In this document: positions 1-64,000 of the stretch, in pieces
Layout: every line of letters starts with the position of its first letter
How positions within the stretch are numbered: position 1 is the first letter of the stretch
Source: a virus
DNA: 64,000 nt
IMG/VR virus record: IMGVR_UViG_3300045988_073455
Reading direction: 5' to 3' (one strand)
Notes under the pieces: generated by a model
The model's database searches: none
The model's input: the letters and a program-made list of their open reading frames with translations, nothing else
Told to the model about the DNA's origin: nothing
Position numbers and translations under genes: made by a program

Positions 1-95
1 TTTCGGATAAAAAATATTCAGACCTCAATAAGTATTGTTTGGGTTCCACCTGCGTAAGCAGCTAAACAAGAAAGTTGAGGTTTTATTGTACAACT

Positions 96-773
96 ATGGC
101 AGATTGGATAAGACTTCCTCGCAGCATGTTTGATTGGGATTGGTTCGATAAACCCGAAATGCTTTCCCTCTTTCTATACTTGCTCAACAATGCAAAAGAG
201 AAAGAAGTAAAGCATGATGGGATAGTCGAGCATAGAGGACAGTTTTTGACTAGTCTTGGAAAACTCAGCACTACTATAGGTGCAGGAAAACAAGTAGTTA
301 GAACCTGTTTGTCAAAGCTAATAAAAATGCAGCTAATAGAAGTGAATACGGAAAGATTATATTCCATCATCACTATCTGCAATTATGATGACTATTTTGA
401 AGCCGAGGTCAATAAGCCTAAAAATGAGCTAAAGAATGAAGATACTAAACCAGTAGAAGCACCTAAGGAAGATAAGCCTAAGAAAACGAAAGAGGAGATT
501 GCAGCAGCAACCGAAAAGCGAAAGAAAAAATTCGGTCAAGATTTAGTTCCTTATGTTGCAACTTATGGCAAGGATATGATCAGAAAGTTCTATGACTATT
601 GGTCAGAAACGAATAAGTCCAAAACTAGGATGAGGTGTGAGACTGAGAAAACATGGGATTTAAATCTAAGGCTACAAAATTGGGCAAGACGAAATAAAGA
701 CTTCGGAACAAAGCAATCTGGTACGGCTCTACATAATTCGGAAAACAAAGATTATAACGAAGGAGGATGGTAA
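96..773 (+). CDS. putative phage replication initiator / replisome organizer
   Basis: ORF 75..773 with first ATG at 96 (MADWIRLPRSMFDWDWF...). The N-terminal region looks like the DNA-binding part of phage replication proteins, followed by a K/E-rich linker. It abuts a DnaC-like loader. Confidence 0.5.
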   Translation: MADWIRLPRSMFDWDWFDKPEMLSLFLYLLNNAKEKEVKHDGIVEHRGQFLTSLGKLSTTIGAGKQVVRTCLSKLIKMQLIEVNTERLYSIITICNYDDYFEAEVNKPKNELKNEDTKPVEAPKEDKPKKTKEEIAAATEKRKKKFGQDLVPYVATYGKDMIRKFYDYWSETNKSKTRMRCETEKTWDLNLRLQNWARRNKDFGTKQSGTALHNSENKDYNEGGW

Positions 774-775
774 TT

Positions 776-1381
776 ATGAATGTAGATTTCAATCAAATTA
801 TTCAAAGGTTCGAAAGAGGAGAAGACTTGTTTCTCGCTGACAAGGTGAGAATAAGGATTCCTAATGCAGAACAAAGGCTACGAGGGGGTCTAGACTATTT
901 CGTTAAAAGATACACCTTTGGCAAGGAATCTCATGCAAAATGGATGGAGAAGAATTATCGCCCTATTGTTGATTGGATGTCTGACAACGAAGGAAGGGGA
1001 CTTCTTATTACAGGTGGGTGCGGTCTCGGAAAGACTCTAATAGCAAAGCATATTTTACCGCTCTTACTCCAAGACTCTTGCAGAAAACTCGTCAATATCT
1101 TTACAGCCCAGGAGTTGAATACAAAGATTGACGAGATTTTAAAACTTCACATCATCTGTATTGATGATGTTGGTACAGAAGAGCTTGCGAAGATTTTTGG
1201 CAATGTTAGATGCGCATTCTCTGAGTTATGTGATGCAGCAGAGCAAAAGGGAAAGCTTCTCATCATTACCACCAACTTAACTGCAAACGAACTCGAAGCA
1301 AAATATGGAGAACGAACTATAGATAGGTTAAAAGCCATCACTAAGTTTGTTCCTTTCACAGGTAAATCATTAAGAAAGTAG
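776..1381 (+). CDS. DnaC/IstB-like AAA+ helicase loader
   Basis: Walker A GGCGLGKT, Walker B ICIDDVG, and LIITTNL. The ATG at 776 lies about 10 nt after GGAGG. An alternative ATG at 767 overlaps the upstream stop. Confidence 0.8.
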   Translation: MNVDFNQIIQRFERGEDLFLADKVRIRIPNAEQRLRGGLDYFVKRYTFGKESHAKWMEKNYRPIVDWMSDNEGRGLLITGGCGLGKTLIAKHILPLLLQDSCRKLVNIFTAQELNTKIDEILKLHIICIDDVGTEELAKIFGNVRCAFSELCDAAEQKGKLLIITTNLTANELEAKYGERTIDRLKAITKFVPFTGKSLRK

Positions 1382-1383
1382 AT

Positions 1384-1521
1384 ATGGAAATTAAAGAAGA
1401 CAAAGATTTCTTGTTTGCTACAAAGCAAGCTAGATTAGCAACCTTCCTTGAAAATGATGAGGAAAGAAGAATGTTTAGAAACGCCATTTACAACGCTATT
1501 AAGTGGGGTAAAAGACACTAG
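1384..1521 (+). CDS. hypothetical small protein (45 aa)
   Basis: Hand-translated ORF MEIKEDKDFLF...KWGKRH. It fills the gap directly after the loader gene and is below the ORF-track cutoff. Confidence 0.35.
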   Translation: MEIKEDKDFLFATKQARLATFLENDEERRMFRNAIYNAIKWGKRH

Positions 1522-1547
1522 TATATAAATCTATAAACAAAAGAGCA

Positions 1548-1868
1548 ATGAAGATGTTACAAGACGTTACAGATTGGTTCAAGGCTGAAATTCTTGGCGA
1601 CCAATCATTACAACAGGAAAGAAAGAAACAGAAATCACAGAAAGATTTCGAGAAGCGTATTAATGAAGCAGCTCATCATGTCTGCCTATCCGATCGTCCT
1701 AATGATGATGGGTCTCCATATCCTGTTATCTGCATGGATGGCACCGTTATCTACAAAATCTGCGAGAATCCTCGAATCGAGAAAGGAGAAATCAGCCTTG
1801 AAGATGTAGGGGAAGTTTTGGTAAGACAACGCATTCATTATGCCGAAAACAAGCTGAATTACAGATAG
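1548..1868 (+). CDS. hypothetical protein
   Basis: 106-aa ORF. Its ATG is embedded in AAGAGCAATGAA (start-context motif I). Confidence 0.55.
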   Translation: MKMLQDVTDWFKAEILGDQSLQQERKKQKSQKDFEKRINEAAHHVCLSDRPNDDGSPYPVICMDGTVIYKICENPRIEKGEISLEDVGEVLVRQRIHYAENKLNYR

Positions 1869-1923
1869 TTATGCGGTTTAAAAGTTAAATAAAGTTGCTA
1901 AAAAGCGATTAAAGAAAGTAACG

Positions 1924-1955
1924 TTTGGTCAATCCAAAATTTCTTTGTATCTTTG
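1924..1955 (+). promoter_or_regulatory. class I promoter copy 1 (TTTGGTCA -33 / TATCTTTG -7)
   Basis: TTTG at 1924..1927 and TAtcTTTG at 1948..1955, with a 20-nt spacer. An upstream AAGTTAAAtaAAGTTGC element and a conserved leader ending in TAAGAGCAATG are present. Confidence 0.6.
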
Positions 1956-2005
1956 CATCAGTTAATTAAACAACAAATAAGTTTAACAATTAAATGATAA
2001 GAGCA

Positions 2006-2251
2006 ATGAAAAAGGTAAAGTACGTTATTAAGGCAACAAAGTTCAAAGATAACACATACGAAGATGTTGTTTTTGAAAATCAGCCACTCAGTCAAAAACA
2101 AGAAACATTCAGTGACGTAAAGCACATCTTAGATTTGGATTTCGAGAATGCTTTAGACGAAGGCAAGAAAGTTCAGTATGACGGAGTAGAGCTTGATATC
2201 TTCAATGAAGATGGTACAATTCTTAAAGAATGGATTCAAGACGTAGCATAA
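2006..2251 (+). CDS. hypothetical protein
   Basis: Track ORF 1994..2251. The motif I ATG at 2006 (gaTAAGAGCAATGaaa) is the likely start. Confidence 0.55.
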   Translation: MKKVKYVIKATKFKDNTYEDVVFENQPLSQKQETFSDVKHILDLDFENALDEGKKVQYDGVELDIFNEDGTILKEWIQDVA

Positions 2252-2294
2252 AGGTAATGGGGTGACTAACAATCACTCCACAATATATAGAGCA

Positions 2295-2459
2295 ATGAAA
2301 TACGAAGAAACGTTTAAATCCGAAGTAGCTTCAATTGAAGCTATGCTTTACAAAGCAAAACAACGTAGAAAAGAATATGGTGCATTGAATGCCATCATAT
2401 TCATGAAAGGATGGCTTAAAGTTGTCTACGAAGAACTGAACGATTTCACATTGACTTAA
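2295..2459 (+). CDS. hypothetical small protein, paralog of 17891..18052
   Basis: Motif I ATG at 2295. The protein starts MKYEETFKSEV...FMKGWLKVV and aligns with the product of 17891..18052 (MKYEETFKQQM...YMRGWLKGI). Confidence 0.55.
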   Translation: MKYEETFKSEVASIEAMLYKAKQRRKEYGALNAIIFMKGWLKVVYEELNDFTLT

Positions 2460-2467
2460 CAAAAGAT

Positions 2468-2587
2468 ATGAAACACGTATGTAGTAATTGCATATCTTCC
2501 GATATATGCTATTGTGAAGGCAAGAAGCCTAATGACACTTGCCATCAATGGGAATGGAGATATACAGGTTTATGGTTTGATAATTAA
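2468..2587 (+). CDS. hypothetical Cys-rich mini-protein (39 aa)
   Basis: Hand-translated MKHVCSNCISSDICYCEGKKPNDTCHQWEWRYTGLWFDN. It fills an intergenic gap. Confidence 0.3.
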   Translation: MKHVCSNCISSDICYCEGKKPNDTCHQWEWRYTGLWFDN

Positions 2588-2598
2588 AAAGTAAGACA

Positions 2599-2892
2599 AT
2601 GGGGAAAGAAAAAGTTACAGTAAACGATTTGAAGGTTACACTCTCAGAGCTTGGTGTAACATCTGGCTTGAAGCAGGAAAAGATTATTCAACGCCTGCAG
2701 GTCAATGGCTGTTTGATTGCAATGGTAACAGATGTATTGGATCAGCTCATCAAGGATGAACAGGGCATGTTTAGGCTGTTAAGCGTTCGCTACAAGCAAG
2801 AGCAGAAGATGCACTACACCCAGATGCAGGATGCAGCCAAAAAGTACTACTTCCATTTGAAACCCTTTAATAAGAGTTTCTTCGGTGACTAG
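2599..2892 (+). CDS. hypothetical protein (in-frame TAG followed by a 48-codon open extension)
   Basis: 97-aa ORF. See the finding on 2890..3039. Confidence 0.55.
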   Translation: MGKEKVTVNDLKVTLSELGVTSGLKQEKIIQRLQVNGCLIAMVTDVLDQLIKDEQGMFRLLSVRYKQEQKMHYTQMQDAAKKYYFHLKPFNKSFFGD

Positions 2893-3043
2893 AATATTTG
2901 CGCCAACCTGGAGGATAACGCAAATGACATCTATGAAATCATCAAGCTTCTTGCGGACCACACTAACGACCACAAGGATATGGAAGTGATTAAGAGAAAC
3001 CTCAGAAAGAGAAAGTTGAACCATCATATTTTCGATTAAGATT

Positions 3044-3283
3044 ATGTCAGTATATAAAGCAAACGTAGATTTATCAGACTTATTTCACGATATGTCTTAC
3101 AATTATCAGAAAAGCTTCCTTGTTGAAGAGTTCTGTTCTTTACCTATAGAACATCAGGTAAAAGTTGTTGGCGAAATGCTGGAGAACCTTAATGGCGATC
3201 AGACAGCCAAAGTTATAGAAGACGCTTTTGATAACTTGCATGAGCAAGGTCAAGAGCATGTAATCAACTATGTAAACGGATAA
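3044..3283 (+). CDS. hypothetical protein
   Basis: 79-aa acidic ORF. Confidence 0.5.
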   Translation: MSVYKANVDLSDLFHDMSYNYQKSFLVEEFCSLPIEHQVKVVGEMLENLNGDQTAKVIEDAFDNLHEQGQEHVINYVNG

Positions 3284-3287
3284 AGAT

Positions 3288-3488
3288 ATGATGTTTGGAG
3301 AAATGATTACTCGCAGATGTCTGCTTACTTTTGATGGGGGGGCAAAGATTCAAGCCATCCTCACTATGCCGAAGCCGACAAAACCCATCTTTCCAAAGGA
3401 AATGGAACGTCAGTTCATTAATAGTTTTAATGAATCTCAGCCAAATGCGGTTCACAAGGTTATTAAGTGTCACATAATGAGAAATTAA
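3288..3488 (+). CDS. hypothetical protein
   Basis: 66-aa ORF, tightly packed between its neighbours. Confidence 0.4.
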   Translation: MMFGEMITRRCLLTFDGGAKIQAILTMPKPTKPIFPKEMERQFINSFNESQPNAVHKVIKCHIMRN

Positions 3489-3492
3489 TGAT

Positions 3493-4473
3493 ATGGAAAA
3501 GAATATTAATTTAGCGAAAATCTTAAATGGTAAACCAGTAAATACGAAGTTGTGGTCTCCCTTATTTGGAGATGTATATACTTCAAGCATATGCAGCGAA
3601 GATACTATAATAGTAGTAAATCACCATGCTGAATCAGCTTCTTTCTATAATAATGGCAAGTACTTTGATCATGCAGAAGCAGAACCTCTATTGTTCCCAT
3701 CTAAAGAAATGCGAGATTGGGGTAAGTTCGCCTGGAAGAAGGGCGATTTGCTTATCAATAGTTGTGGATTTCAGTGCATTTTCAAAGAATGGGCATCTGG
3801 CGATTATACAAAGTTCAACGGATGCTATTCTAATAGCAGGGATGGTTACGAAGACGTAACAAATGCAGAAACAGCTAAGTTTGACAAGTTAGATAACAAT
3901 ATTGCCTATGGATATGTCAGAGAGATTGAAAGAAAATTAGGAGGAATATTAAACCTCACCACTTTGGAGATTGAAAAGCAGTATGAGTTCAAGGATGGAG
4001 ATATAGCTTTTGCCGACTATGGTAATAGACAAGATGTATTTATTGTATCAGGCAAAACTGGTTTATCAGAAGGTTATAGCTCATTTATTTCTTTAGATTT
4101 AAGTAGTCTAACTTTGAGTATGGCATGCAGAACTAGTTTCTTTAAGAAAGACCTTTGTGAACTTCGCCTTGCCACAGAAGAAGAGAAAAAACAGCTCTTC
4201 TCAGCTCTCGAAAAGAAAGGTAAGGTTTGGGATAGTGAGCATAAAATGATTGTGGACTTACCTAAGAAGTGTGAGTTTAAGCCATTCGATAAGGTGTTGG
4301 GGCGAAATGAGAAATATGATGTATGGGAAGCTGAACTCTTTTCTCATTATAGAGAAAAATCACAATATCCTTTTCGTTGTATCGGATTTGGTCGTAAGTA
4401 TTGTATTCCTTACAATGAAGAGACAGCACATCTACTAGGAACGACTGATGATTGGGAAGGAGGTGAGCAATGA
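3493..4473 (+). CDS. hypothetical protein
   Basis: 326-aa ORF. Its stop overlaps the next ATG (ATGA). Confidence 0.65.
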   Translation: MEKNINLAKILNGKPVNTKLWSPLFGDVYTSSICSEDTIIVVNHHAESASFYNNGKYFDHAEAEPLLFPSKEMRDWGKFAWKKGDLLINSCGFQCIFKEWASGDYTKFNGCYSNSRDGYEDVTNAETAKFDKLDNNIAYGYVREIERKLGGILNLTTLEIEKQYEFKDGDIAFADYGNRQDVFIVSGKTGLSEGYSSFISLDLSSLTLSMACRTSFFKKDLCELRLATEEEKKQLFSALEKKGKVWDSEHKMIVDLPKKCEFKPFDKVLGRNEKYDVWEAELFSHYREKSQYPFRCIGFGRKYCIPYNEETAHLLGTTDDWEGGEQ

Positions 4474-4796
4474 AAGAATTTAAAGATTTGGTAGCTGGTG
4501 ATGATGTACTAGTTACAGGTAGGTCTTACAGACGTATCGTCAAAATTGATAAAGTGACAAAGACTCAAATTATTGTTAATAACGCTAGATTCAGAAGAGA
4601 TTCTGGCTGGCAATGCGGTAGTGATAGATGGAATGTTAGAAGAATATCTGTTCCTACAGAAAAGGAAATATCAGATGTTAAAGAAGAGAATCTTCGTAAG
4701 ACTCTCGTCTACGCTATCAGTTCTTTTGATTTCAAACGCTTATCAACAGATGAGTTAAAACAAGTGTACAATATTGTAAAAGGCAAAGAAAAATGA
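4470..4796 (+). CDS. hypothetical protein
   Basis: 108-aa ORF with GGAGG upstream. Confidence 0.55.
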   Translation: MKEFKDLVAGDDVLVTGRSYRRIVKIDKVTKTQIIVNNARFRRDSGWQCGSDRWNVRRISVPTEKEISDVKEENLRKTLVYAISSFDFKRLSTDELKQVYNIVKGKEK

Positions 4797-4954
4797 AAAA
4801 GAATAAATACTCATTAAAGATAAGTCGTAGCTTCTTTGGCGATACTACCCTTGATGGTTATCCAATAGCTACATATTCGAATGATGAATTGAAGATTCTA
4901 AAGAACCTGCTAAAACAGGTTTTGGGTGAAGTAAATGAATATATAAAAGACTAA
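4793..4954 (+). CDS. hypothetical small protein (53 aa)
   Basis: Hand-translated MKKNKYSLKISRSFFGD...NEYIKD. Its ATG overlaps the upstream TGA. Confidence 0.4.
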   Translation: MKKNKYSLKISRSFFGDTTLDGYPIATYSNDELKILKNLLKQVLGEVNEYIKD

Positions 4955-4958
4955 GCGT

Positions 4959-5138
4959 ATGAAAGAGTTTAAAGTTGGAGAAAGAGTAGTCTTGGAGATT
5001 ACTGAAACCGAGGAAGAAACTTGCTATGGTTGTTTCTTTTTTGGCAATAGTGCTTGTGAAGTTTGGAGGAAATACCCATGCGATTCTAAACTACGTAAGG
5101 ATAATAAGAATGTAATCTTTGAAGAGGTTAAGGAGTAA
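4959..5138 (+). CDS. hypothetical small protein (59 aa)
   Basis: Start lies in TAAGCGTATGAA (start-context motif II). Sequence MKEFKVGERVV... Confidence 0.4.
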   Translation: MKEFKVGERVVLEITETEEETCYGCFFFGNSACEVWRKYPCDSKLRKDNKNVIFEEVKE

Positions 5139-5143
5139 AGCGT

Positions 5144-5317
5144 ATGAAACAGAAGTTGAAAATGATATGGCGAATCCTCCGTGACAGACAGGTTGTAGTA
5201 ATAACCGAAAGTTACGGAAGACTATATTGTAATTGGGATGCAAGAAGTCTTGAAGATGTTTGCCAAATGTGTTGTGAGACATTTGATAAAGCTAAAGAAA
5301 TGTTGGATAAAAAGTAA
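5144..5317 (+). CDS. hypothetical small protein (57 aa)
   Basis: Start lies in TAAAGCGTATGAA (motif II). Sequence MKQKLKMIWRIL... Confidence 0.4.
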   Translation: MKQKLKMIWRILRDRQVVVITESYGRLYCNWDARSLEDVCQMCCETFDKAKEMLDKK

Positions 5318-5323
5318 AGAGAT

Positions 5324-5866
5324 ATGTTGTACGAAGCAAAAAAGGGAAGTAAGGCTTACGAATACATTAAAGGTATTCTCGAAGCTGAAGAAAAAGAGCG
5401 TCAAGCCTACACGAAAAGAGTGGAAGAAGCCGTAGGCTTCGAGTTTGAAAAATATCAGGGCTATCAGCCTAACAGAACTCTCTCAAGAGAGTACGAGGTT
5501 ACTGCTATATGGGTTCTTTCTGAGCGTTACGATACGCTAGATAAGAAGGTGTGGAAGAAGATAGACGGTGTAAAATTGGAGGACGGTTACTATGTATGCA
5601 TTGCGCCTAACAAGCGTAGTAAGCAAGGTAAGGCAATAGCAGCAGTACTTACATCATATAAATCCTTTACTCATCATTTCAAGATATTGAAGGAACTGAA
5701 TATCGAAGTTCCGCACGTCAGCCGATTCTCCATCACCCAGCTTTTACGTCACAAAGAACGCATTTTCGTTTACTTCGATGATAGTATTAGAGCTGAGAAG
5801 CAAAATCCAGACTTCGTGGAAATCACGATAGGTGAGTATGAGGATTTCATTAATGGTAAAGACTAA
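5324..5866 (+). CDS. hypothetical protein
   Basis: 180-aa ORF. Confidence 0.6.
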   Translation: MLYEAKKGSKAYEYIKGILEAEEKERQAYTKRVEEAVGFEFEKYQGYQPNRTLSREYEVTAIWVLSERYDTLDKKVWKKIDGVKLEDGYYVCIAPNKRSKQGKAIAAVLTSYKSFTHHFKILKELNIEVPHVSRFSITQLLRHKERIFVYFDDSIRAEKQNPDFVEITIGEYEDFINGKD

Positions 5867-5870
5867 GCGT

Positions 5871-6281
5871 ATGGATAAGTTAGAATATATTCCAGGAGAT
5901 TTTGTGACAATAGAAACAGAATCAACGAAACCAAGAGTAGTAAAAGTTTCAGATGTTGATAAGAATAGTGTTATCTATTGTGAAGGTTGGGGAAATGTCG
6001 GTTACTATGACGAGATAAAACCTATTCCTTTAACAAAGGATATACTTCTTAGAAACGGATGGAAAGTTAGCAGAGATTCGTTGTTGCTAAAAATTGATGA
6101 TAATGTTACATTGGGGGTTGTCTTTGCATTTGAACATAAAGTTTGTTATATCAGAGCAACGAATGACATTATTCACAAAGAGCAAAATTTTACTAGGTTG
6201 AAGCTTTCTGATGTTGATTTTGTTTCTGATTTACAGCACATTCTTTTCGGCTTGAACATTAATCACGAAATGGAGGTGTAG
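5871..6281 (+). CDS. hypothetical protein
   Basis: Track ORF 5832..6281. The motif II ATG at 5871 (cTAAGCGTATGga) is the likely start. Confidence 0.55.
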   Translation: MDKLEYIPGDFVTIETESTKPRVVKVSDVDKNSVIYCEGWGNVGYYDEIKPIPLTKDILLRNGWKVSRDSLLLKIDDNVTLGVVFAFEHKVCYIRATNDIIHKEQNFTRLKLSDVDFVSDLQHILFGLNINHEMEV

Positions 6282-6283
6282 GT

Positions 6284-6478
6284 ATGAAAAGAATAATAGC
6301 AATTATAAAGTTTCCTATATACGCAATGGTTGTATTATTGTTTATTCTATCAATACTGACAGCAAAAGGTATATTGTGTATCGTAAGATTAAAGCCTTCT
6401 GATTTCGATAATCTTCCTAAGTTCTTGCAAGACAAAGCAAGGAAGCTGTCAAATGTGGTTGAAAATTTAATGAATTGA
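6284..6478 (+). CDS. small membrane protein
   Basis: 64 aa with a hydrophobic segment FPIYAMVVLLFILSILTA. Confidence 0.45.
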   Translation: MKRIIAIIKFPIYAMVVLLFILSILTAKGILCIVRLKPSDFDNLPKFLQDKARKLSNVVENLMN

Positions 6479-6512
6479 TTGTTTAACGCCTTCTGGCATA
6501 AATAGTAGTAAT

Positions 6513-6668
6513 ATGACATCAGAACAAGTAGCAAAAGTATTGAGTTCTCTAGGTAAACGAAAGGTATGCTTTCAGCATGGAGACAAAGTAGAGATAGTTA
6601 AGGGAATCAACGTAACAAATGATAACGTGATTCTGATTAGTGAACTTCCTTCGAGCACAAATAGTTAG
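6513..6668 (+). CDS. hypothetical small protein (51 aa)
   Basis: Hand-translated MTSEQVAKVLSSLGKRK... Confidence 0.35.
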   Translation: MTSEQVAKVLSSLGKRKVCFQHGDKVEIVKGINVTNDNVILISELPSSTNS

Positions 6669-6671
6669 AAT

Positions 6672-6815
6672 ATGAAACATATTAAGTTTACAATAGATAT
6701 AACATTGTCTCCTGATAAAGAGTTCCTTACGAAGGAAGACTTTGTGGAGGCAGTATATACATGTTATGGAAACATTAGAGATGTTGCTCCTGATACAATA
6801 ATAAAGATTGATTAA
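6672..6815 (+). CDS. hypothetical small protein (47 aa)
   Basis: Hand-translated MKHIKFTIDITLSPDKE... Confidence 0.35.
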   Translation: MKHIKFTIDITLSPDKEFLTKEDFVEAVYTCYGNIRDVAPDTIIKID

Positions 6816-6845
6816 CCATCCGCAAGGATATAAATAGATAGTAAT

Positions 6846-7061
6846 ATGAATACAGAAAAATTAGAAAGAGCAAATATCTTAGCAAAGAGTTTAATTCCTA
6901 AAGTAAATGAACTCTTAAATATATCTCCAAAATCAATGCGTAGTAGTCTTGCTGATGCTATTTGTTGGCTTTCAGAGTGTGATGAAGAGTTTAAAACAAA
7001 ATTCAAGCAGCTTCTGAATGAAACAAAACAGAGATTTCAGAAAGAGTTTGATGATTTGTAA
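6846..7061 (+). CDS. hypothetical protein
   Basis: 71-aa helical-looking ORF. Confidence 0.45.
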   Translation: MNTEKLERANILAKSLIPKVNELLNISPKSMRSSLADAICWLSECDEEFKTKFKQLLNETKQRFQKEFDDL

Positions 7062-7309
7062 CTAACCACCCTCTCCTTGGTGAAATTAAGATAATAACGA
7101 AAAAGCCGTGCTCGAATTAGATTGGTTGGCATTAGGTGTAGCCGTAAAATATCAATTACCGCTTGACAATTCACCTCAGAGCACTCTTATGTGGAAAAGG
7201 CATCAAGCATTTAGTACACATCGAAGAACGTTAATGAGTGAAAGGCTCATAAAGACTCCAATCCGTTATTATTTTGATAACATCATGGAGAGGGTAAAAA
7301 GATTAGAAT

Positions 7310-7633
7310 ATGGCAGAGATTATTTATTTTGGAACGAATGGATGTTCCTGTTATTGTCCTATCGGCATCGACAAAGTGCTGACCTCGGCAGAATATGGAA
7401 TGTGGTGCGAATGCGATAATGAAACTTGGATAAATAATATCCGAAAGAATCCTGGTCGCCATCTCATCAAGCATCACGGAGAGGTTTATACTAATTATGG
7501 TGTTCCGTTCTCTGTAGATGTTGACAGAGGTGGTAGTCATACCGAACTATTTTGGAAAGGCATTCATTCGGAAGAAGAAATTGTCAACTTGATAAAGAAT
7601 AATCAGTTTTTGGCAAGGCAATTTAAAAAGTAG
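7310..7633 (+). CDS. hypothetical Cys-rich protein
   Basis: 107 aa (GTNGCSCYCP...WCECDNE). Preferred over the overlapping GTG-start ORF 7108..7419. Confidence 0.5.
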   Translation: MAEIIYFGTNGCSCYCPIGIDKVLTSAEYGMWCECDNETWINNIRKNPGRHLIKHHGEVYTNYGVPFSVDVDRGGSHTELFWKGIHSEEEIVNLIKNNQFLARQFKK

Positions 7634-7937
7634 GAGGAATAGTCATAAGTGATAGTTATATATATTATGGAAGTGATGGCTCGTATCATATAATACGCCC
7701 GATAGGAGAAGGATTTGATATAGAGACAGCTTTCTTAATAGCCTTGGTGATTGTTGCTATATACGTCATGTTTCATTATTCCCCAAAGGAAGTTTGGAAT
7801 AAAATAAAGTCGTATTTTAAAGAATTATAGTTATGGTTGGATTTTATGTTATTCTTACCATAGCTATTCTATATATAGCTTTTGTGGGCGGAGTTATCGG
7901 TTATTTAATTGGTAAATATTGGAAAAAGAAATAGCGT

Positions 7938-8303
7938 ATGAATATAAAAGACATCAAGTTCAAGGGTAAACGTCTTGACAATAACACTTGGGTAGAAGGT
8001 TACTTCTATGCTGAATGTGGTAACACTTACATCATCGAGGATAGGCAGAGTGAATCAATGCTTAATAGAAACGAGGCACATCGGGTTAACCCTTCAACAG
8101 TCTGTATGTTCACAGGACTGACAGACAAGAATGGAACACCTATCTATGAGGGGGATATAGTTATGTACAAAGATAACAATGCGGAAAGAAGAGGTGATAT
8201 TAATTGGGATAGTAAATCTACTGCTTTCTGCTTTGGGCAAGATTTCTTAGTTCACTACCCTTCTGAAGATATGGTAGTTGTCGGCAACAAATTCGATAAG
8301 TAG
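7938..8303 (+). CDS. YopX-like protein
   Basis: KGKRLDNNTWVEGYF...VCMFTGLTDKNGTPIYEGDIV matches the YopX signature as I recall it. Start is in motif II. Confidence 0.6.
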   Translation: MNIKDIKFKGKRLDNNTWVEGYFYAECGNTYIIEDRQSESMLNRNEAHRVNPSTVCMFTGLTDKNGTPIYEGDIVMYKDNNAERRGDINWDSKSTAFCFGQDFLVHYPSEDMVVVGNKFDK

Positions 8304-8306
8304 CGT

Positions 8307-8540
8307 ATGAAGAATAAGATATTAGACTTTATCAAATCAGCCGTTTGGCTCTTTTTGATTTTCATAATAGGGGTATTTGGTTTTAGGGTTTCTTTCAGCT
8401 TAGGAACTCCACACAAAAAAGAAGAGTTTAATATAAAAATATTCACCAAGAAAGGACATGAATACCTGTTTGTGGGCAAGGAACATGGAGCTTGCGTTAT
8501 TATTCACGCTAGTAGTTGTCCTTGTAATAAAAAGAAGTAG
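8307..8540 (+). CDS. small membrane protein
   Basis: 77 aa with TM segment AVWLFLIFIIGVFGF. Start is in motif II. Confidence 0.45.
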   Translation: MKNKILDFIKSAVWLFLIFIIGVFGFRVSFSLGTPHKKEEFNIKIFTKKGHEYLFVGKEHGACVIIHASSCPCNKKK

Positions 8541-8543
8541 CTT

Positions 8544-8915
8544 ATGAAAGTAAAGAATTTACCAAAGAAGATTTACCTCAACATCTGTAGCAACGAAGAT
8601 GTGGTAGATTACAATAAGCTGAACGGAGTAACGTTCAGCTCAGAAAAGGTTGGTGTTACCGATTGTGATACGGAAAACGTTCCTTACGTGAATGCTGCAT
8701 CATTATGGCGCGACCTAAAAGAAGATAAGCCACCATTAAGAAAGTGGGTGATGTTCCGATATAGTGGAGGTGGCGTAAATCCTACGGCTCTTCACTACGG
8801 AGCAATGAGTGATGATGTATGGATTGTCACAAGAGGAGACGGAACACAGCGTATTGAAGTTCTGTACGAGTGCTACGATAAAATAGAGTGGCTTGATTTT
8901 GATGAACTAAAATAG
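8544..8915 (+). CDS. hypothetical protein (possibly DUF551-like)
   Basis: 123 aa. The pattern W..L.EDKPP...WVMF resembles DUF551 phage proteins. This is weak. Confidence 0.45.
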   Translation: MKVKNLPKKIYLNICSNEDVVDYNKLNGVTFSSEKVGVTDCDTENVPYVNAASLWRDLKEDKPPLRKWVMFRYSGGGVNPTALHYGAMSDDVWIVTRGDGTQRIEVLYECYDKIEWLDFDELK

Positions 8916-8924
8916 TAATAGCGT

Positions 8925-9245
8925 ATGAAGGTTAGATTAGCTAAGAAGATTATGAAACGTTGCTACGGAAGTCCTCACTATTTAAGGATGGTATTGGATG
9001 GTTTAGATGTATCGAAAAAGCAGCCTAAGATTAAGCAATACTGGGAGCCTAGATGGGCTTCGTATTATGCTAGCAAAGGTGGTGGTTATGGCAGAGCTGA
9101 CCATCGTATCGTAAAGGCTGAAAAGATTACTGCAAGATATTCTCGTAAGCTAATGAATTGCCTTACTAGATGGGCTGGCAAAACTCCTTTCGAGGTTAGA
9201 GATACATTAAGTAGTGCAAATAAACTAAAAAGATATGACTTATGA
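8925..9245 (+). CDS. hypothetical protein
   Basis: 106-aa basic ORF. Start is in motif II. Confidence 0.5.
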   Translation: MKVRLAKKIMKRCYGSPHYLRMVLDGLDVSKKQPKIKQYWEPRWASYYASKGGGYGRADHRIVKAEKITARYSRKLMNCLTRWAGKTPFEVRDTLSSANKLKRYDL

Positions 9246-9511
9246 TAAGAGAAAGATATTATTACGCAGTAGCCGCCTTCATGCGTAAGGATGGCAAATT
9301 AACCTATACCTCAGTTACGAGCTCTGTTAAAGGTGAAGAGAAGGATATAGTTTTCTATCCTCTCATGAACCTCATCACGGACGTAGAAGAGAAATTCAAG
9401 GATGATATGGTTAGCGGTACAACTCTCATACATAGCGTTATTGAGATTAGTAAAGAGGACTATGATGCCTACAATGATCGTATTGCTAAAATTAACGAGA
9501 AGGAGGGTTAG
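9242..9511 (+). CDS. hypothetical protein
   Basis: 89-aa ORF with ATGA overlap to the upstream gene. Confidence 0.5.
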   Translation: MIRERYYYAVAAFMRKDGKLTYTSVTSSVKGEEKDIVFYPLMNLITDVEEKFKDDMVSGTTLIHSVIEISKEDYDAYNDRIAKINEKEG

Positions 9512-9514
9512 CAC

Positions 9515-9886
9515 ATGACTTTTTTGAATATTACTATAGGTGAGAAGGAGTTTGATGAAATCAAAGAAGGCAAGGTAGGACTAGTATGTTTACCTTGCAC
9601 TCCACGTTGGTGTCATACCATTGTCGAAGGTGTAAAGAGGGAAGAAAGATTAGACCGATTAACGATCAGAATAGATAGTAACGGCAAACCTCATATTCGG
9701 TATGGTTACTCTCTTGAACATTACTTTAAGAAAGTTGATTATGTTCAGCTTTCCTGTAAGGTTGGTTCTCAAATAAGAGTTCTCGTTAAGGATTGCGCAG
9801 GTTTCAGTATTGAGACTACTCAAACGAAAAAGGATAATGCCTTTATCGAGTTTAAGCCAAAAAACTTTGTTGTTCATCTAAAATGA
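9515..9886 (+). CDS. hypothetical protein (possible ASCH/PUA-like)
   Basis: 123 aa. The N-terminal GEKEFDEIKEGK resembles the ASCH N-terminus. Confidence 0.45.
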   Translation: MTFLNITIGEKEFDEIKEGKVGLVCLPCTPRWCHTIVEGVKREERLDRLTIRIDSNGKPHIRYGYSLEHYFKKVDYVQLSCKVGSQIRVLVKDCAGFSIETTQTKKDNAFIEFKPKNFVVHLK

Positions 9887-9899
9887 TTAAGATTAGCTT

Positions 9900-10340
9900 A
9901 TGGAAAGATTAACTAAAGTAATGGATAAGTATTTATCAGAAGCAAAGAAGAAGGTTCTTACCCTCGCAGTCAGCAAGGAATGGTTCGATATGATAGTGTC
10001 GGGCGAAAAGAATGAAGAGTATCGGGTAATTAAAGATTTTTGGATGAGTCGCCTTCTCCTTGTCAAGGATGAGAAATTCAAAGATTTCGATAAGTACGAT
10101 AAACTTCATATCGGTAAGACATTTGAGATGCTTATAGACATCAATACTATCAAGGAGAAACTGAATAATGGTACAATGAAGTTCGTACCATTCACTCACG
10201 TTCTCTTCAAGAACGGCTACTATGACGATAGCCCAAAGGTAGAAAAGGAGATTGAGAGTATCACCATCGGCAAGCCGAAGAAAGGTCTTTGCCCAGGCAA
10301 GTGGTTGGATCATGAATTTTTCATCATCAAGTTCAAGTAA
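9900..10340 (+). CDS. ASCH-domain-like protein
   Basis: LTLAVSKEWFDMIVSGEKNEEYRVIKDFW resembles the ASCH motif seen in phage proteins. Confidence 0.5.
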   Translation: MERLTKVMDKYLSEAKKKVLTLAVSKEWFDMIVSGEKNEEYRVIKDFWMSRLLLVKDEKFKDFDKYDKLHIGKTFEMLIDINTIKEKLNNGTMKFVPFTHVLFKNGYYDDSPKVEKEIESITIGKPKKGLCPGKWLDHEFFIIKFK

Positions 10341-10341
10341 T

Positions 10342-10473
10342 ATGGATAAGACAACAGAACTATCATATAATCACCTCATTTCGCAACTCAGAAAAGAAAA
10401 CGCTGATTTGAGGAATGAGGTGCGAGAATTAAGGAAGTTGCTAACAAGAAAAGGTGGTAAACCACCTAATTAA
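10342..10473 (+). CDS. hypothetical small coiled-coil protein (43 aa)
   Basis: The ATG at 10342 lies within track ORF 10252..10473. Sequence MDKTTELSYNHLISQLRKENADLRNEVRELRKLL... Confidence 0.4.
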   Translation: MDKTTELSYNHLISQLRKENADLRNEVRELRKLLTRKGGKPPN

Positions 10474-10731
10474 CACTCCGTAACACCATGTTAAAAGCAG
10501 TTTTTGCGCTTTTCTTGTCAAATTAGCTTCCTGTAGTTTCCTGTAACATTAGTTAAGTTAACGAAACGGCAAAAATCACACATAAGCCTTTCTAAGCTGT
10601 CTATTTTTCTTCTCCATATCCTTATATCATTTTTCAGAAAAAGCCCTATATAGAGGGAAATAGGTTTTATTTAACACACTAGCAATCAATAAGTTATATA
10701 AAGTTAAGCAAGAAAAATAATGAGGTTAAAA

Positions 10732-10763
10732 TTTGGTCAAATGCTAAAAAATGACTACCTTTG
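10732..10763 (+). promoter_or_regulatory. class I promoter copy 2
   Basis: TTTGGTCA at 10732 and TAccTTTG at 10756..10763, 20-nt spacer. The conserved leader cactatcaaaaataaataataacaattaaaagaTAAGAGCAATG follows. Confidence 0.65.
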
Positions 10764-10804
10764 CACTATCAAAAATAAATAATAACAATTAAAAGATAAG
10801 AGCA

Positions 10805-11071
10805 ATGAAACAGACAATAAACGTATCAAACAAAGCTGAGGTTGTAGCAGTAGTTACAAGTGATTTTGATGGAGGTTATAACTATTTCGAAGGTGACATT
10901 CGTAAGGGTAATCTTAGAGCTCATGTAATTAACTACTTCCAAGGTAACAAGTTGAGAATCCAGATTACCTATTGGGAGGATGGCAAAAGTGTGGCAGTTG
11001 AAACCGCTTCAACATGTTCAACAGCAAAGGGAATTGTTAGTAAGGTTTCTAAATTCTTAGATATTAAGTAA
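10805..11071 (+). CDS. hypothetical protein
   Basis: 88 aa. Start is in motif I. Confidence 0.55.
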   Translation: MKQTINVSNKAEVVAVVTSDFDGGYNYFEGDIRKGNLRAHVINYFQGNKLRIQITYWEDGKSVAVETASTCSTAKGIVSKVSKFLDIK

Positions 11072-11122
11072 ATAAAAAGGTAACGGCTGGTCCAACCAAC
11101 TAGTCACAATAAGAGCAATGAA

Positions 11123-11389
11123 ATGTTAGACAGAACAAACATTCACTTTAAGAAAGCAGTTAATGCTGTATTGGTAAAGGTTAGCAGAATACATAACAAT
11201 ACCATATCAGTAAGTATTAACCAAAGATTCATCGACATCACTTTGTTGGATAATAATTCTGGTATTTTTTATTCAGACATGATAAGCCATTTTTTAAGCA
11301 AGGATGAAATCCTTCAGAAGTTAGATAACTTCAATAAAATGTATCACGCATGGGTGCAACTTCAAAAGAAAGGAGGTCGCCATGAGTAA
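11123..11389 (+). CDS. hypothetical protein
   Basis: 88 aa. The motif I ATG at 11118 is out of frame (ATG AAA TGT TAG). The real ATG is 5 nt later. Confidence 0.5.
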   Translation: MLDRTNIHFKKAVNAVLVKVSRIHNNTISVSINQRFIDITLLDNNSGIFYSDMISHFLSKDEILQKLDNFNKMYHAWVQLQKKGGRHE

Positions 11390-11600
11390 GGAGTACATTG
11401 GAACAGATTGCTATAATCGCAAGATGGAGCTTTACCATATCGGCAATGAAGTTTATTGTGACCACATCAAAAACGGAGTTGTCGTCAAGACAAACAGCAT
11501 CACTGTAGATAACCGCATTCTTGGATTGTTTGGCAGTCCTCATACAAGCGGAGCATATATCTACGATGAGATAGCAAGAATGTATGGCAAGAAGTTATAA
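11382..11600 (+). CDS. hypothetical protein
   Basis: 72 aa with GGAGG upstream. Confidence 0.5.
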   Translation: MSKEYIGTDCYNRKMELYHIGNEVYCDHIKNGVVVKTNSITVDNRILGLFGSPHTSGAYIYDEIARMYGKKL

Positions 11601-11625
11601 TAACTGCATATAAAAAGTAAGAGCA

Positions 11626-12645
11626 ATGAAGACAGACAACGTTTTAGAGCATTTCGCTGAAATGATGATTTCACGAATGCAAAAGATGAAGGCAGGAGAT
11701 TGGAAGATGGGTTGGTTCACCACATCTTATGGTGGTAACCCAGTGAACCTTGGAGGGCGTGAATATAATGGAATGAACTCATTCTTCCTGTTCCTCTGCA
11801 TGATGGACGAAGAAAGATTCAAATATCCTATCTTTGCTACCTTCAATCAGATAAAGGCATTAGGAGCTAGTGTGAACAAAGGAGAGAAAAGCTTCCCTGT
11901 TCTGTTTTGGTCCATTCAGTACAAAGACAAGAATGGAAACAAAATAACAGAAGACAGCTACAATGGAATGACTCGATCAGCCCAACTAGACTGCAAAGTC
12001 CAGCCTTTCTTGAAGAGCTACAACGTGTTCAATCTCAGCCAAACCAACCTCGAAGAGATAGCACCTAAGACGATGCAGAAGTTGAAGGAGAAGTTCAGTC
12101 TCAAAGATAAGGATGAGTTGCCGACAGACACGGCTGGTATGTACGTCAACGAGAAAATTGATGATATGCTTCTTTATCAGAAGTGGCTCTGCCCTATCCG
12201 CTACGACAAGTATTCAAGTGGAGCTTTTTACAGATTTGGGGTAGATGATATTACAACACCACTTAAAAGTCAGTTCAAGAAGGGCAATACAGAGCAGGAG
12301 ATATTCGAGGATGGACAGGAGTACTACTCAACCCTTCTACATGAAATGGTTCACTCAACAGGGCATAAGTCTAGATTGAATAGAGGGTTTGAGAATGAGA
12401 AAGGAGAAAAGGACTATGCAAGAGAAGAGTTGGTTGCAGAGCTTGGAGCAGCTCTTATCGGAAACGTCCTAGGCTTTAGCAGTCGCATTTTAGATAATAA
12501 CGCTGCTTACCTAGATGGTTGGATCAGCAAGCTTAAAAAGCAACCAAAGTTCATCGTTTCTGTTTTGACAGACGTAAACAAGGCAGCTAAAATGGTATTA
12601 GAAATCGTGAACAAAGAAAAGGCACAATTACTAATGCCTGCATAA
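11626..12645 (+). CDS. ardC: ArdC-like anti-restriction protein (ssDNA-binding N-domain plus zincin metalloprotease)
   Basis: 339 aa. The N-terminus has the ArdC/DUF1738-like pattern (GGNPVNLGGREYNGMNSFFL), and the C-terminus has HEMVHSTGH (HExxH). Start is in motif I. Confidence 0.75.
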   Translation: MKTDNVLEHFAEMMISRMQKMKAGDWKMGWFTTSYGGNPVNLGGREYNGMNSFFLFLCMMDEERFKYPIFATFNQIKALGASVNKGEKSFPVLFWSIQYKDKNGNKITEDSYNGMTRSAQLDCKVQPFLKSYNVFNLSQTNLEEIAPKTMQKLKEKFSLKDKDELPTDTAGMYVNEKIDDMLLYQKWLCPIRYDKYSSGAFYRFGVDDITTPLKSQFKKGNTEQEIFEDGQEYYSTLLHEMVHSTGHKSRLNRGFENEKGEKDYAREELVAELGAALIGNVLGFSSRILDNNAAYLDGWISKLKKQPKFIVSVLTDVNKAAKMVLEIVNKEKAQLLMPA

Positions 12646-12665
12646 GATATTTTATTGCTCTATCT

Positions 12666-12700
12666 AAGGCGGTATAAGCGGATTTGCTTGTATCGCCTTT
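12666..12700 (+). terminator. intrinsic terminator after ardC
   Basis: AAGGCGGTATAAGC / GCTTGTATCGCCTT form a 14-bp stem (2 G-U pairs) with a 6-nt loop, followed by a T-rich tail. Confidence 0.6.
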
Positions 12701-12767
12701 ATTCATTATCATCAAAAACATAAAAAGCTCTATAAGCGAAAATAAATATGCAATTTCTTAGTTAAAC

Positions 12768-12800
12768 CTATTTGTTGATTAAATATTTTTAGTATCTTTG
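12768..12800 (+). promoter_or_regulatory. class II promoter copy 1 (CTATTTGTTGATTAAATA ... TATCTTTG)
   Basis: The box CTATTTGTTGATTAAATA at 12768..12785 contains the -33 TTTG. The -7 TAtcTTTG is at 12793..12800. Lies 20 nt upstream of the portal ATG. Confidence 0.65.
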
Positions 12801-12819
12801 CACCAAAAGTAGTAAAGAT

Positions 12820-14250
12820 ATGAACATCGAAGAAATACTCAAGAAAACTGATACTATCAGCCAAAAGATAGAAGAGCTACGCAGAAGGACTGTAATGGTC
12901 CCTTTGTGGAGTTATCTTTTGAGTTTATATGAGCCAGCAAGCCATAAGGTAATGACAGATACCATAAGCCTTCGTGATAAAGACAATGGTGAAAAATCAT
13001 CCCGTATAGCGGTTGCCCTTGAAAAGCTGCTCACAAACAGAATAACAGAATTTACATTCTCTATACCAGTTAAGAGAAAGTACAACACTCCAGAAAATGA
13101 TATTCAGAGGGAAATCCAAAAGGCATTAGAAAAAATCTACGATTGTGCTCATATTGACAACATGAACTACAAACGTGGACTAGCCTATTTCGCAAGCTGT
13201 GAAATCTTCACCATCTGGTATTCTGTTAAGAAGCATAACTCTCTATATGGTTTTGAATCAAACTACAAGTTGAAGTGCAAAACCTTCTCCCCTATGGATG
13301 GAGTAAGATTGTACCCTATCATTGATGAGTATGATGATATGCAAGCTATGTCGTTTGAGTATGATAAGACCGTTTCCGATAAAGAGACGATAACATTCTT
13401 CGAAACCTTTACAGAAAACTATCATTTCATTTGGAAGAAAAGTAACCTTGGTGAAATGTGGGAGGAAGTAACTGCACAAGTTGATGAGGATGGGAACACT
13501 AAGAGTGGTGAGGAAATCATCATCCGTAAGATTCCTGGAGCATACCTGTCTCGACCTCATGCCATCTACGAGGGGCTTGATAATATCCGAAGTGAATTTG
13601 AGTATAATGTCAGTCGCAATAGCAACGTGATTGCATATAACGCTGCACCAATCGCAAAAGTCAAGGGTGGCATAGTCGGACAGGAGAAAAAGGGAGAAAG
13701 TTTGCGTATATGGAGAGTCGAGAATGATGGCGATATTTCATACGTATCATGGAATCAGTCGCAAGAAGCGGTTAGCGGTCAGAATAAAACCCTCCTCGGA
13801 TTGTACTGGATGCTTTCTCAAATGCCAGATATTAGCTTTGAGAATATGAAATCTCTTGGTAATATCGGCTACGATGCAAGACAGACGTTGCTCACAGATG
13901 CACATCTGAAAGTTCGCATGGAATCGGGCGCTTTCAAGGAGTTCTTTGAAAGAGAGTTCAATGTAATCAAGGCATTCTTGAAGGTCATGAATCCAAAATG
14001 GGAAAAGGAGATAGATAACGTCACCTGCGACCACATCATCACTCCTTATATACCAAAGGATGAGAGCTACGACATCACCATCAGACAAAAGGCTAATGGT
14101 GGTAAGCCGGTAGAAAGTCAGCTTGAATCCATCGTTAAGCTTGGGCAGTCGCAAGACCCTCAGCAGACAATGGAGGATATTCGACAGGATGAACTTAATG
14201 CGGCAGCAGTACAGCAGTCTGCTTTTGCTATGGGTGAACAAACAATATAA
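12820..14250 (+). CDS. portal protein (SPP1 gp6-like by size and position)
   Basis: 476 aa, located directly upstream of the MuF head-morphogenesis gene. No exact motif was verified. Confidence 0.6.
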   Translation: MNIEEILKKTDTISQKIEELRRRTVMVPLWSYLLSLYEPASHKVMTDTISLRDKDNGEKSSRIAVALEKLLTNRITEFTFSIPVKRKYNTPENDIQREIQKALEKIYDCAHIDNMNYKRGLAYFASCEIFTIWYSVKKHNSLYGFESNYKLKCKTFSPMDGVRLYPIIDEYDDMQAMSFEYDKTVSDKETITFFETFTENYHFIWKKSNLGEMWEEVTAQVDEDGNTKSGEEIIIRKIPGAYLSRPHAIYEGLDNIRSEFEYNVSRNSNVIAYNAAPIAKVKGGIVGQEKKGESLRIWRVENDGDISYVSWNQSQEAVSGQNKTLLGLYWMLSQMPDISFENMKSLGNIGYDARQTLLTDAHLKVRMESGAFKEFFEREFNVIKAFLKVMNPKWEKEIDNVTCDHIITPYIPKDESYDITIRQKANGGKPVESQLESIVKLGQSQDPQQTMEDIRQDELNAAAVQQSAFAMGEQTI

Positions 14251-14271
14251 ACGCAATAAACTGCACAAGTT

Positions 14272-14610
14272 ATGAAGAAAAAAATCGCAATTTGGCTATT
14301 CAAGTTAGCTAGAAGACTCTACCCTATCAGTGTAACTGTCTTCGAACAGAAAGAAATCCTAGAGCCAAAGGTATGTGCCAAGGCTTATCGTATCGACAAG
14401 AATTACATTCGCCACTACAAGCGAGACCATCATGTCAAGTCCATGAGAGAAGCTTTGCATGAGATAACAAAGGAAACTCTCGCACAGGCAAAGAAAGATG
14501 TACTCAATACTATCGAATCCAAGATCATGAAGCAGAGAGTATATCAGAAGGATGGCAATACGATTGTAGAGGTAAAGGTTAATTGCTATGTCTCCAAAGA
14601 AGAAGGTTAA
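14272..14610 (+). CDS. hypothetical protein
   Basis: 112-aa basic ORF between portal and MuF. Confidence 0.5.
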   Translation: MKKKIAIWLFKLARRLYPISVTVFEQKEILEPKVCAKAYRIDKNYIRHYKRDHHVKSMREALHEITKETLAQAKKDVLNTIESKIMKQRVYQKDGNTIVEVKVNCYVSKEEG

Positions 14611-14773
14611 GCCTATTCCAAAAGAACCTCAGTTCTGCAAATTATGTGCCCACGTTTCCAATCCACGTAATCTTAGTGTTACGGGAGAGCCAACGTTGGG
14701 CACTTGCCCTTATGAGGAGTTTGCTATCCTCTATCAAAGGGAATGTGTAAACGAACATTATAAGCCGAAATAA
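14588..14773 (+). CDS. hypothetical small Cys-containing protein
   Basis: 61 aa (CKLCAH...LGTCPYEE). Its stop abuts the MuF ATG. Confidence 0.4.
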   Translation: MSPKKKVKPIPKEPQFCKLCAHVSNPRNLSVTGEPTLGTCPYEEFAILYQRECVNEHYKPK

Positions 14774-17392
14774 ATGAGACCAAATATCCCCAATCAAAAG
14801 AAAGCATACGATGCTCTGAACAGACGCTTAGTTAACTACGTGGCACAAGTTCTGAGCATTTATGATAGAATCGCTAGCCAAGTTTCTACTGCTATAGATG
14901 GTGTCGGTTATGATGGTTCTGCGGAGTTCTTGTTTGGGGACTATCCAGAACTGAAACAAACCATCAATGGCATCATGATCAGTTATGCTGCACAGATGAA
15001 TAATCTCATCTATGCAGGTACCGCAAATGAGTGGAAAGAAAGTAACATCATGCAGGACCTACTTGCAAGAAAGGTACTTCGTGCTTATGATTTTGAGAAG
15101 GGAGGAGATAAGTACAACAGGTATTTCCAACCTAATTCAGATGCTTTGAAGGCTTTTCAGAATAGGGTTGATAAGGGGTTGTCTGTTTCGCAGAAACTAT
15201 GGTATCAGTCACAAGCCTTGAAAAAGGAGCTGGAGCATACCATATCAACTGCAATAGAAAGAGGGCAGTCTGCGGTTGTTCTCAGCAAGCGAATCAGTAA
15301 GTATCTGTTAGACTATCCTTCATTAAAGGCTGATTATACAGAAAAATTCGGAAAAGCCGCTACATGCGCGAATTGCCAATACGCTTCTATACGTTTGGCA
15401 AGAACCGAGATAAACATGGCTTACCGAAAGGCAGAGCAGACACGTTGGCAACAATTTGACTTCATCTTGGGATATGAGATTAAGTTGAGTAAACGCCATC
15501 CTGCACCAGACATCTGTGATGATTTGTTGGGAATATACCCAAAAGACTTTGTCTTCCTAGGTTGGCATCCTAACTGCATGTGTTATGTTGTACCTATTGT
15601 GATGAGCGATGAAGAGTACTATGGTTCTCCTTCCATTCAGAAGTCAGCTATGATTTCTCGCACCCCAAAGAACTTTAATGACTGGGTACGCAATAACCGC
15701 AGCCGAATCGGGCAAGCTGAAACACTTCCATACTTCTTGAAGGATAACAGAAAGTATTGGCACCTGTCCGTTGAGGACGCGGCTGAGTACCGCCATGCTG
15801 ACAGAGACGAAAAAGCCATAAAGCTTGCTTGGAAGAACAGAGACTTATTGAAATACAACATAGATGTAGATAATTCTGACATAGCAACATTAAGGCGAAA
15901 TGCTAAAGCCTATGAAGTTGATATATCAAGCTTTGAAAAATTCCTCACTACACATCAATTTAAAGAGAGTTTTGGAATGCTGACTGATAGTGAACGTTCT
16001 GTTTTGTCAGATATGTTCGACAAGTATGATGACAAGGTTCGTCAAGCTGTAGAGTATTTCGGCAGGACAAAGAAAAGTTATCTAGCAAAGTTTGATTATA
16101 GCTATAATTTCGGCGATTGGAGGGATGGCATAACTAATAAGTTTGCAAATATCACTCCTACACAATTCGAACCAGTGAGCAAGATAAAACCAAAGTTGAA
16201 GGCTACCTATGATGAAGCTCGTAGGGAACTGCAAGACCTTCGTTCTATTCCGTTGAAGCCTAAGAAGCTAATAGATGATTTCGATGATTGGGAATTGGAG
16301 ACTGCATTAGACGACCAGGAAGCAGTTATGGCAGGAAAGAAACTCATGCAAAATCTGTATGGTCCAAACATTGATAACGTCAATTCTTGGATAAGAGTAG
16401 AATCGGCTCGCATAACAGAAGGCTGGGGCAAGGCTTATGAGGTCTTTCTTGACGAGTATCATAACGGCTTGAAGGAGGTCATGGAAGCTGCTACCCATCT
16501 GAACGAATTGAGAACAGCAGATTTGAGTATTATTCCTACAAGATGGATTCCTCGCTTCAATGATTATATCAAGACTATAGAAACTGCAAGGATTGATGTC
16601 CGAGGTTACGAAAGGGTTTATCGTGAGATAGAGGGTGCGTACAACATCTACAAGCTGTCTTCGGATCAAGATTTGATTGCGTATGGCTTAGATAAGCTAT
16701 CCTTCAATACACCTCATACCATCGTGGAAGGCTTTAGAGGTATTGGATTGAGTCCGACCAAATGGCTCGGAAAGAAAGAGTTTTATGATAGCTTTGACAA
16801 GTTTGTTCCTTGTATTAGCCTTAGCGGAAACAAAGCATACTTTTGGAGCAAATACAATCATGTGCGAATAGACTTCGATGGTCTGAAGGAAAGAATCTTA
16901 AATTCAGAATGGTATCGCAAGGGTCTCCAATATCACGAATACGGACACGCTAAAGCCGCATTACAAGGTAATTGGGAAGAAAATGCAGACTTCAAAAATC
17001 TTTATAAAAGGTTTTTTGCTGACTACAACAAGCCCGAATATAGATACGTAGATGGAGAAGGTGTTTCGCAATGGAAAATCGCTGATAGACTATTTGAAGA
17101 GCTCAAACTCGTAAAAGACAAAACGTATGATGTAATGGAACAATTTGGCAAAATCTCTGATACTTTGCAAGCTATCGACAAAGATCACAACTGGATACAG
17201 GGAATGTTAGGACACGACGTCGATTACTTCGCATCGAGTTCGCATAATTGTTTAGCTGATATTATAGCCCATTTAAGCGAAAATTATTGGTCTAACAATA
17301 AATACTTCAAAAAGGTTTTGCCAAGGCTTTATAATGAAGCTATGGCTCTCTATGAGAAGTATTATAAGCTAAACAAACCGACAAAAAGATAG
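14774..17392 (+). CDS. MuF/SPP1 gp7-like head morphogenesis protein with long C-terminal extension carrying HExxH
   Basis: 872 aa. The MuF core reads ARTEINMAYRKAEQTRWQQ...RHPAPDICDDLLGIYPKDFVFLGWHPNCMCYVVPI. The C-terminal region has GLQYHEYGHAKAAL (HEYGH). Confidence 0.8.
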   Translation: MRPNIPNQKKAYDALNRRLVNYVAQVLSIYDRIASQVSTAIDGVGYDGSAEFLFGDYPELKQTINGIMISYAAQMNNLIYAGTANEWKESNIMQDLLARKVLRAYDFEKGGDKYNRYFQPNSDALKAFQNRVDKGLSVSQKLWYQSQALKKELEHTISTAIERGQSAVVLSKRISKYLLDYPSLKADYTEKFGKAATCANCQYASIRLARTEINMAYRKAEQTRWQQFDFILGYEIKLSKRHPAPDICDDLLGIYPKDFVFLGWHPNCMCYVVPIVMSDEEYYGSPSIQKSAMISRTPKNFNDWVRNNRSRIGQAETLPYFLKDNRKYWHLSVEDAAEYRHADRDEKAIKLAWKNRDLLKYNIDVDNSDIATLRRNAKAYEVDISSFEKFLTTHQFKESFGMLTDSERSVLSDMFDKYDDKVRQAVEYFGRTKKSYLAKFDYSYNFGDWRDGITNKFANITPTQFEPVSKIKPKLKATYDEARRELQDLRSIPLKPKKLIDDFDDWELETALDDQEAVMAGKKLMQNLYGPNIDNVNSWIRVESARITEGWGKAYEVFLDEYHNGLKEVMEAATHLNELRTADLSIIPTRWIPRFNDYIKTIETARIDVRGYERVYREIEGAYNIYKLSSDQDLIAYGLDKLSFNTPHTIVEGFRGIGLSPTKWLGKKEFYDSFDKFVPCISLSGNKAYFWSKYNHVRIDFDGLKERILNSEWYRKGLQYHEYGHAKAALQGNWEENADFKNLYKRFFADYNKPEYRYVDGEGVSQWKIADRLFEELKLVKDKTYDVMEQFGKISDTLQAIDKDHNWIQGMLGHDVDYFASSSHNCLADIIAHLSENYWSNNKYFKKVLPRLYNEAMALYEKYYKLNKPTKR

Positions 17393-17416
17393 GTGGTAGT
17401 CTATGGTTCTACCACC
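17392..17416. terminator. bidirectional hairpin between convergent genes
   Basis: GGTGGTAG (17392..17399) pairs with CTACCACC (17409..17416). It overlaps the 3' end of the minus-strand gene. Confidence 0.5.
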
Positions 17417-17688
17417 CATCTTGATTTTCTTTCGGTAGGACCTACGGCTGATTCATTGGTAATATAGGTCAGACCAAACTTTGTTTTAGTTTTCATTGCC
17501 TTGCGAATAGAGAGCATTATTTCTTCTCTCGTAAAGCCGCTAATAGGATAGTTTTGTAGAGCTAATTCTACTGCGCACATTTGAGCTACACCTGCATTTC
17601 CTTTGGTATAGTAGTTCACTACCTGTTCGTCTGTAAGCTCATTCACGGACTTAACAGAGCATTGTTCTAGATATTCTTGTATATTCAT
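17401..17688 (-). CDS. hypothetical protein (minus-strand moron next to MuF)
   Basis: Track ORF 17401..17715. A second Met gives MNIQEYLEQ... A TAtcTTTG -7 box (17693..17700, minus strand) lies only 4 nt from this ATG, so the mRNA may be leaderless. Confidence 0.5.
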   Translation of the reverse strand: MNIQEYLEQCSVKSVNELTDEQVVNYYTKGNAGVAQMCAVELALQNYPISGFTREEIMLSIRKAMKTKTKFGLTYITNESAVGPTERKSRWVVEP

Positions 17689-17819
17689 GCTGCAAAGATA
17701 GTAAAAGTTTCCCAAACTACAATACGTCCGATTAAAAAGTTAGCAAAAGTTAGCAAACAGGCTATAAAGAAGTTTAAAAGTTAAACTATTGTAAGTACCT
17801 GAAAATAAGATAGTTGATA

Positions 17820-17851
17820 TTTGGTTAATTCGCAAAAAACGACTATCTTTG
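17820..17851 (+). promoter_or_regulatory. class I promoter copy 3
   Basis: TTTG at 17820..17823, TAtcTTTG at 17844..17851, conserved leader up to TAAGAGCAATG. Confidence 0.6.
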
Positions 17852-17890
17852 CACTATCAAAATAAAAATAACAATTAAAAGATAAGAGCA

Positions 17891-18052
17891 ATGAAATACG
17901 AAGAAACGTTTAAACAACAAATGGTAGTAATTGAAGCCATGGTAGAAAAGACCAAAAAGGCGAAGGAAGAGAACTGCGACCTTTATGCTCTCATTTACAT
18001 GAGGGGATGGCTTAAAGGAATTGTAGATGATTTGGATAAGATTATCCCTTAA
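17891..18052 (+). CDS. hypothetical small protein (53 aa), paralog of 2295..2459
   Basis: Hand-translated MKYEETFKQQMVVIEAMVEKTKKAKEENCDLYALIYMRGWLKGIVDDLDKIIP. Motif I start. Below the ORF-track cutoff. Confidence 0.55.
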   Translation: MKYEETFKQQMVVIEAMVEKTKKAKEENCDLYALIYMRGWLKGIVDDLDKIIP

Positions 18053-18085
18053 CAACATGTTTTTAATTCTTAAAGGTAAGTAATT

Positions 18086-18481
18086 ATGACACAGCAAGAA
18101 TTTGAACAGCGAGTAGGAATATCGGTCAATGCTACCGAATACGCTTCCATCGAGAATGTATATATGGCAAGCGACCTAGATAAGGATGCTTTCTGCATTC
18201 TTTGGGAGAAGATGAACTTCAAAAGAGTTGCAAGAGCTAGAGAAGAGAAATCAGCTAAGTTGAAGGAGCAAATGAAGAAGGAACAGCTATTCGACATACT
18301 GAACAAGCCATACGGCAAAAACGAGTTCGGTACGCTAGCAGATAACTTCTACAGCAAAAGTGAAAAAGCTGTACTAGAAAGCATCGGAATCCACATGCAG
18401 CAAGAAAGAAATGGCATTCCATACTTTGTAAGCGTAGCATCAGTATTGGTTGATTTACGCAAATATTTGAAAGTCGCATAA
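18086..18481 (+). CDS. hypothetical protein
   Basis: 131-aa ORF. Confidence 0.55.
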   Translation: MTQQEFEQRVGISVNATEYASIENVYMASDLDKDAFCILWEKMNFKRVARAREEKSAKLKEQMKKEQLFDILNKPYGKNEFGTLADNFYSKSEKAVLESIGIHMQQERNGIPYFVSVASVLVDLRKYLKVA

Positions 18482-18528
18482 GAAGGAAATGGTAGGGCTA
18501 ACCACCCTACCTCAATACGATAAGAGCA

Positions 18529-19692
18529 ATGAATACGATAAAGACGTTTATTCCATCAGAGTCAGTTGACGCATTTAAGAAGTTCGCTGAGAAGACAAAG
18601 CGCAATGTAGAAGGTTTCGACTACACCATTAGTAACCCACGAAAAAAGTTATTCCGTCATGCGGTAGTAGAAGATTGTCAAACCATCATTGGGAAGTATT
18701 GGCATGACATCTGTGACCTCACCATCAATATGCCAGACGAAAGTAATTGGAGATTGCTGGCCACATATAAGAATGGAGCCTTTACTCCTGCTGATACAAC
18801 CAAGGAGTTGGTATTCAAGATTAAGGAGCATGGAGCTGATTACGGCAAATGCGACCTATGTGGTCATTGGTGTAACAACGCATACGTAATCGAGAATACG
18901 CAAACTGGCGATGAACTGCAAGTAGGTTGCGAGTGCATAAAAAAGTTCGGATTGAAGTACATTGACTTCCTCTCAGACTTTACACGCAAACTTTATGAGA
19001 CCTACGACCACACCATCAGATATGCCACCGATGATGACTATGGAGACCTTATTCCAATTTGGGGTGGTCCTAAGGATAGTAGATATACGGATGCCATCTT
19101 GAAGAATGACATGATCGCCATGTGCAAGGCTCAGTATGACGAGTGCCCTGTTTACAAGAAAGGCTATTACGCAAATGGTCACTATTACCCATCAGAAACA
19201 ATCGCCAAATTAGAGGAAATAAGAGATTCTAAGAAGTTTACGGTTGACTCCTCATACATAACAAAGGTCTGCGATTTTGCGCTCTCTAAAGAGCCTAAAT
19301 CGCAATTCGAGGTTGAAATGCAGAAAGTAGCAAATGACTACTACACATTCTCGGAGCAGTTCGTTTATGCTTTCTTCCTGGTGAAGAACTACGAGGATAG
19401 CTTAAAAGGTGGTATTGATGCCATCAAGAAAGGTATGCAAGTCAAGGTAGTCGGTAAAGTCATTCAACAGCGCACAGAGCAGTCTTACTACGGAGAAATG
19501 GTCACAAACACCATCCTTACTAAAAACGGAATAGTCTGTGAAAGGGTTGGCAAAATACCAACTGCACAAAAAGATGGCGAGAAGACCACCGAGTTCTATG
19601 CTATCGTCAAGGGTTTGTTCAATGGAAAGGTTTGCCTAGACAGAGCTACTAAGAATCCAAAGAAAGGAATTGAAGTGGCTATGGAGATTTAG
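18529..19692 (+). CDS. hypothetical protein with Cys cluster
   Basis: 387 aa. Contains CDLCGHWCNN...VGCECIKKFG, a possible zinc ribbon. Motif I start. Confidence 0.65.
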   Translation: MNTIKTFIPSESVDAFKKFAEKTKRNVEGFDYTISNPRKKLFRHAVVEDCQTIIGKYWHDICDLTINMPDESNWRLLATYKNGAFTPADTTKELVFKIKEHGADYGKCDLCGHWCNNAYVIENTQTGDELQVGCECIKKFGLKYIDFLSDFTRKLYETYDHTIRYATDDDYGDLIPIWGGPKDSRYTDAILKNDMIAMCKAQYDECPVYKKGYYANGHYYPSETIAKLEEIRDSKKFTVDSSYITKVCDFALSKEPKSQFEVEMQKVANDYYTFSEQFVYAFFLVKNYEDSLKGGIDAIKKGMQVKVVGKVIQQRTEQSYYGEMVTNTILTKNGIVCERVGKIPTAQKDGEKTTEFYAIVKGLFNGKVCLDRATKNPKKGIEVAMEI

Positions 19693-19694
19693 TT

Positions 19695-19853
19695 ATGAGC
19701 GCATTCAACATCAACGCCTATTATGGCTGTGAAACTTGCGAAGCAGCCGACGAATATGGTAATGGTTGCAAGCATGGTCTGTTATTCCCTGTCCTGCTTG
19801 TGATAGCTAATAAAAGGGAATGCCCAAATTATAGATTTCAAAGAAAGGAATAG
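19695..19853 (+). CDS. hypothetical small Cys-rich protein (52 aa)
   Basis: Hand-translated MSAFNINAYYGCETCEAADEYGNGCKHG... Confidence 0.35.
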   Translation: MSAFNINAYYGCETCEAADEYGNGCKHGLLFPVLLVIANKRECPNYRFQRKE

Positions 19854-19854
19854 A

Positions 19855-20010
19855 ATGAGTTATAAAGACAGAATAGAATTAGAGCAACTTTTAGGTAGTT
19901 TTGTAACATCACCTAAAAGCCTTCTATCAGAAAAAGAGGTCAAATTGCTAAGAAAAGCCATGCGACTTATTGGTAGAGTAAATAAGAGATACGCGGATTT
20001 ATACATGTAA
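19855..20010 (+). CDS. hypothetical small protein (51 aa)
   Basis: Hand-translated MSYKDRIELEQLLGSF... Confidence 0.35.
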   Translation: MSYKDRIELEQLLGSFVTSPKSLLSEKEVKLLRKAMRLIGRVNKRYADLYM

Positions 20011-20022
20011 ATACGAAATGAT

Positions 20023-20256
20023 ATGAAATTGCAGGTTTATTTCTTATACAGAACAGATGAGCACCTATCAACAGACAGCAAGGAATTGCTCTTTATTGGC
20101 AACCTTCCAAATTGCATGAAAGCAGCAAGGAAGTTTAATGCTACAGATACTCAGATTAATGAACTTGGGTATCATAAGCAAAGTCAACTTAACAATGTAG
20201 GTTACGAGTTTATGCTAGAACAGCATACACTTAACGAATATATAGTAGAACCATAA
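20023..20256 (+). CDS. hypothetical protein
   Basis: 77-aa ORF. Confidence 0.45.
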   Translation: MKLQVYFLYRTDEHLSTDSKELLFIGNLPNCMKAARKFNATDTQINELGYHKQSQLNNVGYEFMLEQHTLNEYIVEP

Positions 20257-20267
20257 AATATACGATT

Positions 20268-20474
20268 ATGAAGATATACAAATTGATATGGTATCTCTAC
20301 ACAGAGGACCAACTTAAAGAATCCCTCATCACCGATAAGGAAGTTGCAGAAAAACGTTATCAAGAGCTGAAGAAGTTTCTTTATCGTGGATGCTGGTTAT
20401 CCCTCTCAGAATTAGTTGAAAACGAAGACCACGAACTAGTGAAGGGTGAAGGTCTTCATTATAACGACATTTAA
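20268..20474 (+). CDS. hypothetical protein
   Basis: 68-aa ORF. Confidence 0.45.
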   Translation: MKIYKLIWYLYTEDQLKESLITDKEVAEKRYQELKKFLYRGCWLSLSELVENEDHELVKGEGLHYNDI

Positions 20475-20485
20475 AAGTTAGAGCA

Positions 20486-21034
20486 ATGGAACAGAAGTTA
20501 TTAGATTTGATTATCCATATAGGACAAGTTAGAGGTTGGGCTGTAGATGCTACAGATAATGGCAATGACTTTGCCTACATCTTCTTTCAGCGTTATTCTC
20601 CTGCTGGTCAAGATTTCAACATGTCAATCGAAATGCCAAACAATGACCCGAATGAGTTTTTGAAGAACCTCGATGATTACTACGAGAACTTCGATCCAGA
20701 TAGTGAAGCCCTAAACCGGTGTGACAAAGAAGGTCATGGTATAAATGGAGCACCCAAACGCTTGAAGGATATCATCATTGATTTCGAGGAAATCGAAAAG
20801 GAAATCAAAGAACTCCTAGAAGTGTTCAATCTTCAAATAGAGGAACTAGAGAAAGCTGCCATTCACAAGGTTAAAGTGCAAGTCACCGAATACCTGCAAA
20901 AGGTAGTGGAGGTTGATGCCATCAATGGCAGTGACGCATGCGATAAAGTCGAAGAAATGGTTAATGGATCAGAAATCATCTTGACAGCAGACGATTTCAC
21001 AACAAGAAACATTGAGCCTTATGAAGATAAGTAA
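20486..21034 (+). CDS. hypothetical acidic protein
   Basis: 182 aa. Start lies in TTAGAGCAATGG, a motif I variant. Confidence 0.6.
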   Translation: MEQKLLDLIIHIGQVRGWAVDATDNGNDFAYIFFQRYSPAGQDFNMSIEMPNNDPNEFLKNLDDYYENFDPDSEALNRCDKEGHGINGAPKRLKDIIIDFEEIEKEIKELLEVFNLQIEELEKAAIHKVKVQVTEYLQKVVEVDAINGSDACDKVEEMVNGSEIILTADDFTTRNIEPYEDK

Positions 21035-21272
21035 AACTGCACAAGCTGTGCAAAAGCTAAAAGATGGAGATTTGAAAGGAGCACTCTCCATCTTTTCTAC
21101 TTTTAAGTATGATTTCACAAGGGATGAACGTAGAATCATGCGAATTGCATACGAAACACTTTGCGGACATGGTGCTTTCTATCAATCATTAGGAATTGAT
21201 GCTAGTCAGATGATAGTAGATGCGTCAAGTATACTATACGATAAGTATCTGAATAACAATAAGTTAAACTAA
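21021..21272 (+). CDS. hypothetical protein
   Basis: Track ORF 21012..21272 with first ATG at 21021 (MKISKTAQAV...). Its last 32 nt are duplicated at 30867. Confidence 0.5.
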   Translation: MKISKTAQAVQKLKDGDLKGALSIFSTFKYDFTRDERRIMRIAYETLCGHGAFYQSLGIDASQMIVDASSILYDKYLNNNKLN

Positions 21273-21382
21273 GTTAGCAAAAAGTACTTTATGCTCAAAA
21301 CGTTTGGTCATTTGCAAAAAAATGATTACCTTTGCACTATCAAAAATAAATAATAACAATTAAAAGATAAGAGCAATGAAAC
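21241..21382 (+). repeat. direct repeat copy L (gene 3' end plus class I promoter plus leader)
   Basis: Near-identical to 30867..31014. There is one mismatch over roughly the first 107 nt, then small indels. Confidence 0.85.
21303..21334 (+). promoter_or_regulatory. class I promoter copy 4
   Basis: TTTGGTCA at 21303 and TAccTTTG at 21327..21334. Confidence 0.65.
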
Positions 21383-21654
21383 GATTTGAAGATTACGAAA
21401 AAGCTTATAATAAATGCTATGAACTTTTGCAAAAACTCACAGCATTGATAAAAGAGACAGATGGCAACCTCACTATCGAGATAAGATTTACTTATATTGA
21501 CAAATATCCAATGCTTTCTGTTAAATACTATTGTAATTACCTATACTCATTTCTTCCACAAGAAGATGGTACATTTATTATTTCTACAGACAATAAAATC
21601 TATACAATGGATGAAATTGAGGCGAAGATAAGAAAGAATTGTTATTTAGACTAA
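21376..21654 (+). CDS. hypothetical protein
   Basis: 92 aa. Motif I start with 16-nt complementarity to the candidate sRNA at 30682..30697. Confidence 0.55.
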   Translation: MKRFEDYEKAYNKCYELLQKLTALIKETDGNLTIEIRFTYIDKYPMLSVKYYCNYLYSFLPQEDGTFIISTDNKIYTMDEIEAKIRKNCYLD

Positions 21655-21666
21655 AATATAAGAGCA

Positions 21667-22011
21667 ATGAAACTGATTACGAAAGAAATTAAGAAGAGAC
21701 TGGAAAAATATCCTCTCTACTCGCAGGATGGTAAAAAGGAAGAAGCCATCTGTCAAGCAAAGTTCTTCCTTTGTGTTGGTGCATGGTCTTGGTTCATATT
21801 GGAAGCAGACCTAGAGAACAATATCGCCTACGGAATCACTATCAATGGAAGTGGTGAAGGCGAGTACGGCTACACAAGCTTAACCGAGTTGCAGGGGCTA
21901 ACAACTAAGTTAGGCTTAACCGTAGAGCGAGACACCTCATTCTCCCCTACTCCACTAAAGGATATTAATAACGAATATCTAAAGAAGTTTCTTAAGAAAA
22001 TGTACGCTTGA
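21667..22011 (+). CDS. DUF2958-like protein
   Basis: KYPLYSQDGKKEEAICQAKFFLCVGAWSWFILEAD...YGYTSLTELQ matches the DUF2958 pattern as I recall it. Motif I start. Confidence 0.55.
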   Translation: MKLITKEIKKRLEKYPLYSQDGKKEEAICQAKFFLCVGAWSWFILEADLENNIAYGITINGSGEGEYGYTSLTELQGLTTKLGLTVERDTSFSPTPLKDINNEYLKKFLKKMYA

Positions 22012-22038
22012 AAATAATTTCTCACTTTTTTCGAGAAA

Positions 22039-22072
22039 CTATTTGTTGATTAAATAATTTTATCTATCTTTG
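22039..22072 (+). promoter_or_regulatory. class II promoter copy 2
   Basis: CTATTTGTTGATTAAATA at 22039..22056 and TAtcTTTG at 22065..22072. It is preceded by AAAATAATTTCTCACTTTTTT, which is shared with the copy at 33205. Confidence 0.65.
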
Positions 22073-22090
22073 CAAAAAGTTACAAAAGAA

Positions 22091-22489
22091 ATGAAGATTT
22101 ATACATCATACTTCTCAAACGGAGCTAAGTTAGCAAAAGCTGGTATCATGATGATCGGCATTGCCCTCTACCCTCCGAAATGGTTTACAGGATTATCAAA
22201 CAAGTACGTGTCACCATCATGGGACATTCTTCACAACTCCAAATCGGAAGAAGATTACGTACAACGTTTCAATTCTGAGATATTGGCTCATCGGGACCCA
22301 AAAGCATTTCTCTCAGCAATAGAGAAAATGGCAAATGGAAAAGATGTAGCTCTATGTTGCTTCGAAAAGCCAGATGATTTTTGCCATCGCCACCTAGTGG
22401 CAAAATGGCTGAATGAAAAGCTGGGAGTGCAGGTCGAGGAATTTGGAATTTCCAAGAATCCTGTTTACTCGGAGCAAAGCTTGTTTTAG
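22091..22489 (+). CDS. DUF488-like protein
   Basis: First ATG of track ORF 22070..22489. Sequence MKIYTSYFSN...VALCCFEKPDDFCHRHLVAKWL (C-x-E...CHR signature). Confidence 0.55.
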   Translation: MKIYTSYFSNGAKLAKAGIMMIGIALYPPKWFTGLSNKYVSPSWDILHNSKSEEDYVQRFNSEILAHRDPKAFLSAIEKMANGKDVALCCFEKPDDFCHRHLVAKWLNEKLGVQVEEFGISKNPVYSEQSLF

Positions 22490-22573
22490 GAATTCCTCCT
22501 TTCAAAATACACACAATGGTTGACGGCTCGGAAAGACGAGCATTTTTGCGTGTATAGAATATTGTTATTATAA

Positions 22574-22646
22574 GCGGAGATAGCTCAGTTAGCAGAGCGC
22601 AGTGATACCATCACTGAGGTCGTTGGTGCGGCTCCAACTCTCCGCT
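22574..22646 (+). tRNA. non-canonical tRNA-Gly-like, anticodon ACC
   Basis: 73-nt cloverleaf. Acceptor GCGGAGA/TCTCCGC with discriminator U. D arm GCTC-AGTTAGCA-GAGC lacks G18G19. Anticodon arm CAGTG-ATACCAT-CACTG. T arm GTTGG-TGCGGCT-CCAAC has no TTC. Confidence 0.6.
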
Positions 22647-22651
22647 CTTTT

Positions 22652-22725
22652 GCGGGTATAGCTCAGTCGGTCAGAGCGTTACATTCCCAATGTGAAGGTC
22701 GAAGGTTCGAGTCCCTCTAGCCGCT
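22652..22725 (+). tRNA. tRNA-Gly (anticodon CCC) with stem mismatches
   Basis: Acceptor GCGGGTA/TAGCCGC has a G5.G68 mismatch, discriminator U. Anticodon loop TTCCCAA. T arm GAAGG-TTCGAGT-CCCTC has an A51.C63 mismatch. Confidence 0.7.
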
Positions 22726-22754
22726 CTATTTTTGTAGAATTAAAATAAAAGAGC

Positions 22755-23822
22755 ATGAAAATAGCAGTTATAGGAACGGGCAACGTGGGAGTAGCTTTTG
22801 CCGCAGACCTCTCTATTAAAGGTCATGAAGTTACACTCCTAAAGACATCTTCATACAAATCAGATGCCTTTGATAGACTTATCAAGAACGGCAAAAGGGT
22901 TTTTCTTAAAGAGAAATCAACTTATATAGAAACTGCAATCAAAGAGGTTTCTAAAGACCTCAGTAAGGTTGCAGAAGCAGAAGTTATATTTTGTACTATT
23001 CAGAGTAACTTCTATGAGGGTCTAGTAGAACGTATACATCAATACCTTCACAATGATCAGATTGTTGTCTGTATCTCTAGTTACGCATCCTCTTTCTATT
23101 TTGAGAAACATTGCAGAAAACTACCAATGTTAGTTGAAGCAACAGGTCCATATTTGGAAGGACGAGTAGAGTTGGATGATAAACCAAACGAAGTTGTTTT
23201 TCGTGTTGGTTATAGGCATGAAGTTATTCCTGTAGCATGCTTTTCTAATCATGATACCTGCATGGAGAAACTGCATAAAATTAGCAAAGGTTTTATAGCA
23301 AAATATTGCGTGCTTGAATCTGCATTACTCAATCCAAATATGGTGTTGCATACGGTAGGTTCAATTATGAGTATTCCGAGAATAGAATATTCAAAGGGAA
23401 ATTTCTGTATGTATCGTGAAGCATACGCAAGAGGAAATGACTCCACCATCAATCTATTGATGAGACTTGACGAAGAAAAGATGAAAGTCTTAAAAAGCTT
23501 GGGCTTTTTCAAAACAAGCGTATTTGAAGCAGGAGGTTTTAATATGTCAGACCCAATAGAGAGTTTGCATCGTTACTCAGAATCTAGTGATAGAGCCATC
23601 AGCCCAACATCTGTTCACTCACGTTACATCACAGAAGACGTTTCAGAGGGATTGGTACTGATGGAGAGTATTGCACTTCATATAGGCTTAGAGTTACCAG
23701 TTACATCATCCCTCATTACGCTTGCAAGTGTAGCTTTAGGAATAGACTTCCGTAAGACAGGAAGAACTATTCAGAGATTAGGTATTATTAACGAAATAGA
23801 TATGCTTCATGAATGTAGATAG
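22755..23822 (+). CDS. NAD(P)-dependent opine (octopine/nopaline) dehydrogenase-like oxidoreductase
   Basis: 355 aa. N-terminal Rossmann motif MKIAVIGTGNVGVAFAADL. The C-terminal RYITEDVSEGLVLMESIA...LPVTSSLITLAS resembles the octopine-DH C-domain. Confidence 0.6.
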   Translation: MKIAVIGTGNVGVAFAADLSIKGHEVTLLKTSSYKSDAFDRLIKNGKRVFLKEKSTYIETAIKEVSKDLSKVAEAEVIFCTIQSNFYEGLVERIHQYLHNDQIVVCISSYASSFYFEKHCRKLPMLVEATGPYLEGRVELDDKPNEVVFRVGYRHEVIPVACFSNHDTCMEKLHKISKGFIAKYCVLESALLNPNMVLHTVGSIMSIPRIEYSKGNFCMYREAYARGNDSTINLLMRLDEEKMKVLKSLGFFKTSVFEAGGFNMSDPIESLHRYSESSDRAISPTSVHSRYITEDVSEGLVLMESIALHIGLELPVTSSLITLASVALGIDFRKTGRTIQRLGIINEIDMLHECR

Positions 23823-25887
23823 CGATATAAAAAACAGAACATTTGGTATTGAAATCGAAATGTGCAATCTTGAAAGGGCGAAGGTAACTTTGCCCGAAGG
23901 TTACTCCTGGAGCAAGGAAGAGAGCATTGATAATACCGATTGTTCAAGCAATAAGCAGTTTGGTGGAGAGGTAAATACCCCTCCACTACATCTTTGCTGC
24001 CTAAAGGAATTGCACGACCTCCGCTCTGTATATGAATCAATGGTTGCTGCAGGTGGCAGGCTAAAATGGAGCATCTACACCCATGTGCACATTTATGTCG
24101 GTGATTTACCTGTTGATCAGATAAAGAAAGTATTCCTATTCTTCTATCTGTGTTACCATTATTTTAAGCAGTATGCTAAAATATCAGAATGCGATGAGCT
24201 TATATCCATAGCGATGCCAACTCCAACGGAAAAGTATTATAAAGGAGTCCTGCAGGCTCAGACTTTCGAGGATATTCAGAAGTTATTCACTAACAACTCA
24301 AACAAAGGTTTCATACGTCATGCAGTGAATATTTCTGCATATTTTAAGACAAAGACGATAGAGTTTAGACTTTATCATGCTACTGATGATTTCTATCAAG
24401 CTATGGCTTGTGTTCTTTCCACATACAGGCTATTTTATTACGCTATAAGCCACGAATTGGAGGATTTCAAATCAATTACATCATACCAGCAGTTCTGTGA
24501 GGTTACTGGGCTTAAATATGATGTTCCAGACGAATTATGTCCGCTAATCTACCAAGGAAATCCATACGACAAGGTAGAGTCGTATATGACAAAGCCTTTA
24601 CCATACAATTCTGAAATGGTTTCAGCTCTGTATGATGCTGTAAAAGCTAACGGACACAAGGAAATCTGCATAGTAAATGGCTTCATGTATTACTATGAGT
24701 TATTCTTCCTTGATAAGATGGAAGTATCTATATACTGCCAAGATGCCTACTGTTATCTGCTCTATATGTTGGCAAATGGTAAAACATCACTAACATATAA
24801 GGATAAGCTTGCATGGTTGGAGGACTATAACAATTCTACACCATCAAGACAGCTTGCTTTGGCTCTTTATGCGGTGAAACTGCAAAAGTATTTCATGAGT
24901 GAATCGGCAAGAAATAGTGCCATCTTCGAAGCGTTGAAAATTAAGGCAAGGGAATCTATCGAGAAAACCGAGGAGGCAAATGAGCGATTGATGAGATTAC
25001 TCACTACATGTGATTTCCATGTCGGAACACTAGAAGAAGCCATCAAGAATAAGAAGGTAATCTTCTTTAATTACGGAAGAATAGAGAAAAAGCAGAAGAG
25101 AGCATTCAAACTCATTTCTGAGAATAGTGACTTGAAATCAGACTTTTCTGTTGCAAGGAACGACTACTATAATCTTGTGGAAAGTATTCCGAGTGATAGT
25201 TATTTCTATTATTTCAGCAACAGCCCTTATCTGAGAAACCTGCATAAGATAGCTATGTGGAATAATTCAAGTGGGGAAAGACGGTCTGCAGGAAGGTTCC
25301 TATATTGCAATAAGCCAACTGCACAAAACAATGCAAGCACCTCGTATTCTTCATACAGAATCGAATGCAATGAGATAGTTCCTCCAGATGATTTGGAGAT
25401 TACAGACGCAAATAAGCTAAAGATTGAACGAGTAACCCCTCCTTTACTTCATTGCTTGCAAAAGAAGTATATCAAGAAGGTGGACCAATGTAGTGTCTGT
25501 CAATTTGCTTTTGTGGTGAAATACGACAAATATACCCTAGGTGGATTTGGTTTTACGCTACCTCAACACAAGGGGTATGATTTGTTTCAGTTAACGGACT
25601 TCTGCACGAATAACGCAATCCCTCGATTGAGTAAACTCATACTGTACTGCATTCAGTCTGTAGGCGTTCAAAGATATGTGAGCAGAAGAATGCGCAAGCT
25701 TTGCGAGAAGGTTATCTCCTGCGCTTATACCCATAAGCCAGTGAGTATGAAATATCGTGGCGTATACAAGAAAGTGAAGGAACACTGCACATCATCTTAT
25801 CTTGCTTACGAAGGAATACTTGGTATATACCCTACGAATAAGAAAATCATTGAGAAATATCAAAAATCGTTGAAGAATGGAAAATGA
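23809..25887 (+). CDS. Amidoligase_2 (GS-like COOH-NH2 ligase) fused to an approximately 460-aa uncharacterised C-terminal region
   Basis: 692 aa. The N-terminus has FGIEIEM...DNTD...GGEVNTPPL...THVHIY...HAVNISAYFKTKTIEFRLYHATDD. Its start overlaps the upstream gene by 14 nt. Confidence 0.65.
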   Translation: MNVDSDIKNRTFGIEIEMCNLERAKVTLPEGYSWSKEESIDNTDCSSNKQFGGEVNTPPLHLCCLKELHDLRSVYESMVAAGGRLKWSIYTHVHIYVGDLPVDQIKKVFLFFYLCYHYFKQYAKISECDELISIAMPTPTEKYYKGVLQAQTFEDIQKLFTNNSNKGFIRHAVNISAYFKTKTIEFRLYHATDDFYQAMACVLSTYRLFYYAISHELEDFKSITSYQQFCEVTGLKYDVPDELCPLIYQGNPYDKVESYMTKPLPYNSEMVSALYDAVKANGHKEICIVNGFMYYYELFFLDKMEVSIYCQDAYCYLLYMLANGKTSLTYKDKLAWLEDYNNSTPSRQLALALYAVKLQKYFMSESARNSAIFEALKIKARESIEKTEEANERLMRLLTTCDFHVGTLEEAIKNKKVIFFNYGRIEKKQKRAFKLISENSDLKSDFSVARNDYYNLVESIPSDSYFYYFSNSPYLRNLHKIAMWNNSSGERRSAGRFLYCNKPTAQNNASTSYSSYRIECNEIVPPDDLEITDANKLKIERVTPPLLHCLQKKYIKKVDQCSVCQFAFVVKYDKYTLGGFGFTLPQHKGYDLFQLTDFCTNNAIPRLSKLILYCIQSVGVQRYVSRRMRKLCEKVISCAYTHKPVSMKYRGVYKKVKEHCTSSYLAYEGILGIYPTNKKIIEKYQKSLKNGK

Positions 25888-26605
25888 AGATAGATGGAAA
25901 TACGCAAAAGTTGATATAAACCTCATAGATGAGGTAGAAATCAATGCAAATGAAATGTCGGGTGAAGACTTCGCCCAACTAACAGACAACATTGCTAAGT
26001 CTGGATTGAGTAGTGTGCCTACCTGTATCAAGAAGGATAATGGTAGATACATCATGATCAGCGGTAATCATCGTTTGAGAGCATGCAAGAAACTGCACTA
26101 TAAAATGCTAGGCATCTTATATGTAGAAGAGAGCGAGATTACAAATGATGAAGCTATTGCTATTGAATTATCTCACAACTCCCTTCATGGTGAAGCTAAT
26201 GTTAGCATCTTGAAGAAGTTGTTTGCATCAATTCAATCTATCGACTTCAAGAAGTTTGCTCATGTGAACATTGACGAGATTAAGCCCATAAGCACAGAGG
26301 GTATAAATGTATATGCCATGCAGGAGAATTTCGTATTCACAATCATCCTCTACCCTAGCTCATTTGCAAGTCTGGACACATTGTATGGGGATATTCGTGA
26401 ACAAGCTCGCAAAAGTGATGCTCTCGTTCTAGCTTCCGAAGAAGATAACGAGAAAACCCTGCTTAAAATCCAACAAGAGATAGGTAAGGAGTTTGGCATA
26501 AAATCCCCAAGCATCACATTTGCAAAGTTGCTAGAGTTAGCAAGTGAACGTTTAACCGAAATAAAGGAAGGAGAAAAAGAAAATGATTTGGAGCATAACA
26601 AGTAA
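25877..26605 (+). CDS. ParB N-terminal-domain (ParB/Srx) protein
   Basis: 242 aa with IMISGNHRLRACKKL (the GxHR motif). Overlaps the upstream gene by 11 nt. Confidence 0.65.
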   Translation: MENEDRWKYAKVDINLIDEVEINANEMSGEDFAQLTDNIAKSGLSSVPTCIKKDNGRYIMISGNHRLRACKKLHYKMLGILYVEESEITNDEAIAIELSHNSLHGEANVSILKKLFASIQSIDFKKFAHVNIDEIKPISTEGINVYAMQENFVFTIILYPSSFASLDTLYGDIREQARKSDALVLASEEDNEKTLLKIQQEIGKEFGIKSPSITFAKLLELASERLTEIKEGEKENDLEHNK

Positions 26606-27440
26606 GAAGGAAATGGAAGAACTGAATACACCTTCAGTTTTCAGATATTACCAAGAAGCACTTGGTAGAGAAAATATCCAATTAGCAGTTGTTGACGAGA
26701 CAGACAACCTCGACTTCATTGACAAAGAGGATGTCGTATTGCTAAGAACTGCAAGTGAGTTACTCATCAATACAATCCGAAAAAAAGGTGTAAGGACCAC
26801 GGCAGAAGATTTTAGCAAGTACGAACTTGTAAGGGATAAAGCTAAACTTGCAAGATGGCTTACAATGAATGGTATTAGAGTACCACATCAGTATCATCAG
26901 GTGTTTGACTTGCACGGAAAAACTTATTTCGTAAAGCCTAGATATGGAAGTGATAGTGTTGGTATCTCTGAACTAAACATCTGTCACACCGCGGATGAAA
27001 TCAGAGTTCAAACAAAAAAGCTTGATCCGAAAGGTAAAGGAGACGTTGTTATAGAAGACTTTATAAATGGAAGAGAATTTACGGTTGTCTGCATAAAAGG
27101 CTTTCCCCTCAGAACATTTGTAATGGAGGTAATCTGTACAACAAATGGCGGCATCCAAACATACGAAAGCAAGAAAAACTATATGGAGGTCGGCTGCAAG
27201 GTCTATGGAGATTTAGATGATAGGGCTAAGAGGATAGCTTCCGATGTTTTCTCCAGTCTTGGGTTACAACATCATGCACGTATTGATATGCGCTGCGATA
27301 ATGAAGGTAACCTTTACGTGATAGACGTCAATCTCCTTCCTGGTCTCGGACCTATTGGAGATTTAGCACGTTGCTTGTTGCTAACAGAAAATATGTCTTA
27401 CATAGATGCTTTGAAAGCAGTCATAGCATCTGCAAGTTAG
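26583..27440 (+). CDS. ATP-grasp ligase (D-Ala-D-Ala-ligase-like)
   Basis: 285 aa with YFVKPRYGSDSVGI, VIEDFINGREFTV and ARIDMRCDNEGNLYVIDVNLLPGL. Overlaps the ParB-like gene by 23 nt. Confidence 0.7.
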   Translation: MIWSITSKKEMEELNTPSVFRYYQEALGRENIQLAVVDETDNLDFIDKEDVVLLRTASELLINTIRKKGVRTTAEDFSKYELVRDKAKLARWLTMNGIRVPHQYHQVFDLHGKTYFVKPRYGSDSVGISELNICHTADEIRVQTKKLDPKGKGDVVIEDFINGREFTVVCIKGFPLRTFVMEVICTTNGGIQTYESKKNYMEVGCKVYGDLDDRAKRIASDVFSSLGLQHHARIDMRCDNEGNLYVIDVNLLPGLGPIGDLARCLLLTENMSYIDALKAVIASAS

Positions 27441-27451
27441 AAAGGTTGATT

Positions 27452-27805
27452 ATGACAAAGGTAAGAAGAACAGAATTAAAAAAAATTGCCGCTGCTTATG
27501 AAAAGAAAGGCGGCAATATGGCTGCTACGGCAGTAGCTTTGGGCATTACACGACAAGCCTTATATAACTGGCGAAAAGAGGATGAGAAGTTAGCCAAGAT
27601 GTTGGATGATATAGATGAAGGCATTCTTGACTTTACTGAAAGCAAGCTGGTCGAAAAGGTGAACGAAGGTAATCTAACTGCAATAATCTTCCTTCTGAAA
27701 ACTAAGGGCAAGAAGCGTGGCTATGTCGAGCAAGTAGATAACAGATTAGTAGAAAACCCATTCGAGAAGTTAATGAAGGAGCTTCCCGATGATGAAGAAG
27801 GATAA
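27452..27805 (+). CDS. terS: terminase small subunit (HTH type)
   Basis: ATG at 27452 inside track ORF 27371..27805. Has the HTH AATAVALGITRQALYNWRK and IIFLLKTKGKKRGY. Positioned upstream of TerL. Confidence 0.6.
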   Translation: MTKVRRTELKKIAAAYEKKGGNMAATAVALGITRQALYNWRKEDEKLAKMLDDIDEGILDFTESKLVEKVNEGNLTAIIFLLKTKGKKRGYVEQVDNRLVENPFEKLMKELPDDEEG

Positions 27806-27807
27806 TT

Positions 27808-28137
27808 ATGTATAACGGAGAATTGTATATACCAGACTGTTTGTTTCCTACGGACAATCCGTTGGAGATACCATGTTTGTTGTCTGATGTGCAACCTCAG
27901 TACATAGAAATCCCATTCTATTGCTTTGGTGAGCAGGCAAGAACAACGAATATGAATGGCAGGGGAACACTCCACTTCTATACTGACGATTATAGATTCC
28001 GGTCAATCTATGAGAAGCCAGAGAAGATTTTGAAGTACAACCCTGGCAGTATTATTGAGCCAAACTTCAGCTTATCAAATGATACTCCAATAGCTTTTGA
28101 GAACCATGAGCATGAGTTCTATAGGTGGGGGGAATAA
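27808..28137 (+). CDS. DUF4417-like protein, apparently the N-terminal fragment only
   Basis: 109 aa. GTLHFYTDDYRFRSIYEKPEKILKY...EPNFSLSNDTPIAF matches the first half of DUF4417 as I recall it, then the ORF ends. Confidence 0.45.
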   Translation: MYNGELYIPDCLFPTDNPLEIPCLLSDVQPQYIEIPFYCFGEQARTTNMNGRGTLHFYTDDYRFRSIYEKPEKILKYNPGSIIEPNFSLSNDTPIAFENHEHEFYRWGE

Positions 28138-28588
28138 GCAAGAAAGCTTCAGTGGCACCAAATCTTATGGCTTCAAGCTCGGTGGAAGAGATGTTGAAGC
28201 AAACTTTAAAAACGGAGCTATTGAAAAAATAGATCAGTACTTTAATCTCTCAACAAAGGATAGGTCTAGATTGCGTAACGCTGTGTCACACGTTCTTGGG
28301 AATACTTTGAATAAAACCAAGGGAAATGAGGTTGATGAGTATATGGTTGGCGGTTTCGATGGAACAGGACTTCGTATAATATCCTCTAGAAATAATTTTA
28401 CAAAAAATATGATGATGGTAGATAAGTATGGAGTCGTCGAATATGGCAAGGGAACAGTCGACCCGTATTTGTTTAGAGGCGAAGACATCAACCCTAAAGT
28501 GTTTAGTAAAGTATTAGACAGGGCGTTAAGAGCGCTTAAAAATCCATATAATGGAGATATAAAGCATAGAGATAAATGGAATATATAA
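28106..28588 (+). CDS. hypothetical protein
   Basis: First ATG of track ORF 28097..28588. No motif recognised. Confidence 0.5.
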   Translation: MSMSSIGGGNKQESFSGTKSYGFKLGGRDVEANFKNGAIEKIDQYFNLSTKDRSRLRNAVSHVLGNTLNKTKGNEVDEYMVGGFDGTGLRIISSRNNFTKNMMMVDKYGVVEYGKGTVDPYLFRGEDINPKVFSKVLDRALRALKNPYNGDIKHRDKWNI

Positions 28589-28694
28589 AATAATTGTTTA
28601 TGGGTAAACGTAGTAATGGAACAAGAGGAATGAATAGTTTCTTATGCAAGACGTATTATAAATAAAAGATAGGAATATTTCACAATAAATAGGA

Positions 28695-29099
28695 ATGAAG
28701 AAAAAAGGATATTACGAATACGACCCTGTTATCTATCCGAGATTGTTATGTGTCGCTATTGGCATGAGCCAAGAAGACGCTAATAAGTGTTTTGAAGGTA
28801 GAAAAGGTGAGGTTTTGAAGGTTGATTTCTCTAATTATGAAGCAATAACCTACGATATAGTTAGAGAAAAGGCGAATAAGAGGCTTTGTGCATTTATTAA
28901 TTTTGCAAGCAAGGATTCTATGAAGATGAGGTGTTGTTGCCATGAAGCTTCTCATGCTTGCGATAACATCGAGAATGATATTGGTATGGAACACGGCGGC
29001 GAACCTTCTGCCTATCTGATAGGTTGGATTGCGTCTTGCATCAACAAGGCTCGTTTGGGTAATGGTGATTTTGTAGAGATTAAGGATAGAGAAAAATAA
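28695..29099 (+). CDS. small HExxH protein, paralog of 61746..62126
   Basis: 134 aa. CCCHEASHACDNIENDIGMEHGGEPSAYLIGWIASC aligns with THEMFHVVTHICESLGIDLKDEEPCYMMGWLCQA. Confidence 0.55.
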   Translation: MKKKGYYEYDPVIYPRLLCVAIGMSQEDANKCFEGRKGEVLKVDFSNYEAITYDIVREKANKRLCAFINFASKDSMKMRCCCHEASHACDNIENDIGMEHGGEPSAYLIGWIASCINKARLGNGDFVEIKDREK

Positions 29100-29112
29100 T
29101 ATTATAAAGAAT

Positions 29113-30627
29113 ATGTCAGAACAGAAAGCAATAAAAAAAATGATTGCATGGCGCAATGATTGGTGTCTCTTCGCTAAGGAAGTCTTGAAGGCTCGCCTTG
29201 ACGAAGAGCAAAAGGCTATATTGCGTTCTGTTCAAAAGAACAAAATGACAACGGTAGCCAGTGGAACTGCAAGGGGTAAGGACTTCATCGCTGCCGTAGC
29301 CGCTTTATGTTTTCTATACCTCACTCCTCGCTTCGGCAAGGATGGTAGTTTAGAAAAGAACACCAAGATTGCCCTTACAGCACCAACAGGAAGACAGGTA
29401 ACAAACATCATGATACCAGAAGTGGCACGTCTTTACAAAAAGGCAGGCTTCCTGCCTGGTCGTTTGCTGTCGGATGGCATCAGAACTGATTATGAGGAAT
29501 GGTATCTGACAGGTTTCAAATCTTCAGCCGACAACACAGAGGCTTGGTCGGGATTCCATGCTGTAAACACCATGTTCATCGTAACAGAAGCATCCGGTAT
29601 CTCGGACACCATCTATAATGCAATCGAGGGTAACCTGCAAGGTAACTCTCGATTGCTATTGGTATTCAACCCAAACGTTACTACAGGGTATGCAGCCAAC
29701 TCCATGAAGTCTCCCAGATTCAAGAAGTTTAGATTATCATCTCTCAACGCAGAGAACGTAGTAAGCAAGAAAAACATTATCCCTGGTCAAGTTGACTATG
29801 AATGGGTATCCGATAAGGTCTCAGCATGGGCACAGAAGATCAGAAAGTCTGAGTTTGATGAAGGTCGTGGTGATTTTGTGTGGGAAGGTGGATATTACAC
29901 TCCAAATGACCTTTTTCGTGTTAAGGTTCTCGGTATGTTTCCGAAGGTGTCCGAAGATACCCTCATTCCATACGAATGGTGCGAGATTGCCCATAGAAGA
30001 TGGAAGGAACTTAAAGATAGTGGCTTTATCACCCATAAGCCAATACGCTTAGGTGTCGATGTCGCAGGTATGGGTCGCGATAGGTCTTGCTATGTTCCAC
30101 GACAAGGAAATTATGTTTCAGAAATCAAGTGTCATAATTCGGGTGGTCATGCGGACCACATGGCAGTCGCAGGTCAAGTCGCACACTACCTAAGTTTGAG
30201 TTCAAAGAATAAAGCATTCATTGATACCATTGGAGAAGGTGCTGGAGTTTATTCAAGACTCATAGAGCAAAAGTATTTAACTGCATTCTCTTGCAAGTTC
30301 TCGGAAGGCGTGAGAAACAAGCATGATGTGACAGGCTGCTACTCTTTCGCTAACATGAGGGCTTATCTGTTTTGGTGCATACGTGACTGGCTCAACCCAA
30401 AGAATGGATTCTTTGCAGCACTCCCACCTGACGATGAGTTGGATCAAGAATTGTGCGAAGTGCATTGGCTGTTTCAGTCAGATGGTTCAATCATCATGGA
30501 ACCAAAAGACGAAATCAAGAAGCGTCTGAAACGTTCTCCCGACAAGATGGATGCCCTTGCCAACACCTTCTATCCATACGACTTCGATAGAGACAATGAT
30601 TTGCAATTGTTAAATAGTATAGTATAA
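29113..30627 (+). CDS. terL: terminase large subunit
   Basis: 504 aa. Has a Walker-A-like ASGTARGKDF, a Walker-B-like MFIVTEA, and the nuclease-domain start LGVDVAGMGRDRS. Confidence 0.8.
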   Translation: MSEQKAIKKMIAWRNDWCLFAKEVLKARLDEEQKAILRSVQKNKMTTVASGTARGKDFIAAVAALCFLYLTPRFGKDGSLEKNTKIALTAPTGRQVTNIMIPEVARLYKKAGFLPGRLLSDGIRTDYEEWYLTGFKSSADNTEAWSGFHAVNTMFIVTEASGISDTIYNAIEGNLQGNSRLLLVFNPNVTTGYAANSMKSPRFKKFRLSSLNAENVVSKKNIIPGQVDYEWVSDKVSAWAQKIRKSEFDEGRGDFVWEGGYYTPNDLFRVKVLGMFPKVSEDTLIPYEWCEIAHRRWKELKDSGFITHKPIRLGVDVAGMGRDRSCYVPRQGNYVSEIKCHNSGGHADHMAVAGQVAHYLSLSSKNKAFIDTIGEGAGVYSRLIEQKYLTAFSCKFSEGVRNKHDVTGCYSFANMRAYLFWCIRDWLNPKNGFFAALPPDDELDQELCEVHWLFQSDGSIIMEPKDEIKKRLKRSPDKMDALANTFYPYDFDRDNDLQLLNSIV

Positions 30628-30628
30628 A

Positions 30629-30660
30629 TTTGCAAGATACAGAAAAGTTTTGTAACTTTG
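30629..30660 (+). promoter_or_regulatory. promoter of candidate sRNA R1
   Basis: TTTG at 30629..30632 and TAacTTTG at 30653..30660, 20-nt spacer. Confidence 0.55.
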
Positions 30661-30666
30661 CAGCCG

Positions 30667-30732
30667 AAACGTTACCTTTAACGTTTCATTGCTCTTAGTG
30701 CACTCCGACCGTGAGGTTAGAGTGCATTTTTT
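30667..30732 (+). ncRNA. candidate sRNA R1 (seed antisense to start-context motif I)
   Basis: 5' hairpin AAACGTT/AACGTTT. Then CGTTTCATTGCTCTTA (30682..30697), of which CATTGCTCTTA (30687..30697) is unpaired. Terminator stem TGCACTC/GAGTGCA followed by T6 (30727..30732). Confidence 0.5.
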
Positions 30733-30866
30733 ATTTAATATAAAGTAATTCAGAAAAAGACTATACACTTCAATATAAGCCTTTCTAAGCGGTTCATTTT
30801 TTATCTCCATATAACTTATACCATTTTTAAGAAATAGACTTACATACACAAAATTAATAGTTTGAC

Positions 30867-31014
30867 ATAAGTATCTGAATAACAATAAGTTAAACTAAGT
30901 TAGCAAAAAGTACTTTATGCTCAAAACATTTGGTCATTTGCAAAAAAATGATTACCTTTGCACTATCAAAAATAAAATAACAATTTAAAAGATAGGAGAT
31001 AAGAGCAATGAAAC
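30867..31014 (+). repeat. direct repeat copy R (orphan gene 3' end plus class I promoter plus leader)
   Basis: Near-identical to 21241..21382. It includes the last 32 nt of gene 21021..21272 without the rest of that gene. Confidence 0.85.
30929..30960 (+). promoter_or_regulatory. class I promoter copy 5
   Basis: TTTGGTCA at 30929 and TAccTTTG at 30953..30960. Confidence 0.65.
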
Positions 31015-31421
31015 TAATTGGAATGGAAACGTCAGATTATAACGAAACACGTTATATACAATGTGAGACAATGGAAGAATACAACGATGTTTTGAAACGT
31101 GAAAAGAGTAAACACGGAATTAAAAATGGTGCAGATGTTACCACTTACGTTTACGAAACATCAAATTCTTCAAAAGTTGCAGGAAAAGTCATTAATACAA
31201 ACCTTGAAGTTGAAATCTACTATACTGGCGCAAAATTTCGTGAACTCTATGCAAAACCATCTACAAATCCAGAAATAGATAGAGAAGTAAAAGCTCATGA
31301 GGTGTATGGAGGCTGCGGCATAATCACATATAAGGAGAAAGGTATCTCAAAACAATACTATGGTGTTGGGCATAAAACATTCAACACCAAGAAAGAAGCG
31401 AAAAAATATATTGATGAGTAA
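31008..31421 (+). CDS. hypothetical protein
   Basis: 137 aa. Motif I start. Confidence 0.55.
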   Translation: MKLIGMETSDYNETRYIQCETMEEYNDVLKREKSKHGIKNGADVTTYVYETSNSSKVAGKVINTNLEVEIYYTGAKFRELYAKPSTNPEIDREVKAHEVYGGCGIITYKEKGISKQYYGVGHKTFNTKKEAKKYIDE

Positions 31422-31437
31422 TTAAAAGATAAGAGCA

Positions 31438-31656
31438 ATGAACGTTTACACAGAATCAGATAGATATACGGTATTACTTCACGCATTCGACACTTTTGAA
31501 GGTGCTTGTGAGTATATAACTCAAATTATAAATGTATGGGAGTGTAAGGTTCTCCCCCTCATAAAAGCATGGAATGACGGTGTGGTTACAGCTAAATGGA
31601 TGGCTAAGAAAACCGAAAAAGGAATAAAATTTGAATTGTTGGATAGCAATGTTTAA
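31438..31656 (+). CDS. hypothetical protein
   Basis: 72 aa. Motif I start. Confidence 0.5.
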   Translation: MNVYTESDRYTVLLHAFDTFEGACEYITQIINVWECKVLPLIKAWNDGVVTAKWMAKKTEKGIKFELLDSNV

Positions 31657-31671
31657 TAGGAGGAAACGGAT

Positions 31672-31863
31672 ATGACAGTATATGAATTATCGGAACTTCA
31701 GAAAGAAGAACTCAAAACCGAAATATTGAAAGATAAGTTTGTTGGGTACAAACTTTCATTCAGAGAGTTAGCATGTGCTAATGATTGCATCAGCGACCGA
31801 GAGTTGTTCGAAAAATTCAAGGACCAGACCTTTACGGATAATGACTTCATCGTATCACGCTAA
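31672..31863 (+). CDS. hypothetical protein
   Basis: 63 aa with GGAGG upstream. Confidence 0.45.
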   Translation: MTVYELSELQKEELKTEILKDKFVGYKLSFRELACANDCISDRELFEKFKDQTFTDNDFIVSR

Positions 31864-31873
31864 ATGGAATCGT

Positions 31874-32194
31874 ATGGAATGCAATTGCACAACAATAGAA
31901 GAGCTTAAATCCGTAACCACGCAGATTAGTGGTGATGAATGGAAAGATTTCTTCTCACTCATCAAAAAAGGCTCATATAGCCTTTATGGTTTCCACCAGT
32001 TTCTTGATGAGAGACCAGACCTATGCTTATTAATTCAAGGTATAGGAGATTACCAAACTGCCATTAAAGCTACGTTAGACGAAATCGGATTGAATGATGG
32101 TGATATAAATGGACCAGGAGGAAATCATCTTAAATTGATTGTGGCGGATCAGATAGGATTCATAGTATATGAAACTAAAGTTATGAACTTTTAA
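31874..32194 (+). CDS. hypothetical protein
   Basis: ATG at 31874 (aatCGTATGga) within track ORF 31775..32194. Sequence MECNCTTIEELK... Confidence 0.5.
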   Translation: MECNCTTIEELKSVTTQISGDEWKDFFSLIKKGSYSLYGFHQFLDERPDLCLLIQGIGDYQTAIKATLDEIGLNDGDINGPGGNHLKLIVADQIGFIVYETKVMNF

Positions 32195-32209
32195 AAATAA
32201 GATAGAGCA

Positions 32210-32386
32210 ATGGAAGAGAACGTTATCATAGCAATGGATGCCGAAAAGTCTAAAAAGATAAAAGGCATTCCTTCAAGTTGGGACTGGGAAGATATTCATT
32301 TCTACCTCATTACTGAATTGGGATTCAATTTTGATGTTGTGTTCAATTATTCAAAAGACATAGAGGAGGTATCTTATGAAGGATAA
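32210..32386 (+). CDS. hypothetical small protein (58 aa)
   Basis: Hand-translated MEENVIIAMDAEKSKKIKGIPSSWDWEDIHFYL... Start lies in ATAGAGCAATGG, a motif I variant. Confidence 0.4.
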   Translation: MEENVIIAMDAEKSKKIKGIPSSWDWEDIHFYLITELGFNFDVVFNYSKDIEEVSYEG

Positions 32387-33056
32387 TGCAAGAACTATCA
32401 AGTACGATTCTATCACATCATACGTAAAGGAATATGGGGTAGAATATCTTAGTAACGAGAACCTTATTGCTTCAATTATCGGTATAGACCCTATGCTACA
32501 GGGTAATGAACCAATAAGAAAAATCTTTGATGGTAGTCATTCCCTCAGAAAGACAAGCAAGAGTACATTGCAGGAGCTTACATCTATCAAAGGAATAGGT
32601 GAAAAGAAGGCTACCGCTATACTCGCTGCATTCGAACTTGGCAGAAGATTCATGAAAGAGAAGTCGCAAGAACTTACAGATTTGGGTAGTTCTCTCGACA
32701 TCTACAACTATATTTTACCATACGTCAAGGATTTAGAAATAGAAGAATCTTATCTGTTCTGTATGGATAGCAACTTCAAGTTAATCAAAATGGTTCGATT
32801 GTCACAAGGTGGAATATCAGAAACCACTATAGACGTAAGAATTGTGTGTAAAGAAGCTATCTCCTGCAATGCCGTAATAATAGCATTGGTTCACAATCAT
32901 CCAAGCCCTAACTGCTTTCCATCAAAGTCTGACGATGAGATAACATATAAGATACAGAAGGCTTGTGAAATTATGAGATTGTATTTTATGGACCACGTTA
33001 TCATCAGTAGCAAGTCCGATCAGTATTACTCTTACCACGACAAAGGGAGACTATAG
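32376..33056 (+). CDS. radC: RadC-like JAB/MPN domain protein
   Basis: 226 aa with an HhH region (LTSIKGIGEKKATAILAAFELGRR) and the JAMM motif ALVHNHPSPNCFPSKSDDEIT. Confidence 0.85.
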   Translation: MKDNARTIKYDSITSYVKEYGVEYLSNENLIASIIGIDPMLQGNEPIRKIFDGSHSLRKTSKSTLQELTSIKGIGEKKATAILAAFELGRRFMKEKSQELTDLGSSLDIYNYILPYVKDLEIEESYLFCMDSNFKLIKMVRLSQGGISETTIDVRIVCKEAISCNAVIIALVHNHPSPNCFPSKSDDEITYKIQKACEIMRLYFMDHVIISSKSDQYYSYHDKGRL

Positions 33057-33130
33057 GCTACAAGCCGATAAAATACCTCAAACCCATAATTACATACCAA
33101 AAGAATCTAACTTGAACACAGAAGATATTT

Positions 33131-33151
33131 TGCACGTTTAAGTGCATTTTT
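33131..33151 (+). terminator. weak intrinsic terminator after radC
   Basis: Stem TGCAC-gtttaa-GTGCA followed by TTTTT. Confidence 0.4.
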
Positions 33152-33236
33152 ATTGCATCTTATCTTTCAAGGGAGGGCTGTGAAGTTCTCCCTTGATTAT
33201 TGAAATGAAAATAATTTCTCACTTTTTTTGCAAAAA

Positions 33237-33270
33237 CTATTTGTTGATTAAATAATATTTCGTATATTTG
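33237..33270 (+). promoter_or_regulatory. class II promoter copy 3 (structural operon)
   Basis: CTATTTGTTGATTAAATA at 33237..33254 and TAtaTTTG at 33263..33270. The upstream AAAATAATTTCTCACTTTTTTT is shared with the copy at 22011. Confidence 0.65.
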
Positions 33271-33277
33271 CACCCAT

Positions 33278-33378
33278 AAAAGCGTGTGAAGATGCACGTG
33301 ACAGAACTTTTCGTAACATTGCTCTTACACCGAGTTCTACGTTTGGTCTGCCTGCATTTCGCTCGCAGACCATTTTTT
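33278..33378 (+). ncRNA. candidate sRNA / terminated leader R2 (loop antisense to start-context motif I)
   Basis: Hairpin AGAACT(33303..08)/AGTTCT(33333..38) displays CATTGCTCTTA (33317..33327) in its loop. Terminator GGTCTGC/GCAGACC (33345..33371) followed by T6 (33373..33378). Confidence 0.5.
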
Positions 33379-33400
33379 GTTAAATATAACTCAACAAGCA

Positions 33401-34135
33401 ATGAACAAGTATTACAGAAAAGTTCTTGAAGCACTGAAAACCAATCGAGACATTAAGGCATTGGGGTTCAGTCGTAAGGAGTTAAAGGGTGTTGCCGCCA
33501 ATGTTGCCAACAAACTTCAACTCAAAGATGATGCTACTGACGAAGAAGTTAGTGAAGGTATTAGTGACGCAATTGATGATGTCTTGCCGTTACTCCAGTT
33601 AACTCAGTCCGCAGCTGACCGCCAAGTCTCAGAGTACAAAAACGCTCATCCTGCACCCGATGATGACGATGATCCAGATGACGATCCAGATGATGATGAC
33701 GATCCAGCACGTAGAAGTCCGTCACGGAAGGGCAAGAAGGGCAAGAAGGATAGCGATGATGATGACTCCGCTACCCTCAACGCAATCAAGGAACTTACGA
33801 AGGCTGTTGCTACACTCCAAGGTGATGTAACTGCATTGAAGTCTGGCAATACCACAAACAGCCGTACCGCAAAGGTAAGGGAACTGCTGAAGGACACAGG
33901 TAAGTTCGGAGAGCGTCGACTTAAATCTTTCTCTCACATGAAGTTTGAGAATGAAGAGGAGTTTGAGGACTACCTCGATGAGTTGAAGGAAGATATTGAG
34001 GAAGAGAACAAGGAAAGACTTGAAAAGGGTCTTGAAAAGCTTGGACGAATCCCTGCTCCCGATACCAAACCTCAGCCAAAGGAGGAAGATAAGTTAATGT
34101 CTGATGATGAAGTCAAGAGGCTGGCTAAGATGTAA
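33401..34135 (+). CDS. putative scaffolding protein
   Basis: ATG at 33401 within track ORF 33377..34135. Highly charged and helical, with a D/P low-complexity tract (DDDDDPDDDPDDDDDP). Lies upstream of the capsid gene. Confidence 0.55.
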   Translation: MNKYYRKVLEALKTNRDIKALGFSRKELKGVAANVANKLQLKDDATDEEVSEGISDAIDDVLPLLQLTQSAADRQVSEYKNAHPAPDDDDDPDDDPDDDDDPARRSPSRKGKKGKKDSDDDDSATLNAIKELTKAVATLQGDVTALKSGNTTNSRTAKVRELLKDTGKFGERRLKSFSHMKFENEEEFEDYLDELKEDIEEENKERLEKGLEKLGRIPAPDTKPQPKEEDKLMSDDEVKRLAKM

Positions 34136-34168
34136 TCATCTATTGTTTCACTAATAAATTATTAGATT

Positions 34169-34570
34169 ATGGTAGCAGAAGACTACAAGCCAAAAACCAA
34201 AGGCTACGACATGGGTAAGGACGCTGTGGTTATCCGTCAGTATCTCGGTGGTATCACAGGCGGTAGAGCACTCGACTACGCCAACTTCAAGGATGAGGTT
34301 ATTCAGGCAGGTCACATCATTGTCCGCAAGAAGGTTGATGATGTTTATGAGTATTCTCCACTTGAAACCGAAGGCGGTAAGTACAAAGACAAGACTAGTG
34401 ATGCAGAATTTGCTGGTGTTGTTGTTCGCTCACGCATGAAGGGTGAAGCGGTTGCCATTATGGATAATGGTCGCGTGAATGATGTTGCAATGCCTTATCA
34501 GTTCAAGGACGGAACTCAGAGAACCGCCATCAAGACCGCTCTCCCAAGTCTTATTTTTGAGCATGACTAA
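34169..34570 (+). CDS. hypothetical head-associated protein
   Basis: 133 aa, between scaffold and major capsid genes. Confidence 0.45.
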   Translation: MVAEDYKPKTKGYDMGKDAVVIRQYLGGITGGRALDYANFKDEVIQAGHIIVRKKVDDVYEYSPLETEGGKYKDKTSDAEFAGVVVRSRMKGEAVAIMDNGRVNDVAMPYQFKDGTQRTAIKTALPSLIFEHD

Positions 34571-34606
34571 GTTGTGCTCTAGTTTTTAACTTAAAAGATT
34601 GTTTAT

Positions 34607-35968
34607 ATGAACGAATCACTTTTTATTCAGTTTATTCGTGCTATCTTCCCTAAACTTAGCTTGTATGTTAAGGAGAAGGAGAATCCGAAGGAGCGCACCT
34701 ACCTCTACAAGGAGATGCTTACCGATGTGTATTCTGCCGATCAGAAATGGGAAGGTTCATCAGCTAAGACCACATATGTAGCTGCCGACATCGTTGAGAT
34801 GGATTCAGACATTCCTTTGAAGAAGCGTGGTCAAATCGCAACCTCTAATGGTAAGTTGCCAAAGATTGCGATGAAGAAGATTCTCATGGAGTCTGACATC
34901 AACAACATCAACATTATGAAGGCTCAGTACGAGAACCTTGTAGCAAGAGCCAACTCATTCCAGGCGCAAGGTTTGGTTGAGCAGGCTGCATCAACACGAC
35001 AGGCTGCTGAAACTGCAAAGGCTCGTATCATCAACAAGCTCATGAATGATGGTGTCGCTTGCTCTGTCGGTCTCGAAGAGCGTAACGAAATGAACTTCTT
35101 GGCTGGTCTCTCTAATGGTATTATTGCCGTTGAAGATGCAGACAATTCGGGTAAGGCTATCCGTGTTGACTATGGTTACATGAAGGCTAACTCTTTCAAA
35201 ACAGCAACCAATGGTGTTACTACCCGTGATGATTTCGAGAAAATCTTCGAAAAGGCAAATGCTGATGGTAATACCATCATACAGGTTATGCTCGCTAAGA
35301 CGCAGATTAAGAAAATCCGCAAGGAGCAGTGGGCGAAAGAACTTGTTGCCGACTACGAGGGTAAGACTTATACCGAAAATACCAAGCTCAAGACACCATC
35401 GGAGTCAGCTTTCTCGGAAGCATTCGAGGATGAGTTCGGTGCAGCCATCAAGGTTATCAACAGAACCGTGATTATCGAGAAGAACGGAAAGCAGCACTCT
35501 CTCAAACCATGGAATGAGGATAACATTATCTTCATCTGTAACACCAACGTAGGCTCTTTCGTTTGGGGTACCCTTGCAGAGGACACCAACCGAGTAGCAG
35601 GTGTTCAGTACTCTAACGTTGACAGCTACAAGCTTATCTCTAAGTACTCCAAGAATGAGCCATCTTTGCAGGAGGTTACCGCAGGACAGGCTATCTGCTT
35701 GCCAGTAATCGAGGACGTAGATCAGATTTACATGCTTACTACCAAGTCTGAGGAGGTTGATACAGAAGCCGAGACAGACGATACTACCGATCAGTATACA
35801 ACTTACAAGGGTAAGAAGTATAATAAGGCTAACCTCATCGCTGCTTTGAAGGCTGCTGGTGTCAATGTGAAGACTAACTCAACCGATGAGACTCTGATTA
35901 AGGCTCTCAACTCACTCAGCGATGAGGAGGAAGCCGAAGTTCTCTCTAAACTCACTCCAGAGGTTTAA
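34607..35968 (+). CDS. major capsid protein
   Basis: 453 aa, positioned after the scaffold gene. The C-terminal approximately 65 aa form an acidic linker plus helix-rich tail. Confidence 0.6.
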   Translation: MNESLFIQFIRAIFPKLSLYVKEKENPKERTYLYKEMLTDVYSADQKWEGSSAKTTYVAADIVEMDSDIPLKKRGQIATSNGKLPKIAMKKILMESDINNINIMKAQYENLVARANSFQAQGLVEQAASTRQAAETAKARIINKLMNDGVACSVGLEERNEMNFLAGLSNGIIAVEDADNSGKAIRVDYGYMKANSFKTATNGVTTRDDFEKIFEKANADGNTIIQVMLAKTQIKKIRKEQWAKELVADYEGKTYTENTKLKTPSESAFSEAFEDEFGAAIKVINRTVIIEKNGKQHSLKPWNEDNIIFICNTNVGSFVWGTLAEDTNRVAGVQYSNVDSYKLISKYSKNEPSLQEVTAGQAICLPVIEDVDQIYMLTTKSEEVDTEAETDDTTDQYTTYKGKKYNKANLIAALKAAGVNVKTNSTDETLIKALNSLSDEEEAEVLSKLTPEV

Positions 35969-35979
35969 TTTGAATTGAT

Positions 35980-36303
35980 ATGAAGACAATAAAGCAAGCA
36001 TTGATTGATGAAATCCACTACCCTATCCCTTTAGGATTCGTGGAGAATAAGATGATAGAACGTCAGCTTAATGGTGATGATGAATATACATTCGAGGTCG
36101 CTCAGTCCAAGGAATGGAAAGGTGCGCTTGCTGATTGTCTGTACTCTCTCATACAAGCTGTAAGCTTATCCGAGTCAGACAAGAGCATTGGAACACTATC
36201 TGACAAGGATAAGGAAAGGCTGCTAGTGCGAATAAATGCTTTATACAAAACCATCGGTGAATCCCCTGCACTGGGTCAACCGATGGTTTATATAGGAGGT
36301 TAA
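35980..36303 (+). CDS. head-tail connector/adaptor protein
   Basis: 107 aa, first gene after the capsid gene. Called by position. Confidence 0.45.
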   Translation: MKTIKQALIDEIHYPIPLGFVENKMIERQLNGDDEYTFEVAQSKEWKGALADCLYSLIQAVSLSESDKSIGTLSDKDKERLLVRINALYKTIGESPALGQPMVYIGG

Positions 36304-36306
36304 GAT

Positions 36307-36639
36307 ATGGCTGTATTGGATTTCGCTGCTCATACCCTAGATTACCTACACGTAACTGATGGGTATGAAGACGATAACGGAGACTATGTTCAAGGCTCAG
36401 AAGAATGGGTGGAGAACTATTGTAAGTGTGATATTGTTCCTGCTGGCAAGGCAAACGTTATCACTATCCCCGATGGTTCTGCAAAGAACTATTCCTACAC
36501 CATCTACAACCTTCCTAGAGCATGCCGAGATTTCGAGTACGGAGACAAAATCCGTGTAAAGCTCTTCGGAAACGAAGTGAAGGAATTTGTTGTACTCGGC
36601 TTTCATCGTTATCAACTGCAATGTAAAATATGGGTATAA
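36307..36639 (+). CDS. head closure / head-tail joining protein
   Basis: 110 aa. Called by position. Confidence 0.4.
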   Translation: MAVLDFAAHTLDYLHVTDGYEDDNGDYVQGSEEWVENYCKCDIVPAGKANVITIPDGSAKNYSYTIYNLPRACRDFEYGDKIRVKLFGNEVKEFVVLGFHRYQLQCKIWV

Positions 36640-37112
36640 AACTCTCAACCTCTCAGTCTGCGCTCGATAACTTTTTTCAGTCCGCTATGGCGATAATAAA
36701 GCAAGAAATCCTCACTGCTTATGCCAAGCTAGGAGAAGAATGTAATGCAAGGATAAGAGATCGCTCGGCAGAGGAAAGTTGGATAGACCATACAGGAAAC
36801 CTACGAAGCTCCATCGGTTATGCCATCTTTGACTACGGAAGGAAACAAGTAGAATCAGCCTTTGCTTCCATAGGCAATGGTTCTAATGGTTCACAAGAAG
36901 GAAGACAAATGATAGCTGACCTAGCCAAGGAATACTCACAGGTTTACGCATTGGTAGTAGTCGCGGCTATGAACTATGCAGACTTTGTAGAAGCTAAAGA
37001 AAATAAAGATGTGCTTGCATCCACTGAGTTATGGGCTCGTTCCGTCGTTGATGGTAAACTAAAGCTCGCTGTGGATAAAGCTGTAAGTAGAATCAATCAG
37101 ATAAAGCTATGA
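36630..37112 (+). CDS. HK97 gp10-like tail-connector protein
   Basis: 160 aa. WIDHTGNLRSSIGYAI resembles the gp10-family motif. Confidence 0.5.
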   Translation: MGIKLSTSQSALDNFFQSAMAIIKQEILTAYAKLGEECNARIRDRSAEESWIDHTGNLRSSIGYAIFDYGRKQVESAFASIGNGSNGSQEGRQMIADLAKEYSQVYALVVVAAMNYADFVEAKENKDVLASTELWARSVVDGKLKLAVDKAVSRINQIKL

Positions 37113-37528
37113 AATCGGATATTGATATTAAGGATGATGTGTACAACATTATCTCTTCTTCGAAATTAAAGACTGCTGTAACAGGTAGTCTTTGCAAGCG
37201 AGGAAGACCATTCTATGGAACAGGTACAACTGGCAAGGAAGATATTTGCATCTCAGTGCTAGCAAATCAAACCTCGCAAATCCAAGAAGCTTTCGTGAAT
37301 GTAAACATCTATGTTCAAGATCAAGCTATCACAAAGAAAGGCAATACCCGAAAGGAAGAGAACACGGCAAGGCTCCGTGAGTTATGCCAACTCTCTTTCT
37401 ATACCTTCGAAGCAGTTCATGGATCGGATTTCCGTTTGTCTATGAGCGAACAGAGGGTAATAGCTTGCGAGGGCACAAGAGAGCACATCATTAATAACAA
37501 ATTATTGTATCAAACTATAAACGATTAA
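37109..37528 (+). CDS. tail completion/terminator protein
   Basis: 139 aa. Called by position. Confidence 0.4.
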   Translation: MKSDIDIKDDVYNIISSSKLKTAVTGSLCKRGRPFYGTGTTGKEDICISVLANQTSQIQEAFVNVNIYVQDQAITKKGNTRKEENTARLRELCQLSFYTFEAVHGSDFRLSMSEQRVIACEGTREHIINNKLLYQTIND

Positions 37529-37532
37529 GATT

Positions 37533-38135
37533 ATGTCAGTAATAACATGGGGAAAACCATCCATCTATGTTCGTGACCTTAGTGTTGCAACCAACAACTG
37601 GAAGAAGCTTGATACTCCAAAGGAGAACACTACTCAGTTGAACCCTACCAAGGGTGATACAACAGAAGCTAAGGAGGAAGGTGGCGGTATTGTCGATTCC
37701 AAGACAGCTAAGTCCACCTACGAACTCGTTTATCAAGAGTTCATCAAGAAGGGCTTATCTCAGCCTTTCCCTACCATTGATGGACTTATCGAAGGAAACT
37801 ACGCTATCGCTGTTCAGCCGGAAGATGCAGAGAACCCTGGCTGCTATATCGGCAAGTCAACCGTAAGCGTGGAGGAGTCATATTCTTCAGCGGATGGTGC
37901 TTTGATGCAGTACACCCACAAGGCTCTTGTGCCAGAGGGTGACGAGGTAGCAAAGACCACCAACAAGAAGGGTGAGACCGTATATTGTCAGTTCCGTTGG
38001 CGCATCATCACAGCCAAGAAAGCTAAGGGTAAGACTGATGAATATGTTCTTACATTCAAGCATCCTGCAGGTGCTACAGACACAACAACGGAGATAACTG
38101 TTCCAACAAACGGACAGGTCGAAGGTGGCGCCTAA
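37533..38135 (+). CDS. major tail protein
   Basis: 200 aa, the last gene before the chaperone and tape-measure region. Confidence 0.5.
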   Translation: MSVITWGKPSIYVRDLSVATNNWKKLDTPKENTTQLNPTKGDTTEAKEEGGGIVDSKTAKSTYELVYQEFIKKGLSQPFPTIDGLIEGNYAIAVQPEDAENPGCYIGKSTVSVEESYSSADGALMQYTHKALVPEGDEVAKTTNKKGETVYCQFRWRIITAKKAKGKTDEYVLTFKHPAGATDTTTEITVPTNGQVEGGA

Positions 38136-38194
38136 GGCAATATGTTGATTTCTTCTCACCCTTCAGCCGATTGAGGGTTATCAGTCGGCAACCT

Positions 38195-38302
38195 ACCCAA
38201 GTAGCTCAGTTGGTTAGAGCGAGACCAAAGTCCGTCACATGAAATCCAGTTGGTCTTTAAAAAGCTGGTTGAAAGACGCAGGTTCGAGTCCTGCCTTGGG
38301 TG
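38195..38302 (+). ncRNA. tRNA-like element with expanded, non-canonical anticodon/variable region
   Basis: Acceptor ACCCAAG/CTTGGGT, D arm GCTC-AGTTGGTTA-GAGC and T arm GCAGG-TTCGAGT-CCTGC are canonical. The 51 nt between them (38222..38272) do not form a 5-bp/7-nt anticodon arm. Confidence 0.55.
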
Positions 38303-38322
38303 CTAACAAATATTATTGGCTT

Positions 38323-39045
38323 ATGAAGAATGACATCGAAATTGGCGCTATTATAGCCATGGTGTTAACAGATACACCTCTAGGCATACAGGTAGGTAGA
38401 AGGCACATGTTCATCTACCCTCAGACTTTAGGCAAGATGTATTTGACAGCTCCACTGATTAAGCTGCTAGGCATCAAAGATGATAACCTAAAGCTAAATC
38501 CCCTCATTGAAGCACTCCGTGTAGTAGGTGAGAATCGAAGTCTCTGTTGTAAGCTAATAGCCTACCACACCCTTCAGAAGAAATCCGATATGCTCAGTTC
38601 ACGCATATTGAAGGCAAGGGAAAACATCATCTTCAAGTTCTGTGATAACGATGATATAGCTACTCTTCTCATCACCATACTCTCAGATAACAAGCTTCAC
38701 GACATAATCACGGAATGTGGGATAGACAAGGAAGCAGAGCGTATGGAGAAGATAAACCAAGCCAAAGACTTCAGCAATCAGTATATCTTTGGTGGCAGAA
38801 CCATTTGGGGCTCTCTCATTGACGCAGCTTGCGAGAGATATAAATGGACTCTTGACTATGTTCTGTGGGAAATCTCATACAACAACCTCACGCTTATGAT
38901 GAAGGATAAGATAACTTCCATCTATCTATCCGATGAGGAAAGAAAGAAGGCTCACATTCCATCAGCAACAGAGAAGGTCTTCAGCGGAGATAACAAAGAG
39001 GACATCATGGAGCTGATCAGACAGAGCGAAGAAAATCCAATTTAA
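38323..39045 (+). CDS. putative tail assembly chaperone
   Basis: ATG at 38323 (MKNDIEIG...). The upstream part of track ORF 38239..39045 overlaps the tRNA-like element. Lies before the tape measure gene. Confidence 0.45.
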   Translation: MKNDIEIGAIIAMVLTDTPLGIQVGRRHMFIYPQTLGKMYLTAPLIKLLGIKDDNLKLNPLIEALRVVGENRSLCCKLIAYHTLQKKSDMLSSRILKARENIIFKFCDNDDIATLLITILSDNKLHDIITECGIDKEAERMEKINQAKDFSNQYIFGGRTIWGSLIDAACERYKWTLDYVLWEISYNNLTLMMKDKITSIYLSDEERKKAHIPSATEKVFSGDNKEDIMELIRQSEENPI

Positions 39046-39119
39046 CCTCCAACACAAAAAGTAAAGAATAAAGGTTTGGCTGAGGAGGTGCACCTTTACG
39101 TAATTGACAGAATAAAAAA

Positions 39120-42100
39120 ATGGCAAGTATCAAGTTTGACATAACAGGCGATAATTCATCCGTACTGAAAGCCTTTCGAGGGGTGCAGGATGGGGTGTCA
39201 CAGACAGCAAGAGTAGTCGAGCAGCAGGGTCAGAGCATTGAGAACGTTTTCAATCGCATCAAGTCTGTTGCATCGGTAGCTTTTGCTGGGTTCACGGCAA
39301 AGGAAATCATCAGCACACTGGGTACTGTCCGAGGAGAGTTTCAGCAGTTTGAGATTGCCTTTGAAACCATGCTCGGTAGTGGACAGAAGGCAAAGGGAAT
39401 GATTTCGGACATCGCCAACCTTGCTGCTACTACTCCTTTTGACATGAAGGGTGTGGTAAATGGCGCAAAGCAGCTCCTTGCATACGGATTTGCAGCCAAC
39501 GAGATTACCGATACAATGAGAAGGCTCGGTGACGTATCTGCAGGATTGGGATTGAACTTGCAGGACCTCACATGGCTCTATGGTACCACGATGGTACAAG
39601 GTCGATTGTTCACAAGAGACTTGATGCAATTTACAGGTCGCGGTATTCCTTTGACAGAGGAACTTGCCAAGCAGTTCGGAGTTACCGAGGATAAGGTTTC
39701 GGAATTGGTGACAGCAGGTAAGGTAGGTTTCCCCGAAGTTAAGAAGGCTATCGAAAGCCTTACCAATGAAGGCGGCAAGTTCGGTGGATTGATGGAAAAG
39801 CAATCTCACTCTATTACGGGTCAGATAAGCAATATACAAGATACCATCGAAATGGCTATCAATGACCTCGGCACACAGACCGAAGGCTTGATGAATGATG
39901 CTTTGGATATCACATCTAAGGTTATCGACCATTGGAAGGAGATAGGTGAGGTTATCCTTGCAGCCGCATCTGCCATCGGTCTTTATAAGGCAATGGCAGT
40001 TAGTATAGCAGCCTTTGACACAGCAACAACAAATGCAGGATATGCAGCCGAGTTGTCAGCTCTTGAATCTTTGCTCCCTATGAAGGAAGAAGCAAAGAAG
40101 ACAGACCTTGAAGAAGCAGTAGCCAAAGGTCAATTATCAGCAGCACAGGCAGAGTTGGTAGCATCTAAGCGTGAAGAGGTCGCGGCTTATGTTGCCGAAC
40201 TACAGGCGCAGGCAAAAGCAAAGGCAGACGCAGCCACCGCAGCCGCAGAGGAAGTGAAGGCATTGGAGAACAAACTTGCAATGCAGGACAATGAGGTCCA
40301 ATCACTCCAAGATGCTTACGATGCCCTGCAATCCTATACAGACGGGCAGAAGGTAGAGACAGCAGAAATCAAACTCAATACTGCCGTTAACGAAAGGAAC
40401 ACCATCGCAAAGCAACTCCAAACGGCTAGAGAAACTGCTGCAACCGCAGCCACAGAAGCAAATACAGCAGCCAATGCGGCTAACACTGCATCCCAAGGTT
40501 TGAATACCGCAGCTACCGCAAGAGACACCGCAGCCAAAGGAATATGGGCACAGGTCACCCTTCTCTGCAAAAGGGCACAGGACGCATGGAATGCTTCTAT
40601 GTTCTCAAGTCCTCTTTTTTGGATAGCTGCCACCATCGCAGCAGTAACCTATGCCGTATATAAGCTAGCTACCGCAGAAACGGCACATGAAACGGCAGTA
40701 AGGAAATCCAATGAAGCATGGGATGAGTTTGATAACAAGGTCAAGGAACGTCAGCAGAATATCGAAAGCCTTATCAGAACTATTCAGTCTGAGACAGCTA
40801 CAGAATACGAGAAGGCAGAAGCTTACCAAAAACTCTCCAACCTCGCACCTCAGTTAACGGAGCAATACTCACAAGCTCAACTTGCATCTGCCGATTTTGC
40901 TAAGACGCAGAAGGAAGTTGCCGAGAGCATGGATGAGTTGAAGTACGACAAGGCAGTTGAGGAAGTTGAGAAGTATCGAAAGAAGGTTGAGGAGCTTCAA
41001 ATGCAACTCAGAGCAGACGCAGCCAATGGCGGTCAAGGTAGCATCGCTATCTCATCACAGATAAGCCAAGTCCAAGCAGACCTTGATCAAGCAGAAGAAA
41101 AGCTTTCCAATATCATCCAACTTCGAGACCAAGCAGCCGAGAACGCAAAGCCTATCGAAGTTCGCTTGCAAGAAGCACAGGAGAACGAAAGTGTACGTCA
41201 AGAAATCTTTGACTTCTATGACGAAGCAATCAATCTGGCTAACGATTGGCAAGCTGCCAACGAAACCATCAACTACGCCACAGGTGAGAGTAGATTGGAT
41301 GCGTTCATCAATAAGGCTCAGAAAGAGATAGCAGGTCTTCGAGAAGACATCAAGAACAATCCTGCTGATCTGAATCTCCGCATGCAGGAGTCTGAGAAAA
41401 CAAAGGTTCTGAACAACCTCTTAACTATGAAGCGGAATTGGGCGGTCACAGGCGCAACGACCATTCCTTTGATTTTCAAGGCTCAATGGAATACAGCCAA
41501 ACAATCCCTCAACCAAGCAAAAAAAAGAGCACAAGCGTTGGCTAACAATGGTTCTACGGAAACCTATCAGCAAGCTTACAACAGGACGCAGCGTGAATAT
41601 AACGCAGCCAAGAGGAGGGTTGCTGCTATGGAGAGAAATAAGAGCAAATACACCGCCGCTCAGTACGAAACCGCCACCCAAAACTTGAAAGCAGCCAAGG
41701 ATGCCTACTCGAAACTAGGTGGTGATGTAAGTGGAAGAGCGGCAAAGACAGTAGCAACGGCACATAAGAATCGCATCAAGGAAGAGAACAAGACTATCAA
41801 GGCTCAAGAGGATTTAAACAACCGCTTGAAGACTTTGCAGCAGAAAAATACAGATGAAACTATCTCCCTCATGCAGGAAGGCACGGAGAAGAAACTTGCT
41901 CAAATCAAGAACGACTATGCCAAGCGCAAAGCCGAGATTGACAAGCAGGAAGCAGAGTTCAAGAAGAAAAACAAGGAAGCTGGCAAGAAAGTAACCCTTA
42001 CCTCTGCTCAGTCCAATGCCCTCAATAAGGCTAGAGACCTCGCTACCCAAGAGTATAACAAGAAGCTTGATGAGGTCAACAGGGAAGCCCTCACCTCTAT

Positions 42101-44276
42101 GCGTGACTACTTGAAGGAGTATGGTTCACTCTATCAGCAGAAACAAGCCATTGCCGAGGAGTATGAAGAGAAGATTGCCAAGGCTCAGACGCAGGGCGAA
42201 AAGCTATCTCTTCAGCAGCAGAGAAAGAAGGACCTCCAAACCATCGAGATAAATGCCATCAGACAGAACATCGATTGGGGAAGCGTCTTCGGAGACTTCG
42301 GTACTATGTTCAAGGACCAACTAGAGCCTACCATTGAGAAGCTGCAAGAGCTCTCCAAGAGCACAACAGATGTCAATGAGCAGAAGACCATACAGGAACT
42401 TATCTCCAAGTTACAAGGCTCTGCCACCATCTGGAATAGTGACATCTTTAAGAAAGTATCTGACGACATCAACTCCTATCAGTCAGCCATGCAGGGCTAT
42501 ATTGATGCACAGGAGCGAGAGATTGAAGCCACGAAAGCTGTCACCAAGGCGCAGGAAGACCTCGCCAAGGCTAAGAAGAGCGGTGACAAGACAAGTATCA
42601 GCAAGGCTGAAGCCAACCTCTCTAGAGCGCAGGGCGTACTTGCTACCGCATCTAACAGCGTTTTGGAGTTCGGTTCATCAGTTCAGAAGGCATCATCAGA
42701 CTTGCAGACATCAGCACAGAAGGCAGTTTCTCAGTTTCAGCAGCTTGAAAATGGTTTGCAGGGTCTTACATCGGGGTCGCTCAAAGGCATAGGAAACTCT
42801 ATCCTAGGGCTTGACAAGCTTTTCGGTGGCTCTATGCAGAAGGACGTTGCCAACACGCTTGCAAAGGGCATCCAAGGGTTGCTCGGTAAAGATAGTGACG
42901 CAGCCAAATCTCTGACGAAAGCTTTAGGGGATAGCGGTATGGCAGGTGAAATAATCTCAGCAATACTCGGTATCCTCGATATTCTGAAAGATGGCTTCGG
43001 AACACTCATCAGCAACCTCATGGACACGGTCTTTGGCGTAGTAACGGGCATCCTCGATGATGCTTTATCGGGTGACATCGTTATGAAACCATTGAAGAGT
43101 ATCGGGAACAACGTTTCTCATATCCTCAACACGCTTTCATTCGGTGGCTTTAATAGTCTGTTCGGTGGAGACGGAAATGCAAAGAAAGTCAATGATACCA
43201 TCGAAAGGCTGACGGATAGAAATACCCTCTTGCAGCAATCCATCGAGGATTTGACTGATGCAATGGAAAACTCCTATGGTTCCAAGGCAACCTCATACTA
43301 CGAGCAAGCCTATAAGAATCAGCAGGAGACCAATCAGAACTACCTAGACATCGCAAAAGCGCAGGCAAGCTATCACGGTTCGCACGGCTCATGGAATCGC
43401 TATTGGGGTGGCTTCGGTAGTGATGAGATGGATTGGATCAAGAAGAACGTCAAATCAGACTTCAATGGCGACCTATTCTCCCTTAGTCCAGAGGAAATGA
43501 AGCTCCTCCGTGGCAACGTTGCTATCTGGAATCACATTGAGAACACTGGAAAGGGTAACTATGGTGGGCGTCTGACAGAGAAGCTGAATGACTACATAGA
43601 CCAAGCGGGCAAGCTGGATGAGTTATCAGACAAGCTGAAGGAAAGCCTTACGCAGATTTCCTTTGACAGCATGAAGGATAGCTTCGTATCAGACCTTATG
43701 GATATGAGCAAGTCAGCGCAGGATTTCGCAGACGATTTCTCCGAAATGATGCAGAAGGCTCTTCTCTCCTACTCTATGGAAGACCTCATCAACGGCGACT
43801 TGAAGAAGCTCTATGATGATTGGGCAAAGGCTATCGAGGACAACGATGGCAAGCTTACCGAAACAGACATAGAAGCATTCAACAAGCGTTACGATGATAT
43901 AGTCCAGGAAGGATTGAAGAGACGTGACGAGTGGGCAAAGGTAACAGGCTACACCGGTTCCTCATCCTCATCACAGACCGCAACAAGCGGAGGATGGGCA
44001 TCTATGGGGCAAGATACCGCGGACGAGCTGAATGGTCGCTTCACCGCCCTGCAGATTGCAGGAGAGTCAATCGCTCAGAACATGACTACCACCATATCAC
44101 AGATGGAGAGCATCGTTACACTCGGAATCTCAACCAATGGCGCAGTATTGGAGATTAGAAACATGATGATTATGACAAACAGCTACCTCGAAGACATCGT
44201 GAAGTATTCAAAGCTTACCTATAATGACTTCGGAGCCAAGCTGGATGACATGAACAGAAGATTAAAGGATATTTGA
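39120..44276 (+). CDS. tail tape measure protein
   Basis: 1718 aa with long Ala/Gln/Lys-rich coiled coils and the core motif LYGTTMVQGRLFTRDLMQFTGRGIPL. Confidence 0.85.
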   Translation: MASIKFDITGDNSSVLKAFRGVQDGVSQTARVVEQQGQSIENVFNRIKSVASVAFAGFTAKEIISTLGTVRGEFQQFEIAFETMLGSGQKAKGMISDIANLAATTPFDMKGVVNGAKQLLAYGFAANEITDTMRRLGDVSAGLGLNLQDLTWLYGTTMVQGRLFTRDLMQFTGRGIPLTEELAKQFGVTEDKVSELVTAGKVGFPEVKKAIESLTNEGGKFGGLMEKQSHSITGQISNIQDTIEMAINDLGTQTEGLMNDALDITSKVIDHWKEIGEVILAAASAIGLYKAMAVSIAAFDTATTNAGYAAELSALESLLPMKEEAKKTDLEEAVAKGQLSAAQAELVASKREEVAAYVAELQAQAKAKADAATAAAEEVKALENKLAMQDNEVQSLQDAYDALQSYTDGQKVETAEIKLNTAVNERNTIAKQLQTARETAATAATEANTAANAANTASQGLNTAATARDTAAKGIWAQVTLLCKRAQDAWNASMFSSPLFWIAATIAAVTYAVYKLATAETAHETAVRKSNEAWDEFDNKVKERQQNIESLIRTIQSETATEYEKAEAYQKLSNLAPQLTEQYSQAQLASADFAKTQKEVAESMDELKYDKAVEEVEKYRKKVEELQMQLRADAANGGQGSIAISSQISQVQADLDQAEEKLSNIIQLRDQAAENAKPIEVRLQEAQENESVRQEIFDFYDEAINLANDWQAANETINYATGESRLDAFINKAQKEIAGLREDIKNNPADLNLRMQESEKTKVLNNLLTMKRNWAVTGATTIPLIFKAQWNTAKQSLNQAKKRAQALANNGSTETYQQAYNRTQREYNAAKRRVAAMERNKSKYTAAQYETATQNLKAAKDAYSKLGGDVSGRAAKTVATAHKNRIKEENKTIKAQEDLNNRLKTLQQKNTDETISLMQEGTEKKLAQIKNDYAKRKAEIDKQEAEFKKKNKEAGKKVTLTSAQSNALNKARDLATQEYNKKLDEVNREALTSMRDYLKEYGSLYQQKQAIAEEYEEKIAKAQTQGEKLSLQQQRKKDLQTIEINAIRQNIDWGSVFGDFGTMFKDQLEPTIEKLQELSKSTTDVNEQKTIQELISKLQGSATIWNSDIFKKVSDDINSYQSAMQGYIDAQEREIEATKAVTKAQEDLAKAKKSGDKTSISKAEANLSRAQGVLATASNSVLEFGSSVQKASSDLQTSAQKAVSQFQQLENGLQGLTSGSLKGIGNSILGLDKLFGGSMQKDVANTLAKGIQGLLGKDSDAAKSLTKALGDSGMAGEIISAILGILDILKDGFGTLISNLMDTVFGVVTGILDDALSGDIVMKPLKSIGNNVSHILNTLSFGGFNSLFGGDGNAKKVNDTIERLTDRNTLLQQSIEDLTDAMENSYGSKATSYYEQAYKNQQETNQNYLDIAKAQASYHGSHGSWNRYWGGFGSDEMDWIKKNVKSDFNGDLFSLSPEEMKLLRGNVAIWNHIENTGKGNYGGRLTEKLNDYIDQAGKLDELSDKLKESLTQISFDSMKDSFVSDLMDMSKSAQDFADDFSEMMQKALLSYSMEDLINGDLKKLYDDWAKAIEDNDGKLTETDIEAFNKRYDDIVQEGLKRRDEWAKVTGYTGSSSSSQTATSGGWASMGQDTADELNGRFTALQIAGESIAQNMTTTISQMESIVTLGISTNGAVLEIRNMMIMTNSYLEDIVKYSKLTYNDFGAKLDDMNRRLKDI

Positions 44277-44377
44277 CCTCTATAGGCTTTTCGCTCGTCA
44301 ACCCTTACAACTATACTCAACAATAGAAAAAGCGGCTCACAGCGAAGCCTATGAGGTTATTTAATGATTAAATAGTT

Positions 44378-44821
44378 ATGCTTAAAGGACAACTTTACAT
44401 AAATGGCAAGGATGCCTATCTTACGTGGGGCATATTCTTAGACGAAACTGCCCTCAGTGCGCTCATGACCCCTGCACCAAACAAGGAGTTCATCAGCAAC
44501 AAGTATCGCTCAAAGGACGGAAAGTCGGTTATCAAGCACAATCCTAGATTGGATGAGAGGGAGATAACGCTGCCGTTCAATATGACCGCCAAGGACTCAG
44601 ATACGTTCTTGATGAACTATGCTAGGTTCTGCGAGGAGGTTCTTGCCAAGGGAGAATTGGTTATCCGCACCCGATTCCAGCCTAATGTGTGGTATCGGTG
44701 TATCTATCTCTCCTGCACTCAGTTTAGTCAGTGCATTCGGGAAATGGCAAAGTTCAGCCTAAAGCTCAACGAGCCAGACCCTAGTGACAGAGGTGAAACA
44801 AGTAAATACGCAAGCTCATGA
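44378..44821 (+). CDS. distal tail protein-like
   Basis: 147 aa, directly after the tape measure gene. Its stop overlaps the next gene. Confidence 0.45.
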   Translation: MLKGQLYINGKDAYLTWGIFLDETALSALMTPAPNKEFISNKYRSKDGKSVIKHNPRLDEREITLPFNMTAKDSDTFLMNYARFCEEVLAKGELVIRTRFQPNVWYRCIYLSCTQFSQCIREMAKFSLKLNEPDPSDRGETSKYASS

Positions 44822-47800
44822 TTCAGATTAAGAGAAACAACAAGGTATTCTTCACACTAGAGGACTTCGGTGAGGGTTCTAAGCTGTCATATCAGCTTAT
44901 GGACCACCACTACATCATCTTGAAGTTCACTACGGCTACACCTATCTATTTCGAGATTGGTGATTCTGTAGAGATACCCGACTTCGGCTATTTCGAACTG
45001 ACATCGGCATACTTCCCTAAACACAATGATAGTGACGGCTACGACTACGAAATGCAGATGGATGCCTACTATATGGCTTGGAAGAATAAGCTTTGCAAGT
45101 ATCGCCCTCAGCACGGAGCAAACGAAACCTCGTTCAAACTCACCACTACTGTAGGCGTGCACATGAACGTTATCCTCGGCAACCTAAAGGCTCTAGGGCT
45201 TACGTACAATGGCAAGGAGTTCTCCGTTGACTACACTACATACAACAACAAGGCTTTCGATGTTCAGAAGAGGTTCTTGATCGAATACGGTTCCATCAGC
45301 ATACTTGATGCTCTTAATTCCATCTGTTCCGAAGATGCACTCAACTGTGAATGGTGGATAGATGGTTCCATTATATACCTTGGATATTGCGAAATGGAAG
45401 GACAGACAACATTCGAGCAGGATGTTAATGTTCTGTCTATGTCCTATTCGGAATCCAAGTCAACTTATACCACAAGACTGTACGCATTCGGCTCAGACAG
45501 GAATATTCCGAAAGGATATTTCACTGGAGCCGATGCGGACGTTACCACCGATGGTGTAGCTACCGATTACCTCATGCTTCCAAACAAGGAAGTAGATAGT
45601 GATGGTTTCTACGCCAAGGATGGCTACCTGGAGAACGTGAATGTCGTGAAGAACGACAAGCAGGCTATTGAAGGTGTCGTGATGTTTGAGGAAGAATATC
45701 CCAAGGTGGAAAGCGTAGTTAGCAGTATCAAGACCTACGATAGCACCGTTGATAATGAAGATGGTACGAAGACAACACAGACCTTCTGGCAGGTTACGGC
45801 TACAGATTCTTTTGCAACAAGCTTTGAATCTAGTTGGATAAAGAGCAACCTCACTCTAGGCATCAAGTTCACTAGCGGTGCTCTCATGGGCATGGAGTTC
45901 GATGTTAGTTTCAAAGTTATCGACAAGGTTAACTACTTCGAGATTGTTGCTAATGACACCTACGGAAGAACACTTCCCGATGGCGTTATGTGCCCGAAGG
46001 TAGGTGACAAGTTCTTTCTATTCAATTGGGACGCAACCAAGATTACAGATACGGACCTCATCCCTACTGCTCAATTATCTCTGTTCGATAGAGCGAAGCA
46101 GTACTATCAGAAGACCATGATCAGCAATTCAAACTTCACCTGCACGATGGATGGCGACAAGTTCTACAATGATGGAACATACGATTACCATCCTCTCGGT
46201 GAACAGGTAAAGCTGATTAATGATATGTTTGCGCAGGTGGACGCGGATGGCAAGCACTACCGAAACTCTCGAATCATCGGAATGGAGATACCTTTGGATA
46301 TTCCTTACGACCATCCTCAGTACATAGTAGGCGAAAAGGCAGCTACTAGCCGGTTGGGTAAGTTGGAAGACAAGGTTGATTCCATCAAGGTGAACGGAAT
46401 GCAGATAGGCGGCACAGGAAGCGGTAATGGTGGAGGTGTCTATGTCATTGGCATGAACGATACCACTCCTGCATCCGATAGTAACGTTTATTCTGATAGA
46501 CGTTCTAGGATGGAGTTCTTGTCGCGGCTCTATGATGGAACCGCACAAGGAACCATAACTTTTCAAATGCTTCAGAAGTTCATACAAGGCTTCCGTATCG
46601 GTAACAACAATGAGTTCAGCATAGATGGAAGCGGTAATGCTATCTTATCTAGTGTCTTGGTAAACCTCTTAAAGTCTCTCGACTTTAACGAAGCAGAGCA
46701 GAGCGGATTTGCAATAAAGCAGAGAAGCGATGGTAAGTATCAGATGTTGCTCACTGACTTGATAGTTTGGGGCAAGGCAATATTCAATACGTTGCTCATC
46801 CGTGAACTCAGCTACGTTGGTGGTAACATCGTCCTCTCACCTGCTGCTGGCAAGATAAGCTACATAAAGGAGGTATTCAGCGAGACAACGAATGAAATGA
46901 TTGGCTGGAAGTGCTATCTTCTCGCTGATGATGGAACAACCGCAACAATCAACTCATTCAAGGTGGAAGACCAAGTTAGATGTAAGACGTTCAACATAGC
47001 ACCTGGTGTCTATGAGAACGTCAGCAACAAGGACTACTGGAGAATTGTCACAAAGGTATCAACCGAGAATGAGGTAATCACCGATGCCGAAGGTCACGAG
47101 CTCTATGACGGAAAGAAGTTCGCTTGGATTCAGATAGCGAAGGAGAACTGCATGGAAGGCTCGGATAACCCTGCTGTAGGAGATACCATCGTCCTCATGG
47201 GTAACAGAAGCGACAGAAGCCGACAGCACCTTCTGATGATGGAGACCGAAGGAGATTCCGCACCTACATTCACCATGTACCGAGGTATCAACTCCTACTC
47301 CCTCAAAGGTAAATCCATCTTCGATGTAGGATTCAACGGCATCAACATCGTGTCAAAGTACTACCACATAACCACAGTTGACGGAGAGAAGATTTGGATT
47401 CCCGTCTATCGTGGTGATTGGAAGGAAGGTACGGAATACAGCTACTATGATGAGGTTACATGGCTTGGCACAAGATGGCTCTGTATCTCTCCAGAAGGAC
47501 AGACCACAACAGATGAACCATCTGAGGATTCACCTTATTGGAAGGCGACTACGAATATATACAAGCCGCAAGTTATCCTATATACCGATATTGTTTACAG
47601 CGGTATCTCTATAGGCGAGACACACAACATTACTTGCAAGCTAATGCTTGGTGATAAAGATGTATCAAACGGAGTAGCTTCATGGAAGGTGACACGCAAA
47701 ACCAATGATTCCTTAGATGATGCTGCATGGGCGACTAAAGATAAGGTTAAGAACTTCAATGGCTCAATAGATATTGTCTGGTCTAATGATGGAACAGAAG

Positions 47801-47889
47801 ACGATTTGGGCAAGGGTGATACTGCGAAATTTGTATTCACAGCAACGACCACAACAGGAAAAATTCATCAAGAATATATTAAAGTTTAA
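44818..47889 (+). CDS. tail-tip / baseplate hub protein
   Basis: 1023 aa. Called by position after the distal tail protein. Confidence 0.55.
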   Translation: MIQIKRNNKVFFTLEDFGEGSKLSYQLMDHHYIILKFTTATPIYFEIGDSVEIPDFGYFELTSAYFPKHNDSDGYDYEMQMDAYYMAWKNKLCKYRPQHGANETSFKLTTTVGVHMNVILGNLKALGLTYNGKEFSVDYTTYNNKAFDVQKRFLIEYGSISILDALNSICSEDALNCEWWIDGSIIYLGYCEMEGQTTFEQDVNVLSMSYSESKSTYTTRLYAFGSDRNIPKGYFTGADADVTTDGVATDYLMLPNKEVDSDGFYAKDGYLENVNVVKNDKQAIEGVVMFEEEYPKVESVVSSIKTYDSTVDNEDGTKTTQTFWQVTATDSFATSFESSWIKSNLTLGIKFTSGALMGMEFDVSFKVIDKVNYFEIVANDTYGRTLPDGVMCPKVGDKFFLFNWDATKITDTDLIPTAQLSLFDRAKQYYQKTMISNSNFTCTMDGDKFYNDGTYDYHPLGEQVKLINDMFAQVDADGKHYRNSRIIGMEIPLDIPYDHPQYIVGEKAATSRLGKLEDKVDSIKVNGMQIGGTGSGNGGGVYVIGMNDTTPASDSNVYSDRRSRMEFLSRLYDGTAQGTITFQMLQKFIQGFRIGNNNEFSIDGSGNAILSSVLVNLLKSLDFNEAEQSGFAIKQRSDGKYQMLLTDLIVWGKAIFNTLLIRELSYVGGNIVLSPAAGKISYIKEVFSETTNEMIGWKCYLLADDGTTATINSFKVEDQVRCKTFNIAPGVYENVSNKDYWRIVTKVSTENEVITDAEGHELYDGKKFAWIQIAKENCMEGSDNPAVGDTIVLMGNRSDRSRQHLLMMETEGDSAPTFTMYRGINSYSLKGKSIFDVGFNGINIVSKYYHITTVDGEKIWIPVYRGDWKEGTEYSYYDEVTWLGTRWLCISPEGQTTTDEPSEDSPYWKATTNIYKPQVILYTDIVYSGISIGETHNITCKLMLGDKDVSNGVASWKVTRKTNDSLDDAAWATKDKVKNFNGSIDIVWSNDGTEDDLGKGDTAKFVFTATTTTGKIHQEYIKV

Positions 47890-47908
47890 AAAATAGGAGA
47901 TTAAAAAT

Positions 47909-48988
47909 ATGGGAAAAGAAATTCATCTTTCGGCAACCGCAGCAGTCAGACGAACATTGAAGGGTGACACATTATCCCTCAGTCTGCAAACAAATGGCGT
48001 ACCGCTCTTTCAGGGATTGAACCCTGATACGTTTACCGTATCGCCAAAATGGAGCGAGAGCGGAACGCATCCTATCATTACTCCATCTGTTGGCTCTGCA
48101 CGTAAAAACAACGTAACACTGACAAATCACGCATGGGCTTACAACGGAAAAAATTTAGGATTCAGCTCTAGCGGTACTGGATGGGAGACCTCGACTGTTG
48201 ATAATAGATTCAAACTAAATCATGCTAATGGTTCTCTCTCTATTATCGGAGACCTAGCATCTAAGGTCAATCAAGATTCCGATACTCTTACCTATTCGGG
48301 TGATGCCGTATTGGGAGCTAGCATATATCCAATGCAGAAAAGCATTGATATATTGGTATCTATGTTGGGCGGCTCATCTTATTTCGGAGGTGTTTCTGCT
48401 GATACTACTGTGTTAAGCAAGGGACAGACAGAAGCTACCCTCAGACCTTGGTTATTCAACTCCGCAGGTGGAGAGGTTTCTACCTATTCTATTAATCTGT
48501 ATCGTGGCAGCGGAACAGACCTTGTAGGAACTTACACAAATCCGGAAAGCGGTATCACTATACACAGAGATAAGACGGGAGATTCGGACAAACTCTATGT
48601 AGATAGTCATCAGCTCTTCGTCCTTGAGTTCGTTGTTGATGGTGCTGCCGTGTATAGAACAGGTATCAGCATTGATGATATTTCTGATATTTATCAGATT
48701 GCCCTTAATTCGGTAGGACAGGTTGATGAAGATAGTAATCAGACGTTCAGATGTATCGTTACCAACTGCGAGACAGGACTAGTGCCGAAGAGTATAACTG
48801 GCAATGTCACCTTCGTTATCTATACTGATAGCAATGGTAACATCGAGAATAAACGCTCGGAGACAATGACTTGGGCAAAGAACGTCAGTGATGGATTCGT
48901 TGTGAGGGATGCTGATACGATTGACGAAAACAAAAATATCATCGGTGTATCGGTGTCAGCAGATGCTTATTTAACACTTGATGATTAG
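47909..48988 (+). CDS. tail fibre / receptor-binding-module protein
   Basis: 359 aa, beta-rich and S/T/G-rich. Confidence 0.45.
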   Translation: MGKEIHLSATAAVRRTLKGDTLSLSLQTNGVPLFQGLNPDTFTVSPKWSESGTHPIITPSVGSARKNNVTLTNHAWAYNGKNLGFSSSGTGWETSTVDNRFKLNHANGSLSIIGDLASKVNQDSDTLTYSGDAVLGASIYPMQKSIDILVSMLGGSSYFGGVSADTTVLSKGQTEATLRPWLFNSAGGEVSTYSINLYRGSGTDLVGTYTNPESGITIHRDKTGDSDKLYVDSHQLFVLEFVVDGAAVYRTGISIDDISDIYQIALNSVGQVDEDSNQTFRCIVTNCETGLVPKSITGNVTFVIYTDSNGNIENKRSETMTWAKNVSDGFVVRDADTIDENKNIIGVSVSADAYLTLDD

Positions 48989-48999
48989 GAGGAACACTT

Positions 49000-50223
49000 A
49001 TGCCAATAGTTAGTAATAAGGCGAATAGAAAATTCGCCCCTTTGGACGTTTCTGTATCAGTAGTGTGCGCATCGCCTAAGTCTCCATTCATGCAGACTAT
49101 GGCTGGCGATAAATTCTTCCCAGACAGAACACAGAGCGGCTTTGAGTGTATTGCCTACCCGAGTATCAATGCTACGGCAAAGGATGATTCATGGGATAGC
49201 AAGCAGTCGAATATGTCTCTTGCCAATATGGTATGGAAGGTTTCTACGGGCACGGAATGGAAGGACATATCTAAAATTAATTCTTGGAGCGGTAAGTATA
49301 GCATTGATACAAGCAATACATCTAATCGTGGTTCGCTTACTATCAAGAGGAATCTTTCAAGTAATGATAAGCAGCAGTTGCAATTCGAAGCTGACCTGTA
49401 TGATTATAGAACGAATTCTATATTGCATATCACCGCTGACCCTATTACTCTGTATACGGCAGATAAGGGTGCAGATACCTATGGTATGGGTATTCGGGAA
49501 GATACCGATATATCCTATAACCCATTCCTTGATAAGCTGGCTCTCTACGAGTATAAGGTTGCTAATAACATCATATCGGCATCTACGGAAGCAAGAAACG
49601 CTTGCTTTGACGGCAATCAGTATGAATGTCACATTCCGATTGATGTATATAAGTCTAAGGATAGAATTACAAGCGGATTCTCTATTGAGCTGTATCGAGG
49701 AACGACTAAGATGTCTGCTTCTTCTGCTGCAAGCCCTAACGAGATTATATCTATCTCCACATCTGAGATTGTGCTTGACCTTAGACTTGTAGAGAAGAAT
49801 AATTATACCATCAAGGCGGTAATAAACGGCAAGGCTGTTGCTCAGTTCCAATTTTCCGCTTCTAGGTTCTATCCTTCTTTCAATCAGCCTAAGTTCATGG
49901 TATGCAATGATATTGAATGGGGTAAGATATACAGAAGCAACAAGGCTATTTTGGAGTACAACGGAAGGGTTGTTGAATACCCTAACCGCATCGTAGAATT
50001 GCAATGGCATACCGAAGCTTCAAACGGAAGTATCATAACAAAGAAGTCTTGGCAAGAGGGAAATAGCTGTACCTTCTCTATCGAAGAGAGTGGTCTTGGC
50101 GATGTTGAGAGCGATTATCTTGAAGAACAGATAGAATACAGACGGCGCCCTGCCAACGACTATCTCATTGATGAAGGTGGCAATTACCTGCTTGATGAGG
50201 ATGACAATGCTTTAATTGATTAA
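49000..50223 (+). CDS. tail fibre-associated protein
   Basis: 407 aa. Called by position. Confidence 0.45.
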   Translation: MPIVSNKANRKFAPLDVSVSVVCASPKSPFMQTMAGDKFFPDRTQSGFECIAYPSINATAKDDSWDSKQSNMSLANMVWKVSTGTEWKDISKINSWSGKYSIDTSNTSNRGSLTIKRNLSSNDKQQLQFEADLYDYRTNSILHITADPITLYTADKGADTYGMGIREDTDISYNPFLDKLALYEYKVANNIISASTEARNACFDGNQYECHIPIDVYKSKDRITSGFSIELYRGTTKMSASSAASPNEIISISTSEIVLDLRLVEKNNYTIKAVINGKAVAQFQFSASRFYPSFNQPKFMVCNDIEWGKIYRSNKAILEYNGRVVEYPNRIVELQWHTEASNGSIITKKSWQEGNSCTFSIEESGLGDVESDYLEEQIEYRRRPANDYLIDEGGNYLLDEDDNALID

Positions 50224-50248
50224 TATGTATAATTAAAAAATATAAGAT

Positions 50249-51472
50249 ATGGGTGTTAAATTGACAGAAAAGAAGCTTGTGACGGCAATGAATCCCGACC
50301 AAACCTTCTTGATTGTAGTAGATGGAGCTCTTCGCAGATTAAGTCTCGGAGACCTTCAGAAAATGATGGGTAACAATATTTTCTACCCATCAATCACATT
50401 GGAGCAGTCTTCTAATCCTAAATTCGCTCTGCCAACGCCTTTCATGGCTGATATGTATCAGAGGGCAATGGGTGGATATATGATGAAGGTTGTGAATGGT
50501 AAGGTGTATGCTGCTAAGCTAGACCCTAGTAATTGGGAGTTCTTTGCTGACGGAACAAAGGTGGATGATGCGGCAAAGTATGAGACGATGGTTCATGTTC
50601 CCGATTGCCACTTCAAGGCAGAAAACAAGACCTTGCAATTTGGAGGATTATTCCCTATTTCGGGCGGCAAGACATTCGATTCGCCAAACTGGGTAGGTGC
50701 ATACAAGATGTATGTGGATGTAAGCGGTGTGGGTCATTCAAGACCTAACGTTGCCCCTTCACATTCAAGGACGATGAGTGCATTTTGGGCTTGCGCACAG
50801 AAGCTTGGTTCGAACTTTGGTCTTGCAAACTATGGATTTCAATGCCTCATAGAAGCATTGGAACAAGTAAGTTTTGGTGACCTTAATACACAATCTGTAA
50901 TTGGAGCTGGATTCCAAAGTAGTTCTTGGGAAGCATGTCGTGATGTACCTATGGGTAAGTGTATATCTCTCGGTGATGGTAGCGGTAAGGTACTCTATAA
51001 CGATACTACTCTCGATAATCAATACCCCGTCAAATTATTTGGCTTTGAGGAATTATGGGGTAAGCTTTGGGAGTTCCGTCCAGGCATCCGTTTCTACATG
51101 GATGGCGATACTCGATACGCTGTTGTCTATAGCGGCAATCAGGTAAGTAATACGGCAAATGGGCGAAAATTTACCATTCTGTCATCAGCTAATGGAGAGT
51201 ATATTACACGAAAGACACTGGGTGCATATTGGGATGCGTTTCCGCAAGCCGTAGGAGGCGGTGATAGTACGTACTACTGCGATGGATTTTGGGCTTCGAC
51301 TAGTGGCGAGCTGCTGAACGTTGGGGGGAGCGCTGACAACAGGTTGCTCTGCGGTCTTTCGTATGCGAACTCGAACAACGGTTTCTCGAACTCGAGGACG
51401 TTCATCGGCGCTCGCTTGGCTTTCTACGGAAACCCGACAATCGTGAGCGGTTCGGAGCTCATGGCGATGTGA
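50249..51472 (+). CDS. DGR target (variable) protein, C-type-lectin/FGE-like C-terminus
   Basis: 407 aa. The C-terminal YYCDGFWASTSGELLNVGGSADNRLLCGLSYANSNNGFSNSRTFIGARLAFYG contains the VR. Confidence 0.85.
   Translation: MGVKLTEKKLVTAMNPDQTFLIVVDGALRRLSLGDLQKMMGNNIFYPSITLEQSSNPKFALPTPFMADMYQRAMGGYMMKVVNGKVYAAKLDPSNWEFFADGTKVDDAAKYETMVHVPDCHFKAENKTLQFGGLFPISGGKTFDSPNWVGAYKMYVDVSGVGHSRPNVAPSHSRTMSAFWACAQKLGSNFGLANYGFQCLIEALEQVSFGDLNTQSVIGAGFQSSSWEACRDVPMGKCISLGDGSGKVLYNDTTLDNQYPVKLFGFEELWGKLWEFRPGIRFYMDGDTRYAVVYSGNQVSNTANGRKFTILSSANGEYITRKTLGAYWDAFPQAVGGGDSTYYCDGFWASTSGELLNVGGSADNRLLCGLSYANSNNGFSNSRTFIGARLAFYGNPTIVSGSELMAM
51308..51427 (+). repeat. DGR variable repeat (VR)
   Basis: 120 bp matching TR at 111/120 positions. 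Of the 9 mismatches, 8 lie opposite TR adenines. Confidence 0.9.
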
Positions 51473-51492
51473 GCCAACGCTAGGTGTTGGCT
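51472..51492 (+). promoter_or_regulatory. hairpin immediately 3' of VR (DGR target-recognition-type stem-loop)
   Basis: AGCCAAC-gctaggt-GTTGGCT. It overlaps the stop codon. Confidence 0.55.
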
Positions 51493-51682
51493 GCATATCT
51501 GCCAGTGAGCTAGACAGAAATAGAGAATTAATAAAAATAATGTAAAACGCAAGATTGAAACTACAAAGTTGAAATCTCCTTATAATAGGATTCGCAGAAG
51601 CACAAAAATATAAACAACCCATTTTCGTGCGATAAGATTTTCTACAACCATGGAGTGGGTGAAGAAAAGGTGATACATCATG

Positions 51683-51802
51683 GAGCTGCTGAACGTTGGG
51701 GGGAACGCTGACAACAGGTCGCAATGCGGTCTTTCGTATGCGAACTCGAACAACGGTTTCTCGAACTCGAGGACGAACATCGGCGCTCGCTTGAATTACT
51801 AC
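51683..51802 (+). repeat. DGR template repeat (TR)
   Basis: In the VR frame the TR has eight AAC codons and one AAT. About 29 adenines in total. Followed by an approximately 300-nt non-coding spacer before the RT gene. Confidence 0.9.
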
Positions 51803-52108
51803 ACAAGATTTCTATTTTTAGAATTACGATATAATTTACACTGTTCCTCGCAAGTCGTAAAGCTACGGGATAGCTTTTGGACGAGAGAGCACATGATTGA
51901 ACCTGTCTCGATGGAGGGATATTTATTCCGACAGAGCGAAGATTAAAGGCGTTGGGTATGAGCAGTTGGGTATGTCCGACTACAACAGAGTCCCCTCTCG
52001 CAAGTAAGTGATACAGTTGTACGTATGTGCCGAAAGCCAGTGAGCCGAGAGTGTAGAAAGCCTATTGATAAGGAAAGCGATTTTTGAAATATTGGTTGAA
52101 GTATAAAA

Positions 52109-53491
52109 ATGACGGACACACAAGAGCTGGCGTATAAGCGAAAGGCTAAACTTCGCAAGAAGCACAGAAAGGTCAGAGTAGAGCTTGTCAGTGATATGAC
52201 TAACCTCAAGATTGCGGTAAGGAAATCACGCAAGGGAAAGGAAGGAAAGAAGGGAGTGGTGATATTCGATAAGGATTATAATGGTAATCTTTTGAGATTA
52301 CAGAGAAGTCTTATAGATGGAACTTACAAGACTAGCGAAGGGCACGATTGTATGAGACGATGTATGAGACGATGCCCTTGCGGTAAGGTAAGAAAGCTTC
52401 ATAAGCTTCCGTACTACCCAGACCACGTTGAGCAGCATGCCTTGATGCAAATTCTGATGCCGTACCTTATAAGAGCTCTCTACATAGAGAGTGGGGCAAG
52501 TGTAAAAGGCAGAGGAATGATTTATGCGAAGCGCAGAACAGAAAGATGGATAGACGAGAATAAGTCATGTGGAAGATTGTACTATTGCAAACTTGACTTC
52601 GTTAAATTCTATGAGAACGTAGACCAGCAGGAGATATACAAATCTCTGTGTGATTTCTTTACCGATAAAGGAATTAGAAGACTTTTGCATGAAGTTATCT
52701 TTGCCTTACCGAAAGGTCTAGGTATTGGTCTATATCCTATTCAGACCCTTACCAATTTCTATATGAGTATATTGTGTAGATTGGTATGTAGGAAGTTTGA
52801 TGTTAAGGTAGAGATATATTGTGATGATGTCATTATATTGGGTAAAAACGAAAAGGAAGTATGGAAAGCCATCAACTTCATATTGAAATATGCTGATGAA
52901 GTGATGCACCAGCAGTTGCACGATAATATCGGAATGCAGATAATTGATGAAGCTCATTTCCTTGATTTTGTCGGTTACCGATTCTATTTCAATCATACAA
53001 TGTTGAGAAAGCGCATGAAGGAGAAATTCAAAAAGAAGATGCACAACCTTAAAAATCCTATGAGGAGATACCAAGTGGCTATGAGCTACAAGGGTTGGTT
53101 GATGCACTGCGATGGTTTTAATCTTTGGAGAATGATAACAAAAATGAATAGTTTTGATGATTTTAAGATGCCGCAGGTTGAGGACAGAGATGCAAACGGC
53201 AAGAGAATGTTCGAAGGTCAAAGGATGAGTGCAAGCTACTTTGCCGAGAGAACTATTGTTTTCCTTGATGTTGAATTTGATGTTAATAGCAAGGTTCATA
53301 AGTCAGGGAAGAGCAATGTTGTTAGCGTTGAGGAGAACGGACAGAAGTTTAAGTTCTTCACTAATAACAAGAAACTCGTTGAGCAGTTGCAATGGTGCTC
53401 AGAAAATGATAAATTCCCATTCCTTGGAAAGTTGCGTAGAATGAATCAGAGCGGGAACCCTGATTTCAGAATTGTAGGAACAAAAGCATAA
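52109..53491 (+). CDS. DGR reverse transcriptase
   Basis: 460 aa with KVRKLHKLPYYPDHVEQHAL, GLGIGLYPIQTLTNFYMS and the catalytic EIYCDDVIILG (YxDD). Adjacent to TR. Confidence 0.9.
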   Translation: MTDTQELAYKRKAKLRKKHRKVRVELVSDMTNLKIAVRKSRKGKEGKKGVVIFDKDYNGNLLRLQRSLIDGTYKTSEGHDCMRRCMRRCPCGKVRKLHKLPYYPDHVEQHALMQILMPYLIRALYIESGASVKGRGMIYAKRRTERWIDENKSCGRLYYCKLDFVKFYENVDQQEIYKSLCDFFTDKGIRRLLHEVIFALPKGLGIGLYPIQTLTNFYMSILCRLVCRKFDVKVEIYCDDVIILGKNEKEVWKAINFILKYADEVMHQQLHDNIGMQIIDEAHFLDFVGYRFYFNHTMLRKRMKEKFKKKMHNLKNPMRRYQVAMSYKGWLMHCDGFNLWRMITKMNSFDDFKMPQVEDRDANGKRMFEGQRMSASYFAERTIVFLDVEFDVNSKVHKSGKSNVVSVEENGQKFKFFTNNKKLVEQLQWCSENDKFPFLGKLRRMNQSGNPDFRIVGTKA

Positions 53492-53520
53492 GTATAATAT
53501 TTAAAAAGAAAGGACATATC

Positions 53521-53931
53521 ATGGATATTAGAAAGTCTATATTCGATTACTCACCTAGTCTGATTGAGTATGAGGGTAATTTTATTCGCATCAATTTCGA
53601 TGTTGAGCAGGTTGAGTTGGAAAATAATATGGGTAGCAGCGAAGGCAAAAAAACTACCCGAATGGCTTATGCCGCCCACGTTGTCCGTATCGAGCAGCCT
53701 TTGGAGCGAGGTAAGATAGTTGATGCAATCGTCTCATCCGCTTATCCGACCGACAAGATGCAAGCTATCATCAACAACCATTTCGCCAATCTTGCCAAAA
53801 TTGCGGATGGCAAGAAGCTTGATGCCGATGATAAGGAGCATGAAGCAGAGTATGAAGCTATGCAATCATGGCGCACGAAGGCGAAGGCTGTAGCTACGGA
53901 TGTTATAGACAATTATATCAGTACTCATTAA
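53521..53931 (+). CDS. hypothetical protein
   Basis: 136 aa. It does not look like a basic four-helix Avd. Confidence 0.5.
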   Translation: MDIRKSIFDYSPSLIEYEGNFIRINFDVEQVELENNMGSSEGKKTTRMAYAAHVVRIEQPLERGKIVDAIVSSAYPTDKMQAIINNHFANLAKIADGKKLDADDKEHEAEYEAMQSWRTKAKAVATDVIDNYISTH

Positions 53932-53948
53932 AAGGAGGATAATAGCCT

Positions 53949-55091
53949 ATGAAAAAGGTAGTACATCTTTTTGCTTCGCAGCGTGTCAACCGCAAGGCAC
54001 GTACTGACAATGAAGAGGTATTCAGGGAGAAAGTTACGCTCATTACCAACAAGGAGATGAGTATCGGTCAGCTTGCAGACTTTTCTCAGTTGGTTAAGGA
54101 TATGGGCAATTGCGGTATAGTGATAGGCGATGGTAAAGTTGTGCTAAAAGGCGACCAGATAAAGGTGCTCAACGGCAATGACGAGGCAGCGATGTTTGAA
54201 GGTGGTAAGCTCAATGCTAAACTGATTGATGCAGAAACTATCACCATGAATCACCTTTATGCAAAGAGTGCAGAGGATGGAACTATTGTCGGTCATTTCG
54301 GTAATTACGATAAAGCCGATGCTGTAGTAGGTAGTGATAAGTGCCCGCTTTGGCTTGGTGCAGCATTGGCTAAGGATGCGCCATTCAGAGTAACGAAAGA
54401 TGGTTCGTTATATGCGTCTAAGGGTATATTCGCAGGAGAACTGAAGGGTGTGACAGGCTCTTTTCATAGATTGACTGCGGTTAGTTCTGATGGAAATAAA
54501 AGCGCTGGTTCAATATATTTTGATGGTTCTGGCCGTATAACATTTGATGCAGATATTTATAATCAAGGATATAATTCTGCGGCGAAAAGAGGTTGGCGTT
54601 TCTATGCTAGTAATGTATGGTGTCGTTCAGCCTTTGGGCATCGACAGAGTACATTGGCAGTAGTATCTGGGGATGTTATGCAAGTTTATCCTGACGGATA
54701 CGATAGCGAAAGAATACCTGTGCCTCTAGAGCGTGTTTCTTATGACAATAAAACCGTATACAAAATTCCATTGTATAGTCCTAATGAAAATTTGTCCGGA
54801 TGTCCTATTGATATAGTAGTATTCAGTCCTCTTAGAGCAATTGCTACATATTATTACGAGTTTGTACCTGGAGGAACAGGTAAGCGTTGGATGGCAATAA
54901 ATGCCAATGACAATAATAATAGAATACATTTCTGTGATGTCGGTGGATGGCATCAACTTAATGGTGGAGAAACAATAAATCTTGTATATATAAACCCAGA
55001 ATTACTTATTCCTAGCCAGGAGGATAAGACCTATTTCGGTCGTGGTATCTTCTGGAGCGGAGTAAATGATTTGAATTGGGACAATAGATAA
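53949..55091 (+). CDS. tail fibre-like protein
   Basis: 380 aa, beta-rich, with GGAGG upstream. Confidence 0.45.
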   Translation: MKKVVHLFASQRVNRKARTDNEEVFREKVTLITNKEMSIGQLADFSQLVKDMGNCGIVIGDGKVVLKGDQIKVLNGNDEAAMFEGGKLNAKLIDAETITMNHLYAKSAEDGTIVGHFGNYDKADAVVGSDKCPLWLGAALAKDAPFRVTKDGSLYASKGIFAGELKGVTGSFHRLTAVSSDGNKSAGSIYFDGSGRITFDADIYNQGYNSAAKRGWRFYASNVWCRSAFGHRQSTLAVVSGDVMQVYPDGYDSERIPVPLERVSYDNKTVYKIPLYSPNENLSGCPIDIVVFSPLRAIATYYYEFVPGGTGKRWMAINANDNNNRIHFCDVGGWHQLNGGETINLVYINPELLIPSQEDKTYFGRGIFWSGVNDLNWDNR

Positions 55092-55111
55092 TTATAAAAG
55101 CAAAAATAAAT

Positions 55112-55438
55112 ATGAAAAAGAATTTCAATGTACCTTTCAAGAATTGGAAGGGTGAGGTGATAGTATCACCAGTAAAGAACGAGAGCGGAGAGGAAACCTA
55201 CAAGCAACAGATTATAGGCGATATTGTAGGAAAGGTACTCTTCGAGGTGATAGACAATCAGAGTATTCAGCTATCGGGCGAAGAAAAGCTACGTGCTTAT
55301 CGGGTAGCCTGCAAGATAGGCAAGGATGCTGAGAACGTAGACCTCGAATCTGAGGATATTATTCTTATCAAGAAGATACTCTGTCCTGTGATGGCTGTAG
55401 GTGGTTATGGTCAGATTGTTGATTTACTAGAAGGATAG
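55112..55438 (+). CDS. hypothetical protein
   Basis: 108 aa, the last gene of the long + strand structural operon. Confidence 0.5.
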   Translation: MKKNFNVPFKNWKGEVIVSPVKNESGEETYKQQIIGDIVGKVLFEVIDNQSIQLSGEEKLRAYRVACKIGKDAENVDLESEDIILIKKILCPVMAVGGYGQIVDLLEG

Positions 55439-55444
55439 GAACAG

Positions 55445-55477
55445 ATAAGGCGGTTCACTACATGGTGACCGCCTTAT
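55445..55477. terminator. bidirectional terminator hairpin
   Basis: ATAAGGCGGT / ACCGCCTTAT form a 10-bp stem between convergent genes. Confidence 0.6.
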
Positions 55478-55817
55478 TCTTTTCTCGTCCGTCAGGGAAG
55501 TGTGTTGCATCGAATTTTTCTATAGGCTCTGTTATCATGTCAGCGAAATATGGAGCATCATAGCCGCCGAAAGATGGAATTAAATCACTAAGATAGCCAT
55601 ATCTACCTTTCCTTCGTTCCTCCTCTGCTTGCGTTACTAGACCTTTCTGCATTCTAACAGCGAAAGGAAGTTTGTTGAAACTATAGATACCATCTATCCA
55701 GTCGTTAGGGTGCGGATTACACTTGTGCTCAAGCTCTCGCTCTCCAGAAGTTGATGGCAACCTACTGCCACCTACCAGGTACATCATTTGATTTTCGTAT
55801 GGTTCTAATTTTTTCAT
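55458..55817 (-). CDS. hypothetical protein (minus-strand moron)
   Basis: 119 aa with its own TAacTTTG promoter. Confidence 0.55.
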   Translation of the reverse strand: MKKLEPYENQMMYLVGGSRLPSTSGERELEHKCNPHPNDWIDGIYSFNKLPFAVRMQKGLVTQAEEERRKGRYGYLSDLIPSFGGYDAPYFADMITEPIEKFDATHFPDGREKNKAVTM

Positions 55818-55842
55818 AATCTTAATATTTTGATTTCTGCTG

Positions 55843-55850
55843 CAAAGTTA
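55843..55850 (-). promoter_or_regulatory. -7 box of the minus-strand moron promoter
   Basis: The reverse complement reads TAACTTTG, 25 nt upstream of the ATG at 55817. Confidence 0.5.
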
Positions 55851-56053
55851 CGAAAATAAACTGAAAGCGCAATGTTTCTGTTACCATTTTCTTCAATTTT
55901 GGTAACAAAAAATCGGTAACAAAACTTTCAGATTATTACTTTTTTATGAAGTTTAACACAAAAATATTCTCATTTTCGTTGATTTTGCGCAAAAAAGTGT
56001 ATCTTTGCACAATAATTTAATTTAATTTAAATCAACCTAAAAAAAAAGAGATT

Positions 56054-56560
56054 ATGACTAAAGAAGACGAAGAAAACCTATTAAAGTGGTTGCAAGACAA
56101 GGACATCAGTGAGGTGATGGATTTACTGATGAGACATGGTAATCGGTATAGTAGAAGAATTTTGAAGTTCTTCCGCTGGTTCTGCAAGTATGTTCCAATT
56201 ACTATTATGCTATTTCACGCTTATGGTATGTGGAATTTTAGTCAGCATCCACGAGACATGTTCATCCCATACGCAGAAAATACGCCTTGCTATCTCTACA
56301 TATATTTTATGTTGTACGTCCTACCTATGGTTCTTATACTGGCAAGCCGATTTTTCTTCTTATGTTGGAGGTACCGCATTCCCTTCTTCTACTTTGCAAG
56401 CATTAATGCGGCTCACATTGTTGAATGGAGCTGGTATACCACCAAAGATATGATAGATTCCTGCTTCACTATCATGGTGGTAACGGCAATATTCTATCTG
56501 TACTCTTTTGTGGATTTGTTTATCAGTAAAACAAATTTAGGACGTAAAATCTGCGCATAA
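56054..56560 (+). CDS. polytopic membrane protein
   Basis: 168 aa with about 4 hydrophobic segments. A TAtcTTTG box lies at 56000..56007. Confidence 0.55.
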   Translation: MTKEDEENLLKWLQDKDISEVMDLLMRHGNRYSRRILKFFRWFCKYVPITIMLFHAYGMWNFSQHPRDMFIPYAENTPCYLYIYFMLYVLPMVLILASRFFFLCWRYRIPFFYFASINAAHIVEWSWYTTKDMIDSCFTIMVVTAIFYLYSFVDLFISKTNLGRKICA

Positions 56561-56561
56561 T

Positions 56562-56903
56562 ATGGGAAAGATACTAAATTATAAGCTGCTCGGCACGGCT
56601 TTGAAATCATTGGCTGACGCTTGCTTTAAGGCTGACGAACAGCAGAAGAACGGAGAGAAAGTCACCGCTTGCGGAATGAGCGATGAGGACTTGGATAGAT
56701 TATGTGACATCATACCAGATATGCTCAACCCGATGATGAGCACGGAGGAGGTCAAGGAGAAACTGCACGTTTCTGATGCTACCTTAAACAGAATGGTTGC
56801 TAGAGGTGATATTCCGAACGGAGAATGCAAAAAGCGAGGGCACACCCGATATTTTAAGAAGTGGGATATTCTGCACTTCATTAAGAGTAAGAGAGGTAAG
56901 TGA
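56562..56903 (+). CDS. HTH DNA-binding protein (excisionase/MerR-like)
   Basis: STEEVKEKLHVSDATLNRMVARGDIP...YFKKWDILHFI resembles excisionase-type HTH proteins. Confidence 0.5.
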   Translation: MGKILNYKLLGTALKSLADACFKADEQQKNGEKVTACGMSDEDLDRLCDIIPDMLNPMMSTEEVKEKLHVSDATLNRMVARGDIPNGECKKRGHTRYFKKWDILHFIKSKRGK

Positions 56904-56955
56904 TTGCCTCTCTTTTTTATATGTTAGAATAAAGTTTTGCACTTTTTCGTAAAAT

Positions 56956-57016
56956 CTATTTGATGATTAAATATTTTGTTGTATATTTGCAGCGTTATTG
57001 TTTAATCATCAAATAG
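56956..57016 (+). promoter_or_regulatory. class II promoter copy 4 (lysis) bracketed by a perfect 16-nt inverted repeat
   Basis: CTATTTGATGATTAAA (56956..56971), TAtaTTTG (56982..56989), TTTAATCATCAAATAG (57001..57016). Confidence 0.65.
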
Positions 57017-57023
57017 TTATAGT

Positions 57024-57494
57024 ATGGCAGATAGAATTAAAGATATTGTTGTAGGCGTAGTTCTTGCACTCATCGCCTATCTTAAACCGATTGAAGGCGA
57101 GTTGTCTTCGCTTATGATTGTCTTCACCCTCAACTTTATTTTCGGTTATCTTAGTGGCATGATTGCAAAAGGAGAGAACTTCGAGTTGAAGAAGGCAGTT
57201 GTGTGCATCGGTCACGCTACTGTGTTCTTCGTCCTTTGTGCAGCAGTATATGCAATCGGACGATTCAAAGGACAAATGGAAGGTTCCGTTCAATGTGTTT
57301 CTTTTATCTCGTATCTAGTATTGTGGTTCTACGGATGCAATATTCTGAAGAACTTGAAACAGATATTCAAGAAAGGTACCCCTCCTTGGTATGTAGTGAG
57401 TTTCCTCTATTATCTCATGCGCTTCAAATTTATCGAGAAGATTCCATATTTGTCAGACTATCTAAATTACACAGAAAAGGAGGAAAAGATATGA
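57024..57494 (+). CDS. holin
   Basis: 156 aa with about 4 TM segments. Precedes the endolysin gene. Confidence 0.55.
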   Translation: MADRIKDIVVGVVLALIAYLKPIEGELSSLMIVFTLNFIFGYLSGMIAKGENFELKKAVVCIGHATVFFVLCAAVYAIGRFKGQMEGSVQCVSFISYLVLWFYGCNILKNLKQIFKKGTPPWYVVSFLYYLMRFKFIEKIPYLSDYLNYTEKEEKI

Positions 57495-57589
57495 TGTTAG
57501 CGATTATTATGGTGGCAGCTATTATAGGAAGCATTCTTGTATTTGGCTGCATTATTCAAGGAAATGATTATAGCGAGGAGGAGAAGTAA
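57491..57589 (+). CDS. small membrane peptide (32 aa)
   Basis: Hand-translated MMLAIIMVAAIIGSILVFGCIIQGNDYSEEEK, between holin and endolysin genes. Confidence 0.4.
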   Translation: MMLAIIMVAAIIGSILVFGCIIQGNDYSEEEK

Positions 57590-57591
57590 AC

Positions 57592-58128
57592 ATGGCTGAT
57601 TCTAGTAAACTCGTTCCGTTTATCCTCAGTTGGGAAACGGACAAATATACAAATAACAAGCATGACAGGGGTGGCGCTACAAAATACGGCATTACCCTTG
57701 CTACCTGGAAAAGAGTCGGGTATGACAAGAATGGTGATGGTGTCCTTAACGAGGAAGATGTAAAACGCCTTACTGAGGAAGACTTTCATCGTGTTTTTAA
57801 GCAGAACTATTGGAACGCTTGCAAAGCAGATAGAATACAGGATCAGAGCGTAGCCAACATGCTGGTAGACTTTGCTTATAATAGCGGAGTCAGCAAAGCG
57901 GTAAAACATCTGCAACTTGTATTAGGTATCACAGCAGATGGTATTATCGGTAATAAGACGCTGTATGCCATTAATAAATCCAATGGAGAAAGATTATTCG
58001 AAGCCTTCAAGAAAGATAGAAAAGCTTATCTAAAGAGAATTGCAGTCGGTGACCAGAAAGTTTTTCTTAAAGGGTGGCTTCGCAGACTTAGCTACATTAC
58101 GTATCGTAATCTAAAATTGAATAAATGA
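57592..58128 (+). CDS. endolysin, GH108 lysozyme plus PG_binding_3
   Basis: ILSWETDKYTNNKHDRGGATKYGIT and LQLVLGITADGIIGNKTL. Confidence 0.8.
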   Translation: MADSSKLVPFILSWETDKYTNNKHDRGGATKYGITLATWKRVGYDKNGDGVLNEEDVKRLTEEDFHRVFKQNYWNACKADRIQDQSVANMLVDFAYNSGVSKAVKHLQLVLGITADGIIGNKTLYAINKSNGERLFEAFKKDRKAYLKRIAVGDQKVFLKGWLRRLSYITYRNLKLNK

Positions 58129-58724
58129 TGAAATGGTATGATATAAGATTTTGGAAATGGGCAACCATTACCCTAGTGGTAGGTCTTGCGCTTGTTTCTG
58201 TCTTAGGGTGCAGTACTCCTAGAGCAGTAACTACACAAACCTTCATCACAGACAAGCAGAGTGAAAAGAAGTTCGATTCCCTCTTCACTACCCGATTGTC
58301 TTATGCCTTCGAGCAATGGCAACATATCCAAAAGCGAGAAACAGAAAAGGCTACAAAAGATAGCAGCTATGTAAAAGATAGCACAGCAACCCGATATGAT
58401 GCGCAAGGGAATAAGATTGGTGAAGATCGTTTTCATTACGAGAGTCACTATTTATTTGAAAAAGAACGAAGAAAGCTACTCGATACCATCAGTATATATA
58501 AAGCATACAAAGATACCCTTACATATTACAGAGAAAGATGTGATTCCTTATCAAAGATTGGCACCTCTCAGTTCTATAAGATTGACGCTCCTTCTATAAA
58601 AGAGAAATCTCTGTCAAGTATGCAGAAGATATTCTTGAAAACGGGGCAGATGTTTTGGTTCTGCTTTATACTCATAGTTATGTACTTATTATATATATCA
58701 AGGAAGAAAAAGAAATGTTCTTAG
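58125..58724 (+). CDS. unimolecular spanin candidate
   Basis: 199 aa with an N-terminal lipobox-like LALVSVLGC and a C-terminal TM segment (MFWFCFILIVMYLLYI). Overlaps the endolysin stop. Confidence 0.5.
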   Translation: MMKWYDIRFWKWATITLVVGLALVSVLGCSTPRAVTTQTFITDKQSEKKFDSLFTTRLSYAFEQWQHIQKRETEKATKDSSYVKDSTATRYDAQGNKIGEDRFHYESHYLFEKERRKLLDTISIYKAYKDTLTYYRERCDSLSKIGTSQFYKIDAPSIKEKSLSSMQKIFLKTGQMFWFCFILIVMYLLYISRKKKKCS

Positions 58725-58768
58725 AAAAGTTGTTTAATTAAGGTTTTAAGATTTATTTTTGGATAACT

Positions 58769-58804
58769 AGGGCGACTACTCGTGATGAGCGGTCGCCCTT
58801 TTTG
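58769..58804 (+). terminator. intrinsic terminator after the lysis cassette
   Basis: AGGGCGAC / GTCGCCCT stem followed by a T-run. Confidence 0.65.
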
Positions 58805-58932
58805 TTTGCGAAGTAAATTCTTCCGTTCTAAGAGGATTAAAAATGAGTCTACCTACTATCACCATAAACCACTGATTTAGAGCCACTAACGAAAACCATG
58901 ATAGCCTTACAGCTTATTTCAAAACAATTTTC

Positions 58933-58955
58933 TAACTTTGCACACGTAACGTTAC
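58933..58955 (+). promoter_or_regulatory. cargo-operon promoter -7 box with palindromic operator
   Basis: TAacTTTG at 58933..58940 and the perfect palindrome GTAACGTTAC at 58946..58955. Confidence 0.5.
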
Positions 58956-59000
58956 AAATAGTGTTAGTTAAATATTAAGGTTAAATTAAAAATTCGGGAT

Positions 59001-59984
59001 ATGGAAAGTAAAACTTACGTGTTCAATCCAGAGAGCGGCACAAGCGGCACAGGCTCTAATGGAATCTTGGCTATGCTTCCTGCACTCATGCAGAGACAGG
59101 GTGTTGACCCAGGTCTTATTGCACTCATGAACAACCGTGGAAACGGAAATGGTTGGGGTGAAGACATCTTTGCTATCCTTTTGTTGTTCATCCTTATGGG
59201 CAATAATGGTATGGGACTCTTCGGAGGTAATCGCTGCATGGGTTCCAACGGACAGGGCGGTGTTGTGCCAATGCTTAACAATGATGCCAATACAGCCGTT
59301 ATCATGCAGGCTGTTCAGCGCAATGGTTTCGACGTTCAGAGCTTGGCTACAGCCCTCAACACATCAAGTGACGCAGTCATGGCTGCAATCAATGGCTTAG
59401 GTCATCAGATTTGCAACCTCGGCAATCAGATGGGCATGAATGCTAATCAGATTTTGACTGCTATCATGCAGGGTAACAATGCCATCGCTACTCAGTTGGC
59501 AGAATGCTGCTGCAAGACCAACAACGCCATAACTGCAATGGATGGCAACCTCAAGCTGTCTATCTGTCAGCAGACCCACGCCATCAATGATACGGCAAAT
59601 GCCAATGCTTTGATGCTCCGTGACAAGGCAGATGCTAACAATCAGTCTGTCTTGGCTAAGTTGGATCAGATGCAGACACAGGCAATGCAGGATAAGCTCG
59701 ATGCTTTGAGAGAGAAGAATAGTGCTCTGCTTGCTCAGATTTCAAACGAGCATCAGACACAGGCTTTGCAGTCTTATCAGGCGCAGGTAATCACACCAGT
59801 AAATGCAGCTTTGGCTGCACTGCAGGCAGAGGTGGCTGGTATCAAGTGCAAGTTGCCTAATACCATCAGTGTTCAGTACCCTCAGTACGGAGTATTCAAC
59901 AAGGACGTTTATACTGCTGCCGCCATGGGAGCTTATGCAGGTGATGTAGCGGCTTCTCGTTCAACTGTAGGATGCGGTTGTTAG
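59001..59984 (+). CDS. N/Q/A/G/M-rich membrane-anchored protein of unknown function
   Basis: 327 aa with a hydrophobic segment IFAILLLFILMG, the motif AECCCK, and a C-terminal VGCGC. Confidence 0.6.
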   Translation: MESKTYVFNPESGTSGTGSNGILAMLPALMQRQGVDPGLIALMNNRGNGNGWGEDIFAILLLFILMGNNGMGLFGGNRCMGSNGQGGVVPMLNNDANTAVIMQAVQRNGFDVQSLATALNTSSDAVMAAINGLGHQICNLGNQMGMNANQILTAIMQGNNAIATQLAECCCKTNNAITAMDGNLKLSICQQTHAINDTANANALMLRDKADANNQSVLAKLDQMQTQAMQDKLDALREKNSALLAQISNEHQTQALQSYQAQVITPVNAALAALQAEVAGIKCKLPNTISVQYPQYGVFNKDVYTAAAMGAYAGDVAASRSTVGCGC

Positions 59985-59998
59985 GAAAGGAGGTAACT

Positions 59999-60445
59999 AT
60001 GTTCCCTTTATATCCATTCAATCCATTTATTCCAATCGGTCAGAGAAACCAAATCAAACGTATTGATGTAGGAGGTATCTATGAGCTGAAGACAAATGCT
60101 CAGAAGGTCACAGATGCGAGTGTTGATTATGGTATCAATCCTTGCTACTACAATGCTTTGCCTTGCGAGTGCATTGTACTCTTGAAGATACATCAAGGAG
60201 TTGCCGCGGGAAGTGCGACACTTCCTGTCACAATCGTAACTCCAAATAGTGGCTCTACCACTGTTAACGGAACTGCCAACACTAGCGGAACAGCTTCCGG
60301 TACAACAAAGATGCCAGTTGTTGATCATGCGGGAAATGCAGTGACGGGAGCTAGCGTTTCTGAAACTACGGAGGCTTTGGCATACATCAATAAGAAGAGC
60401 GGTATTATCCGACTGCTTGGGTTTCAGCAGCCTACAGGCGGCTAA
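59999..60445 (+). CDS. hypothetical protein
   Basis: ATG at 59999 after AAGGAGG. 148 aa, beta-rich, with a T/S/G-rich loop. Confidence 0.55.
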   Translation: MFPLYPFNPFIPIGQRNQIKRIDVGGIYELKTNAQKVTDASVDYGINPCYYNALPCECIVLLKIHQGVAAGSATLPVTIVTPNSGSTTVNGTANTSGTASGTTKMPVVDHAGNAVTGASVSETTEALAYINKKSGIIRLLGFQQPTGG

Positions 60446-60501
60446 CAGAGTATTAACTATGGGACAGACTGAAAAGTCTGCCCCTTTAAAAGAGAAAGAA
60501 A

Positions 60502-61023
60502 ATGTTTCAAGGACTAAGACAGTCTTCTCTCTTCTACATTTTAGACAAGGGAGGAGAAAAGCCGACTCTAAAAATCGGTCAAGTAATATCGGTCAGCAAT
60601 CCTCAGCAGAAATATCCTAGCTATATGCCAGGACAGACTCCGACATTGGAGACGACCGTTGATGTTAAGGTGCAAGTAGAAGACCAGCAGGTCAATTTCG
60701 AAAAGCTGCCATCTACGGCACAGATAGTGAACTTCGGCAATGAAGGTGTTGTTGTCAGTGACAGCAGAGAAGCTATGTGCGCCGAGATTGATGCTATGTT
60801 GCGACATTCAAAGGGAGTCGTGGAAAGTGTAGATTACCACAATGGAGTCATAAGCTCCTGCGAGGAAATGCTCACTAGAATCAACCCACAGATTGCTAAA
60901 GAAAAGCAGCAGGAAAAAGACATCAGTAACCTCAAATCAGAGGTCAGCGGCATGAAGGGAACGCTATCCAATATTGAATCCATGCTGTCTAAGGCTTTGA
61001 GCGGTAACAATTTTAAAAAGTAA
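60502..61023 (+). CDS. hypothetical protein
   Basis: 173 aa with a C-terminal coiled coil. Confidence 0.55.
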   Translation: MFQGLRQSSLFYILDKGGEKPTLKIGQVISVSNPQQKYPSYMPGQTPTLETTVDVKVQVEDQQVNFEKLPSTAQIVNFGNEGVVVSDSREAMCAEIDAMLRHSKGVVESVDYHNGVISSCEEMLTRINPQIAKEKQQEKDISNLKSEVSGMKGTLSNIESMLSKALSGNNFKK

Positions 61024-61028
61024 TTGCT

Positions 61029-61268
61029 ATGGGATATATGGTAGAAATTACGGAAAACAAGTTCGATGAGCTTGTTGACAACTGCGAGGAAATGGTTCGA
61101 GCAGGTGGCAAGGTTATGAAGTGCTTGGATAGTTTGAAGCGCGAGCGTATGGGAAACCGTATGCCAATGCCAGACTATCGTGACAAGTGGGACGATGAAG
61201 ATTGGCGCGACGAAGACCGCTATGGAGAGCGACGCTATTATGGTCGCCGTAGCGGTGGACGTTACTAA
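61029..61268 (+). CDS. hypothetical protein with R/D/W/Y-rich tail
   Basis: 79 aa, ending ...DYRDKWDDEDWRDEDRYGERRYYGRRSGGRY. Confidence 0.5.
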   Translation: MGYMVEITENKFDELVDNCEEMVRAGGKVMKCLDSLKRERMGNRMPMPDYRDKWDDEDWRDEDRYGERRYYGRRSGGRY

Positions 61269-61320
61269 TGTTTAATTCGGTGGTGGGGATTTTTCCCTGC
61301 CACCCTTAAAAGAAAGAGCT

Positions 61321-61749
61321 ATGGGAAAATGTAGAATGCCTTTGGATGCTTACGATATGAAGCCAGAAGGAATGATAGCATATCTGAGATATAATGGCTG
61401 GCACTTCAACAAGAAGGCTTGCGAATGGGCAGTCGCTCAGATGAGAAAATACAACCCAGTCACCAAAAAGGATGAGGAGGTTGACTATATGGATAAGGAT
61501 AAGGTTGAATCCATCCTTACCAAGCAGGGAGTGACACTTGAAAATAATGTAGGCTATGATCATGTCTATGTGGCAAACATGGTTAAGGCTGATTTCTATA
61601 AGTCTTCCATCGAGGACGAAGCTCACATGGCTTTGTTCGTGAAAGATATGGTTGATGATACCGATCAGAAGGATGGCTTCATCTTTAACAGATTTTATGC
61701 CGATTGCAACCATAATGGCATCGGCATTCCATGGGATGATATTTTATGA
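61321..61749 (+). CDS. hypothetical conserved phage protein
   Basis: 142 aa. Contains YLRYNGWHFNKKACEWAVAQM...YVANMVKADFYKSSIEDE. Confidence 0.55.
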   Translation: MGKCRMPLDAYDMKPEGMIAYLRYNGWHFNKKACEWAVAQMRKYNPVTKKDEEVDYMDKDKVESILTKQGVTLENNVGYDHVYVANMVKADFYKSSIEDEAHMALFVKDMVDDTDQKDGFIFNRFYADCNHNGIGIPWDDIL

Positions 61750-62126
61750 TAAGTCAAGAGATATATCTAGAAAAGTACGATTGGAAAGTTCTTGTGTTTT
61801 ACGGTTTGGAATCATCAGATACCGATGAGGTATGCAACTCCCTTGTGCAGATAGGCTGCACAGAAAAGGCAGTCGAAAGCGCAAGGGAGCATTGCTTACG
61901 AGGAATACCGAACACAGGTCTAACCTACTCCAATCTTGCAGGTAGGAAGAGCGTGGTTGCTATTAGCAGGACCACATCAGAATATGAGTTCGTGAATACT
62001 GCCACACACGAAATGTTTCATGTTGTCACTCATATCTGCGAATCACTAGGTATTGACTTGAAAGACGAAGAGCCTTGCTATATGATGGGATGGCTCTGCC
62101 AGGCAGTTAGTAGGATATTCATTTAA
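61746..62126 (+). CDS. small HExxH protein, paralog of 28695..29099
   Basis: 126 aa with THEMFHVVTHICESLGIDLKDEEPCYMMGWLCQA. Confidence 0.55.
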   Translation: MISQEIYLEKYDWKVLVFYGLESSDTDEVCNSLVQIGCTEKAVESAREHCLRGIPNTGLTYSNLAGRKSVVAISRTTSEYEFVNTATHEMFHVVTHICESLGIDLKDEEPCYMMGWLCQAVSRIFI

Positions 62127-62137
62127 AATTTAGAAAT

Positions 62138-62386
62138 ATGACGGACATTAAATTAATGGTGGATGCTGCAAGGCAGCTAAACCAAACTTGGAACGAATGC
62201 AGCAAGAATGCTGAAGAAGAAAGTACACCCGAAGTGTATAACGCTATGTGTGAGGTTGATGAAGCTGTTATCAACCTCGTTGAAAAAATCAGCCTTTGTT
62301 TAAAAGAAAAGGCAATTGTTGATATGTATGGAGTCTCAGAATTATCAAAAACGCATAAGTCAATTATAGAGAGAAACAAGGTTTAA
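62138..62386 (+). CDS. hypothetical protein
   Basis: 82-aa ORF. Confidence 0.45.
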   Translation: MTDIKLMVDAARQLNQTWNECSKNAEEESTPEVYNAMCEVDEAVINLVEKISLCLKEKAIVDMYGVSELSKTHKSIIERNKV

Positions 62387-62636
62387 AACCATGTAAAACA
62401 AATTTACCAAACTTCAATAGTGTTCTATAAACAACTGACAGCCAATTAGTTGCCGTTTTAGTTATAGTTAACACCATTGAAGTTTAGTTAAGTTAACCAA
62501 AAGTTAAATCTTTATTTTAAGCCTATCTAAGACCGCACATTTTCTTACTTATATATCTACATCAACCACAAAAAACAGCGCAATAAGCTAGAAATCAACT
62601 ATTTATATCATTTCTAGATTATTTTGTAATATCATT

Positions 62637-63809
62637 TTACTGAAAAATATAGTCTATAACCTTCCTATTTGCATCATCAATTTTTTGCTGATTGAAATTG
62701 ATGTAAACCAGTGTCACTTTTGCACCTGTAGAGAAAGAATGTCCTAGGGCATGGCTTATCACATCAACGGGTATATCGAGTTCGCTAGCAATTGTTGCCC
62801 AAGTATGACGAGCCCAGTAAGATGTTAGATTATCAAAACCTTCAATGCTTTGTAATATCTTTCCCCATGATGCAGTAAACGTATGGACGCTTGCGTATTG
62901 ATCGAGAATGCAGAGTAGATGCTTTCTCCCTCTATATTTGTCTATGATGGCTAACGCTTCGGGCTCAACTTTGATGCTATATAGCTTCTGTGTCTTTTGT
63001 CGTTTATAGTGTATATAGCCATCTTGCCCTATCTCAGTGAGGTTGCAAAGGTCAGCTACATTGATGCCTATAAGAAACAAGGATAGTTTGAACATATCGA
63101 CAGCCATGGTTTGCTTCTCGCTCCCATGGAAAGAAAATAATCGGTGCAATTCGTCAATAGTCAGAGAACGCTTAATTGTAGGCTCAGACTTGATCTTGAA
63201 TACCCGAAAAGGATAAGACATAGTTATCTCATTTGCCATGGCATCACGAAATACAGCTCTGATATTGCGAAAATGAATACTCCTTCCATTTACAGACGGA
63301 GAAGATTGAAGAAGAAACGCATCAAAACCACTAAGCCAATCCTTAGTAATATCCTCGAAAGTTTTCGTCTTAATCTTAGCATCATACTCAGCCATACGTT
63401 TTGCAGTTACAAGATAAATCTCCTTCGTCCTCTTAGCAGTGCGTGATTCTGCATAAGACAGGAAACGGCTGTAAAAGCCATTTGCGGTTACTACGGTTGG
63501 CTCCATGATTTCTACAACCTTGTTTTTAATTTGTGTAGCTGTCAATTTGGTTAACTCACCTTTCTTCAATAATTCGAGAACGATATTTGATACTGTGCTT
63601 TTTTGGGTATCAATATAGCTCTGCAGGTTTGCTTTGTCTGGTCTATTCTTGATGCGTTCCTTACTTGTGTCCCATTGAGTTGGTAATATCTTCACACCAA
63701 GATTGATGTACGCAGAAGAGCCCTGTTTGTTAATACCAATTTTAAGAGGGGCTTCATCACCTCTCTTAGAACTACGCTTATCTAAGTATATGTGAATTGT
63801 TACTGCCAT
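62637..63809 (-). CDS. int: tyrosine recombinase / phage integrase
   Basis: 390 aa. N-terminal SAM-like region, C-terminal ARHTWATIASELDIPVDVISHALGH...LVYI. Adjacent to a tRNA gene. Confidence 0.9.
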   Translation of the reverse strand: MAVTIHIYLDKRSSKRGDEAPLKIGINKQGSSAYINLGVKILPTQWDTSKERIKNRPDKANLQSYIDTQKSTVSNIVLELLKKGELTKLTATQIKNKVVEIMEPTVVTANGFYSRFLSYAESRTAKRTKEIYLVTAKRMAEYDAKIKTKTFEDITKDWLSGFDAFLLQSSPSVNGRSIHFRNIRAVFRDAMANEITMSYPFRVFKIKSEPTIKRSLTIDELHRLFSFHGSEKQTMAVDMFKLSLFLIGINVADLCNLTEIGQDGYIHYKRQKTQKLYSIKVEPEALAIIDKYRGRKHLLCILDQYASVHTFTASWGKILQSIEGFDNLTSYWARHTWATIASELDIPVDVISHALGHSFSTGAKVTLVYINFNQQKIDDANRKVIDYIFQ

Positions 63810-63827
63810 ATCTCTTCTTTTTAATGT

Positions 63828-63865
63828 TGCGGTTTATTTGCGGTTTTTGCGGTTAATCTGCGGTT
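63828..63865 (+). repeat. four direct TGCGGTT repeats (arm-type recombinase sites?)
   Basis: TGCGGTT at 63828, 63839, 63848 and 63859, spaced 11/9/11 nt, between int and the tRNA gene. Confidence 0.6.
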
Positions 63866-63947
63866 GATTTTACCCAACTTTACACAAAAGTATGAAAATG
63901 TATCAAAAAACACTTTTGGCAAATCCCCTTAAAATAAAGGAGTTTAG

Positions 63948-64000
63948 CGGAAAGAGGGGGATTCGAACCCCCGAACCGGTTTTGCCGGTTACACGCTTTC
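63948..64000 (-). tRNA. host tRNA-Ser (NGA), 3' portion (truncated by window end)
   Basis: The reverse complement reads ...GAAAGCGTG-TAACCGGCAAAACCGGTTC-GGGGGTTCGAATCCCCC-TCTTTCC-G. It has a long variable arm, a canonical T arm and a GGAAAGA-type acceptor. Confidence 0.7.

Follow-up and report, generated by a model that had tools for sequence, protein, structure and literature searches.

A shared tag at the start of accessory and early genes

In the window (the whole stretch of DNA analysed here, 64,000 nt long) 14 genes of a gut Bacteroidales prophage share a tag of 12-13 letters at their start, which raises the question of what so uniform a sequence around the start codon is kept for. AGAGCAATG was counted 17 times in the window, whereas 0.89 copies were expected from 100 dinucleotide-preserving shuffles of the window, in which the largest value was 4. 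When up to one mismatch was allowed, AAGAGCAATG was found 23 times against 7.9 expected. Fifteen copies of AGAGCAATG lie on the + (gene) strand and two on the opposite strand. Fourteen of the former put their ATG on the start codons that a sequence-only reading of this DNA had listed, every one of which matches (Table 1), and the fifteenth (53310) is gene-internal. The reuse at about 15 starts claimed by that reading is confirmed by these counts, as is a one-base-shorter variant at gene 22755, where AAAAGAGCATG is present. The tag is found almost exclusively at gene starts and on the gene strand, and is not equally frequent elsewhere.

Gene-start tags are restricted to 1.5-32.2 kb, and none of the approximately 55 gene starts at 33.4-64 kb carries one. 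Capsid, portal and terminase genes, which are structural and highly expressed, are without the tag. About 10 other gene starts in the window show GGAGG as had been described, with a spacing of 6-9 nt where 7-9 nt had been given. The tags are identical over 10-13 nt, and the region around the AUG is A-rich and predicted to be mostly unstructured. Among relatives, 70 viral loci together contain 498 copies of the tag's 9-mer on the gene strand and two on the opposite one. An ORF of 40 aa or more begins at 87% of the gene-strand copies, and the N-termini encoded there are of dozens of different kinds. Judged by this distribution, UAAGAGCAAUGAA is a lineage-wide translation-start tag on accessory/early-module genes of the Bacteroidales prophage. 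Most proteins encoded by the tagged modules have no known function.

Table 1. Positions of the tag copies, the candidate small RNA and the late-operon leader in the window.
Feature	Position	Strand	Remarks
Tag copy AAAGAGCAATGAA	1540..1552	+	ATG at 1548
Tag copy	1998..2010	+	ATG at 2006; 3' end of early-type promoter-plus-leader cassette, promoter 1924-1955
Tag copy, variant ATAGAGCAATGAA	2287..2299	+	ATG at 2295; paralogue of the 17891 gene
Tag copy	10797..10809	+	ATG at 10805; closes cassette with promoter 10732-10763
Tag copy	11110..11122	+	ATG at 11118 out of frame (ATG AAA TGT TAG); real start 11123
Tag copy	11618..11630	+	ATG at 11626; ArdC-like gene (anti-restriction N-terminal domain and zincin peptidase)
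Tag copy	17883..17895	+	ATG at 17891; closes cassette with promoter 17820-17851
Tag copy	18521..18533	+	ATG at 18529; 387-aa protein, no assigned function
Tag copy, variant TTAGAGCAATGGA	20478..20490	+	ATG at 20486; DpnD/PcfM-like domain in gene
Tag copy	21368..21380	+	ATG at 21376; closes cassette with promoter 21303-21334
Tag copy	21659..21671	+	ATG at 21667; DUF2958 protein
One-base-shorter variant AAAAGAGCATGAAA	22746..22759	+	gene 22755
Predicted Bacteroidota-type promoter of sRNA1 (TTTG, 20 nt, TAACTTTG)	30629..30660	+	one of 12 pattern matches
Candidate small RNA sRNA1, about 70 nt	30664..30736	+	9-bp 5' hairpin, single-stranded linker AUUGCUCUU, terminator hairpin 30697-30728, U run
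Conserved sRNA1 block TTCATTGCTCTTA	30685..30697	+	exact complement of tag TAAGAGCAATGAA
Tag copy	31000..31012	+	ATG at 31008; closes cassette with promoter 30929-30960
Tag copy	31430..31442	+	ATG at 31438
Tag copy, variant ATAGAGCAATGGA	32202..32214	+	ATG at 32210
Predicted late-type promoter (TTTG, 19 nt, TATATTTG) and conserved upstream element	33240..33270	+	heads capsid-operon leader
Late (capsid) operon leader RNA	33274..33382	+	three hairpins; anti-tag in apical loop of the second
Leader-loop anti-tag CATTGCTCTTA	33317..33327	+	core CATTGCTC

The tagged genes had been described as unrelated ORFs, which overstates their independence: five of the 14 copies (2006, 10805, 17891, 21376 and 31008) form the 3' end of a duplicated promoter-plus-leader cassette of about 100 nt, and genes 2295 and 17891 are paralogues. 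The five cassette copies appear to represent one strong host-type promoter heading tagged accessory/early modules. The non-cassette tags are short separate copies, which remain with their own gene while the upstream neighbour swaps. Orthologues keep AAGAGCAATG, while beyond -10 their upstream contexts are unrelated: a hairpin, the promoter cassette or a Shine-Dalgarno-type leader. That the motif is kept for more than start-codon reasons is supported; the out-of-frame ATG at 11118, although real, is a weak argument for it. One relative carries this tag in frame, ATGAGAACGTTAGAC (MRTLDRTN). The form in the window, shared by descent with about 60 near-identical relatives, thus looks as if 1 nt had been lost and a new ATG gained.

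The tag is not a host start context

No copy of the tag was present in 10 kb of host flank, 666 kb of Bacteroidales DNA contained four copies where five were expected, and the tag has no match in Bacteroidales 16S rRNA. The tag is not a start context of the host. According to the start rule of Bacteroidetes, A is found at -6 and at -11 to -14 (PMC7366714). The tag agrees with this rule at these positions, but has G and not A at -3, and its GAGCA part is unaccounted for by the rule. A second recurring start context, AGCGTATG, is present at seven gene starts, and no antisense partner was found for it, so uniform starts can arise here without an RNA ligand.

Two predicted structured RNAs expose the complement of the tag

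The two opposite-strand copies, which read CATTGCTCTTA on the + strand, fall in two predicted non-coding units, each running from a promoter of the type TTTG, N19-20, TAnnTTTG to a hairpin with a T run. This promoter pattern has 12 matches in the 64 kb, all on the + strand, against 1.7 expected. Both units are predicted to expose the exact complement CAUUGCUCUUA at unpaired positions, with an unpaired probability of about 1.0 in the linker of the candidate small RNA sRNA1 and about 0.95 in the late leader.

The predicted folding energy of sRNA1 is -27.9 kcal/mol (z = -6.6), and a covariance model search located it beside the gene for the large terminase in 72 loci. In 29 diverged members of the family 95% of the cells are paired, and compensatory changes were observed in 19 of 21 base pairs. 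The covariation score of 0.67 compares with at most 0.11 in slid controls and was reached by none of 500 shuffles. The many G-U pairs work on the + strand only. Across the 29 members the linker is fixed and both hairpins are rewritten; part of this set was retrieved by a linker-containing pattern, for which the invariance of the linker is by construction. A linker-free search (promoter and hairpin start) gave 18 real matches, and CATTGCTCT was present in all 18. On this comparative evidence sRNA1 is a real RNA family. Membership in BTnc201 (MasB) was ruled out, as the score under the Rfam model was only 23 bits, with the threshold at 105, and the match lay mainly in the terminator.

In the late leader the core CATTGCTC is invariant across eight sequences that have diverged in the flanks of the loop and in the stem, the latter with covariation. 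Imperfect anti-tags occur in locus L010 (a 7-nt deletion, two copies) and in L222 (a G-to-C change). The third leader hairpin (33344-33372) and its T run form a predicted terminator ahead of gene 33401.

sRNA1 and tagged genes occur together

In 40 diverged sRNA1 loci (333 kb) 49 tags were found on the sRNA1 strand, compared to about 1.5 expected, and 46 of these are the starts of ORFs no shorter than 40 aa; eight tags were counted on the two strands of 860 kb of control viral loci. In the diverged set sRNA1 is always accompanied by tagged genes. Relatives without the tag have no sRNA1, or a broken promoter and a degenerate linker (L253, L254), or C-to-U changes in the linker (L258). L253 and L254 carry a different repeated leader, and no matching anti-sequence was found in the 21 kb examined. 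Downstream of sRNA1, the distance to the first tagged gene is 145-540 nt, and the two are perfectly complementary over 10-17 nt; in the window, the tag of gene 31008 is a 15-nt perfect complement of sRNA1, located 314 nt upstream. Linker and tag hardly vary, and for this reason no true compensatory covariation was seen between the two. In loose duplex-energy scans the tags were among the best sites, but not cleanly separated from other sites.

Proposed mechanism and alternative explanations

The explanation that we prefer, with a probability of roughly 55%, is control by an antisense small RNA, which blocks the tagged genes at their start codons. The exposed block UUCAUUGCUCUUA of sRNA1 is the exact complement of the tag, and the apical loop of the late leader is likewise complementary. 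As the tag mirrors the exposed part of a conserved phage RNA, one RNA probably switches all tagged genes off. The free linker would first pair with the tag over 11-15 nt spanning the AUG, and pairing could next spread into the 3' arm of the 5' hairpin. With the duplex in place, 30S subunits would have no access to the start codon; a single RNA could thus repress at least 14 genes in five operons together, and faster mRNA decay may come after duplex formation. Since the late leader bears the same anti-tag, repression may be coupled to transcription of the late genes; another possibility is that sRNA1 works in the lysogen in the manner of an RNA immunity factor. In Bacteroides, GibS represses by pairing with start regions, in a phylum that does not use Shine-Dalgarno sequences (PMC7366714).

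It seems rather unlikely that the tag is simply a good or ancestral start region, spread by cassette duplication and recombination at gene boundaries without a trans-acting ligand, the complements in sRNA1 and the late leader being relics of inverted gene-start duplications. The five cassette duplicates, the A residues prescribed by the Bacteroidetes rule (PMC7366714) and the recurrence of AGCGTATG without a partner fit this explanation, and the 3' arm of the sRNA1 hairpin together with the linker reads as gene-start antisense (TAAGAGCAATGAAACGTT). A relic should decay, yet the linker alone stayed fixed across 29 members whose hairpins were rewritten, and the same holds for the loop of the late leader. 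Furthermore, the G at -3 and the GAGCA part lie outside the host rule, capsid, portal and terminase genes do not use the tag, and it is absent from host-type DNA. A main role as recombination joint is improbable; in this reading related phages would swap accessory genes through a shared microhomology of some 14 nt at the gene starts, as in T4-type mobile promoter/stem-loop cassettes. One gene stands behind varied upstream contexts, one cassette before varied genes, and identity extends only from about -10 to +6. The sequence-only reading had proposed such a boundary, an idea that gains partial support: of the tagged gene starts 12 of 14 coincide with homology breakpoints among relatives, and of the untagged starts 32 of 46 do as well (with blocks of at least 800 nt, 11 of 14 tagged and 20 of 46 untagged starts). 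A joint accounts neither for the strict coupling to the ATG in a single register nor for the conservation of the anti-tag and its exposure in two structured RNAs; it can coexist with antisense control.

The shared trans-acting ligand suggested by the same reading, either antisense RNA or a RegA-like protein, gained support for the RNA from the two conserved structured units exposing CAUUGCUCUUA and none for the protein; overall, the interpretation given by that reading is partly supported. A phage repressor protein that recognises the tag on mRNAs is very unlikely. Like RegA operators (PMC3014915), the tag includes the AUG, is rich in A and is predicted to be largely free of structure, and most tagged-module proteins have no known function. 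However, tblastn of the window gave no RegA-like sequence (a weak test with an approximate query), RegA operators have no clear consensus whereas the tag is identical over 10-13 nt, and a single-strand RNA binder leaves the conserved complement in two RNAs unexplained. We give hardly any credence to an inverton at the DNA level, a promoter switch that would flip between inverted repeats formed by the sRNA1 linker and the nearest tag downstream of it. Inverted repeats of 15 bp without a mismatch (30683-30697 / 31000-31014) do enclose 302 bp with the early-type promoter, and this layout recurs in diverged phages with repeats of 10-17 bp at a spacing of 145-540 nt. Nevertheless, the segment had the same orientation in all 83 alignments obtained from 89 sRNA1-bearing loci searched, no invertase gene is adjacent, and the other 13 tags, the late-leader copy, the sRNA1 promoter and terminator and the strand-specific G-U pairs would be unexplained.

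Comparison with known systems

P4 CI RNA, lambda OOP and P22 sar are phage antisense RNAs that pair at or near a ribosome-binding region and turn lytic or early functions off. Like these and c4 of P1/P7 (icd/ant), sRNA1 is a predicted small phage RNA complementary to the ribosome-binding region of phage mRNA. The targets of each of the four RNAs are one or two sites within a single operon, whereas the identical tag is found at no fewer than 14 genes in five operons. c4 and P4 CI are cut from the transcript they control, while sRNA1 has its own predicted promoter and terminator. The second anti-tag copy in a late-operon leader is particular to the sRNA1 system; there is no sequence relationship to the four RNAs, and the host phylum is different. 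Full repression of ant requires the c4 RNA (PMC8198154).

In its build, with a 5' hairpin, a single-stranded seed, an intrinsic terminator and a TAnnTTTG promoter, sRNA1 resembles GibS and MasB (BTnc201) of Bacteroides. GibS represses by pairing across start codons (PMC7366714), and MasB is about 100 nt long (PMC10994844). Both are chromosomal, with few host targets and imperfect pairing, whereas sRNA1 belongs to a phage and is a perfect complement of the tag. T4 RegA, which controls about 30 mRNAs (PMC3014915), parallels the role proposed for sRNA1, as one phage factor stops translation of many early mRNAs at the AUG region. RegA is a protein with degenerate A+U-rich operators, whereas the tag is the same from site to site and is matched by a complementary RNA.

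The mobile promoter/stem-loop cassettes (PeSL) of T4-type phages are repeated promoter-containing intergenic cassettes beside small variable genes in plastic regions. As with the tag cassette, phage-phage homology breaks at them. To our knowledge PeSLs have been described as recombination modules, with neither a shared start-codon tag nor a complementary RNA, both of which distinguish the tag system. From the sequence comparisons, the sRNA1-tag pair is best read as a variant of phage antisense-RNA control.

The tag recurs at gene starts on one strand

The sequence-only reading had proposed that one start-context motif is reused at about 15 gene starts of the prophage, and counting bears this out. 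The window holds 17 copies of AGAGCAATG, where dinucleotide-preserving shuffles predict 0.89, and 23 copies of the 10-mer if one mismatch is allowed, where 7.9 would be expected. Fifteen copies of this 12-13 nt tag lie on the + strand; 14 of them have their ATG exactly where that reading had placed a gene start, and the remaining one (53310) is intragenic. The one-base-shorter variant at gene 22755 is present as well, and none of the ~55 gene starts beyond 33.4 kb carries the tag. An out-of-frame motif ATG at 11118 had been taken as a sign that the motif is conserved for itself. This ATG is there but carries less weight as evidence than had been supposed, since one relative carries the in-frame form ATGAGAACGTTAGAC, so that the form in the window looks like a 1-nt deletion plus a new ATG.

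Comparison with 70 related viral loci, which were obtained via the 872-aa head-morphogenesis protein, gave the same picture: the 9-mer is found 498 times on the gene strand and twice on the other. An ORF of 40 aa or more begins at 87% of the gene-strand copies, and these ORFs have dozens of different N-termini. Recognisable domains among the tagged proteins belong to an ArdC-like anti-restriction protein, a DpnD/PcfM-like protein and a DUF2958 protein; the other tagged proteins had no match to anything.

Five tag copies form the 3' end of a duplicated ~100-nt promoter-plus-leader cassette, and the genes at 2295 and 17891 are paralogues. For the remaining copies the common sequence is limited to about -10 to +6. 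In relatives the upstream context of orthologous tagged genes differs (hairpin, cassette or AGGAG leader), and AAGAGCAATG is retained in every one of these contexts with few point variants. Three non-cassette tags are preceded, 8-11 nt upstream, by a G+C-rich hairpin without a T run, e.g., GGTAGGGCTAACCACCCTACC, which may be a processing or stability element.

Other start contexts are in use too. About 10 genes have a strong GGAGG 6-9 nt ahead of the ATG, as had been noticed earlier, and AGGAG and the tag stand together at some starts in relatives; Bacteroidota mRNAs are generally without Shine-Dalgarno sequences (PMC7366714). A second start context, (T)AGCGTATGAA, recurs at seven gene starts in an array of small genes, and its complement is found nowhere in the window.

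The tag is not a host start signal

The idea that the tag is a generic host initiation context was rejected. It has no copy in 10 kb of host flank, and 666 kb of Bacteroidales chromosomal DNA obtained with a 16S probe holds four copies against five expected, i.e., no enrichment. Compared with the Bacteroidetes start rule of A enrichment (PMC7366714), a Kozak-like rule, the tag agrees in the A at -6 and -11 to -14 and deviates in the G at -3, and its GAGCA portion has no account in that rule. Pairing with 16S rRNA was likewise discarded: the anti-tag, the exact complement of the tag, was compared with 44 full-length Bacteroidales 16S genes, where its longest match is typically 7 nt, equal to shuffled controls, and the core CATTGCTC is absent from all of them.

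Early- and late-type promoters of the prophage

The window represents a prophage from a Bacteroidales host: one ENA contig carries an identical integrase gene beside 10 kb of chromosomal genes, and the nearest integrases in genomes come from Prevotella and other Bacteroidales assemblies. In one ENA contig (L269, 2318-3379) phage-type genes, not host DNA, flank the integrase, and the adjoining HSDR_N-domain gene begins with the tag.

The Bacteroidota promoter pattern TTTG, N18-21, TAnnTTTG, with the consensus taken from PMC7366714, is matched at 12 sites in the window, every one of them on the + strand, where 1.7 would be expected (see table). All tagged genes lie in modules driven by early-type promoters except 1548, whose upstream promoter is outside the window. 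The spacer of the early-type promoters includes a possible repressor operator, the short inverted repeat GTCATTTGCAAAAAAATGA. In the late-type repeats a conserved ~30-nt element (…CTATTTGTTGATTAAATA…) lies upstream of TAnnTTTG and structural-gene modules follow; these are possibly activator-dependent late promoters. A further repeated element, ATAAGCCTTTCTAAGC…CTCCATAT, has one copy between sRNA1, the candidate ~70-nt RNA described below, and an early-type promoter. Relatives carry tandem CTAAGC(T/C)T repeats at this site, and the element may be an operator or iteron.

Coordinates of genes, promoters, RNA elements and further features (window positions unless a related locus is named)
Feature	Position	Strand	Remarks
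Portal gene	12820
Head morphogenesis gene	14774
Large terminase gene	29113
Major capsid gene	34607
Early-type promoters	1924, 10732, 17820, 21303, 30929	+	five matches, one repeated cassette
Inverted repeat in early-type spacer	10736-10755, 21307-21326, 30933-30952
Late-type promoters	12771, 22042, 33240, 56959	+	four matches, second repeat family, ahead of structural genes
Late-type repeats	12738-12800, 22009-22072, 33207-33270, 56926-56989
Element ATAAGCCTTTCTAAGC…CTCCATAT	10582-10619, 30775-30812, 62517-62554
sRNA1 promoter (predicted)	30629-30660	+	TTTG, N20, TAACTTTG; one of the 12 consensus matches
sRNA1 (candidate)	30664-30736	+
Opposite-strand tag copies	30687-30697, 33317-33327		CATTGCTCTTA on + strand
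Late leader	33274-33382	+	three predicted hairpins
G+C-rich hairpins ahead of tags	2255-2285, 11085-11105, 18491-18511
Second start context, small-gene array	4959-8925
GGAGG starts	4455-4470, 6270-6284, 9497-9515, 11367-11382, 32360-32376, 36290-36307, 48985-49000, 53932-53949, 57573-57592
Linker-less sRNA1-type terminators	L083 9071-9126; L335 5171-5239; L484 4256-4324; L353 419-490		related loci
Diversity-generating retroelement	50249-53491
Reverse-transcriptase gene	52109-53491
Retroelement template repeat	51683-51802		120 nt
Retroelement variable repeat	51308-51427		120 nt; 3' end of gene 50249-51472
tRNA-like sequence	38195-38302		108 nt
tRNA-Gly genes (ACC, CCC)	22574-22726		adjacent; just upstream of gene 22755

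Two predicted RNAs expose the complement of the tag

Only two tag copies lie on the opposite strand, and these are the key to the tag. The first falls into sRNA1, for which the predicted fold has a hairpin of 9 bp, then the free linker AUUGCUCUU, and last a terminator hairpin followed by a U run (folding energy -27.9 kcal/mol, z = -6.6), the linker being unpaired in the model with a probability of ~1.0. A promoter and an intrinsic terminator, both predicted and both retained in diverged members, mark it as a putative independent transcription unit.

With a covariance model built from close copies, 72 loci were found to have sRNA1 immediately 3' of the large terminase gene, and within this set four pairs show compensatory changes. 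About 40 far more diverged loci came from two pattern scans of viral contigs. The first pattern included the linker, the second only the promoter and the hairpin start, and all 18 real hits of this linker-free scan carry CATTGCTCT. In a 29-member alignment 19 of 21 pairs show compensatory changes and the paired fraction of cells is 95%. The covariation score of 0.67 is reached by none of 500 shuffles, and slid controls stay at or below 0.11. These values are biased towards the modelled structure because the alignment is covariance-model based and was fitted to it. Many pairs are G-U, so the structure works on the + strand only. Despite rewriting of both hairpins between lineages, UUCAUUGCUCUU is fixed among the 29 members apart from five exceptions, C-to-U in two and terminal U-to-A in three. 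This conserved block is the exact complement of the conserved block of the tag, AAGAGCAAUGAA, and the perfect complementarity between linker and tags extends over 10-17 nt. By its conservation and covariation sRNA1 is a real, conserved family of predicted RNAs.

It belongs to no Rfam family; the best match, RF04177 BTnc201 (MasB), reaches 23 bits against a threshold of 105, and this identity was dismissed as sub-threshold, with an alignment resting on the terminator hairpin. The GUGA-loop terminator is the part of sRNA1 that resembles Bacteroides MasB, and hairpins of this type also occur without the linker elsewhere in related phages. Among named GenBank phages no relatives were found, bar one unannotated 11.8-kb faecal contig.

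The second anti-tag copy belongs to the leader of ~105 nt that follows the late-type promoter at 33240. Of the three hairpins predicted there, the middle one carries it in its apical loop (unpaired probability ~0.95), and the third is a predicted terminator ahead of gene 33401. CATTGCTC is kept in the loop of eight diverged late leaders, whose stems covary; in one variant it is lost through a 7-nt deletion.

RNA and tag occur together

In the 40 diverged sRNA1 loci (333 kb) there are 49 tags on the strand of the RNA, 46 of which open an ORF, compared with eight tag copies in 860 kb of control viral loci, both strands counted. The first tagged gene follows 145-540 nt downstream of sRNA1, with 10-17 nt of perfect complementarity. 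The tag-less relatives L259-L267 have no sRNA1. Among other tag-less loci, the sRNA1 copy of L253 and L254 has a degenerate linker and its -7 box is destroyed, and that of L258 has two C-to-U changes. These loci are consistent with a coupling of RNA and tag in the form of co-loss, not of compensatory co-variation, and no lineage was found in which tag and linker had changed together. L253, L254 and L258 use a different repeated leader, for which no matching anti-sequence was found in the DNA examined. In a loose duplex-energy scan with a 21-nt seed, tags make up 13 of the ~22 best sites, and many unrelated sites score alike.

Other features of the prophage and its relatives

The window also contains a diversity-generating retroelement with a reverse-transcriptase gene and a 120-nt repeat pair, in which the template has adenine at eight of nine mismatches. 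A tRNA-like sequence with a ~37-nt insertion scores 47 bits with the Rfam tRNA model and is not called by ARAGORN; ORF 38239 starts inside it, and its 3' half is kept in relatives just upstream of that gene. Two contigs, IMGVR_UViG_3300045988_113792 (L225/L258) and _141804 (L237/L253), each hold two different large-terminase genes, with identities to the query of 99% and 85% in one contig and 93% and 78% in the second. Tandem prophages or chimeric assembly may explain this.

A proposed model for the control of tagged genes

The two sequences are complementary, conserved and, by prediction, exposed; beyond this we infer a function. Judging from sequence, we give a probability of roughly 55% to the reading that sRNA1 acts as an antisense RNA which blocks the start codons of the tagged genes. 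The free linker would pair with the tag across the AUG, the duplex could be extended into the hairpin arm, and 30S binding would be blocked at 14 or more genes in five operons. Repression by pairing at start regions is a proven mode in Bacteroides, as for GibS (PMC7366714). The anti-tag in the late leader suggests a tie to late transcription, and an immunity-like function in the lysogen would be equally possible. On a wider and more tentative view, this family of gut Bacteroidales prophages might possess an RNA 'barcode' regulon, in which accessory and anti-defence genes with an identical 12-13 nt start tag could be silenced jointly by one ~70-nt RNA and a terminated late leader, and new genes would join by recombining at the tag.

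A favourable start region might instead have spread without any ligand. This accommodates the cassette copies and also AGCGTATG, the other recurring context, for which there is no antisense partner, but it is at odds with the selective conservation of the anti-tag, and we regard it as unlikely. Recombination, also raised by the sequence-only reading, is compatible with the antisense reading, and as the main role of the tag it appears less probable still. Homology breakpoints coincide with 12 of 14 tagged starts and, nearly as often, with 32 of 46 untagged ones; gene starts in general are mosaic joints in this window. If only blocks of 800 nt or more are counted, the numbers become 11 of 14 and 20 of 46.

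Recognition of the tag by a RegA-like protein, the other ligand that had been suggested, is improbable: tblastn of the window with an approximate T4 RegA query, which makes for a weak test, gave only matches with E > 1, and RegA operators are degenerate (PMC3014915). In an equally weak test, an approximate query for ribosomal protein S21 had no tblastn match. Linker and first tag also form a perfect 15-bp inverted repeat flanking a promoter, as in an inverton with an invertible promoter; however, a search of 89 loci yielded 83 alignments, and at assembly level the segment has one orientation in every one of them. We consider this explanation highly improbable.

Meaning and comparison with known systems

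Bacteroidota initiate translation without Shine-Dalgarno pairing, and their RNA regulation has so far been little explored. Should the tag and its RNA indeed pair, they would form a compact post-transcriptional switch over many unrelated, fast-changing viral genes. Such control would parallel the T4 RegA regulon, with an RNA as the regulator and an exact sequence tag as the mark of its targets, and sRNA1 would be, as far as we know, the first small RNA of a phage in Bacteroidota to have a multi-gene phage regulon. If they do not pair, the tag is still phage-specific and not a host start context. The element is widespread among human-gut viral contigs. A 70-nt RNA and a 13-nt tag make a design that is directly testable by compensatory mutations, and possibly an orthogonal translation-control part for the engineering of Bacteroidales.

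No description of this tag-RNA system was found in the literature searched. P4 CI, lambda OOP and P22 sar are phage antisense-RNA regulators that resemble the proposed mode of sRNA1, and Bacteroides seed-type small RNAs are similar to this proposed mode of action. P1 c4 (PMC8198154) is likewise a phage antisense-RNA regulator, as is proposed for sRNA1. In the c4/P4 CI type the RNA is processed from the target transcript and confers superinfection immunity. sRNA1 lies on the same strand as the first tagged gene, 145-540 nt upstream of it, but a predicted terminator and a separate promoter intervene. New in comparison with the known systems are the identical tag on many genes and several operons, the second anti-tag in the late leader, and the host phylum.

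Follow-up and report, generated by a model that had tools for sequence, protein, structure and literature searches.

A conserved Dam-like/GNAT and ParB-like gene module with linked tRNA-Gly genes in a phage of a gut bacterium, and its possible role in DNA modification

The DNA analysed here is a 64,000-nt stretch of viral sequence (IMG/VR record IMGVR_UViG_3300045988_073455), referred to as the window. Positions 22,039 to 27,440, just ahead of the packaging genes, hold a group of enzyme and tRNA genes belonging to a gene set that is widespread yet unstudied, carried here by a phage of a gut bacterium. The following features were assigned.

22042..22072, plus strand: Bacteroidota-type promoter of the extended TTTGTTGATTAAATA class, from the motif count in the window
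22091..22489, plus strand: DUF488 gene (N3a subclade), 132 aa; Pfam PF22751 DUF488-N3a 1e-12, phrog_2450 3e-40
22526..22549, plus strand: terminator-like hairpin and T-run in the DUF488/tRNA interval; consensus match only
22574..22647, plus strand: tRNA-Gly(ACC), tRNA-1; ARAGORN, Rfam 49.7 bits
22652..22726, plus strand: tRNA-Gly(CCC), tRNA-2; ARAGORN, Rfam 61.5 bits
22755..23822, plus strand: opine (octopine/CENDH-type) dehydrogenase, 355 aa; Pfam Octopine_DH 1.7e-27 and NAD-binding N-domain
23809..24510, plus strand: fusion protein N-domain, GS/YbdK-like amidoligase, about aa 1-234; Pfam Amidoligase_2 2.6e-15, Foldseek YbdK 1r8g 5e-4
24523..25380, plus strand: fusion protein middle, degenerate Dam-like domain, about aa 239-524; Pfam PF22556 DAM-like-phage2 1e-90 (residues 239-419)
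25411..25887, plus strand: fusion protein C-domain, GNAT-phage-like, aa 535-692; Pfam PF22559 4e-36 (residues 535-687)
25877..26605, plus strand: ParB/Srx-fold protein, 242 aa; phrog_7405 1e-67, other ParB PHROGs ~1e-10
26583..27440, plus strand: Ddl-like ATP-grasp ligase, 285 aa; Pfam Dala_Dala_lig_C 2.6e-15
27449..27805, plus strand: small terminase subunit terS; PHROG terS families, HTH_8; downstream end of the transcription unit, context only

The promoter, TTTGTTGATTAAATAATTTTATCTATCTTTG at 22042-22072, is of the Bacteroidota type (TTTG-N19-TAtcTTTG). Motifs of the form TTTG-N18-21-TAnnTTTG occur 12 times in the whole window against 1.66 expected, and the extended form TTTGTTGATTAAATA is found at four sites (12771, 22042, 33240 and 56959), the first of which precedes the portal gene. 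An earlier sequence-only reading of this DNA had placed a promoter of the portal gene's class ahead of a DUF488-like gene, as we find. It had also described four operon-like ORFs before terS with overlaps of 14, 11 and 23 nt, and the coordinates (22755-23822, 23809-25887, 25877-26605 and 26583-27440) bear this out. The ATP-grasp stop codon is followed after 8 nt by the terS ATG at 27449, and TerL lies at 29113-30627. A TTG at 22070 falls within the promoter -7 box; the true start of DUF488 is probably the ATG at 22091, which gives a protein of 132 aa, matching relatives. The terminator-like element, unmentioned in the earlier reading, consists of a hairpin at 22526-22541 followed by the T-run; this putative element may be leaky, or else may serve as a processing site.

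According to ARAGORN the window contains only two tRNAs, both tRNA-Gly, and these are as odd as had been noted. tRNA-1 has A34, A18 in place of G18 and a T-loop of UGCGGCU (G55, G58), and its CCA is not encoded, while the Gly identity set (G1:C72, C2:G71, G3:C70, U73, C35 and C36) is kept. Its A18/G55 elbow (UAG D-loop/UGC T-loop) is retained in all 'GCGGAGA'-type orthologues. tRNA-2 has the mismatches G5.G68 and A51.C63, and its position 34 is A in some relatives. Both have a 7-nt anticodon loop with U33 and could still decode. We propose that tRNA-1 is a dedicated glycyl donor.

The calls of amidoligase, ParB-fold and ATP-grasp enzymes made from the sequence stand, as does that of an opine dehydrogenase, which matches CENDH (PDB 1bg6) at 5e-17 over residues 3-344, the full length. 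The 'uncharacterised' 460-aa C-terminus of the fusion protein, on the other hand, consists of the degenerate Dam-like and GNAT domains, and its family already has database entries (Pfam PF22555/PF22556/PF22559, phrog_2443). In an AlphaFold model of the fusion (pLDDT 87), Foldseek matched YbdK, E. coli Dam and GNATs. The amidoligase domain has E15, E17, G52, T57, P59, H94, R170, E185 and R187 invariant among 24 representatives. The middle domain matches E. coli Dam 4rtj/2g1p at ~5e-3 with a probability of 0.99; the Dam fold is kept and the SAM and DPPY motifs are lost, stand-alone homologues having CSGNF, SNDVS and FPPTY where the window protein has IVNGF, CQDAY and FFNYG. A GNAT- or Mom-like fold had been suggested for the C-terminus, and a GNAT domain was indeed found; its best structural hits include Naa60 (5.5e-4) and Mu Mom 8bv8 (2.6e-3). 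Residues S646, K648, Y649, R650, G651 and D597 are invariant, the SMKYRG motif is invariant in the family, and the Q/RxxGxG/A loop that binds CoA is absent from the domain. We propose that it is an aminoacyl(glycyl)-transferase. Its sequence shows no detectable relationship to Mom (hhalign probability 0.2%), and in structure N-terminal acetyltransferases resemble it at least as closely; for these reasons only gene linkage points to the glycyl donor.

The ParB-like protein matches Pfam ParB_N at only 2e-3, below the cut-off of that family. It contains ParB-like motifs of the NAxxM, SGNHR and QLSHN type, with SGNHR conserved in 54 lineages. In DUF488, C90, C98, H99 and R100 are invariant among 55 diverse homologues (a C..C-H-R motif); its AlphaFold model (pLDDT 89) gave no confident match in a PDB fold search.

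Relatives of the fusion protein were grouped at ≤55% identity into 58 lineage clusters. These span Bacteroidota, Thermodesulfobacteriota, Chloroflexota, Planctomycetota, Actinomycetota and Bacillota, as well as Enterobacterales, Pasteurellaceae, Alpha- and Betaproteobacteria, a CPR bacterium and a methanogen bin. The Dam-like/GNAT protein and the adjacent ParB-like protein form an invariant core: their genes adjoin in 57 of the 58 clusters, often overlapping, and are fused in L148, L151 and L154. DUF488, present in 44 of the 58 and usually near the core genes, is a core accessory gene. Together with a tRNA-Gly-like gene that is very often internal, these make up a module conserved across many phyla. 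DUF488 and tRNA-Gly are thus not the mere preface to an operon that they had been taken for, since both belong to the conserved set, as do ParB and the fusion protein's GNAT half. The four ORFs, in turn, are not a co-conserved unit. Three parts are exchangeable additions seen in Bacteroidota members only: the opine dehydrogenase, the ATP-grasp ligase and the amidoligase domain, the last being absent elsewhere. The opine dehydrogenase is missing from L029-L038, where the fusion protein is 89% identical, and from others. The ATP-grasp ligase, which scores under the NCBIfam Ddl cut-offs, comes in three or more divergent forms (100/56/37% identity), with two copies in some relatives; other Bacteroidota phages have an AlaDH/PNT-type enzyme in its place, or neither. 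All of these exchangeable enzymes (OpDH, AlaDH/PNT-type, several ATP-grasp types) perform amine/carboxylate chemistry.

The tRNA genes of the relatives were compared using ARAGORN and a covariance model. Upstream tRNAs within 1.7 kb were called by ARAGORN in 13 clusters, with tRNA-Gly among them in all 13; by covariance model, a Gly-type element lies within the module in at least 23 of the 58 clusters and at 2-6 kb in another 6, several of the calls by the two methods falling below the Rfam tRNA threshold. Outside Bacteroidota, all covariance-model matches inside the module are of the Gly type, other tRNAs being >2.5 kb away. Among 30 aligned sequences G1, C2, C35, C36, G71, C72 and U73 are invariant, whereas 16 of the 21 stem pairs have changed in a compensatory way; what the module tRNAs retain is exactly the set of elements read by bacterial GlyRS (G1:C72, C2:G71, G3:C70, U73, C35 and C36). 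Position 34 varies among A, C, U and G in orthologues, A34 (ACC) is seen repeatedly in distant lineages, and 24 of 61 unique Gly-like tRNAs have a 5-6-nt anticodon loop, a non-U33 or a pyrimidine at 37. About 16 nt 5′ of the GNAT gene there are also 66-nt mini-tRNAs whose loop reads G-ACC-A or G-CCC-A and whose CCA is encoded. Judged from sequence, the decoding features of these RNAs are often decayed or variable, and many would be unable to decode. A tRNA-Gly element was not found in about half of the 58 lineages, and in some relatives the same slot is taken by tRNAs for Asn, Ile, Met, Lys, Ser, Arg, Cys or Phe, all but Ile and Phe being noted for close relatives; a phage-encoded tRNA is therefore dispensable.

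These other tRNAs would suit an explanation in which the genes are unrelated neighbours, namely a codon-supplementing tRNA island beside four ORFs whose products synthesise a small molecule or peptide tag with no tRNA or DNA role, such as a metabolite, an opine-like compound or a Fem/Ddl-style modification of the cell envelope or peptidoglycan. The window tRNAs have standard loops, GGU accounts for 42% of Gly codons, more than any other, and the Ddl-like, racemase-like and GS-like enzymes resemble peptidoglycan chemistry. However, GGG, the codon of tRNA(CCC), is used least of the Gly codons (6%), position 34 drifts between orthologues, the small-molecule enzymes are not conserved alongside the core, and Gly-type genes, including non-decodable mini-tRNAs, abut GNAT in unrelated backbones and distant phyla. 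We regard this explanation as very improbable.

Our preferred reading, to which we give about an even chance on the basis of sequence, models and analogy, is that the region encodes a tRNA-Gly-dependent, Mom-like, post-replicative DNA hypermodification that counters restriction and is expressed late, before packaging. Host GlyRS would charge the phage tRNA-Gly(-like) RNA, and the GNAT domain would move the glycyl group from the tRNA to the exocyclic amine of a DNA base. Because the middle domain is Dam-derived, adenine N6 is the best guess at the target, with this apparently non-methylating domain perhaps binding or flipping the base; the target is least certain in the lineage of the window, since the Dam-like motifs there have degenerated, the adenine-binding PPY among them. 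The ParB-like partner is proposed to load or activate the enzyme on double-stranded DNA. In the present phage, which is of the Segatella type, the GS-like amidoligase, Ddl-like ATP-grasp and opine dehydrogenase might then build a bulkier adduct on the glycyl amine, through acylation, peptide extension or reductive carboxyalkylation. The dehydrogenase is proposed to alkylate an amine reductively, using an alpha-keto acid; which substrates the three enzymes use, and in what order they act, is guesswork. This elaboration would diversify under arms-race pressure, and DUF488, with its invariant Cys/Cys-His-Arg, would be a required helper. If this is true, glycine-charged tRNA serves to decorate phage DNA against host restriction.

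Three targets had been suggested for the cassette: packaged DNA, a virion protein or a host envelope component. DNA is the best supported, given the Dam-like fold fused to GNAT, the obligate ParB-like partner and the precedent of Mom. On the protein-target view, glycyl or acyl groups would be attached by the GNAT, either alone or together with the amidoligase and ATP-grasp, to a defence protein of the host or to a packaging or virion protein of the phage. The dead Dam-like domain would then, like ParB, do no more than recruit the GNAT to DNA-bound targets; the donor might still be Gly-tRNA. The NCBI family name, 'GNAT-like putative antirestriction protein', agrees with this and does not distinguish DNA from protein. 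The nearest structural GNATs are the protein N-terminal acetyltransferases Naa50/Naa60, peptide tagging is the classical prediction for GS-like and ATP-grasp amidoligases, the GNAT gene frequently adjoins terminase genes, and injected-protein-type anti-restriction domains (ArdC-N+MPTase, DpnD/PcfM and RadC) occur in the neighbourhood. We nevertheless consider a protein target unlikely, as the Dam-derived fold is fused in the whole family and the adenine-pocket-like FPPTY of stand-alone members would be hard to explain; the sole characterised phage GNAT that uses tRNA-Gly acts on DNA.

The toxins TacT and AtaT, which are GNATs, acetylate Gly-tRNAGly, and the toxSAS FaRel2 pyrophosphorylates tRNAGly, which it chooses via the acceptor stem. 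PMC13219725 discusses TacT. The tRNA-Gly-like RNAs could by analogy be substrates, decoys or replacements in a conflict over tRNA, with aminoacyl-tRNA as the target of the GNAT instead of its donor for DNA; a conserved acceptor stem with decaying anticodon loops suits a decoy. We hold this to be highly doubtful. It leaves the Dam-like domain, the obligate ParB and the amine-elaborating enzymes unexplained, and the family is without the CoA-binding loop motif of acetyl-CoA-dependent toxins. C35 and C36 are also invariant. A decoy for a toxin reading the acceptor stem alone accounts for this less well than does recognition by GlyRS, which would mean that the RNA has to be charged.

The sequence-only interpretation is partly supported overall, its sequence-level observations being confirmed. 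The core is also present in cultured phages, Mycobacterium phage Taptic and Gordonia phage Clawz, which makes the system directly testable; in Taptic the sole annotated tRNA, tRNA-Gly(UCC), abuts the GNAT gene, with ParB next. That no characterised system has this gene combination is true, and we found no published paper on the module as a system, although the protein family is catalogued and a precedent for the use of Gly-tRNAGly exists. Staphylococci retain non-proteogenic tRNAGly for Fem transferases (PMC7826273). A phage thymine dioxygenase (T-dioxygenase) needs a ParB homologue on dsDNA (PMC13229309), and that homologue is a model for the ParB-like loader or activator proposed here. Mom, itself a GNAT, acts late in infection, when it passes glycine from Gly-tRNAGly on to N6-adenine in dsDNA (PMC13219725).

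The cassette (22039-27440, plus strand) precedes terS, whose ATG is at 27449, and carries the following elements.

22042-22072, plus strand, Bacteroidota-type promoter TTTG-N19-TAtcTTTG of the extended class TTTGTTGATTAAATA...
22091, plus strand, ATG of the DUF488 gene, which is called at 132 aa in relatives
22526-22541, plus strand, terminator-like hairpin between DUF488 and the tRNAs
22574-22647, plus strand, tRNA-Gly(ACC), here tRNA-1
22652-22726, plus strand, tRNA-Gly(CCC), here tRNA-2
22755-23822, plus strand, opine dehydrogenase (OpDH) gene
23809-25887, plus strand, gene for the 692-aa amidoligase/Dam-like/GNAT fusion
25877-26605, plus strand, ParB-like gene
26583-27440, plus strand, ATP-grasp ligase gene

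The sequence-only reading had described two tRNA-Gly genes followed by four ORFs with overlaps of 14, 11 and 23 nt that run up to terS. This layout was borne out; the last stop lies 8 nt 5' of terS, and the two tRNA genes are the only ones in the window. The shared promoter type proposed for the cassette and the portal gene was also recovered, since the extended motif lies at both 22042 and 12771. The class TTTGTTGATTAAATA...TAtnTTTG has four copies, at 12771 (before the portal gene), 22042, 33240 and 56959, and the general promoter pattern was found 12 times in the window versus 1.66 expected. The ORF-finder start of DUF488, TTG 22070, falls within the -7 box. A second extended class, TTTGGTCA...TAyCTTTG, has five copies (1924, 10732, 17820, 21303 and 30929), and two distinct extended classes suggest that there may be two temporal classes of transcription.

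The 460-aa C-terminus of the fusion, previously called uncharacterised, matches two Pfam families: PF22556 (DAM-like-phage2) at residues 239-419 (1e-90; 302.7 bits, cut-off 27) and PF22559 (GNAT-phage-like) at residues 535-687 (4e-36; 124.8 bits, cut-off 27). The protein matched phrog_2443 at 2e-181, and its Dam-like-then-GNAT order is that of the PF22556/PF22559 family. In the N-terminal domain, Amidoligase_2 scored 57.4 bits in Pfam (cut-off 22), and the invariant acidic, His and Arg residues are of the metal/ATP-binding type (E15, E17, H94, R170, E185 and R187). A sequence search of the C-terminal half against the PDB gave no usable match, and NCBIfam and PADLOC were uninformative for the fusion. 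An AlphaFold model made from 24 diverse full-length homologues had a mean pLDDT of 87. Using Foldseek against the PDB, we found that the N-domain matched the YbdK/GCS2 carboxylate-amine ligase 1r8g (5e-4), the middle domain matched E. coli Dam (4rtj, 4rtq and 2g1p; E 5e-3 to 8e-3, probability 0.98-0.99) and the C-domain matched many GNATs, among which phage Mu Mom (8bv8) came eighth and tenth (8bv8_B, E 2.6e-3, probability 1.00).

The suggestion of a GNAT- or Mom-like fold for the C-terminus thus held for structure, where the GNAT fold was found and Mom was matched, but not for sequence. No Mom-family Pfam match was obtained at E<=0.1, and hhalign of the GNAT profile against the Mu Mom sequence gave a probability of 0.2%, which rules out a Mom homologue at the sequence level and leaves the likeness at the fold level. 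The C-domain is a GNAT and not a Mom-family member. Motif comparison across the family found SMKYRG invariant in the GNAT domain and the Q/RxxGxG/A CoA loop absent from it. Dam catalytic motif IV, (D/N/S)PP(Y/F), and SAM motif I, FxGxG, were not found in the Dam-like domain of the fusion, which reads FFNYG and IVNGF, respectively, at these positions. In the stand-alone homologues, CSGNF, SNDVS and FPPTY replace the FxGxG, ND and DPPY of Dam, the first residue of FPPTY being neither acidic nor polar, and even these motifs are lost in the window protein. Because of the replacements in the homologues and the further loss in the window, a methyltransferase role would not be plausible for the Dam-like domain.

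The domain calls of the sequence-only reading (DUF488-N3a, Octopine_DH, Amidoligase_2, ParB/Srx and Ddl-like ATP-grasp) were all confirmed by profile searches. DUF488 matched DUF488-N3a and has invariant residues C90, C98, H99 and R100. A sequence search of the PDB returned nothing usable for it; its predicted structure was confident, yet Foldseek gave no reliable fold (best E 0.028), and we built nothing on the weak likeness to Cys-phosphatase-like and tetrapyrrole-methyltransferase N-domains. The ParB-like protein matched phrog_7405 (1e-67), ParB PHROGs (~1e-10) and TIGR00180 (2.7e-6), scored below the cut-off with Pfam ParB_N (18.4 versus 26.3) and has an SGNHR motif, with the box II GxxR-type arginine, that is kept in 54 lineages. 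A ParB/Srx (ParB-CTPase) fold is predicted for it. A partition ParB of a ParABS system was rejected, as no HTH or ParA family was found in the protein or its neighbours, so that the HTH centromere-binding domain and the ParA partner are lacking, and the TIGR00180 score of 27 is far under the cut-off of 58. OpDH matched PF02317 Octopine_DH (96.7 bits, cut-off 30) and Rossmann NAD(P)-binding families and aligned over its full length with CENDH 1bg6 (5e-17; residues 3-344 on 7-346), which identifies it as a predicted opine dehydrogenase of the octopine/CENDH type. The ATP-grasp protein scored 56.9 with the Ddl-type Pfam family (cut-off 24) and fell under the NCBIfam/TIGR Ddl equivalog cut-offs (best NF002378, 60 bits versus 243). 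By these scores it is a putative ligase of the Ddl-like branch only and not a D-Ala-D-Ala ligase proper. Its TALE-repeat matches in the PDB were disregarded, with zero qualifying stretches.

The fusion is abundant, with 761 database matches and close relatives in Segatella copri genomes, and the NCBI product name of its family is 'GNAT-like putative antirestriction protein'. An exhaustive representative search yielded about 30 three-domain representatives (24-72% identity) and many proteins of ~430 aa without an amidoligase domain that consist, by a Pfam check, of PF22555 (DAM-like-phage1) and PF22559. The survey covered 244 loci of IMG/VR and GTDB genomes, annotated by iterative profile searches and ARAGORN. 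A ParB-like gene adjoins the Dam-like/GNAT gene in 57 of the 58 clusters formed at <=55% identity; overlap between the two is usual, and in three loci (L148, L151 and L154) they are fused. Of these clusters, 44 also carry DUF488 in the locus, and terminase subunits are the most frequent other neighbours. The hosts of this module include Thermodesulfobacteriota, Chloroflexota, Planctomycetota, Actinomycetota, Bacillota, Enterobacterales, Pasteurellaceae, Alpha- and Betaproteobacteria, a Paceibacteria bin and a Methanobacterium bin.

The four ORFs, which had been read as one small-molecule or peptide-tag kit, are not conserved together: OpDH, ATP-grasp and the amidoligase domain are not kept with the core. 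Bacteroidota phages whose fusions are 60-99% identical have the order DUF488, tRNA slot, OpDH (optional), fusion, ParB, ATP-grasp (optional), terS and terL. OpDH is missing in the 89%-identity group and others. The ATP-grasp versions of relatives are 100, 56 and 37% identical; the gene occurs twice in L091 and not at all in L104, L106 and L107. Muribaculaceae/Bacteroidales prophages with three-domain fusions (L097-L105) have a ~400-aa AlaDH/PNT-type enzyme after ParB instead of ATP-grasp (for example, L102 11696-12913 and L101 11661-12911). Outside Bacteroidota, no OpDH, AlaDH/PNT-type enzyme, ATP-grasp or amidoligase domain was found in the loci annotated. Among the Muribaculaceae/Bacteroidales prophages, L095, L096, L104 and L106 have a 286-aa protein between DUF488 and the fusion (~8130-9000), and that of L096 has a weak Ala_racemase_N match. 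What is conserved as a unit is ParB and DUF488 together with the fusion's GNAT half.

The tRNAs belong to this unit too. ARAGORN detected tRNAs in the 1.7 kb upstream, on the same strand, in 13 clusters, and in all 13 a tRNA-Gly(-like) gene is among them. In an alignment of 30 Gly-like RNAs, G1, C2, C35, C36, G71, C72 and U73 are invariant and G3:C70 is nearly so; stem cells are 97% paired, with compensatory changes in 16 of 21 pairs. These positions coincide with the bacterial GlyRS identity set (PMC7826273). The identity elements (G1:C72, C2:G71, G3:C70, U73, C35 and C36) are carried by 57 of 61 unique Gly-like sequences and by both window tRNAs. Since Rfam misses the most degenerate tRNA-like elements, its tRNA model supporting only the less degenerate ones, a family-specific covariance model was made from the alignment. 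It detected Gly-type elements (GCG...CGC-U, NCC) in loci outside the training set, positioned between DUF488 and GNAT, between GNAT and ParB (L145 and L147) or directly 3' of ParB (L128, L156, L208, L221, L226 and L175). Such an element lies inside the module in at least 23 of the 58 clusters and at 2-6 kb in six more; ARAGORN and the covariance model found no Gly-type RNA in about half of the clusters. Outside Bacteroidota, the in-module matches of the covariance model are all Gly-type, and other tRNAs (Arg, Lys, Glu, Leu, Met, Phe and Gln) lie >2.5 kb from the module. One Dehalococcoidia bin (L116) has a canonical tRNA-Gly(GCC) at the contig start (1-46) and a tRNA-Leu (83-166), ~5 kb 5' of the GNAT gene, as well as a degenerate Gly-type element (7824-7896) at the ParB gene, so that this bin has tRNA-Gly of both the host type and the module type.

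The tRNA slot of some close relatives holds other tRNAs instead. Sister phages have one scaffold (acceptor 'UAGCAGU...ACUGCG') with anticodons GAU, GUU, GCU and CCU and non-U33 loops (L050 6614-6689, L052 2736-2808, L053 6764-6838, L054 6527-6599 and L061 6741-6812). This resembles a tRNA family that switches anticodons or is unusual in some other way, and it differs from the Gly-type RNAs. An origin of the window tRNAs as attP or integration-site remnants was rejected because their genes are part of the operon and the integrase is far away, at 62.6 kb.

Judged from their anticodon arms, many of the Gly-like RNAs of the module would be unable to decode. Among the 61 unique ARAGORN sequences, 24 have 6-nt loops, A, G or C at position 33, or a pyrimidine at 37. 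In a large Thermodesulfobacteriota-type cluster, elements of 66 nt with an encoded CCA lie ~16 nt 5' of the GNAT gene; each folds as a compact cloverleaf whose 5-nt loop reads G-ACC-A or G-CCC-A. Position 34 varies among A, C, U and G, and the anticodon ACC, which to our knowledge is essentially unused by bacterial tRNA-Gly, reappears in distant lineages. The window tRNAs are milder, both with 7-nt loops and U33. tRNA-1 has A34 and a swapped elbow, A18/G55 instead of the usual G18/U55, common to all orthologues in the 60-99% identity range, and tRNA-2 has mismatches in the acceptor stem and the T-stem (A51.C63). The phage uses GGU, GGC, GGA and GGG for 42, 21, 31 and 6% of its Gly codons; consequently, demand does not explain the CCC tRNA, although it could explain the ACC tRNA. 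If the genes were unrelated neighbours, ordinary phage tRNAs would lie beside a metabolite or envelope kit. This would cover part of the data, and we consider it improbable. A conflict centred on tRNA, with the phage RNA as decoy or substrate as for TacT, AtaT or FaRel2, likewise covers part of the data; it too seems to us quite unlikely.

The module is directly testable in cultured actinophages. Megablast of the cassette region against cultured phages gave no match, and tblastn with the whole fusion found Gordonia phage Clawz alone, through the GNAT part only. A stand-alone homologue as query retrieved 15 actinophage records. In Mycobacterium phage Taptic, annotated with 92 CDS, the single annotated tRNA is a tRNA-Gly(UCC) at 51204-51277 that abuts the Dam-like/GNAT gene gp92, with the ParB-like gp91 next. 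In Clawz, an unannotated Gly-type element lies 108 nt 5' of gp29, and gp30 is annotated as a 'ParB-like nuclease domain protein'.

We propose that the phage tRNA-Gly(-like) RNA would be charged by host GlyRS and that the GNAT domain would pass its glycyl group to a base of the DNA that the Dam-like domain presents, with ParB assisting on duplex DNA and DUF488 as a helper. In the window phage, the amidoligase domain, ATP-grasp and OpDH would tailor the free amine or adduct. The architecture, conservation, tRNA features and linkage were observed in the loci; we infer what donates and what accepts, the order in which the steps occur and what ParB and DUF488 do. Three lines converge on the model: the linkage of tRNA-Gly genes, the Dam-derived fold fused to a GNAT and the precedent of a ParB homologue acting on dsDNA. 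Use of Gly-tRNA by the GNAT is probable. The five-step, Mom-like scheme of Gly-tRNA-dependent DNA modification is, taken as a whole, evenly balanced between right and wrong, and the specific tailoring chemistry is less probable than that. In relatives, non-homologous AlaDH/PNT-type enzymes of comparable amine/keto-acid chemistry replace the accessory enzymes, and such swapping would be the pattern expected for tailoring steps under diversifying selection. Glycylation or acylation of a protein could also serve anti-restriction; this is the least improbable of the alternatives, though still unlikely. Each of the three covers part of the data, but none explains together why the Dam-fold fusion is universal and ParB obligate, why C35/C36 are invariant along with the acceptor stem, and why there are mini-tRNAs that cannot decode. 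A thymidine pathway of the 5-hmdU type was excluded because none of its genes is present: dUMP hydroxymethylase, TET/JBP, 5-HMUDK and aGPT-Pplase had no Pfam match among the scanned window ORFs of >=150 aa.

Returning to DNA as the acceptor, we tentatively extend the model. A large class of phages, spread across phyla, may keep non-decoding tRNA-Gly or mini-tRNAs solely as glycine carriers for DNA aminoacylation by the Dam-derived/GNAT protein with ParB and DUF488, and in gut phages of Bacteroidota the amidoligase, ATP-grasp and OpDH may extend the glycyl group to a peptide- or opine-like nucleobase adduct. We know of no such adduct chemistry seen on DNA before.

Other genes of the window were also annotated. 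Around the cassette (11626-12645, 20486-21034, 21667-22011 and 32376-33056) lie ArdC-N with MPTase-PolyVal, DpnD/PcfM, DUF2958 and RadC domains, typical of anti-restriction or conjugative-element proteins, and the phage therefore has several independent counter-defence candidates. The DUF4417 gene after terS (27808-28588 region) is shortened, aligning only with residues 1-117 of the 257-258-aa protein of close relatives (e.g. L001 13994-14767), and is followed by an unrelated 163-aa ORF (28097-28588); the DUF4417-to-terL interval differs in length between relatives. A reverse-transcriptase ORF (RVT_1, 5.7e-8; 52109-53491, plus strand) among the tail genes is a candidate for a diversity-generating retroelement. 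A tyrosine integrase (Arm-DNA-bind_5, SAM-like and Phage_integrase; 62637-63809, minus strand) marks the element as temperate, and a small nSTAND3/IstB-like NTPase ORF (767-1381, plus strand) lies at the opposite end of the window.

The sequence-only reading knew of no characterised system with this gene combination. A full-text literature search, with Iyer et al. 2009/2013 outside its scope, found no paper on the module, the ParB/DUF488 partnership, the tRNA-Gly linkage or the non-decoding tRNAs. The protein family itself, however, is already catalogued (Pfam, PHROG and NCBI name) and generically predicted to be anti-restriction, and hence is not unknown. Several features are unprecedented within tRNA-dependent GNAT modification of DNA. 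Such modification was established lately for a single enzyme, Mu Mom; the present locus appears to point to a much larger, architecturally different family with the same donor, comprising hundreds of database proteins in many phyla, for which private, translation-incompetent tRNA-Gly genes seem to be a further evolutionary step. If confirmed, the model would define a new, abundant class of DNA hypermodification in human-gut Segatella/Prevotella phages and actinophages, give ParB-fold proteins a second role as partners of DNA-modifying enzymes and provide a context for DUF488-N3. It would also account for 'odd' or single phage tRNA genes that codon usage leaves unexplained and offer enzymes for site-directed DNA aminoacylation or derivatisation. 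In practice, such DNA may resist restriction enzymes, sequencing or library preparation.

Iyer et al. 2009 (Mol Biosyst) reportedly predicted phage GS-like/ATP-grasp amidoligase systems by comparative genomics. They share with the window Amidoligase_2 (GS/YbdK-like) and ATP-grasp proteins in a phage and predicted amide-linked tags; the tags are said to be peptide, metabolite or cell-wall ones, and the predictions reportedly held neither a Dam-like/GNAT fusion nor a tRNA-Gly/ParB/DUF488 linkage. Thymidine hypermodification clusters contain 5-HMUDK, aGPT-Pplase and PLP/rSAM enzymes, and amidoligase genes without an assigned role have been remarked in them (PMC8989533). By analogy, both systems would combine a core DNA-attachment step with swappable tailoring enzymes and yield amino-acid-derived adducts, but attachment there is by pyrophosphate displacement on 5-hmdU whereas here it would be acyl transfer from tRNA. 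The phage thymine dioxygenase 5mYOX176 requires a ParB homologue, ParB176, specifically on dsDNA (PMC13229309). There, as here, a ParB/Srx-fold gene without a ParA partner lies beside the gene of a phage enzyme that modifies DNA or, in our case, is proposed to do so, and a similar role on dsDNA may apply; the partner is an Fe/2OG dioxygenase in that system and a GNAT in ours.

In Staphylococcus, non-proteogenic tRNAGly isoacceptors supply the Fem transferases FmhB, FemA and FemB (PMC7826273). Dedicated tRNA-Gly species that retain GlyRS identity elements are known there and proposed here, and deviations in the D and T arms, plus the anticodon here, would withhold them from translation in favour of an aminoacyl-transferase with a GNAT-like fold. 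The Fem acceptor, however, is a peptidoglycan precursor and the RNAs are cellular and full-size, whereas ours are phage-encoded, include mini-tRNAs as short as 66 nt whose loops have 5 nt, and are tied to DNA-binding modules. The only characterised enzyme that joins a phage GNAT, tRNA-Gly and DNA is Mom. Late in infection, it transfers glycine from Gly-tRNAGly to adenine N6 in dsDNA, and rearrangement on the base gives 6-NcmdA (PMC13219725). Mom (8bv8), one of the top structural matches of our GNAT domain, shares with it the phage GNAT fold, late expression, the lack of a canonical CoA pyrophosphate-binding loop, a tRNA-Gly link (biochemical for Mom, genomic here) and a presumed post-replicative action on dsDNA that evades restriction. 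In contrast, Mom acts alone with an HTH-like insert and uses a host tRNA, while the GNAT family described here, without sequence or profile homology to Mom, is always fused to a Dam-derived domain, paired with ParB and usually DUF488, and often supplied with its own non-decoding tRNA-Gly, to which the window phage adds an amidoligase domain, ATP-grasp and OpDH.

Follow-up and report, generated by a model that had tools for sequence, protein, structure and literature searches.

Tandem phage tRNA-Gly genes upstream of a GNAT fusion gene may supply glycine for a Mom-like DNA modification

Introduction

Here, we describe two tandem phage tRNA-Gly genes, which we propose to be functional parts of a DNA-hypermodification (anti-restriction) module and to act as glycyl carriers for a reaction similar to that of the phage Mu enzyme Mom; we put the probability of this reading at roughly 0.6. 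The protein encoded next to the tRNAs is of the type of DNA-modifying enzyme that, in phage Mu, takes glycine from a charged tRNA, and the two tRNAs are therefore probably private glycine carriers, which would probably help to chemically disguise the viral DNA. An earlier note on this DNA had proposed that the tRNAs donate glycine to a non-ribosomal reaction of their neighbours and do not compensate for codon usage. This is still the best-supported reading, albeit partly supported: the GNAT fold, the genetic linkage and the loss of decoding features argue for it, whereas a cell-wall or peptide acceptor has given way to DNA as the likelier one. The proposal had started from the adjacent amide-ligase genes; amidoligase and ATP-grasp enzymes themselves use no tRNA, and the candidate transferase is the GNAT domain. 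We found no prior report of such a viral tRNAGly system.

Two tRNA-Gly genes within a putative modification module

The tRNA pair comes from a virus of gut bacteria. In the window, by which we mean the whole 64-kb stretch of DNA that was analysed, ARAGORN called exactly two tRNAs, tRNA-Gly(ACC) at 22574-22647 and tRNA-Gly(CCC) at 22652-22726. Both are also recognised by the Rfam model RF00005 with scores above its gathering score of 29 (49.7 bits for tRNA-1 and 61.5 bits for tRNA-2), in agreement with the two tRNA-Gly genes read previously. A third, atypical tRNA-like element in the window has an Rfam match and lies outside the confident ARAGORN calls; the intron mode of ARAGORN read it as Trp(CCA) containing a 16-nt intron, a call that was not convincing. 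The features of the locus are as follows:

22070..22489, + strand: DUF488-N3a gene (Pfam PF22751, 1e-12), a conserved upstream neighbour of the tRNA/modification module
22526..22541, + strand: terminator-like hairpin with a T run behind it, separating the DUF488 gene from the tRNAs (consensus scan only)
22574..22646, + strand: tRNA-Gly(ACC), tRNA-1, class U (ARAGORN, Rfam, cloverleaf parse, covariation)
22652..22725, + strand: tRNA-Gly(CCC), tRNA-2 (ARAGORN, Rfam; loops near-canonical)
22755..23822, + strand: opine (octopine/nopaline) dehydrogenase-like NAD(P) oxidoreductase (Pfam PF02317, 1.7e-27)
23809..25887, + strand: 692-aa fusion of amidoligase, Dam-like and GNAT-phage-like domains (Pfam PF12224, PF22556 and PF22559; phrog_2443)
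25877..26605, + strand: ParB-N-like protein (phrog_7405, 1e-67; weak ParB_N and TIGR00180 matches)
26583..27440, + strand: ATP-grasp (D-Ala-D-Ala ligase-like) amide ligase (PF07478, 2.6e-15; PF02655)

A gene of the DUF488-N3a family is also found just upstream of the tRNA cluster in a distant lineage (L135), with one YopX gene in between; a search of the DUF488 literature returned nothing useful. The position of the ParB-N-like gene, the start of which overlaps the end of the 692-aa gene, is likewise conserved in L135. The opine dehydrogenase gene is accessory, as it is absent in L035-L046, L067, L073 and L075/76, where the tRNAs lie approximately 45 nt from the large gene. For the ATP-grasp ligase, the NCBIfam Ddl-type models remained below their cut-offs. 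A megablast search of GenBank phages with the 10 kb around the locus returned only a 126-bp match.

The tRNAs retain glycine identity elements, and tRNA-1 deviates from decoding tRNAs

The identity set of the glycyl-tRNA synthetase (GlyRS) consists of U73, G1-C72, C2-G71 (G3-C70), C35 and C36 (PMC9976931). Reading of the cloverleaves located G1-C72, C2-G71, G3-C70, U73, C35 and C36 in both tRNAs, as had been stated in the earlier note, and neither gene encodes the CCA end. Both tRNAs have 7-nt anticodon loops with U33. The anticodon loop of tRNA-1, AUACCAU, was read directly from the cloverleaf and contains ACC, which is no normal bacterial anticodon. Its T loop is indeed UGCGGCU, with UGC where UUC is expected, so that G55 replaces U/Psi55 and G58 replaces A58; as position 55 is a G, there is no Psi in this loop. 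The D loop of tRNA-1, AGUUAGCA, had been described as lacking G18G19. The GG dinucleotide is absent and AG is found instead, but G19 may be retained. The T stem is formed by G49-C65, U50-A64 and U51-A63. The combinations typical of an elongator tRNA, G18G19 in the D loop and U54-U55(Psi)-C56 in the T loop, are absent from tRNA-1 and present in tRNA-2. With G55 in its T loop and G18 missing, tRNA-1 lacks contacts made by nearly all decoding tRNAs, and a tRNA built in this way should be unfit for protein synthesis. For tRNA-2, the mismatches G5.G68 and A51.C63 were seen again, cmscan flagging both as non-standard pairs, and among variants the mismatch at pair 51-63 is kept as A.C, A.A or A.G.

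The same pattern of constraint is found among related tRNAs. All 25 distinct tRNA bodies start with GCG and end with CGCU (G1-C72, C2-G71, G3-C70 and U73), and a CC doublet is present at the anticodon position in all of them except one L045 variant (ACG). Position 34 can be A, U, C or G and switches between A, U and C inside the same tRNA body in close relatives; the ACC anticodon arises in four different bodies. U33 is replaced by A, G or C in several variants, with close variants carrying A33 or G33, and anticodon loops of 5, 6 or 8 nt occur in other lineages. The T loops contain UGC or UUU (G55 or U56). Compact tRNAs of 67-69 nt (L085, L181, L189, L162 and L243) were read by eye and are described here only as deviant. 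The D-loop AG and the T-loop UGC of the unusual tRNA-1 (class U) are conserved across 19 distinct relatives, and the class-U cloverleaf is 95.7% paired among them. Double-sided changes were observed at 13 of its pairs, compared to 4.8 in shuffled alignments, and none of 500 shuffles reached 13. The stems covary, and these tRNA genes are therefore not decaying. As judged from their sequences, the related tRNAs have preserved what identifies them to GlyRS and have shed features needed for decoding.

One might argue that these are ordinary phage tRNAs that supplement Gly codons, and that they came to lie beside modification genes by chance, at a hot spot for tRNA insertion. Among the Gly codons of the window, GGU is the most frequent (40%) and ACC would pair with it by Watson-Crick geometry, and tRNA-2, the D, T and anticodon loops of which are canonical and which scores high with Rfam, could decode normally. 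However, CCC reads GGG, the rarest Gly codon (6%), so that codon usage, which the earlier note had advised to compare, fits translation for tRNA-1 and speaks against it for tRNA-2. The switching of position 34 between A, U and C within one body, the loss of U33 in several variants, the 5-, 6- or 8-nt anticodon loops in other lineages, the G55 and missing G18 of tRNA-1 and the fact that both confidently called tRNAs of the window are Gly all argue against a role in translation, which we consider unlikely.

Some phage tRNAs overcome anticodon nucleases or PARIS, and phage tRNA variants reportedly rescue phages from tRNA-targeting immunity, as described in a commentary on PARIS. The two tRNAs could thus be nuclease-resistant replacements or decoys of tRNAGly, which counter its cleavage or depletion by the host, and it would fit that in many lineages the alterations concentrate in the anticodon loop. 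A replacement, however, must decode, and the 5-, 6- or 8-nt loops, the missing U33 and the presence of G55 argue otherwise. A Gly-specific anticodon nuclease is not known to us from these hosts, and such a role would not account for the association of the tRNA with a single GNAT family in several phyla. We therefore regard a function in counter-defence as improbable and favour glycine donation.

tRNA-Gly genes are linked to one GNAT family

Among 80 loci coding for a protein 69-99% identical to the 692-aa protein, 76 have tRNA-Gly genes just upstream, even where the opine dehydrogenase gene in between is missing; the other four contain no Gly gene within the stretch read. Given this recurrence and the covariation described above, the tRNA pair is no chance match. 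In a syntenic lineage, in which the GNAT is only about 30% identical, a Gly-type tRNA with the 6-nt anticodon loop AUUCCA is present in 68 of 78 loci; since they are syntenic, these two best-sampled lineages are not fully independent. Several clades of a class of roughly 435-aa proteins, composed of a Dam-like1 and a GNAT domain, have a tRNA-Gly 3-900 nt upstream. Using data with one genome per species, the association was found in Dysgonomonas, Muribaculaceae, Prevotella, rumen Bacteroidales and a Clostridia MAG, and also in Cytobacillus, Bacillus, Neobacillus and Dehalococcoidia. The recurrence of Gly-type tRNAs beside the same GNAT family in unrelated phyla is a further argument against a mere supplement to translation. 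Segatella and Bacillaceae are among the lineages with GNAT-adjacent genes of the tRNA-Gly type.

When the GNAT proteins were clustered at 60% identity, a Gly-type tRNA was found nearby in 8 of 28 clusters, and no cluster had only non-Gly tRNAs. Approximately 20 of the 28, mostly environmental proteobacterial, have no tRNA nearby, indicating that a private tRNA is not required. The class-U tRNA pattern was also used for a reverse search of IMG/VR, in which 80 of the 88 returned stretches were assessed: a GNAT motif lies downstream in 49, 29 are too short to judge and two lack the motif, one of which shares a contig with a homologue of the 692-aa protein. As a control, 43 Mu mom loci (375 kb) were inspected and no adjacent tRNA was found.

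The tRNA site also behaves as a general tRNA island. In some rumen relatives it holds ordinary Asn, Met, Ser, Arg, Lys or Ile tRNAs, and the Gly-type gene of lineage B is accompanied by Phe, Cys or Ser tRNAs, as would be expected if the tRNAs served translation after all.

The 692-aa protein contains a GNAT domain

Three domains are predicted within the 692-aa protein:

23923..24390, + strand: Amidoligase_2 domain, aa 39-194 (PF12224, 2.6e-15)
24523..25065, + strand: Dam-like domain, aa 239-419 (PF22556, 1e-90, 302.7 bits)
25411..25869, + strand: GNAT-phage-like domain, aa 535-687 (PF22559, 4e-36, 124.8 bits), the candidate glycyl-tRNA-dependent transferase

The PF22559 and PF22556 matches exceed their gathering scores, and a protein with 92% identity is listed in one source as 'GNAT-like putative antirestriction protein [Segatella copri]'. 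Of 10 homologues that were scanned, 6 also contain a Dam-like1 or Dam-like2 domain (7 of 10 when a match below the cut-off is counted). An AF2 model of aa 215-530 (pLDDT 83) gave E. coli Dam as 13 of the 16 best PDB matches, which are weak (E about 1e-3, TM 0.31-0.44). No NCBIfam model matches the 692-aa protein, sequence searches of the PDB (phmmer with the protein and hmmsearch with the GNAT profile) returned nothing meaningful, and the only tblastn match of the protein was gp29 of Gordonia phage Clawz, with 27% identity over the GNAT part.

Aminoacyl-tRNA transferases such as Fem, the L/F-transferase and Mom have a GNAT fold, and a fold of the Fem/GNAT type, which the earlier note had advised to look for, is present in the protein, as shown by the PF22559 match, an AF2 model with a pLDDT of 95 and its PDB matches. 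GNATs fill the match list of the PDB structure search, in which Mu Mom (8bv8) takes ranks 3 and 5 (TM about 0.47). The model resembles ordinary acetyltransferases about as well as Mom (TM about 0.5), and the choice of donor can therefore not be read from the fold. Among viral structure matches, one is named Mom (rank 33), and endonuclease-annotated fusion proteins recur (ranks 6, 18, 25, 29 and 43), which we take to be Mom-endonuclease fusions. By sequence, the domain belongs to neither the Fem nor the Mom family: Mom matches PF25680 only and the GNAT domain of the window PF22559 only. The idea of a divergent Mom was dropped after a comparison of the domain profile with Mom by hhalign gave no signal (probability 0.2%). 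Invariant residues of the GNAT-phage-like family are, in domain numbering, G59, D78, S127, K129, Y130, R131, G132 and Y148, and the usual CoA-binding motif R/Q-x-x-G-x-G/A was not seen in the family alignment.

The toxin TacT is also a GNAT and specifically recognises Gly-tRNAGly via U73 and G71 (PMC9976931). As both nucleotides are conserved in the two tRNAs, the tRNA might be a target or regulator of the GNAT, for example through TacT-like N-acetylation of Gly-tRNAGly; alternatively, tRNA-1 might be a pseudogene or an attachment-site remnant, and the L045 variant with ACG looks like drift. However, the GNAT is fused to a Dam-like domain and an amidoligase and has a ParB-like partner, which points to DNA as the substrate, and decay would not fit the covariation or the strictly conserved identity elements. 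An integration-site remnant was rejected, as both tRNAs form complete cloverleaves and are encoded mid-genome beside the terminase genes, away from any prophage end. We hold these possibilities to be highly improbable and return to the GNAT domain as a putative glycyl transferase.

Proposed mechanism and implications

From the findings above and the analogy with Mom, we infer the following route, in which the charging of the tRNAs, their avoidance of EF-Tu, the transfer of the glycyl group, DNA as its target and the nature of the final product are the inferred elements. The tRNAs would be transcribed, processed by host enzymes and provided with CCA. The host glycyl-tRNA synthetase would then charge both of them, the identity elements being all conserved. 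In the next step, the C-terminal GNAT domain of the 692-aa protein would move the glycyl group from the tRNA to DNA. DNA is the likely acceptor given the Mom-like anti-restriction context, that is, the Dam-like domain and the ParB-like partner, and by analogy with phage Mu Mom the acceptor atom would most likely be N6 of adenine. The Dam-like middle domain could present the base, with the ParB-like protein helping on double-stranded DNA. Finally, further elaboration of the glycyl group might fall to the amidoligase domain, the opine dehydrogenase and the ATP-grasp ligase. tRNA-1, and perhaps tRNA-2 via its 51-63 mismatch, would be released from decoding constraints. We speculate that tRNA-1 probably binds EF-Tu and the ribosome poorly, which would give the virus its own pool of glycyl-tRNA, kept out of competition with translation; that EF-Tu binding is weak is a guess, because the T stem of tRNA-1 differs from the weak combination of staphylococci.

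A broader reading, to which we give slightly less than even credence, is that of a widespread phage and prophage hypermodification family with its own tRNAGly, which has repeatedly and independently been disabled for decoding yet remains chargeable and could serve as a natural orthogonal aminoacyl carrier. The family would combine GNAT-phage-like and Dam-like domains, with or without an amidoligase, and might decorate DNA bases with an adduct that is built on glycine and elaborated further, in a peptide- or opine-like manner. So far, tRNA-dependent DNA modification is known from one enzyme, Mu Mom. If our proposal is true, the mechanism is far more widespread and includes abundant Prevotella/Segatella phages of the human gut and prophages of several phyla. 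It would also mean that viruses encode tRNAs for use outside translation, which bears on odd or 'undetermined' tRNA calls in viromes, and that there is a second, independent non-proteinogenic tRNAGly, a type previously thought to be confined to staphylococci. Such tRNAs would provide a comparative handle on the features that partition tRNAs between EF-Tu and other consumers, and the system suggests a DNA base adduct that has not been described before as well as naturally translation-insulated tRNA scaffolds for synthetic biology.

Comparison with known systems

The non-proteogenic tRNAGly species of staphylococci contain TGC or TGT instead of TTC in the T loop, have no pseudouridine and carry U(D) at position 19; NP1-3 feed FmhB, FemA and FemB, and the lineage has been reported only in staphylococci (PMC7826273). 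The likeness of the T loop, which had been pointed out in the earlier note, is thus borne out by the published features. In both systems, extra tRNAGly genes are present, with UGC for UUC in the T loop (here tRNA-1) and no Psi55, the GG of the D loop is lost and GlyRS identity retained, pair 51-63 is A-U or U-A and not G-C, and the tRNAs are glycine donors outside translation that are shielded from EF-Tu, as we propose by analogy for the phage pair. In contrast, the genes described here are viral and occur in Bacteroidota hosts without pentaglycine bridges, a fusion of GNAT-phage-like and Dam-like domains is their partner in place of a Fem transferase, AG is found in the D loop where the staphylococcal species have UU, and position 34 is A, U or C whereas the staphylococcal anticodon is fixed as UCC. 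The weak EF-Tu-binding T stem of staphylococci (A49-U65, U50-A64, A51-U63) also differs from that of tRNA-1 (G49-C65, U50-A64, U51-A63), the absence of G51-C63 being the only trait of tRNA-1 shared with it. Since the staphylococcal lineage is described as confined to these bacteria, the likeness, as compared by published features, is most likely due to convergence.

Similar to ordinary phage tRNA clusters, the genes are arranged in tandem between early and late gene blocks, and relatives carry other tRNAs at the same site. They differ from such clusters in that only Gly is present here, in that features for decoding have been lost but those for identity have not, and in their link to a single enzyme family across phyla.

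A close functional parallel proposed here is with Mom, a GNAT that transfers glycine from Gly-tRNAGly to the adenine N6 in dsDNA, a reaction termed 'momylation' with 6-NcmdA as product (PMC13219725). ParB-like activators of phage DNA-modifying enzymes are also known (PMC13229309). Both systems involve a phage-encoded enzyme with a GNAT fold in an anti-restriction context; glycyl-tRNAGly is the donor, which has been shown for Mom and is proposed for the phages described here, and adenine in dsDNA would be the shared acceptor, as suggested by the Dam-like domain. On the other hand, the two enzymes belong to different Pfam families (PF25680 and PF22559), between which no profile similarity was detected. 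Mom has the essential residues R111, S124, D149 and R151 and an HTH-like insertion; the invariants of the family described here are those listed above. The GNAT domain is fused to a Dam-like domain and an amidoligase and is flanked by genes for a ParB-like protein, an ATP-grasp ligase and an opine dehydrogenase, and its product is probably more elaborate than the carbamoylmethyl group added by Mom. Lastly, any isoacceptor of the host will do for Mu, which has no adjacent tRNA gene, whereas these phages bring their own aberrant tRNAGly.

The tRNAGly gene pair and its neighbourhood

Across the 64-kb window, the sole ARAGORN calls are two adjacent tRNA genes, both for glycine as proposed in the earlier note, with scores of 49.7 bits (tRNA-1) and 61.5 bits (tRNA-2) for the Rfam tRNA model (gathering score 29). 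CCA is encoded in neither. The genes around them are all on the plus strand:

22070-22489, +, DUF488-N3a gene, upstream of the tRNAs
22526-22541, terminator-like hairpin between the upstream gene and the tRNA pair
22574-22647, +, tRNA-Gly, anticodon ACC (tRNA-1; ARAGORN)
22652-22726, +, tRNA-Gly, anticodon CCC (tRNA-2; ARAGORN)
22755-23822, +, opine-dehydrogenase-like gene, downstream of the tRNAs
23809-25887, +, 692-aa protein in which Amidoligase_2 (aa 39-194) precedes 'phage DNA adenine methylase-like domain 2' (aa 239-419, E = 1e-90) and, as the third domain, 'phage GNAT-like domain' PF22559 (aa 535-687, E = 4e-36)
25877-26605, +, ParB-N-like gene, overlapping the 692-aa gene
26583-27440, +, ATP-grasp ligase gene, followed by a small-terminase-like gene and further late genes

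Cloverleaves drawn from the sequence bear out the described architecture. Both tRNAs contain G1-C72, C2-G71, G3-C70, U73, C35 and C36, the identity set of bacterial GlyRS (review PMC9976931). In tRNA-1, the anticodon loop is AUACCAU, the D loop AGUUAGCA has AG at the expected GG site, and the T loop UGCGGCU carries G55 for U/Psi55 as well as G58 for A58. The D, T and anticodon loops of tRNA-2 are canonical, and its mismatches G5.G68 and A51.C63 are both flagged by cmscan. Pair 51-63, known as a determinant of EF-Tu specificity (cited in PMC7826273), is mismatched in every variant of tRNA-2 (A.C, A.A or A.G).

A 92%-identical homologue of the 692-aa protein is named 'GNAT-like putative antirestriction protein [Segatella copri]' in one public source, which makes the element a Segatella/Prevotella phage or prophage. 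The sole nucleotide-level match of the window to GenBank phages covers 126 bp at 85% identity (21258-21383), in an unannotated human-faecal contig, 'Bacteriophage sp.' MT836221. G+C is ~0.37-0.40 in the first half of the window, rises at about 34000 to 0.42-0.48 in the structural-gene half and peaks at 40-44 kb, within a tape-measure-like ORF.

The GNAT fold that the earlier note had suggested looking for in the 692-aa protein is present as its C-terminal domain, in a confident AlphaFold2 model (pLDDT 95). A PDB structure search with this model returned GNATs exclusively (TM about 0.4-0.5), with the crystal structure of phage Mu Mom, 8bv8, at ranks 3 and 5. A search of viral models gave one match named Mom (rank 33), together with several fusion proteins annotated as endonucleases and taken here to be Mom-endonuclease fusions. 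For the middle domain (pLDDT 83), E. coli Dam accounts for 13 of the 16 best PDB matches, all with weak scores (TM 0.31-0.44, E about 1e-3). This domain lacks a conserved DPPY-type motif.

Linkage of Gly-type tRNAs to GNAT genes

Gly-type tRNA genes lie directly upstream of the homologous gene in 76 of 80 IMG/VR loci encoding a 69-99% identical 692-aa protein (the window lineage). The opine dehydrogenase gene is missing in L035-L046, L067, L073 and L075/76, where the tRNAs lie ~45 nt from the big gene; nothing intervenes in L035-L046, whereas in the window the dehydrogenase gene (22755-23822) does. The unusual tRNA-1-type body, class U (acceptor GCGGAGA, D loop without GG, T arm GGUGC), occurs in each of the three subclades, those at roughly 70% identity included, and its partner tRNA varies from subclade to subclade. 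In the reverse direction, the class-U pattern was searched in IMG/VR and 80 of the 88 returned stretches were read. A GNAT motif lies downstream of the tRNA in 49; in 29 the stored piece is too short to judge. In the other 2, the tRNA is found elsewhere, between tail genes (L364 3727-3798, L401 5643-5717). As the L364 contig also holds the 692-aa homologue of L061, the class-U tRNA can relocate within the genome while being retained.

L364 and L401 are rumen-type phage contigs, and their class-U site is equivalent to that of a third tRNA-like element in the window (38195-38302, +; Rfam tRNA, 47.4 bits). This element is flanked by tail genes, with the 1718-aa tape-measure-like ORF coming right after it, and the start of ORF 38239-39045 falls within it. 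Its acceptor, D and T arms are normal and ~52 nt occupy the place of the anticodon arm; ARAGORN reports it in intron mode only, an unconvincing Trp(CCA) call that posits a 16-nt intron plus a long variable arm.

Lineage B, a distant lineage with full-length proteins represented by L135, has a GNAT domain ~30% identical to that of the window, and in 68 of its 78 loci there is a 70-nt Gly-type tRNA with the six-nt anticodon loop AUUCCA. The gene order (DUF488, YopX, (tRNA-Phe), tRNA-Gly-like, GNAT, PLP-like enzyme, 695-aa fusion, ParB-like, terminase) matches the window by synteny; the two lineages therefore share ancestry, with the tRNA retained although the accessory enzymes changed. In L135, a second GNAT (Acetyltransf_1) and a PLP-fold-like protein lie between tRNA and fusion gene (4695-6469), and the window ATP-grasp gene has no counterpart. 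Such lineage-specific accessory genes suggest differing final adducts. The 70-nt tRNA, present at L135 4401-4471 and some 85 further loci (L084-L155 and L194-L226), has a 4-nt variable loop and the ARAGORN label 'tRNA-???(tc)'. Viral contigs from the human gut contain it very commonly, often with an ordinary tRNA-Phe, Cys or Ser in front of it.

In several clades of a ~435-aa class, which combines Dam-like domain 1 with the GNAT domain and has no amidoligase, Gly-type tRNAs lie 90-900 nt upstream. Some 20 clusters, most of them environmental, have no tRNA nearby. In a survey of one genome per species, a Gly-type tRNA adjoins the GNAT gene in Dysgonomonas, and Prevotella vespertina and Prevotella sp. 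KH2C16 each have a tRNA pair with one class-U member. Adjoining Gly-type tRNAs are also found in rumen Bacteroidales, a Clostridia MAG, Cytobacillus (ACC, C33), Bacillus, Neobacillus and a Dehalococcoidia MAG, where the tRNA ends 3 nt before the GNAT gene. Three Muribaculaceae (L257/L258/L276 6402-6476) have a tRNA-Gly(ACC) with A33 and encoded CCA abutting the GNAT gene; its ACC anticodon is of independent origin. This tRNA overlaps the start region annotated for the 694-aa amidoligase/GNAT gene. Non-Gly tRNAs in the survey stretches are mostly several kb off and look like host genes. At 60% identity, a Gly-type tRNA is nearby in 8 of 28 GNAT clusters, and non-Gly tRNAs alone in 0.

Constraint on the tRNAs and codon usage

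All 25 distinct Gly-type tRNA bodies have 5' GCG and 3' CGCU, giving G1-C72, C2-G71, G3-C70 and U73, and all have the CC doublet at the anticodon except the ACG variant of L045. Position 34 can be A, U, C or G and differs even between close relatives with one and the same tRNA body. In place of U33, A stands in L029, L047, L057, L080 and the Muribaculaceae, G in L050/51 and C in Cytobacillus. The anticodon loop is 5 nt long in L162, 6 nt in lineage B and L319, and 8 nt in L065 and L077, and the T loops read UGC in class U and L089 and UUU in L081 and L296. The ACC anticodon, otherwise near-absent, arises in four unrelated bodies. Near GNAT genes, features serving the ribosome are lost and those serving the synthetase retained. 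The L045 variant (5805-5878) is a class-U body in which C36 is changed to G, joining the acceptor stem of a tRNA-Gly to an anticodon of Arg type; it would resemble a TadA substrate and may reflect drift or a sequencing variant.

In class U, 95.7% of cells are paired (39-52% in slid controls), and double-sided changes occur in 13 of 21 pairs versus 4.8 in shuffles, a value reached by 0 of 500 shuffles; examples are G29-C41 to A-U and pair 51-63, U-A to A-U. Retention of identity elements and compensated stems with loss of decoding features argues for functional RNAs selected for glycylation, not decoding. That the tRNA is instead a pseudogene, or the target of a TacT-like GNAT domain, is the least probable of the alternatives; replacement or decoy tRNAs against a tRNA-targeting defence rank just ahead and are also improbable.

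Glycine codons in 72 ORFs of the window are GGT (40%), GGA (31%), GGC (23%) and GGG (6%); the CCC anticodon matches the rarest, and ACC could read the commonest. The earlier note had suggested that the pair may not serve codon compensation. Codon usage by itself does not account for the pair and is compatible with a translational A34 tRNA. The heaviest rival, albeit an unlikely one, is that these are ordinary tRNAs supplementing codon supply at a tRNA hot spot, a reading favoured by GGU usage and by rumen relatives that hold other tRNAs at the site.

Discussion

We propose, with a probability of about 0.6, that the most likely role of these tRNAs is to supply glycyl for GNAT-domain transfer onto DNA. 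Beyond the existence and joint conservation of the genes, each step of this scheme is inferred. The phage would provide its own glycine carriers, the tRNA pair, which would be charged by host GlyRS. The 692-aa protein could then, through its GNAT domain, place the glycyl group on DNA, probably on adenine N6. The Dam-like domain would handle the base, and the ParB-like protein would assist; ParB-like proteins are known dsDNA activators of other phage DNA-modifying enzymes (PMC13229309). Amidoligase, ATP-grasp and opine dehydrogenase might extend the glycyl adduct, and the deviant tRNA architecture may keep the charged tRNA from EF-Tu and the ribosome.

The Mom protein of phage Mu, itself a GNAT, moves glycine from Gly-tRNAGly onto N6 of adenine in dsDNA, after which the glycyl group rearranges to carbamoylmethyl (2023 preprint, 2026 publication; PMC13219725). 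Mom accepts any E. coli tRNAGly isoacceptor and relies on host tRNA, and its description makes no mention of phage-encoded tRNAs or fusion proteins (PMC13219725). Consistent with use of host tRNAGly, none of 43 Mu-type mom loci (375 kb) has a tRNA within 4 kb; nearby tRNA genes are absent from phage Mu itself (L161) and from L409-L451. By sequence, the window GNAT domain is ruled out as Mom: Mom belongs to PF25680, not PF22559, and a profile-sequence comparison of the two gave no signal. PDB sequence searches with the window protein or GNAT profile were likewise empty. The domain thus represents a distinct GNAT family in a Mom-like context.

Full-text literature searches for phage-encoded tRNAs tied to DNA modification gave the Mom work alone. 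Each component is of a known kind: non-proteogenic tRNAGly on one side, transfer to DNA by a tRNA-dependent GNAT on the other. What appears new, and undescribed in the literature searched, is a GNAT/Dam-like/amidoligase family travelling with putatively decoding-disabled viral tRNAGly across phyla, a combination seen in comparative evidence. The staphylococcal background given in the earlier note holds: non-proteogenic tRNAGly there have TGC/TGT in place of TTC in the T loop, are without pseudouridine, carry U(D) at position 19 and bind EF-Tu poorly, and the lineage is reported in staphylococci only (PMC7826273). Like the staphylococcal NP-tRNAGly/Fem system, the proposed phage system would insulate its glycine carriers, a likeness that is most likely convergent.
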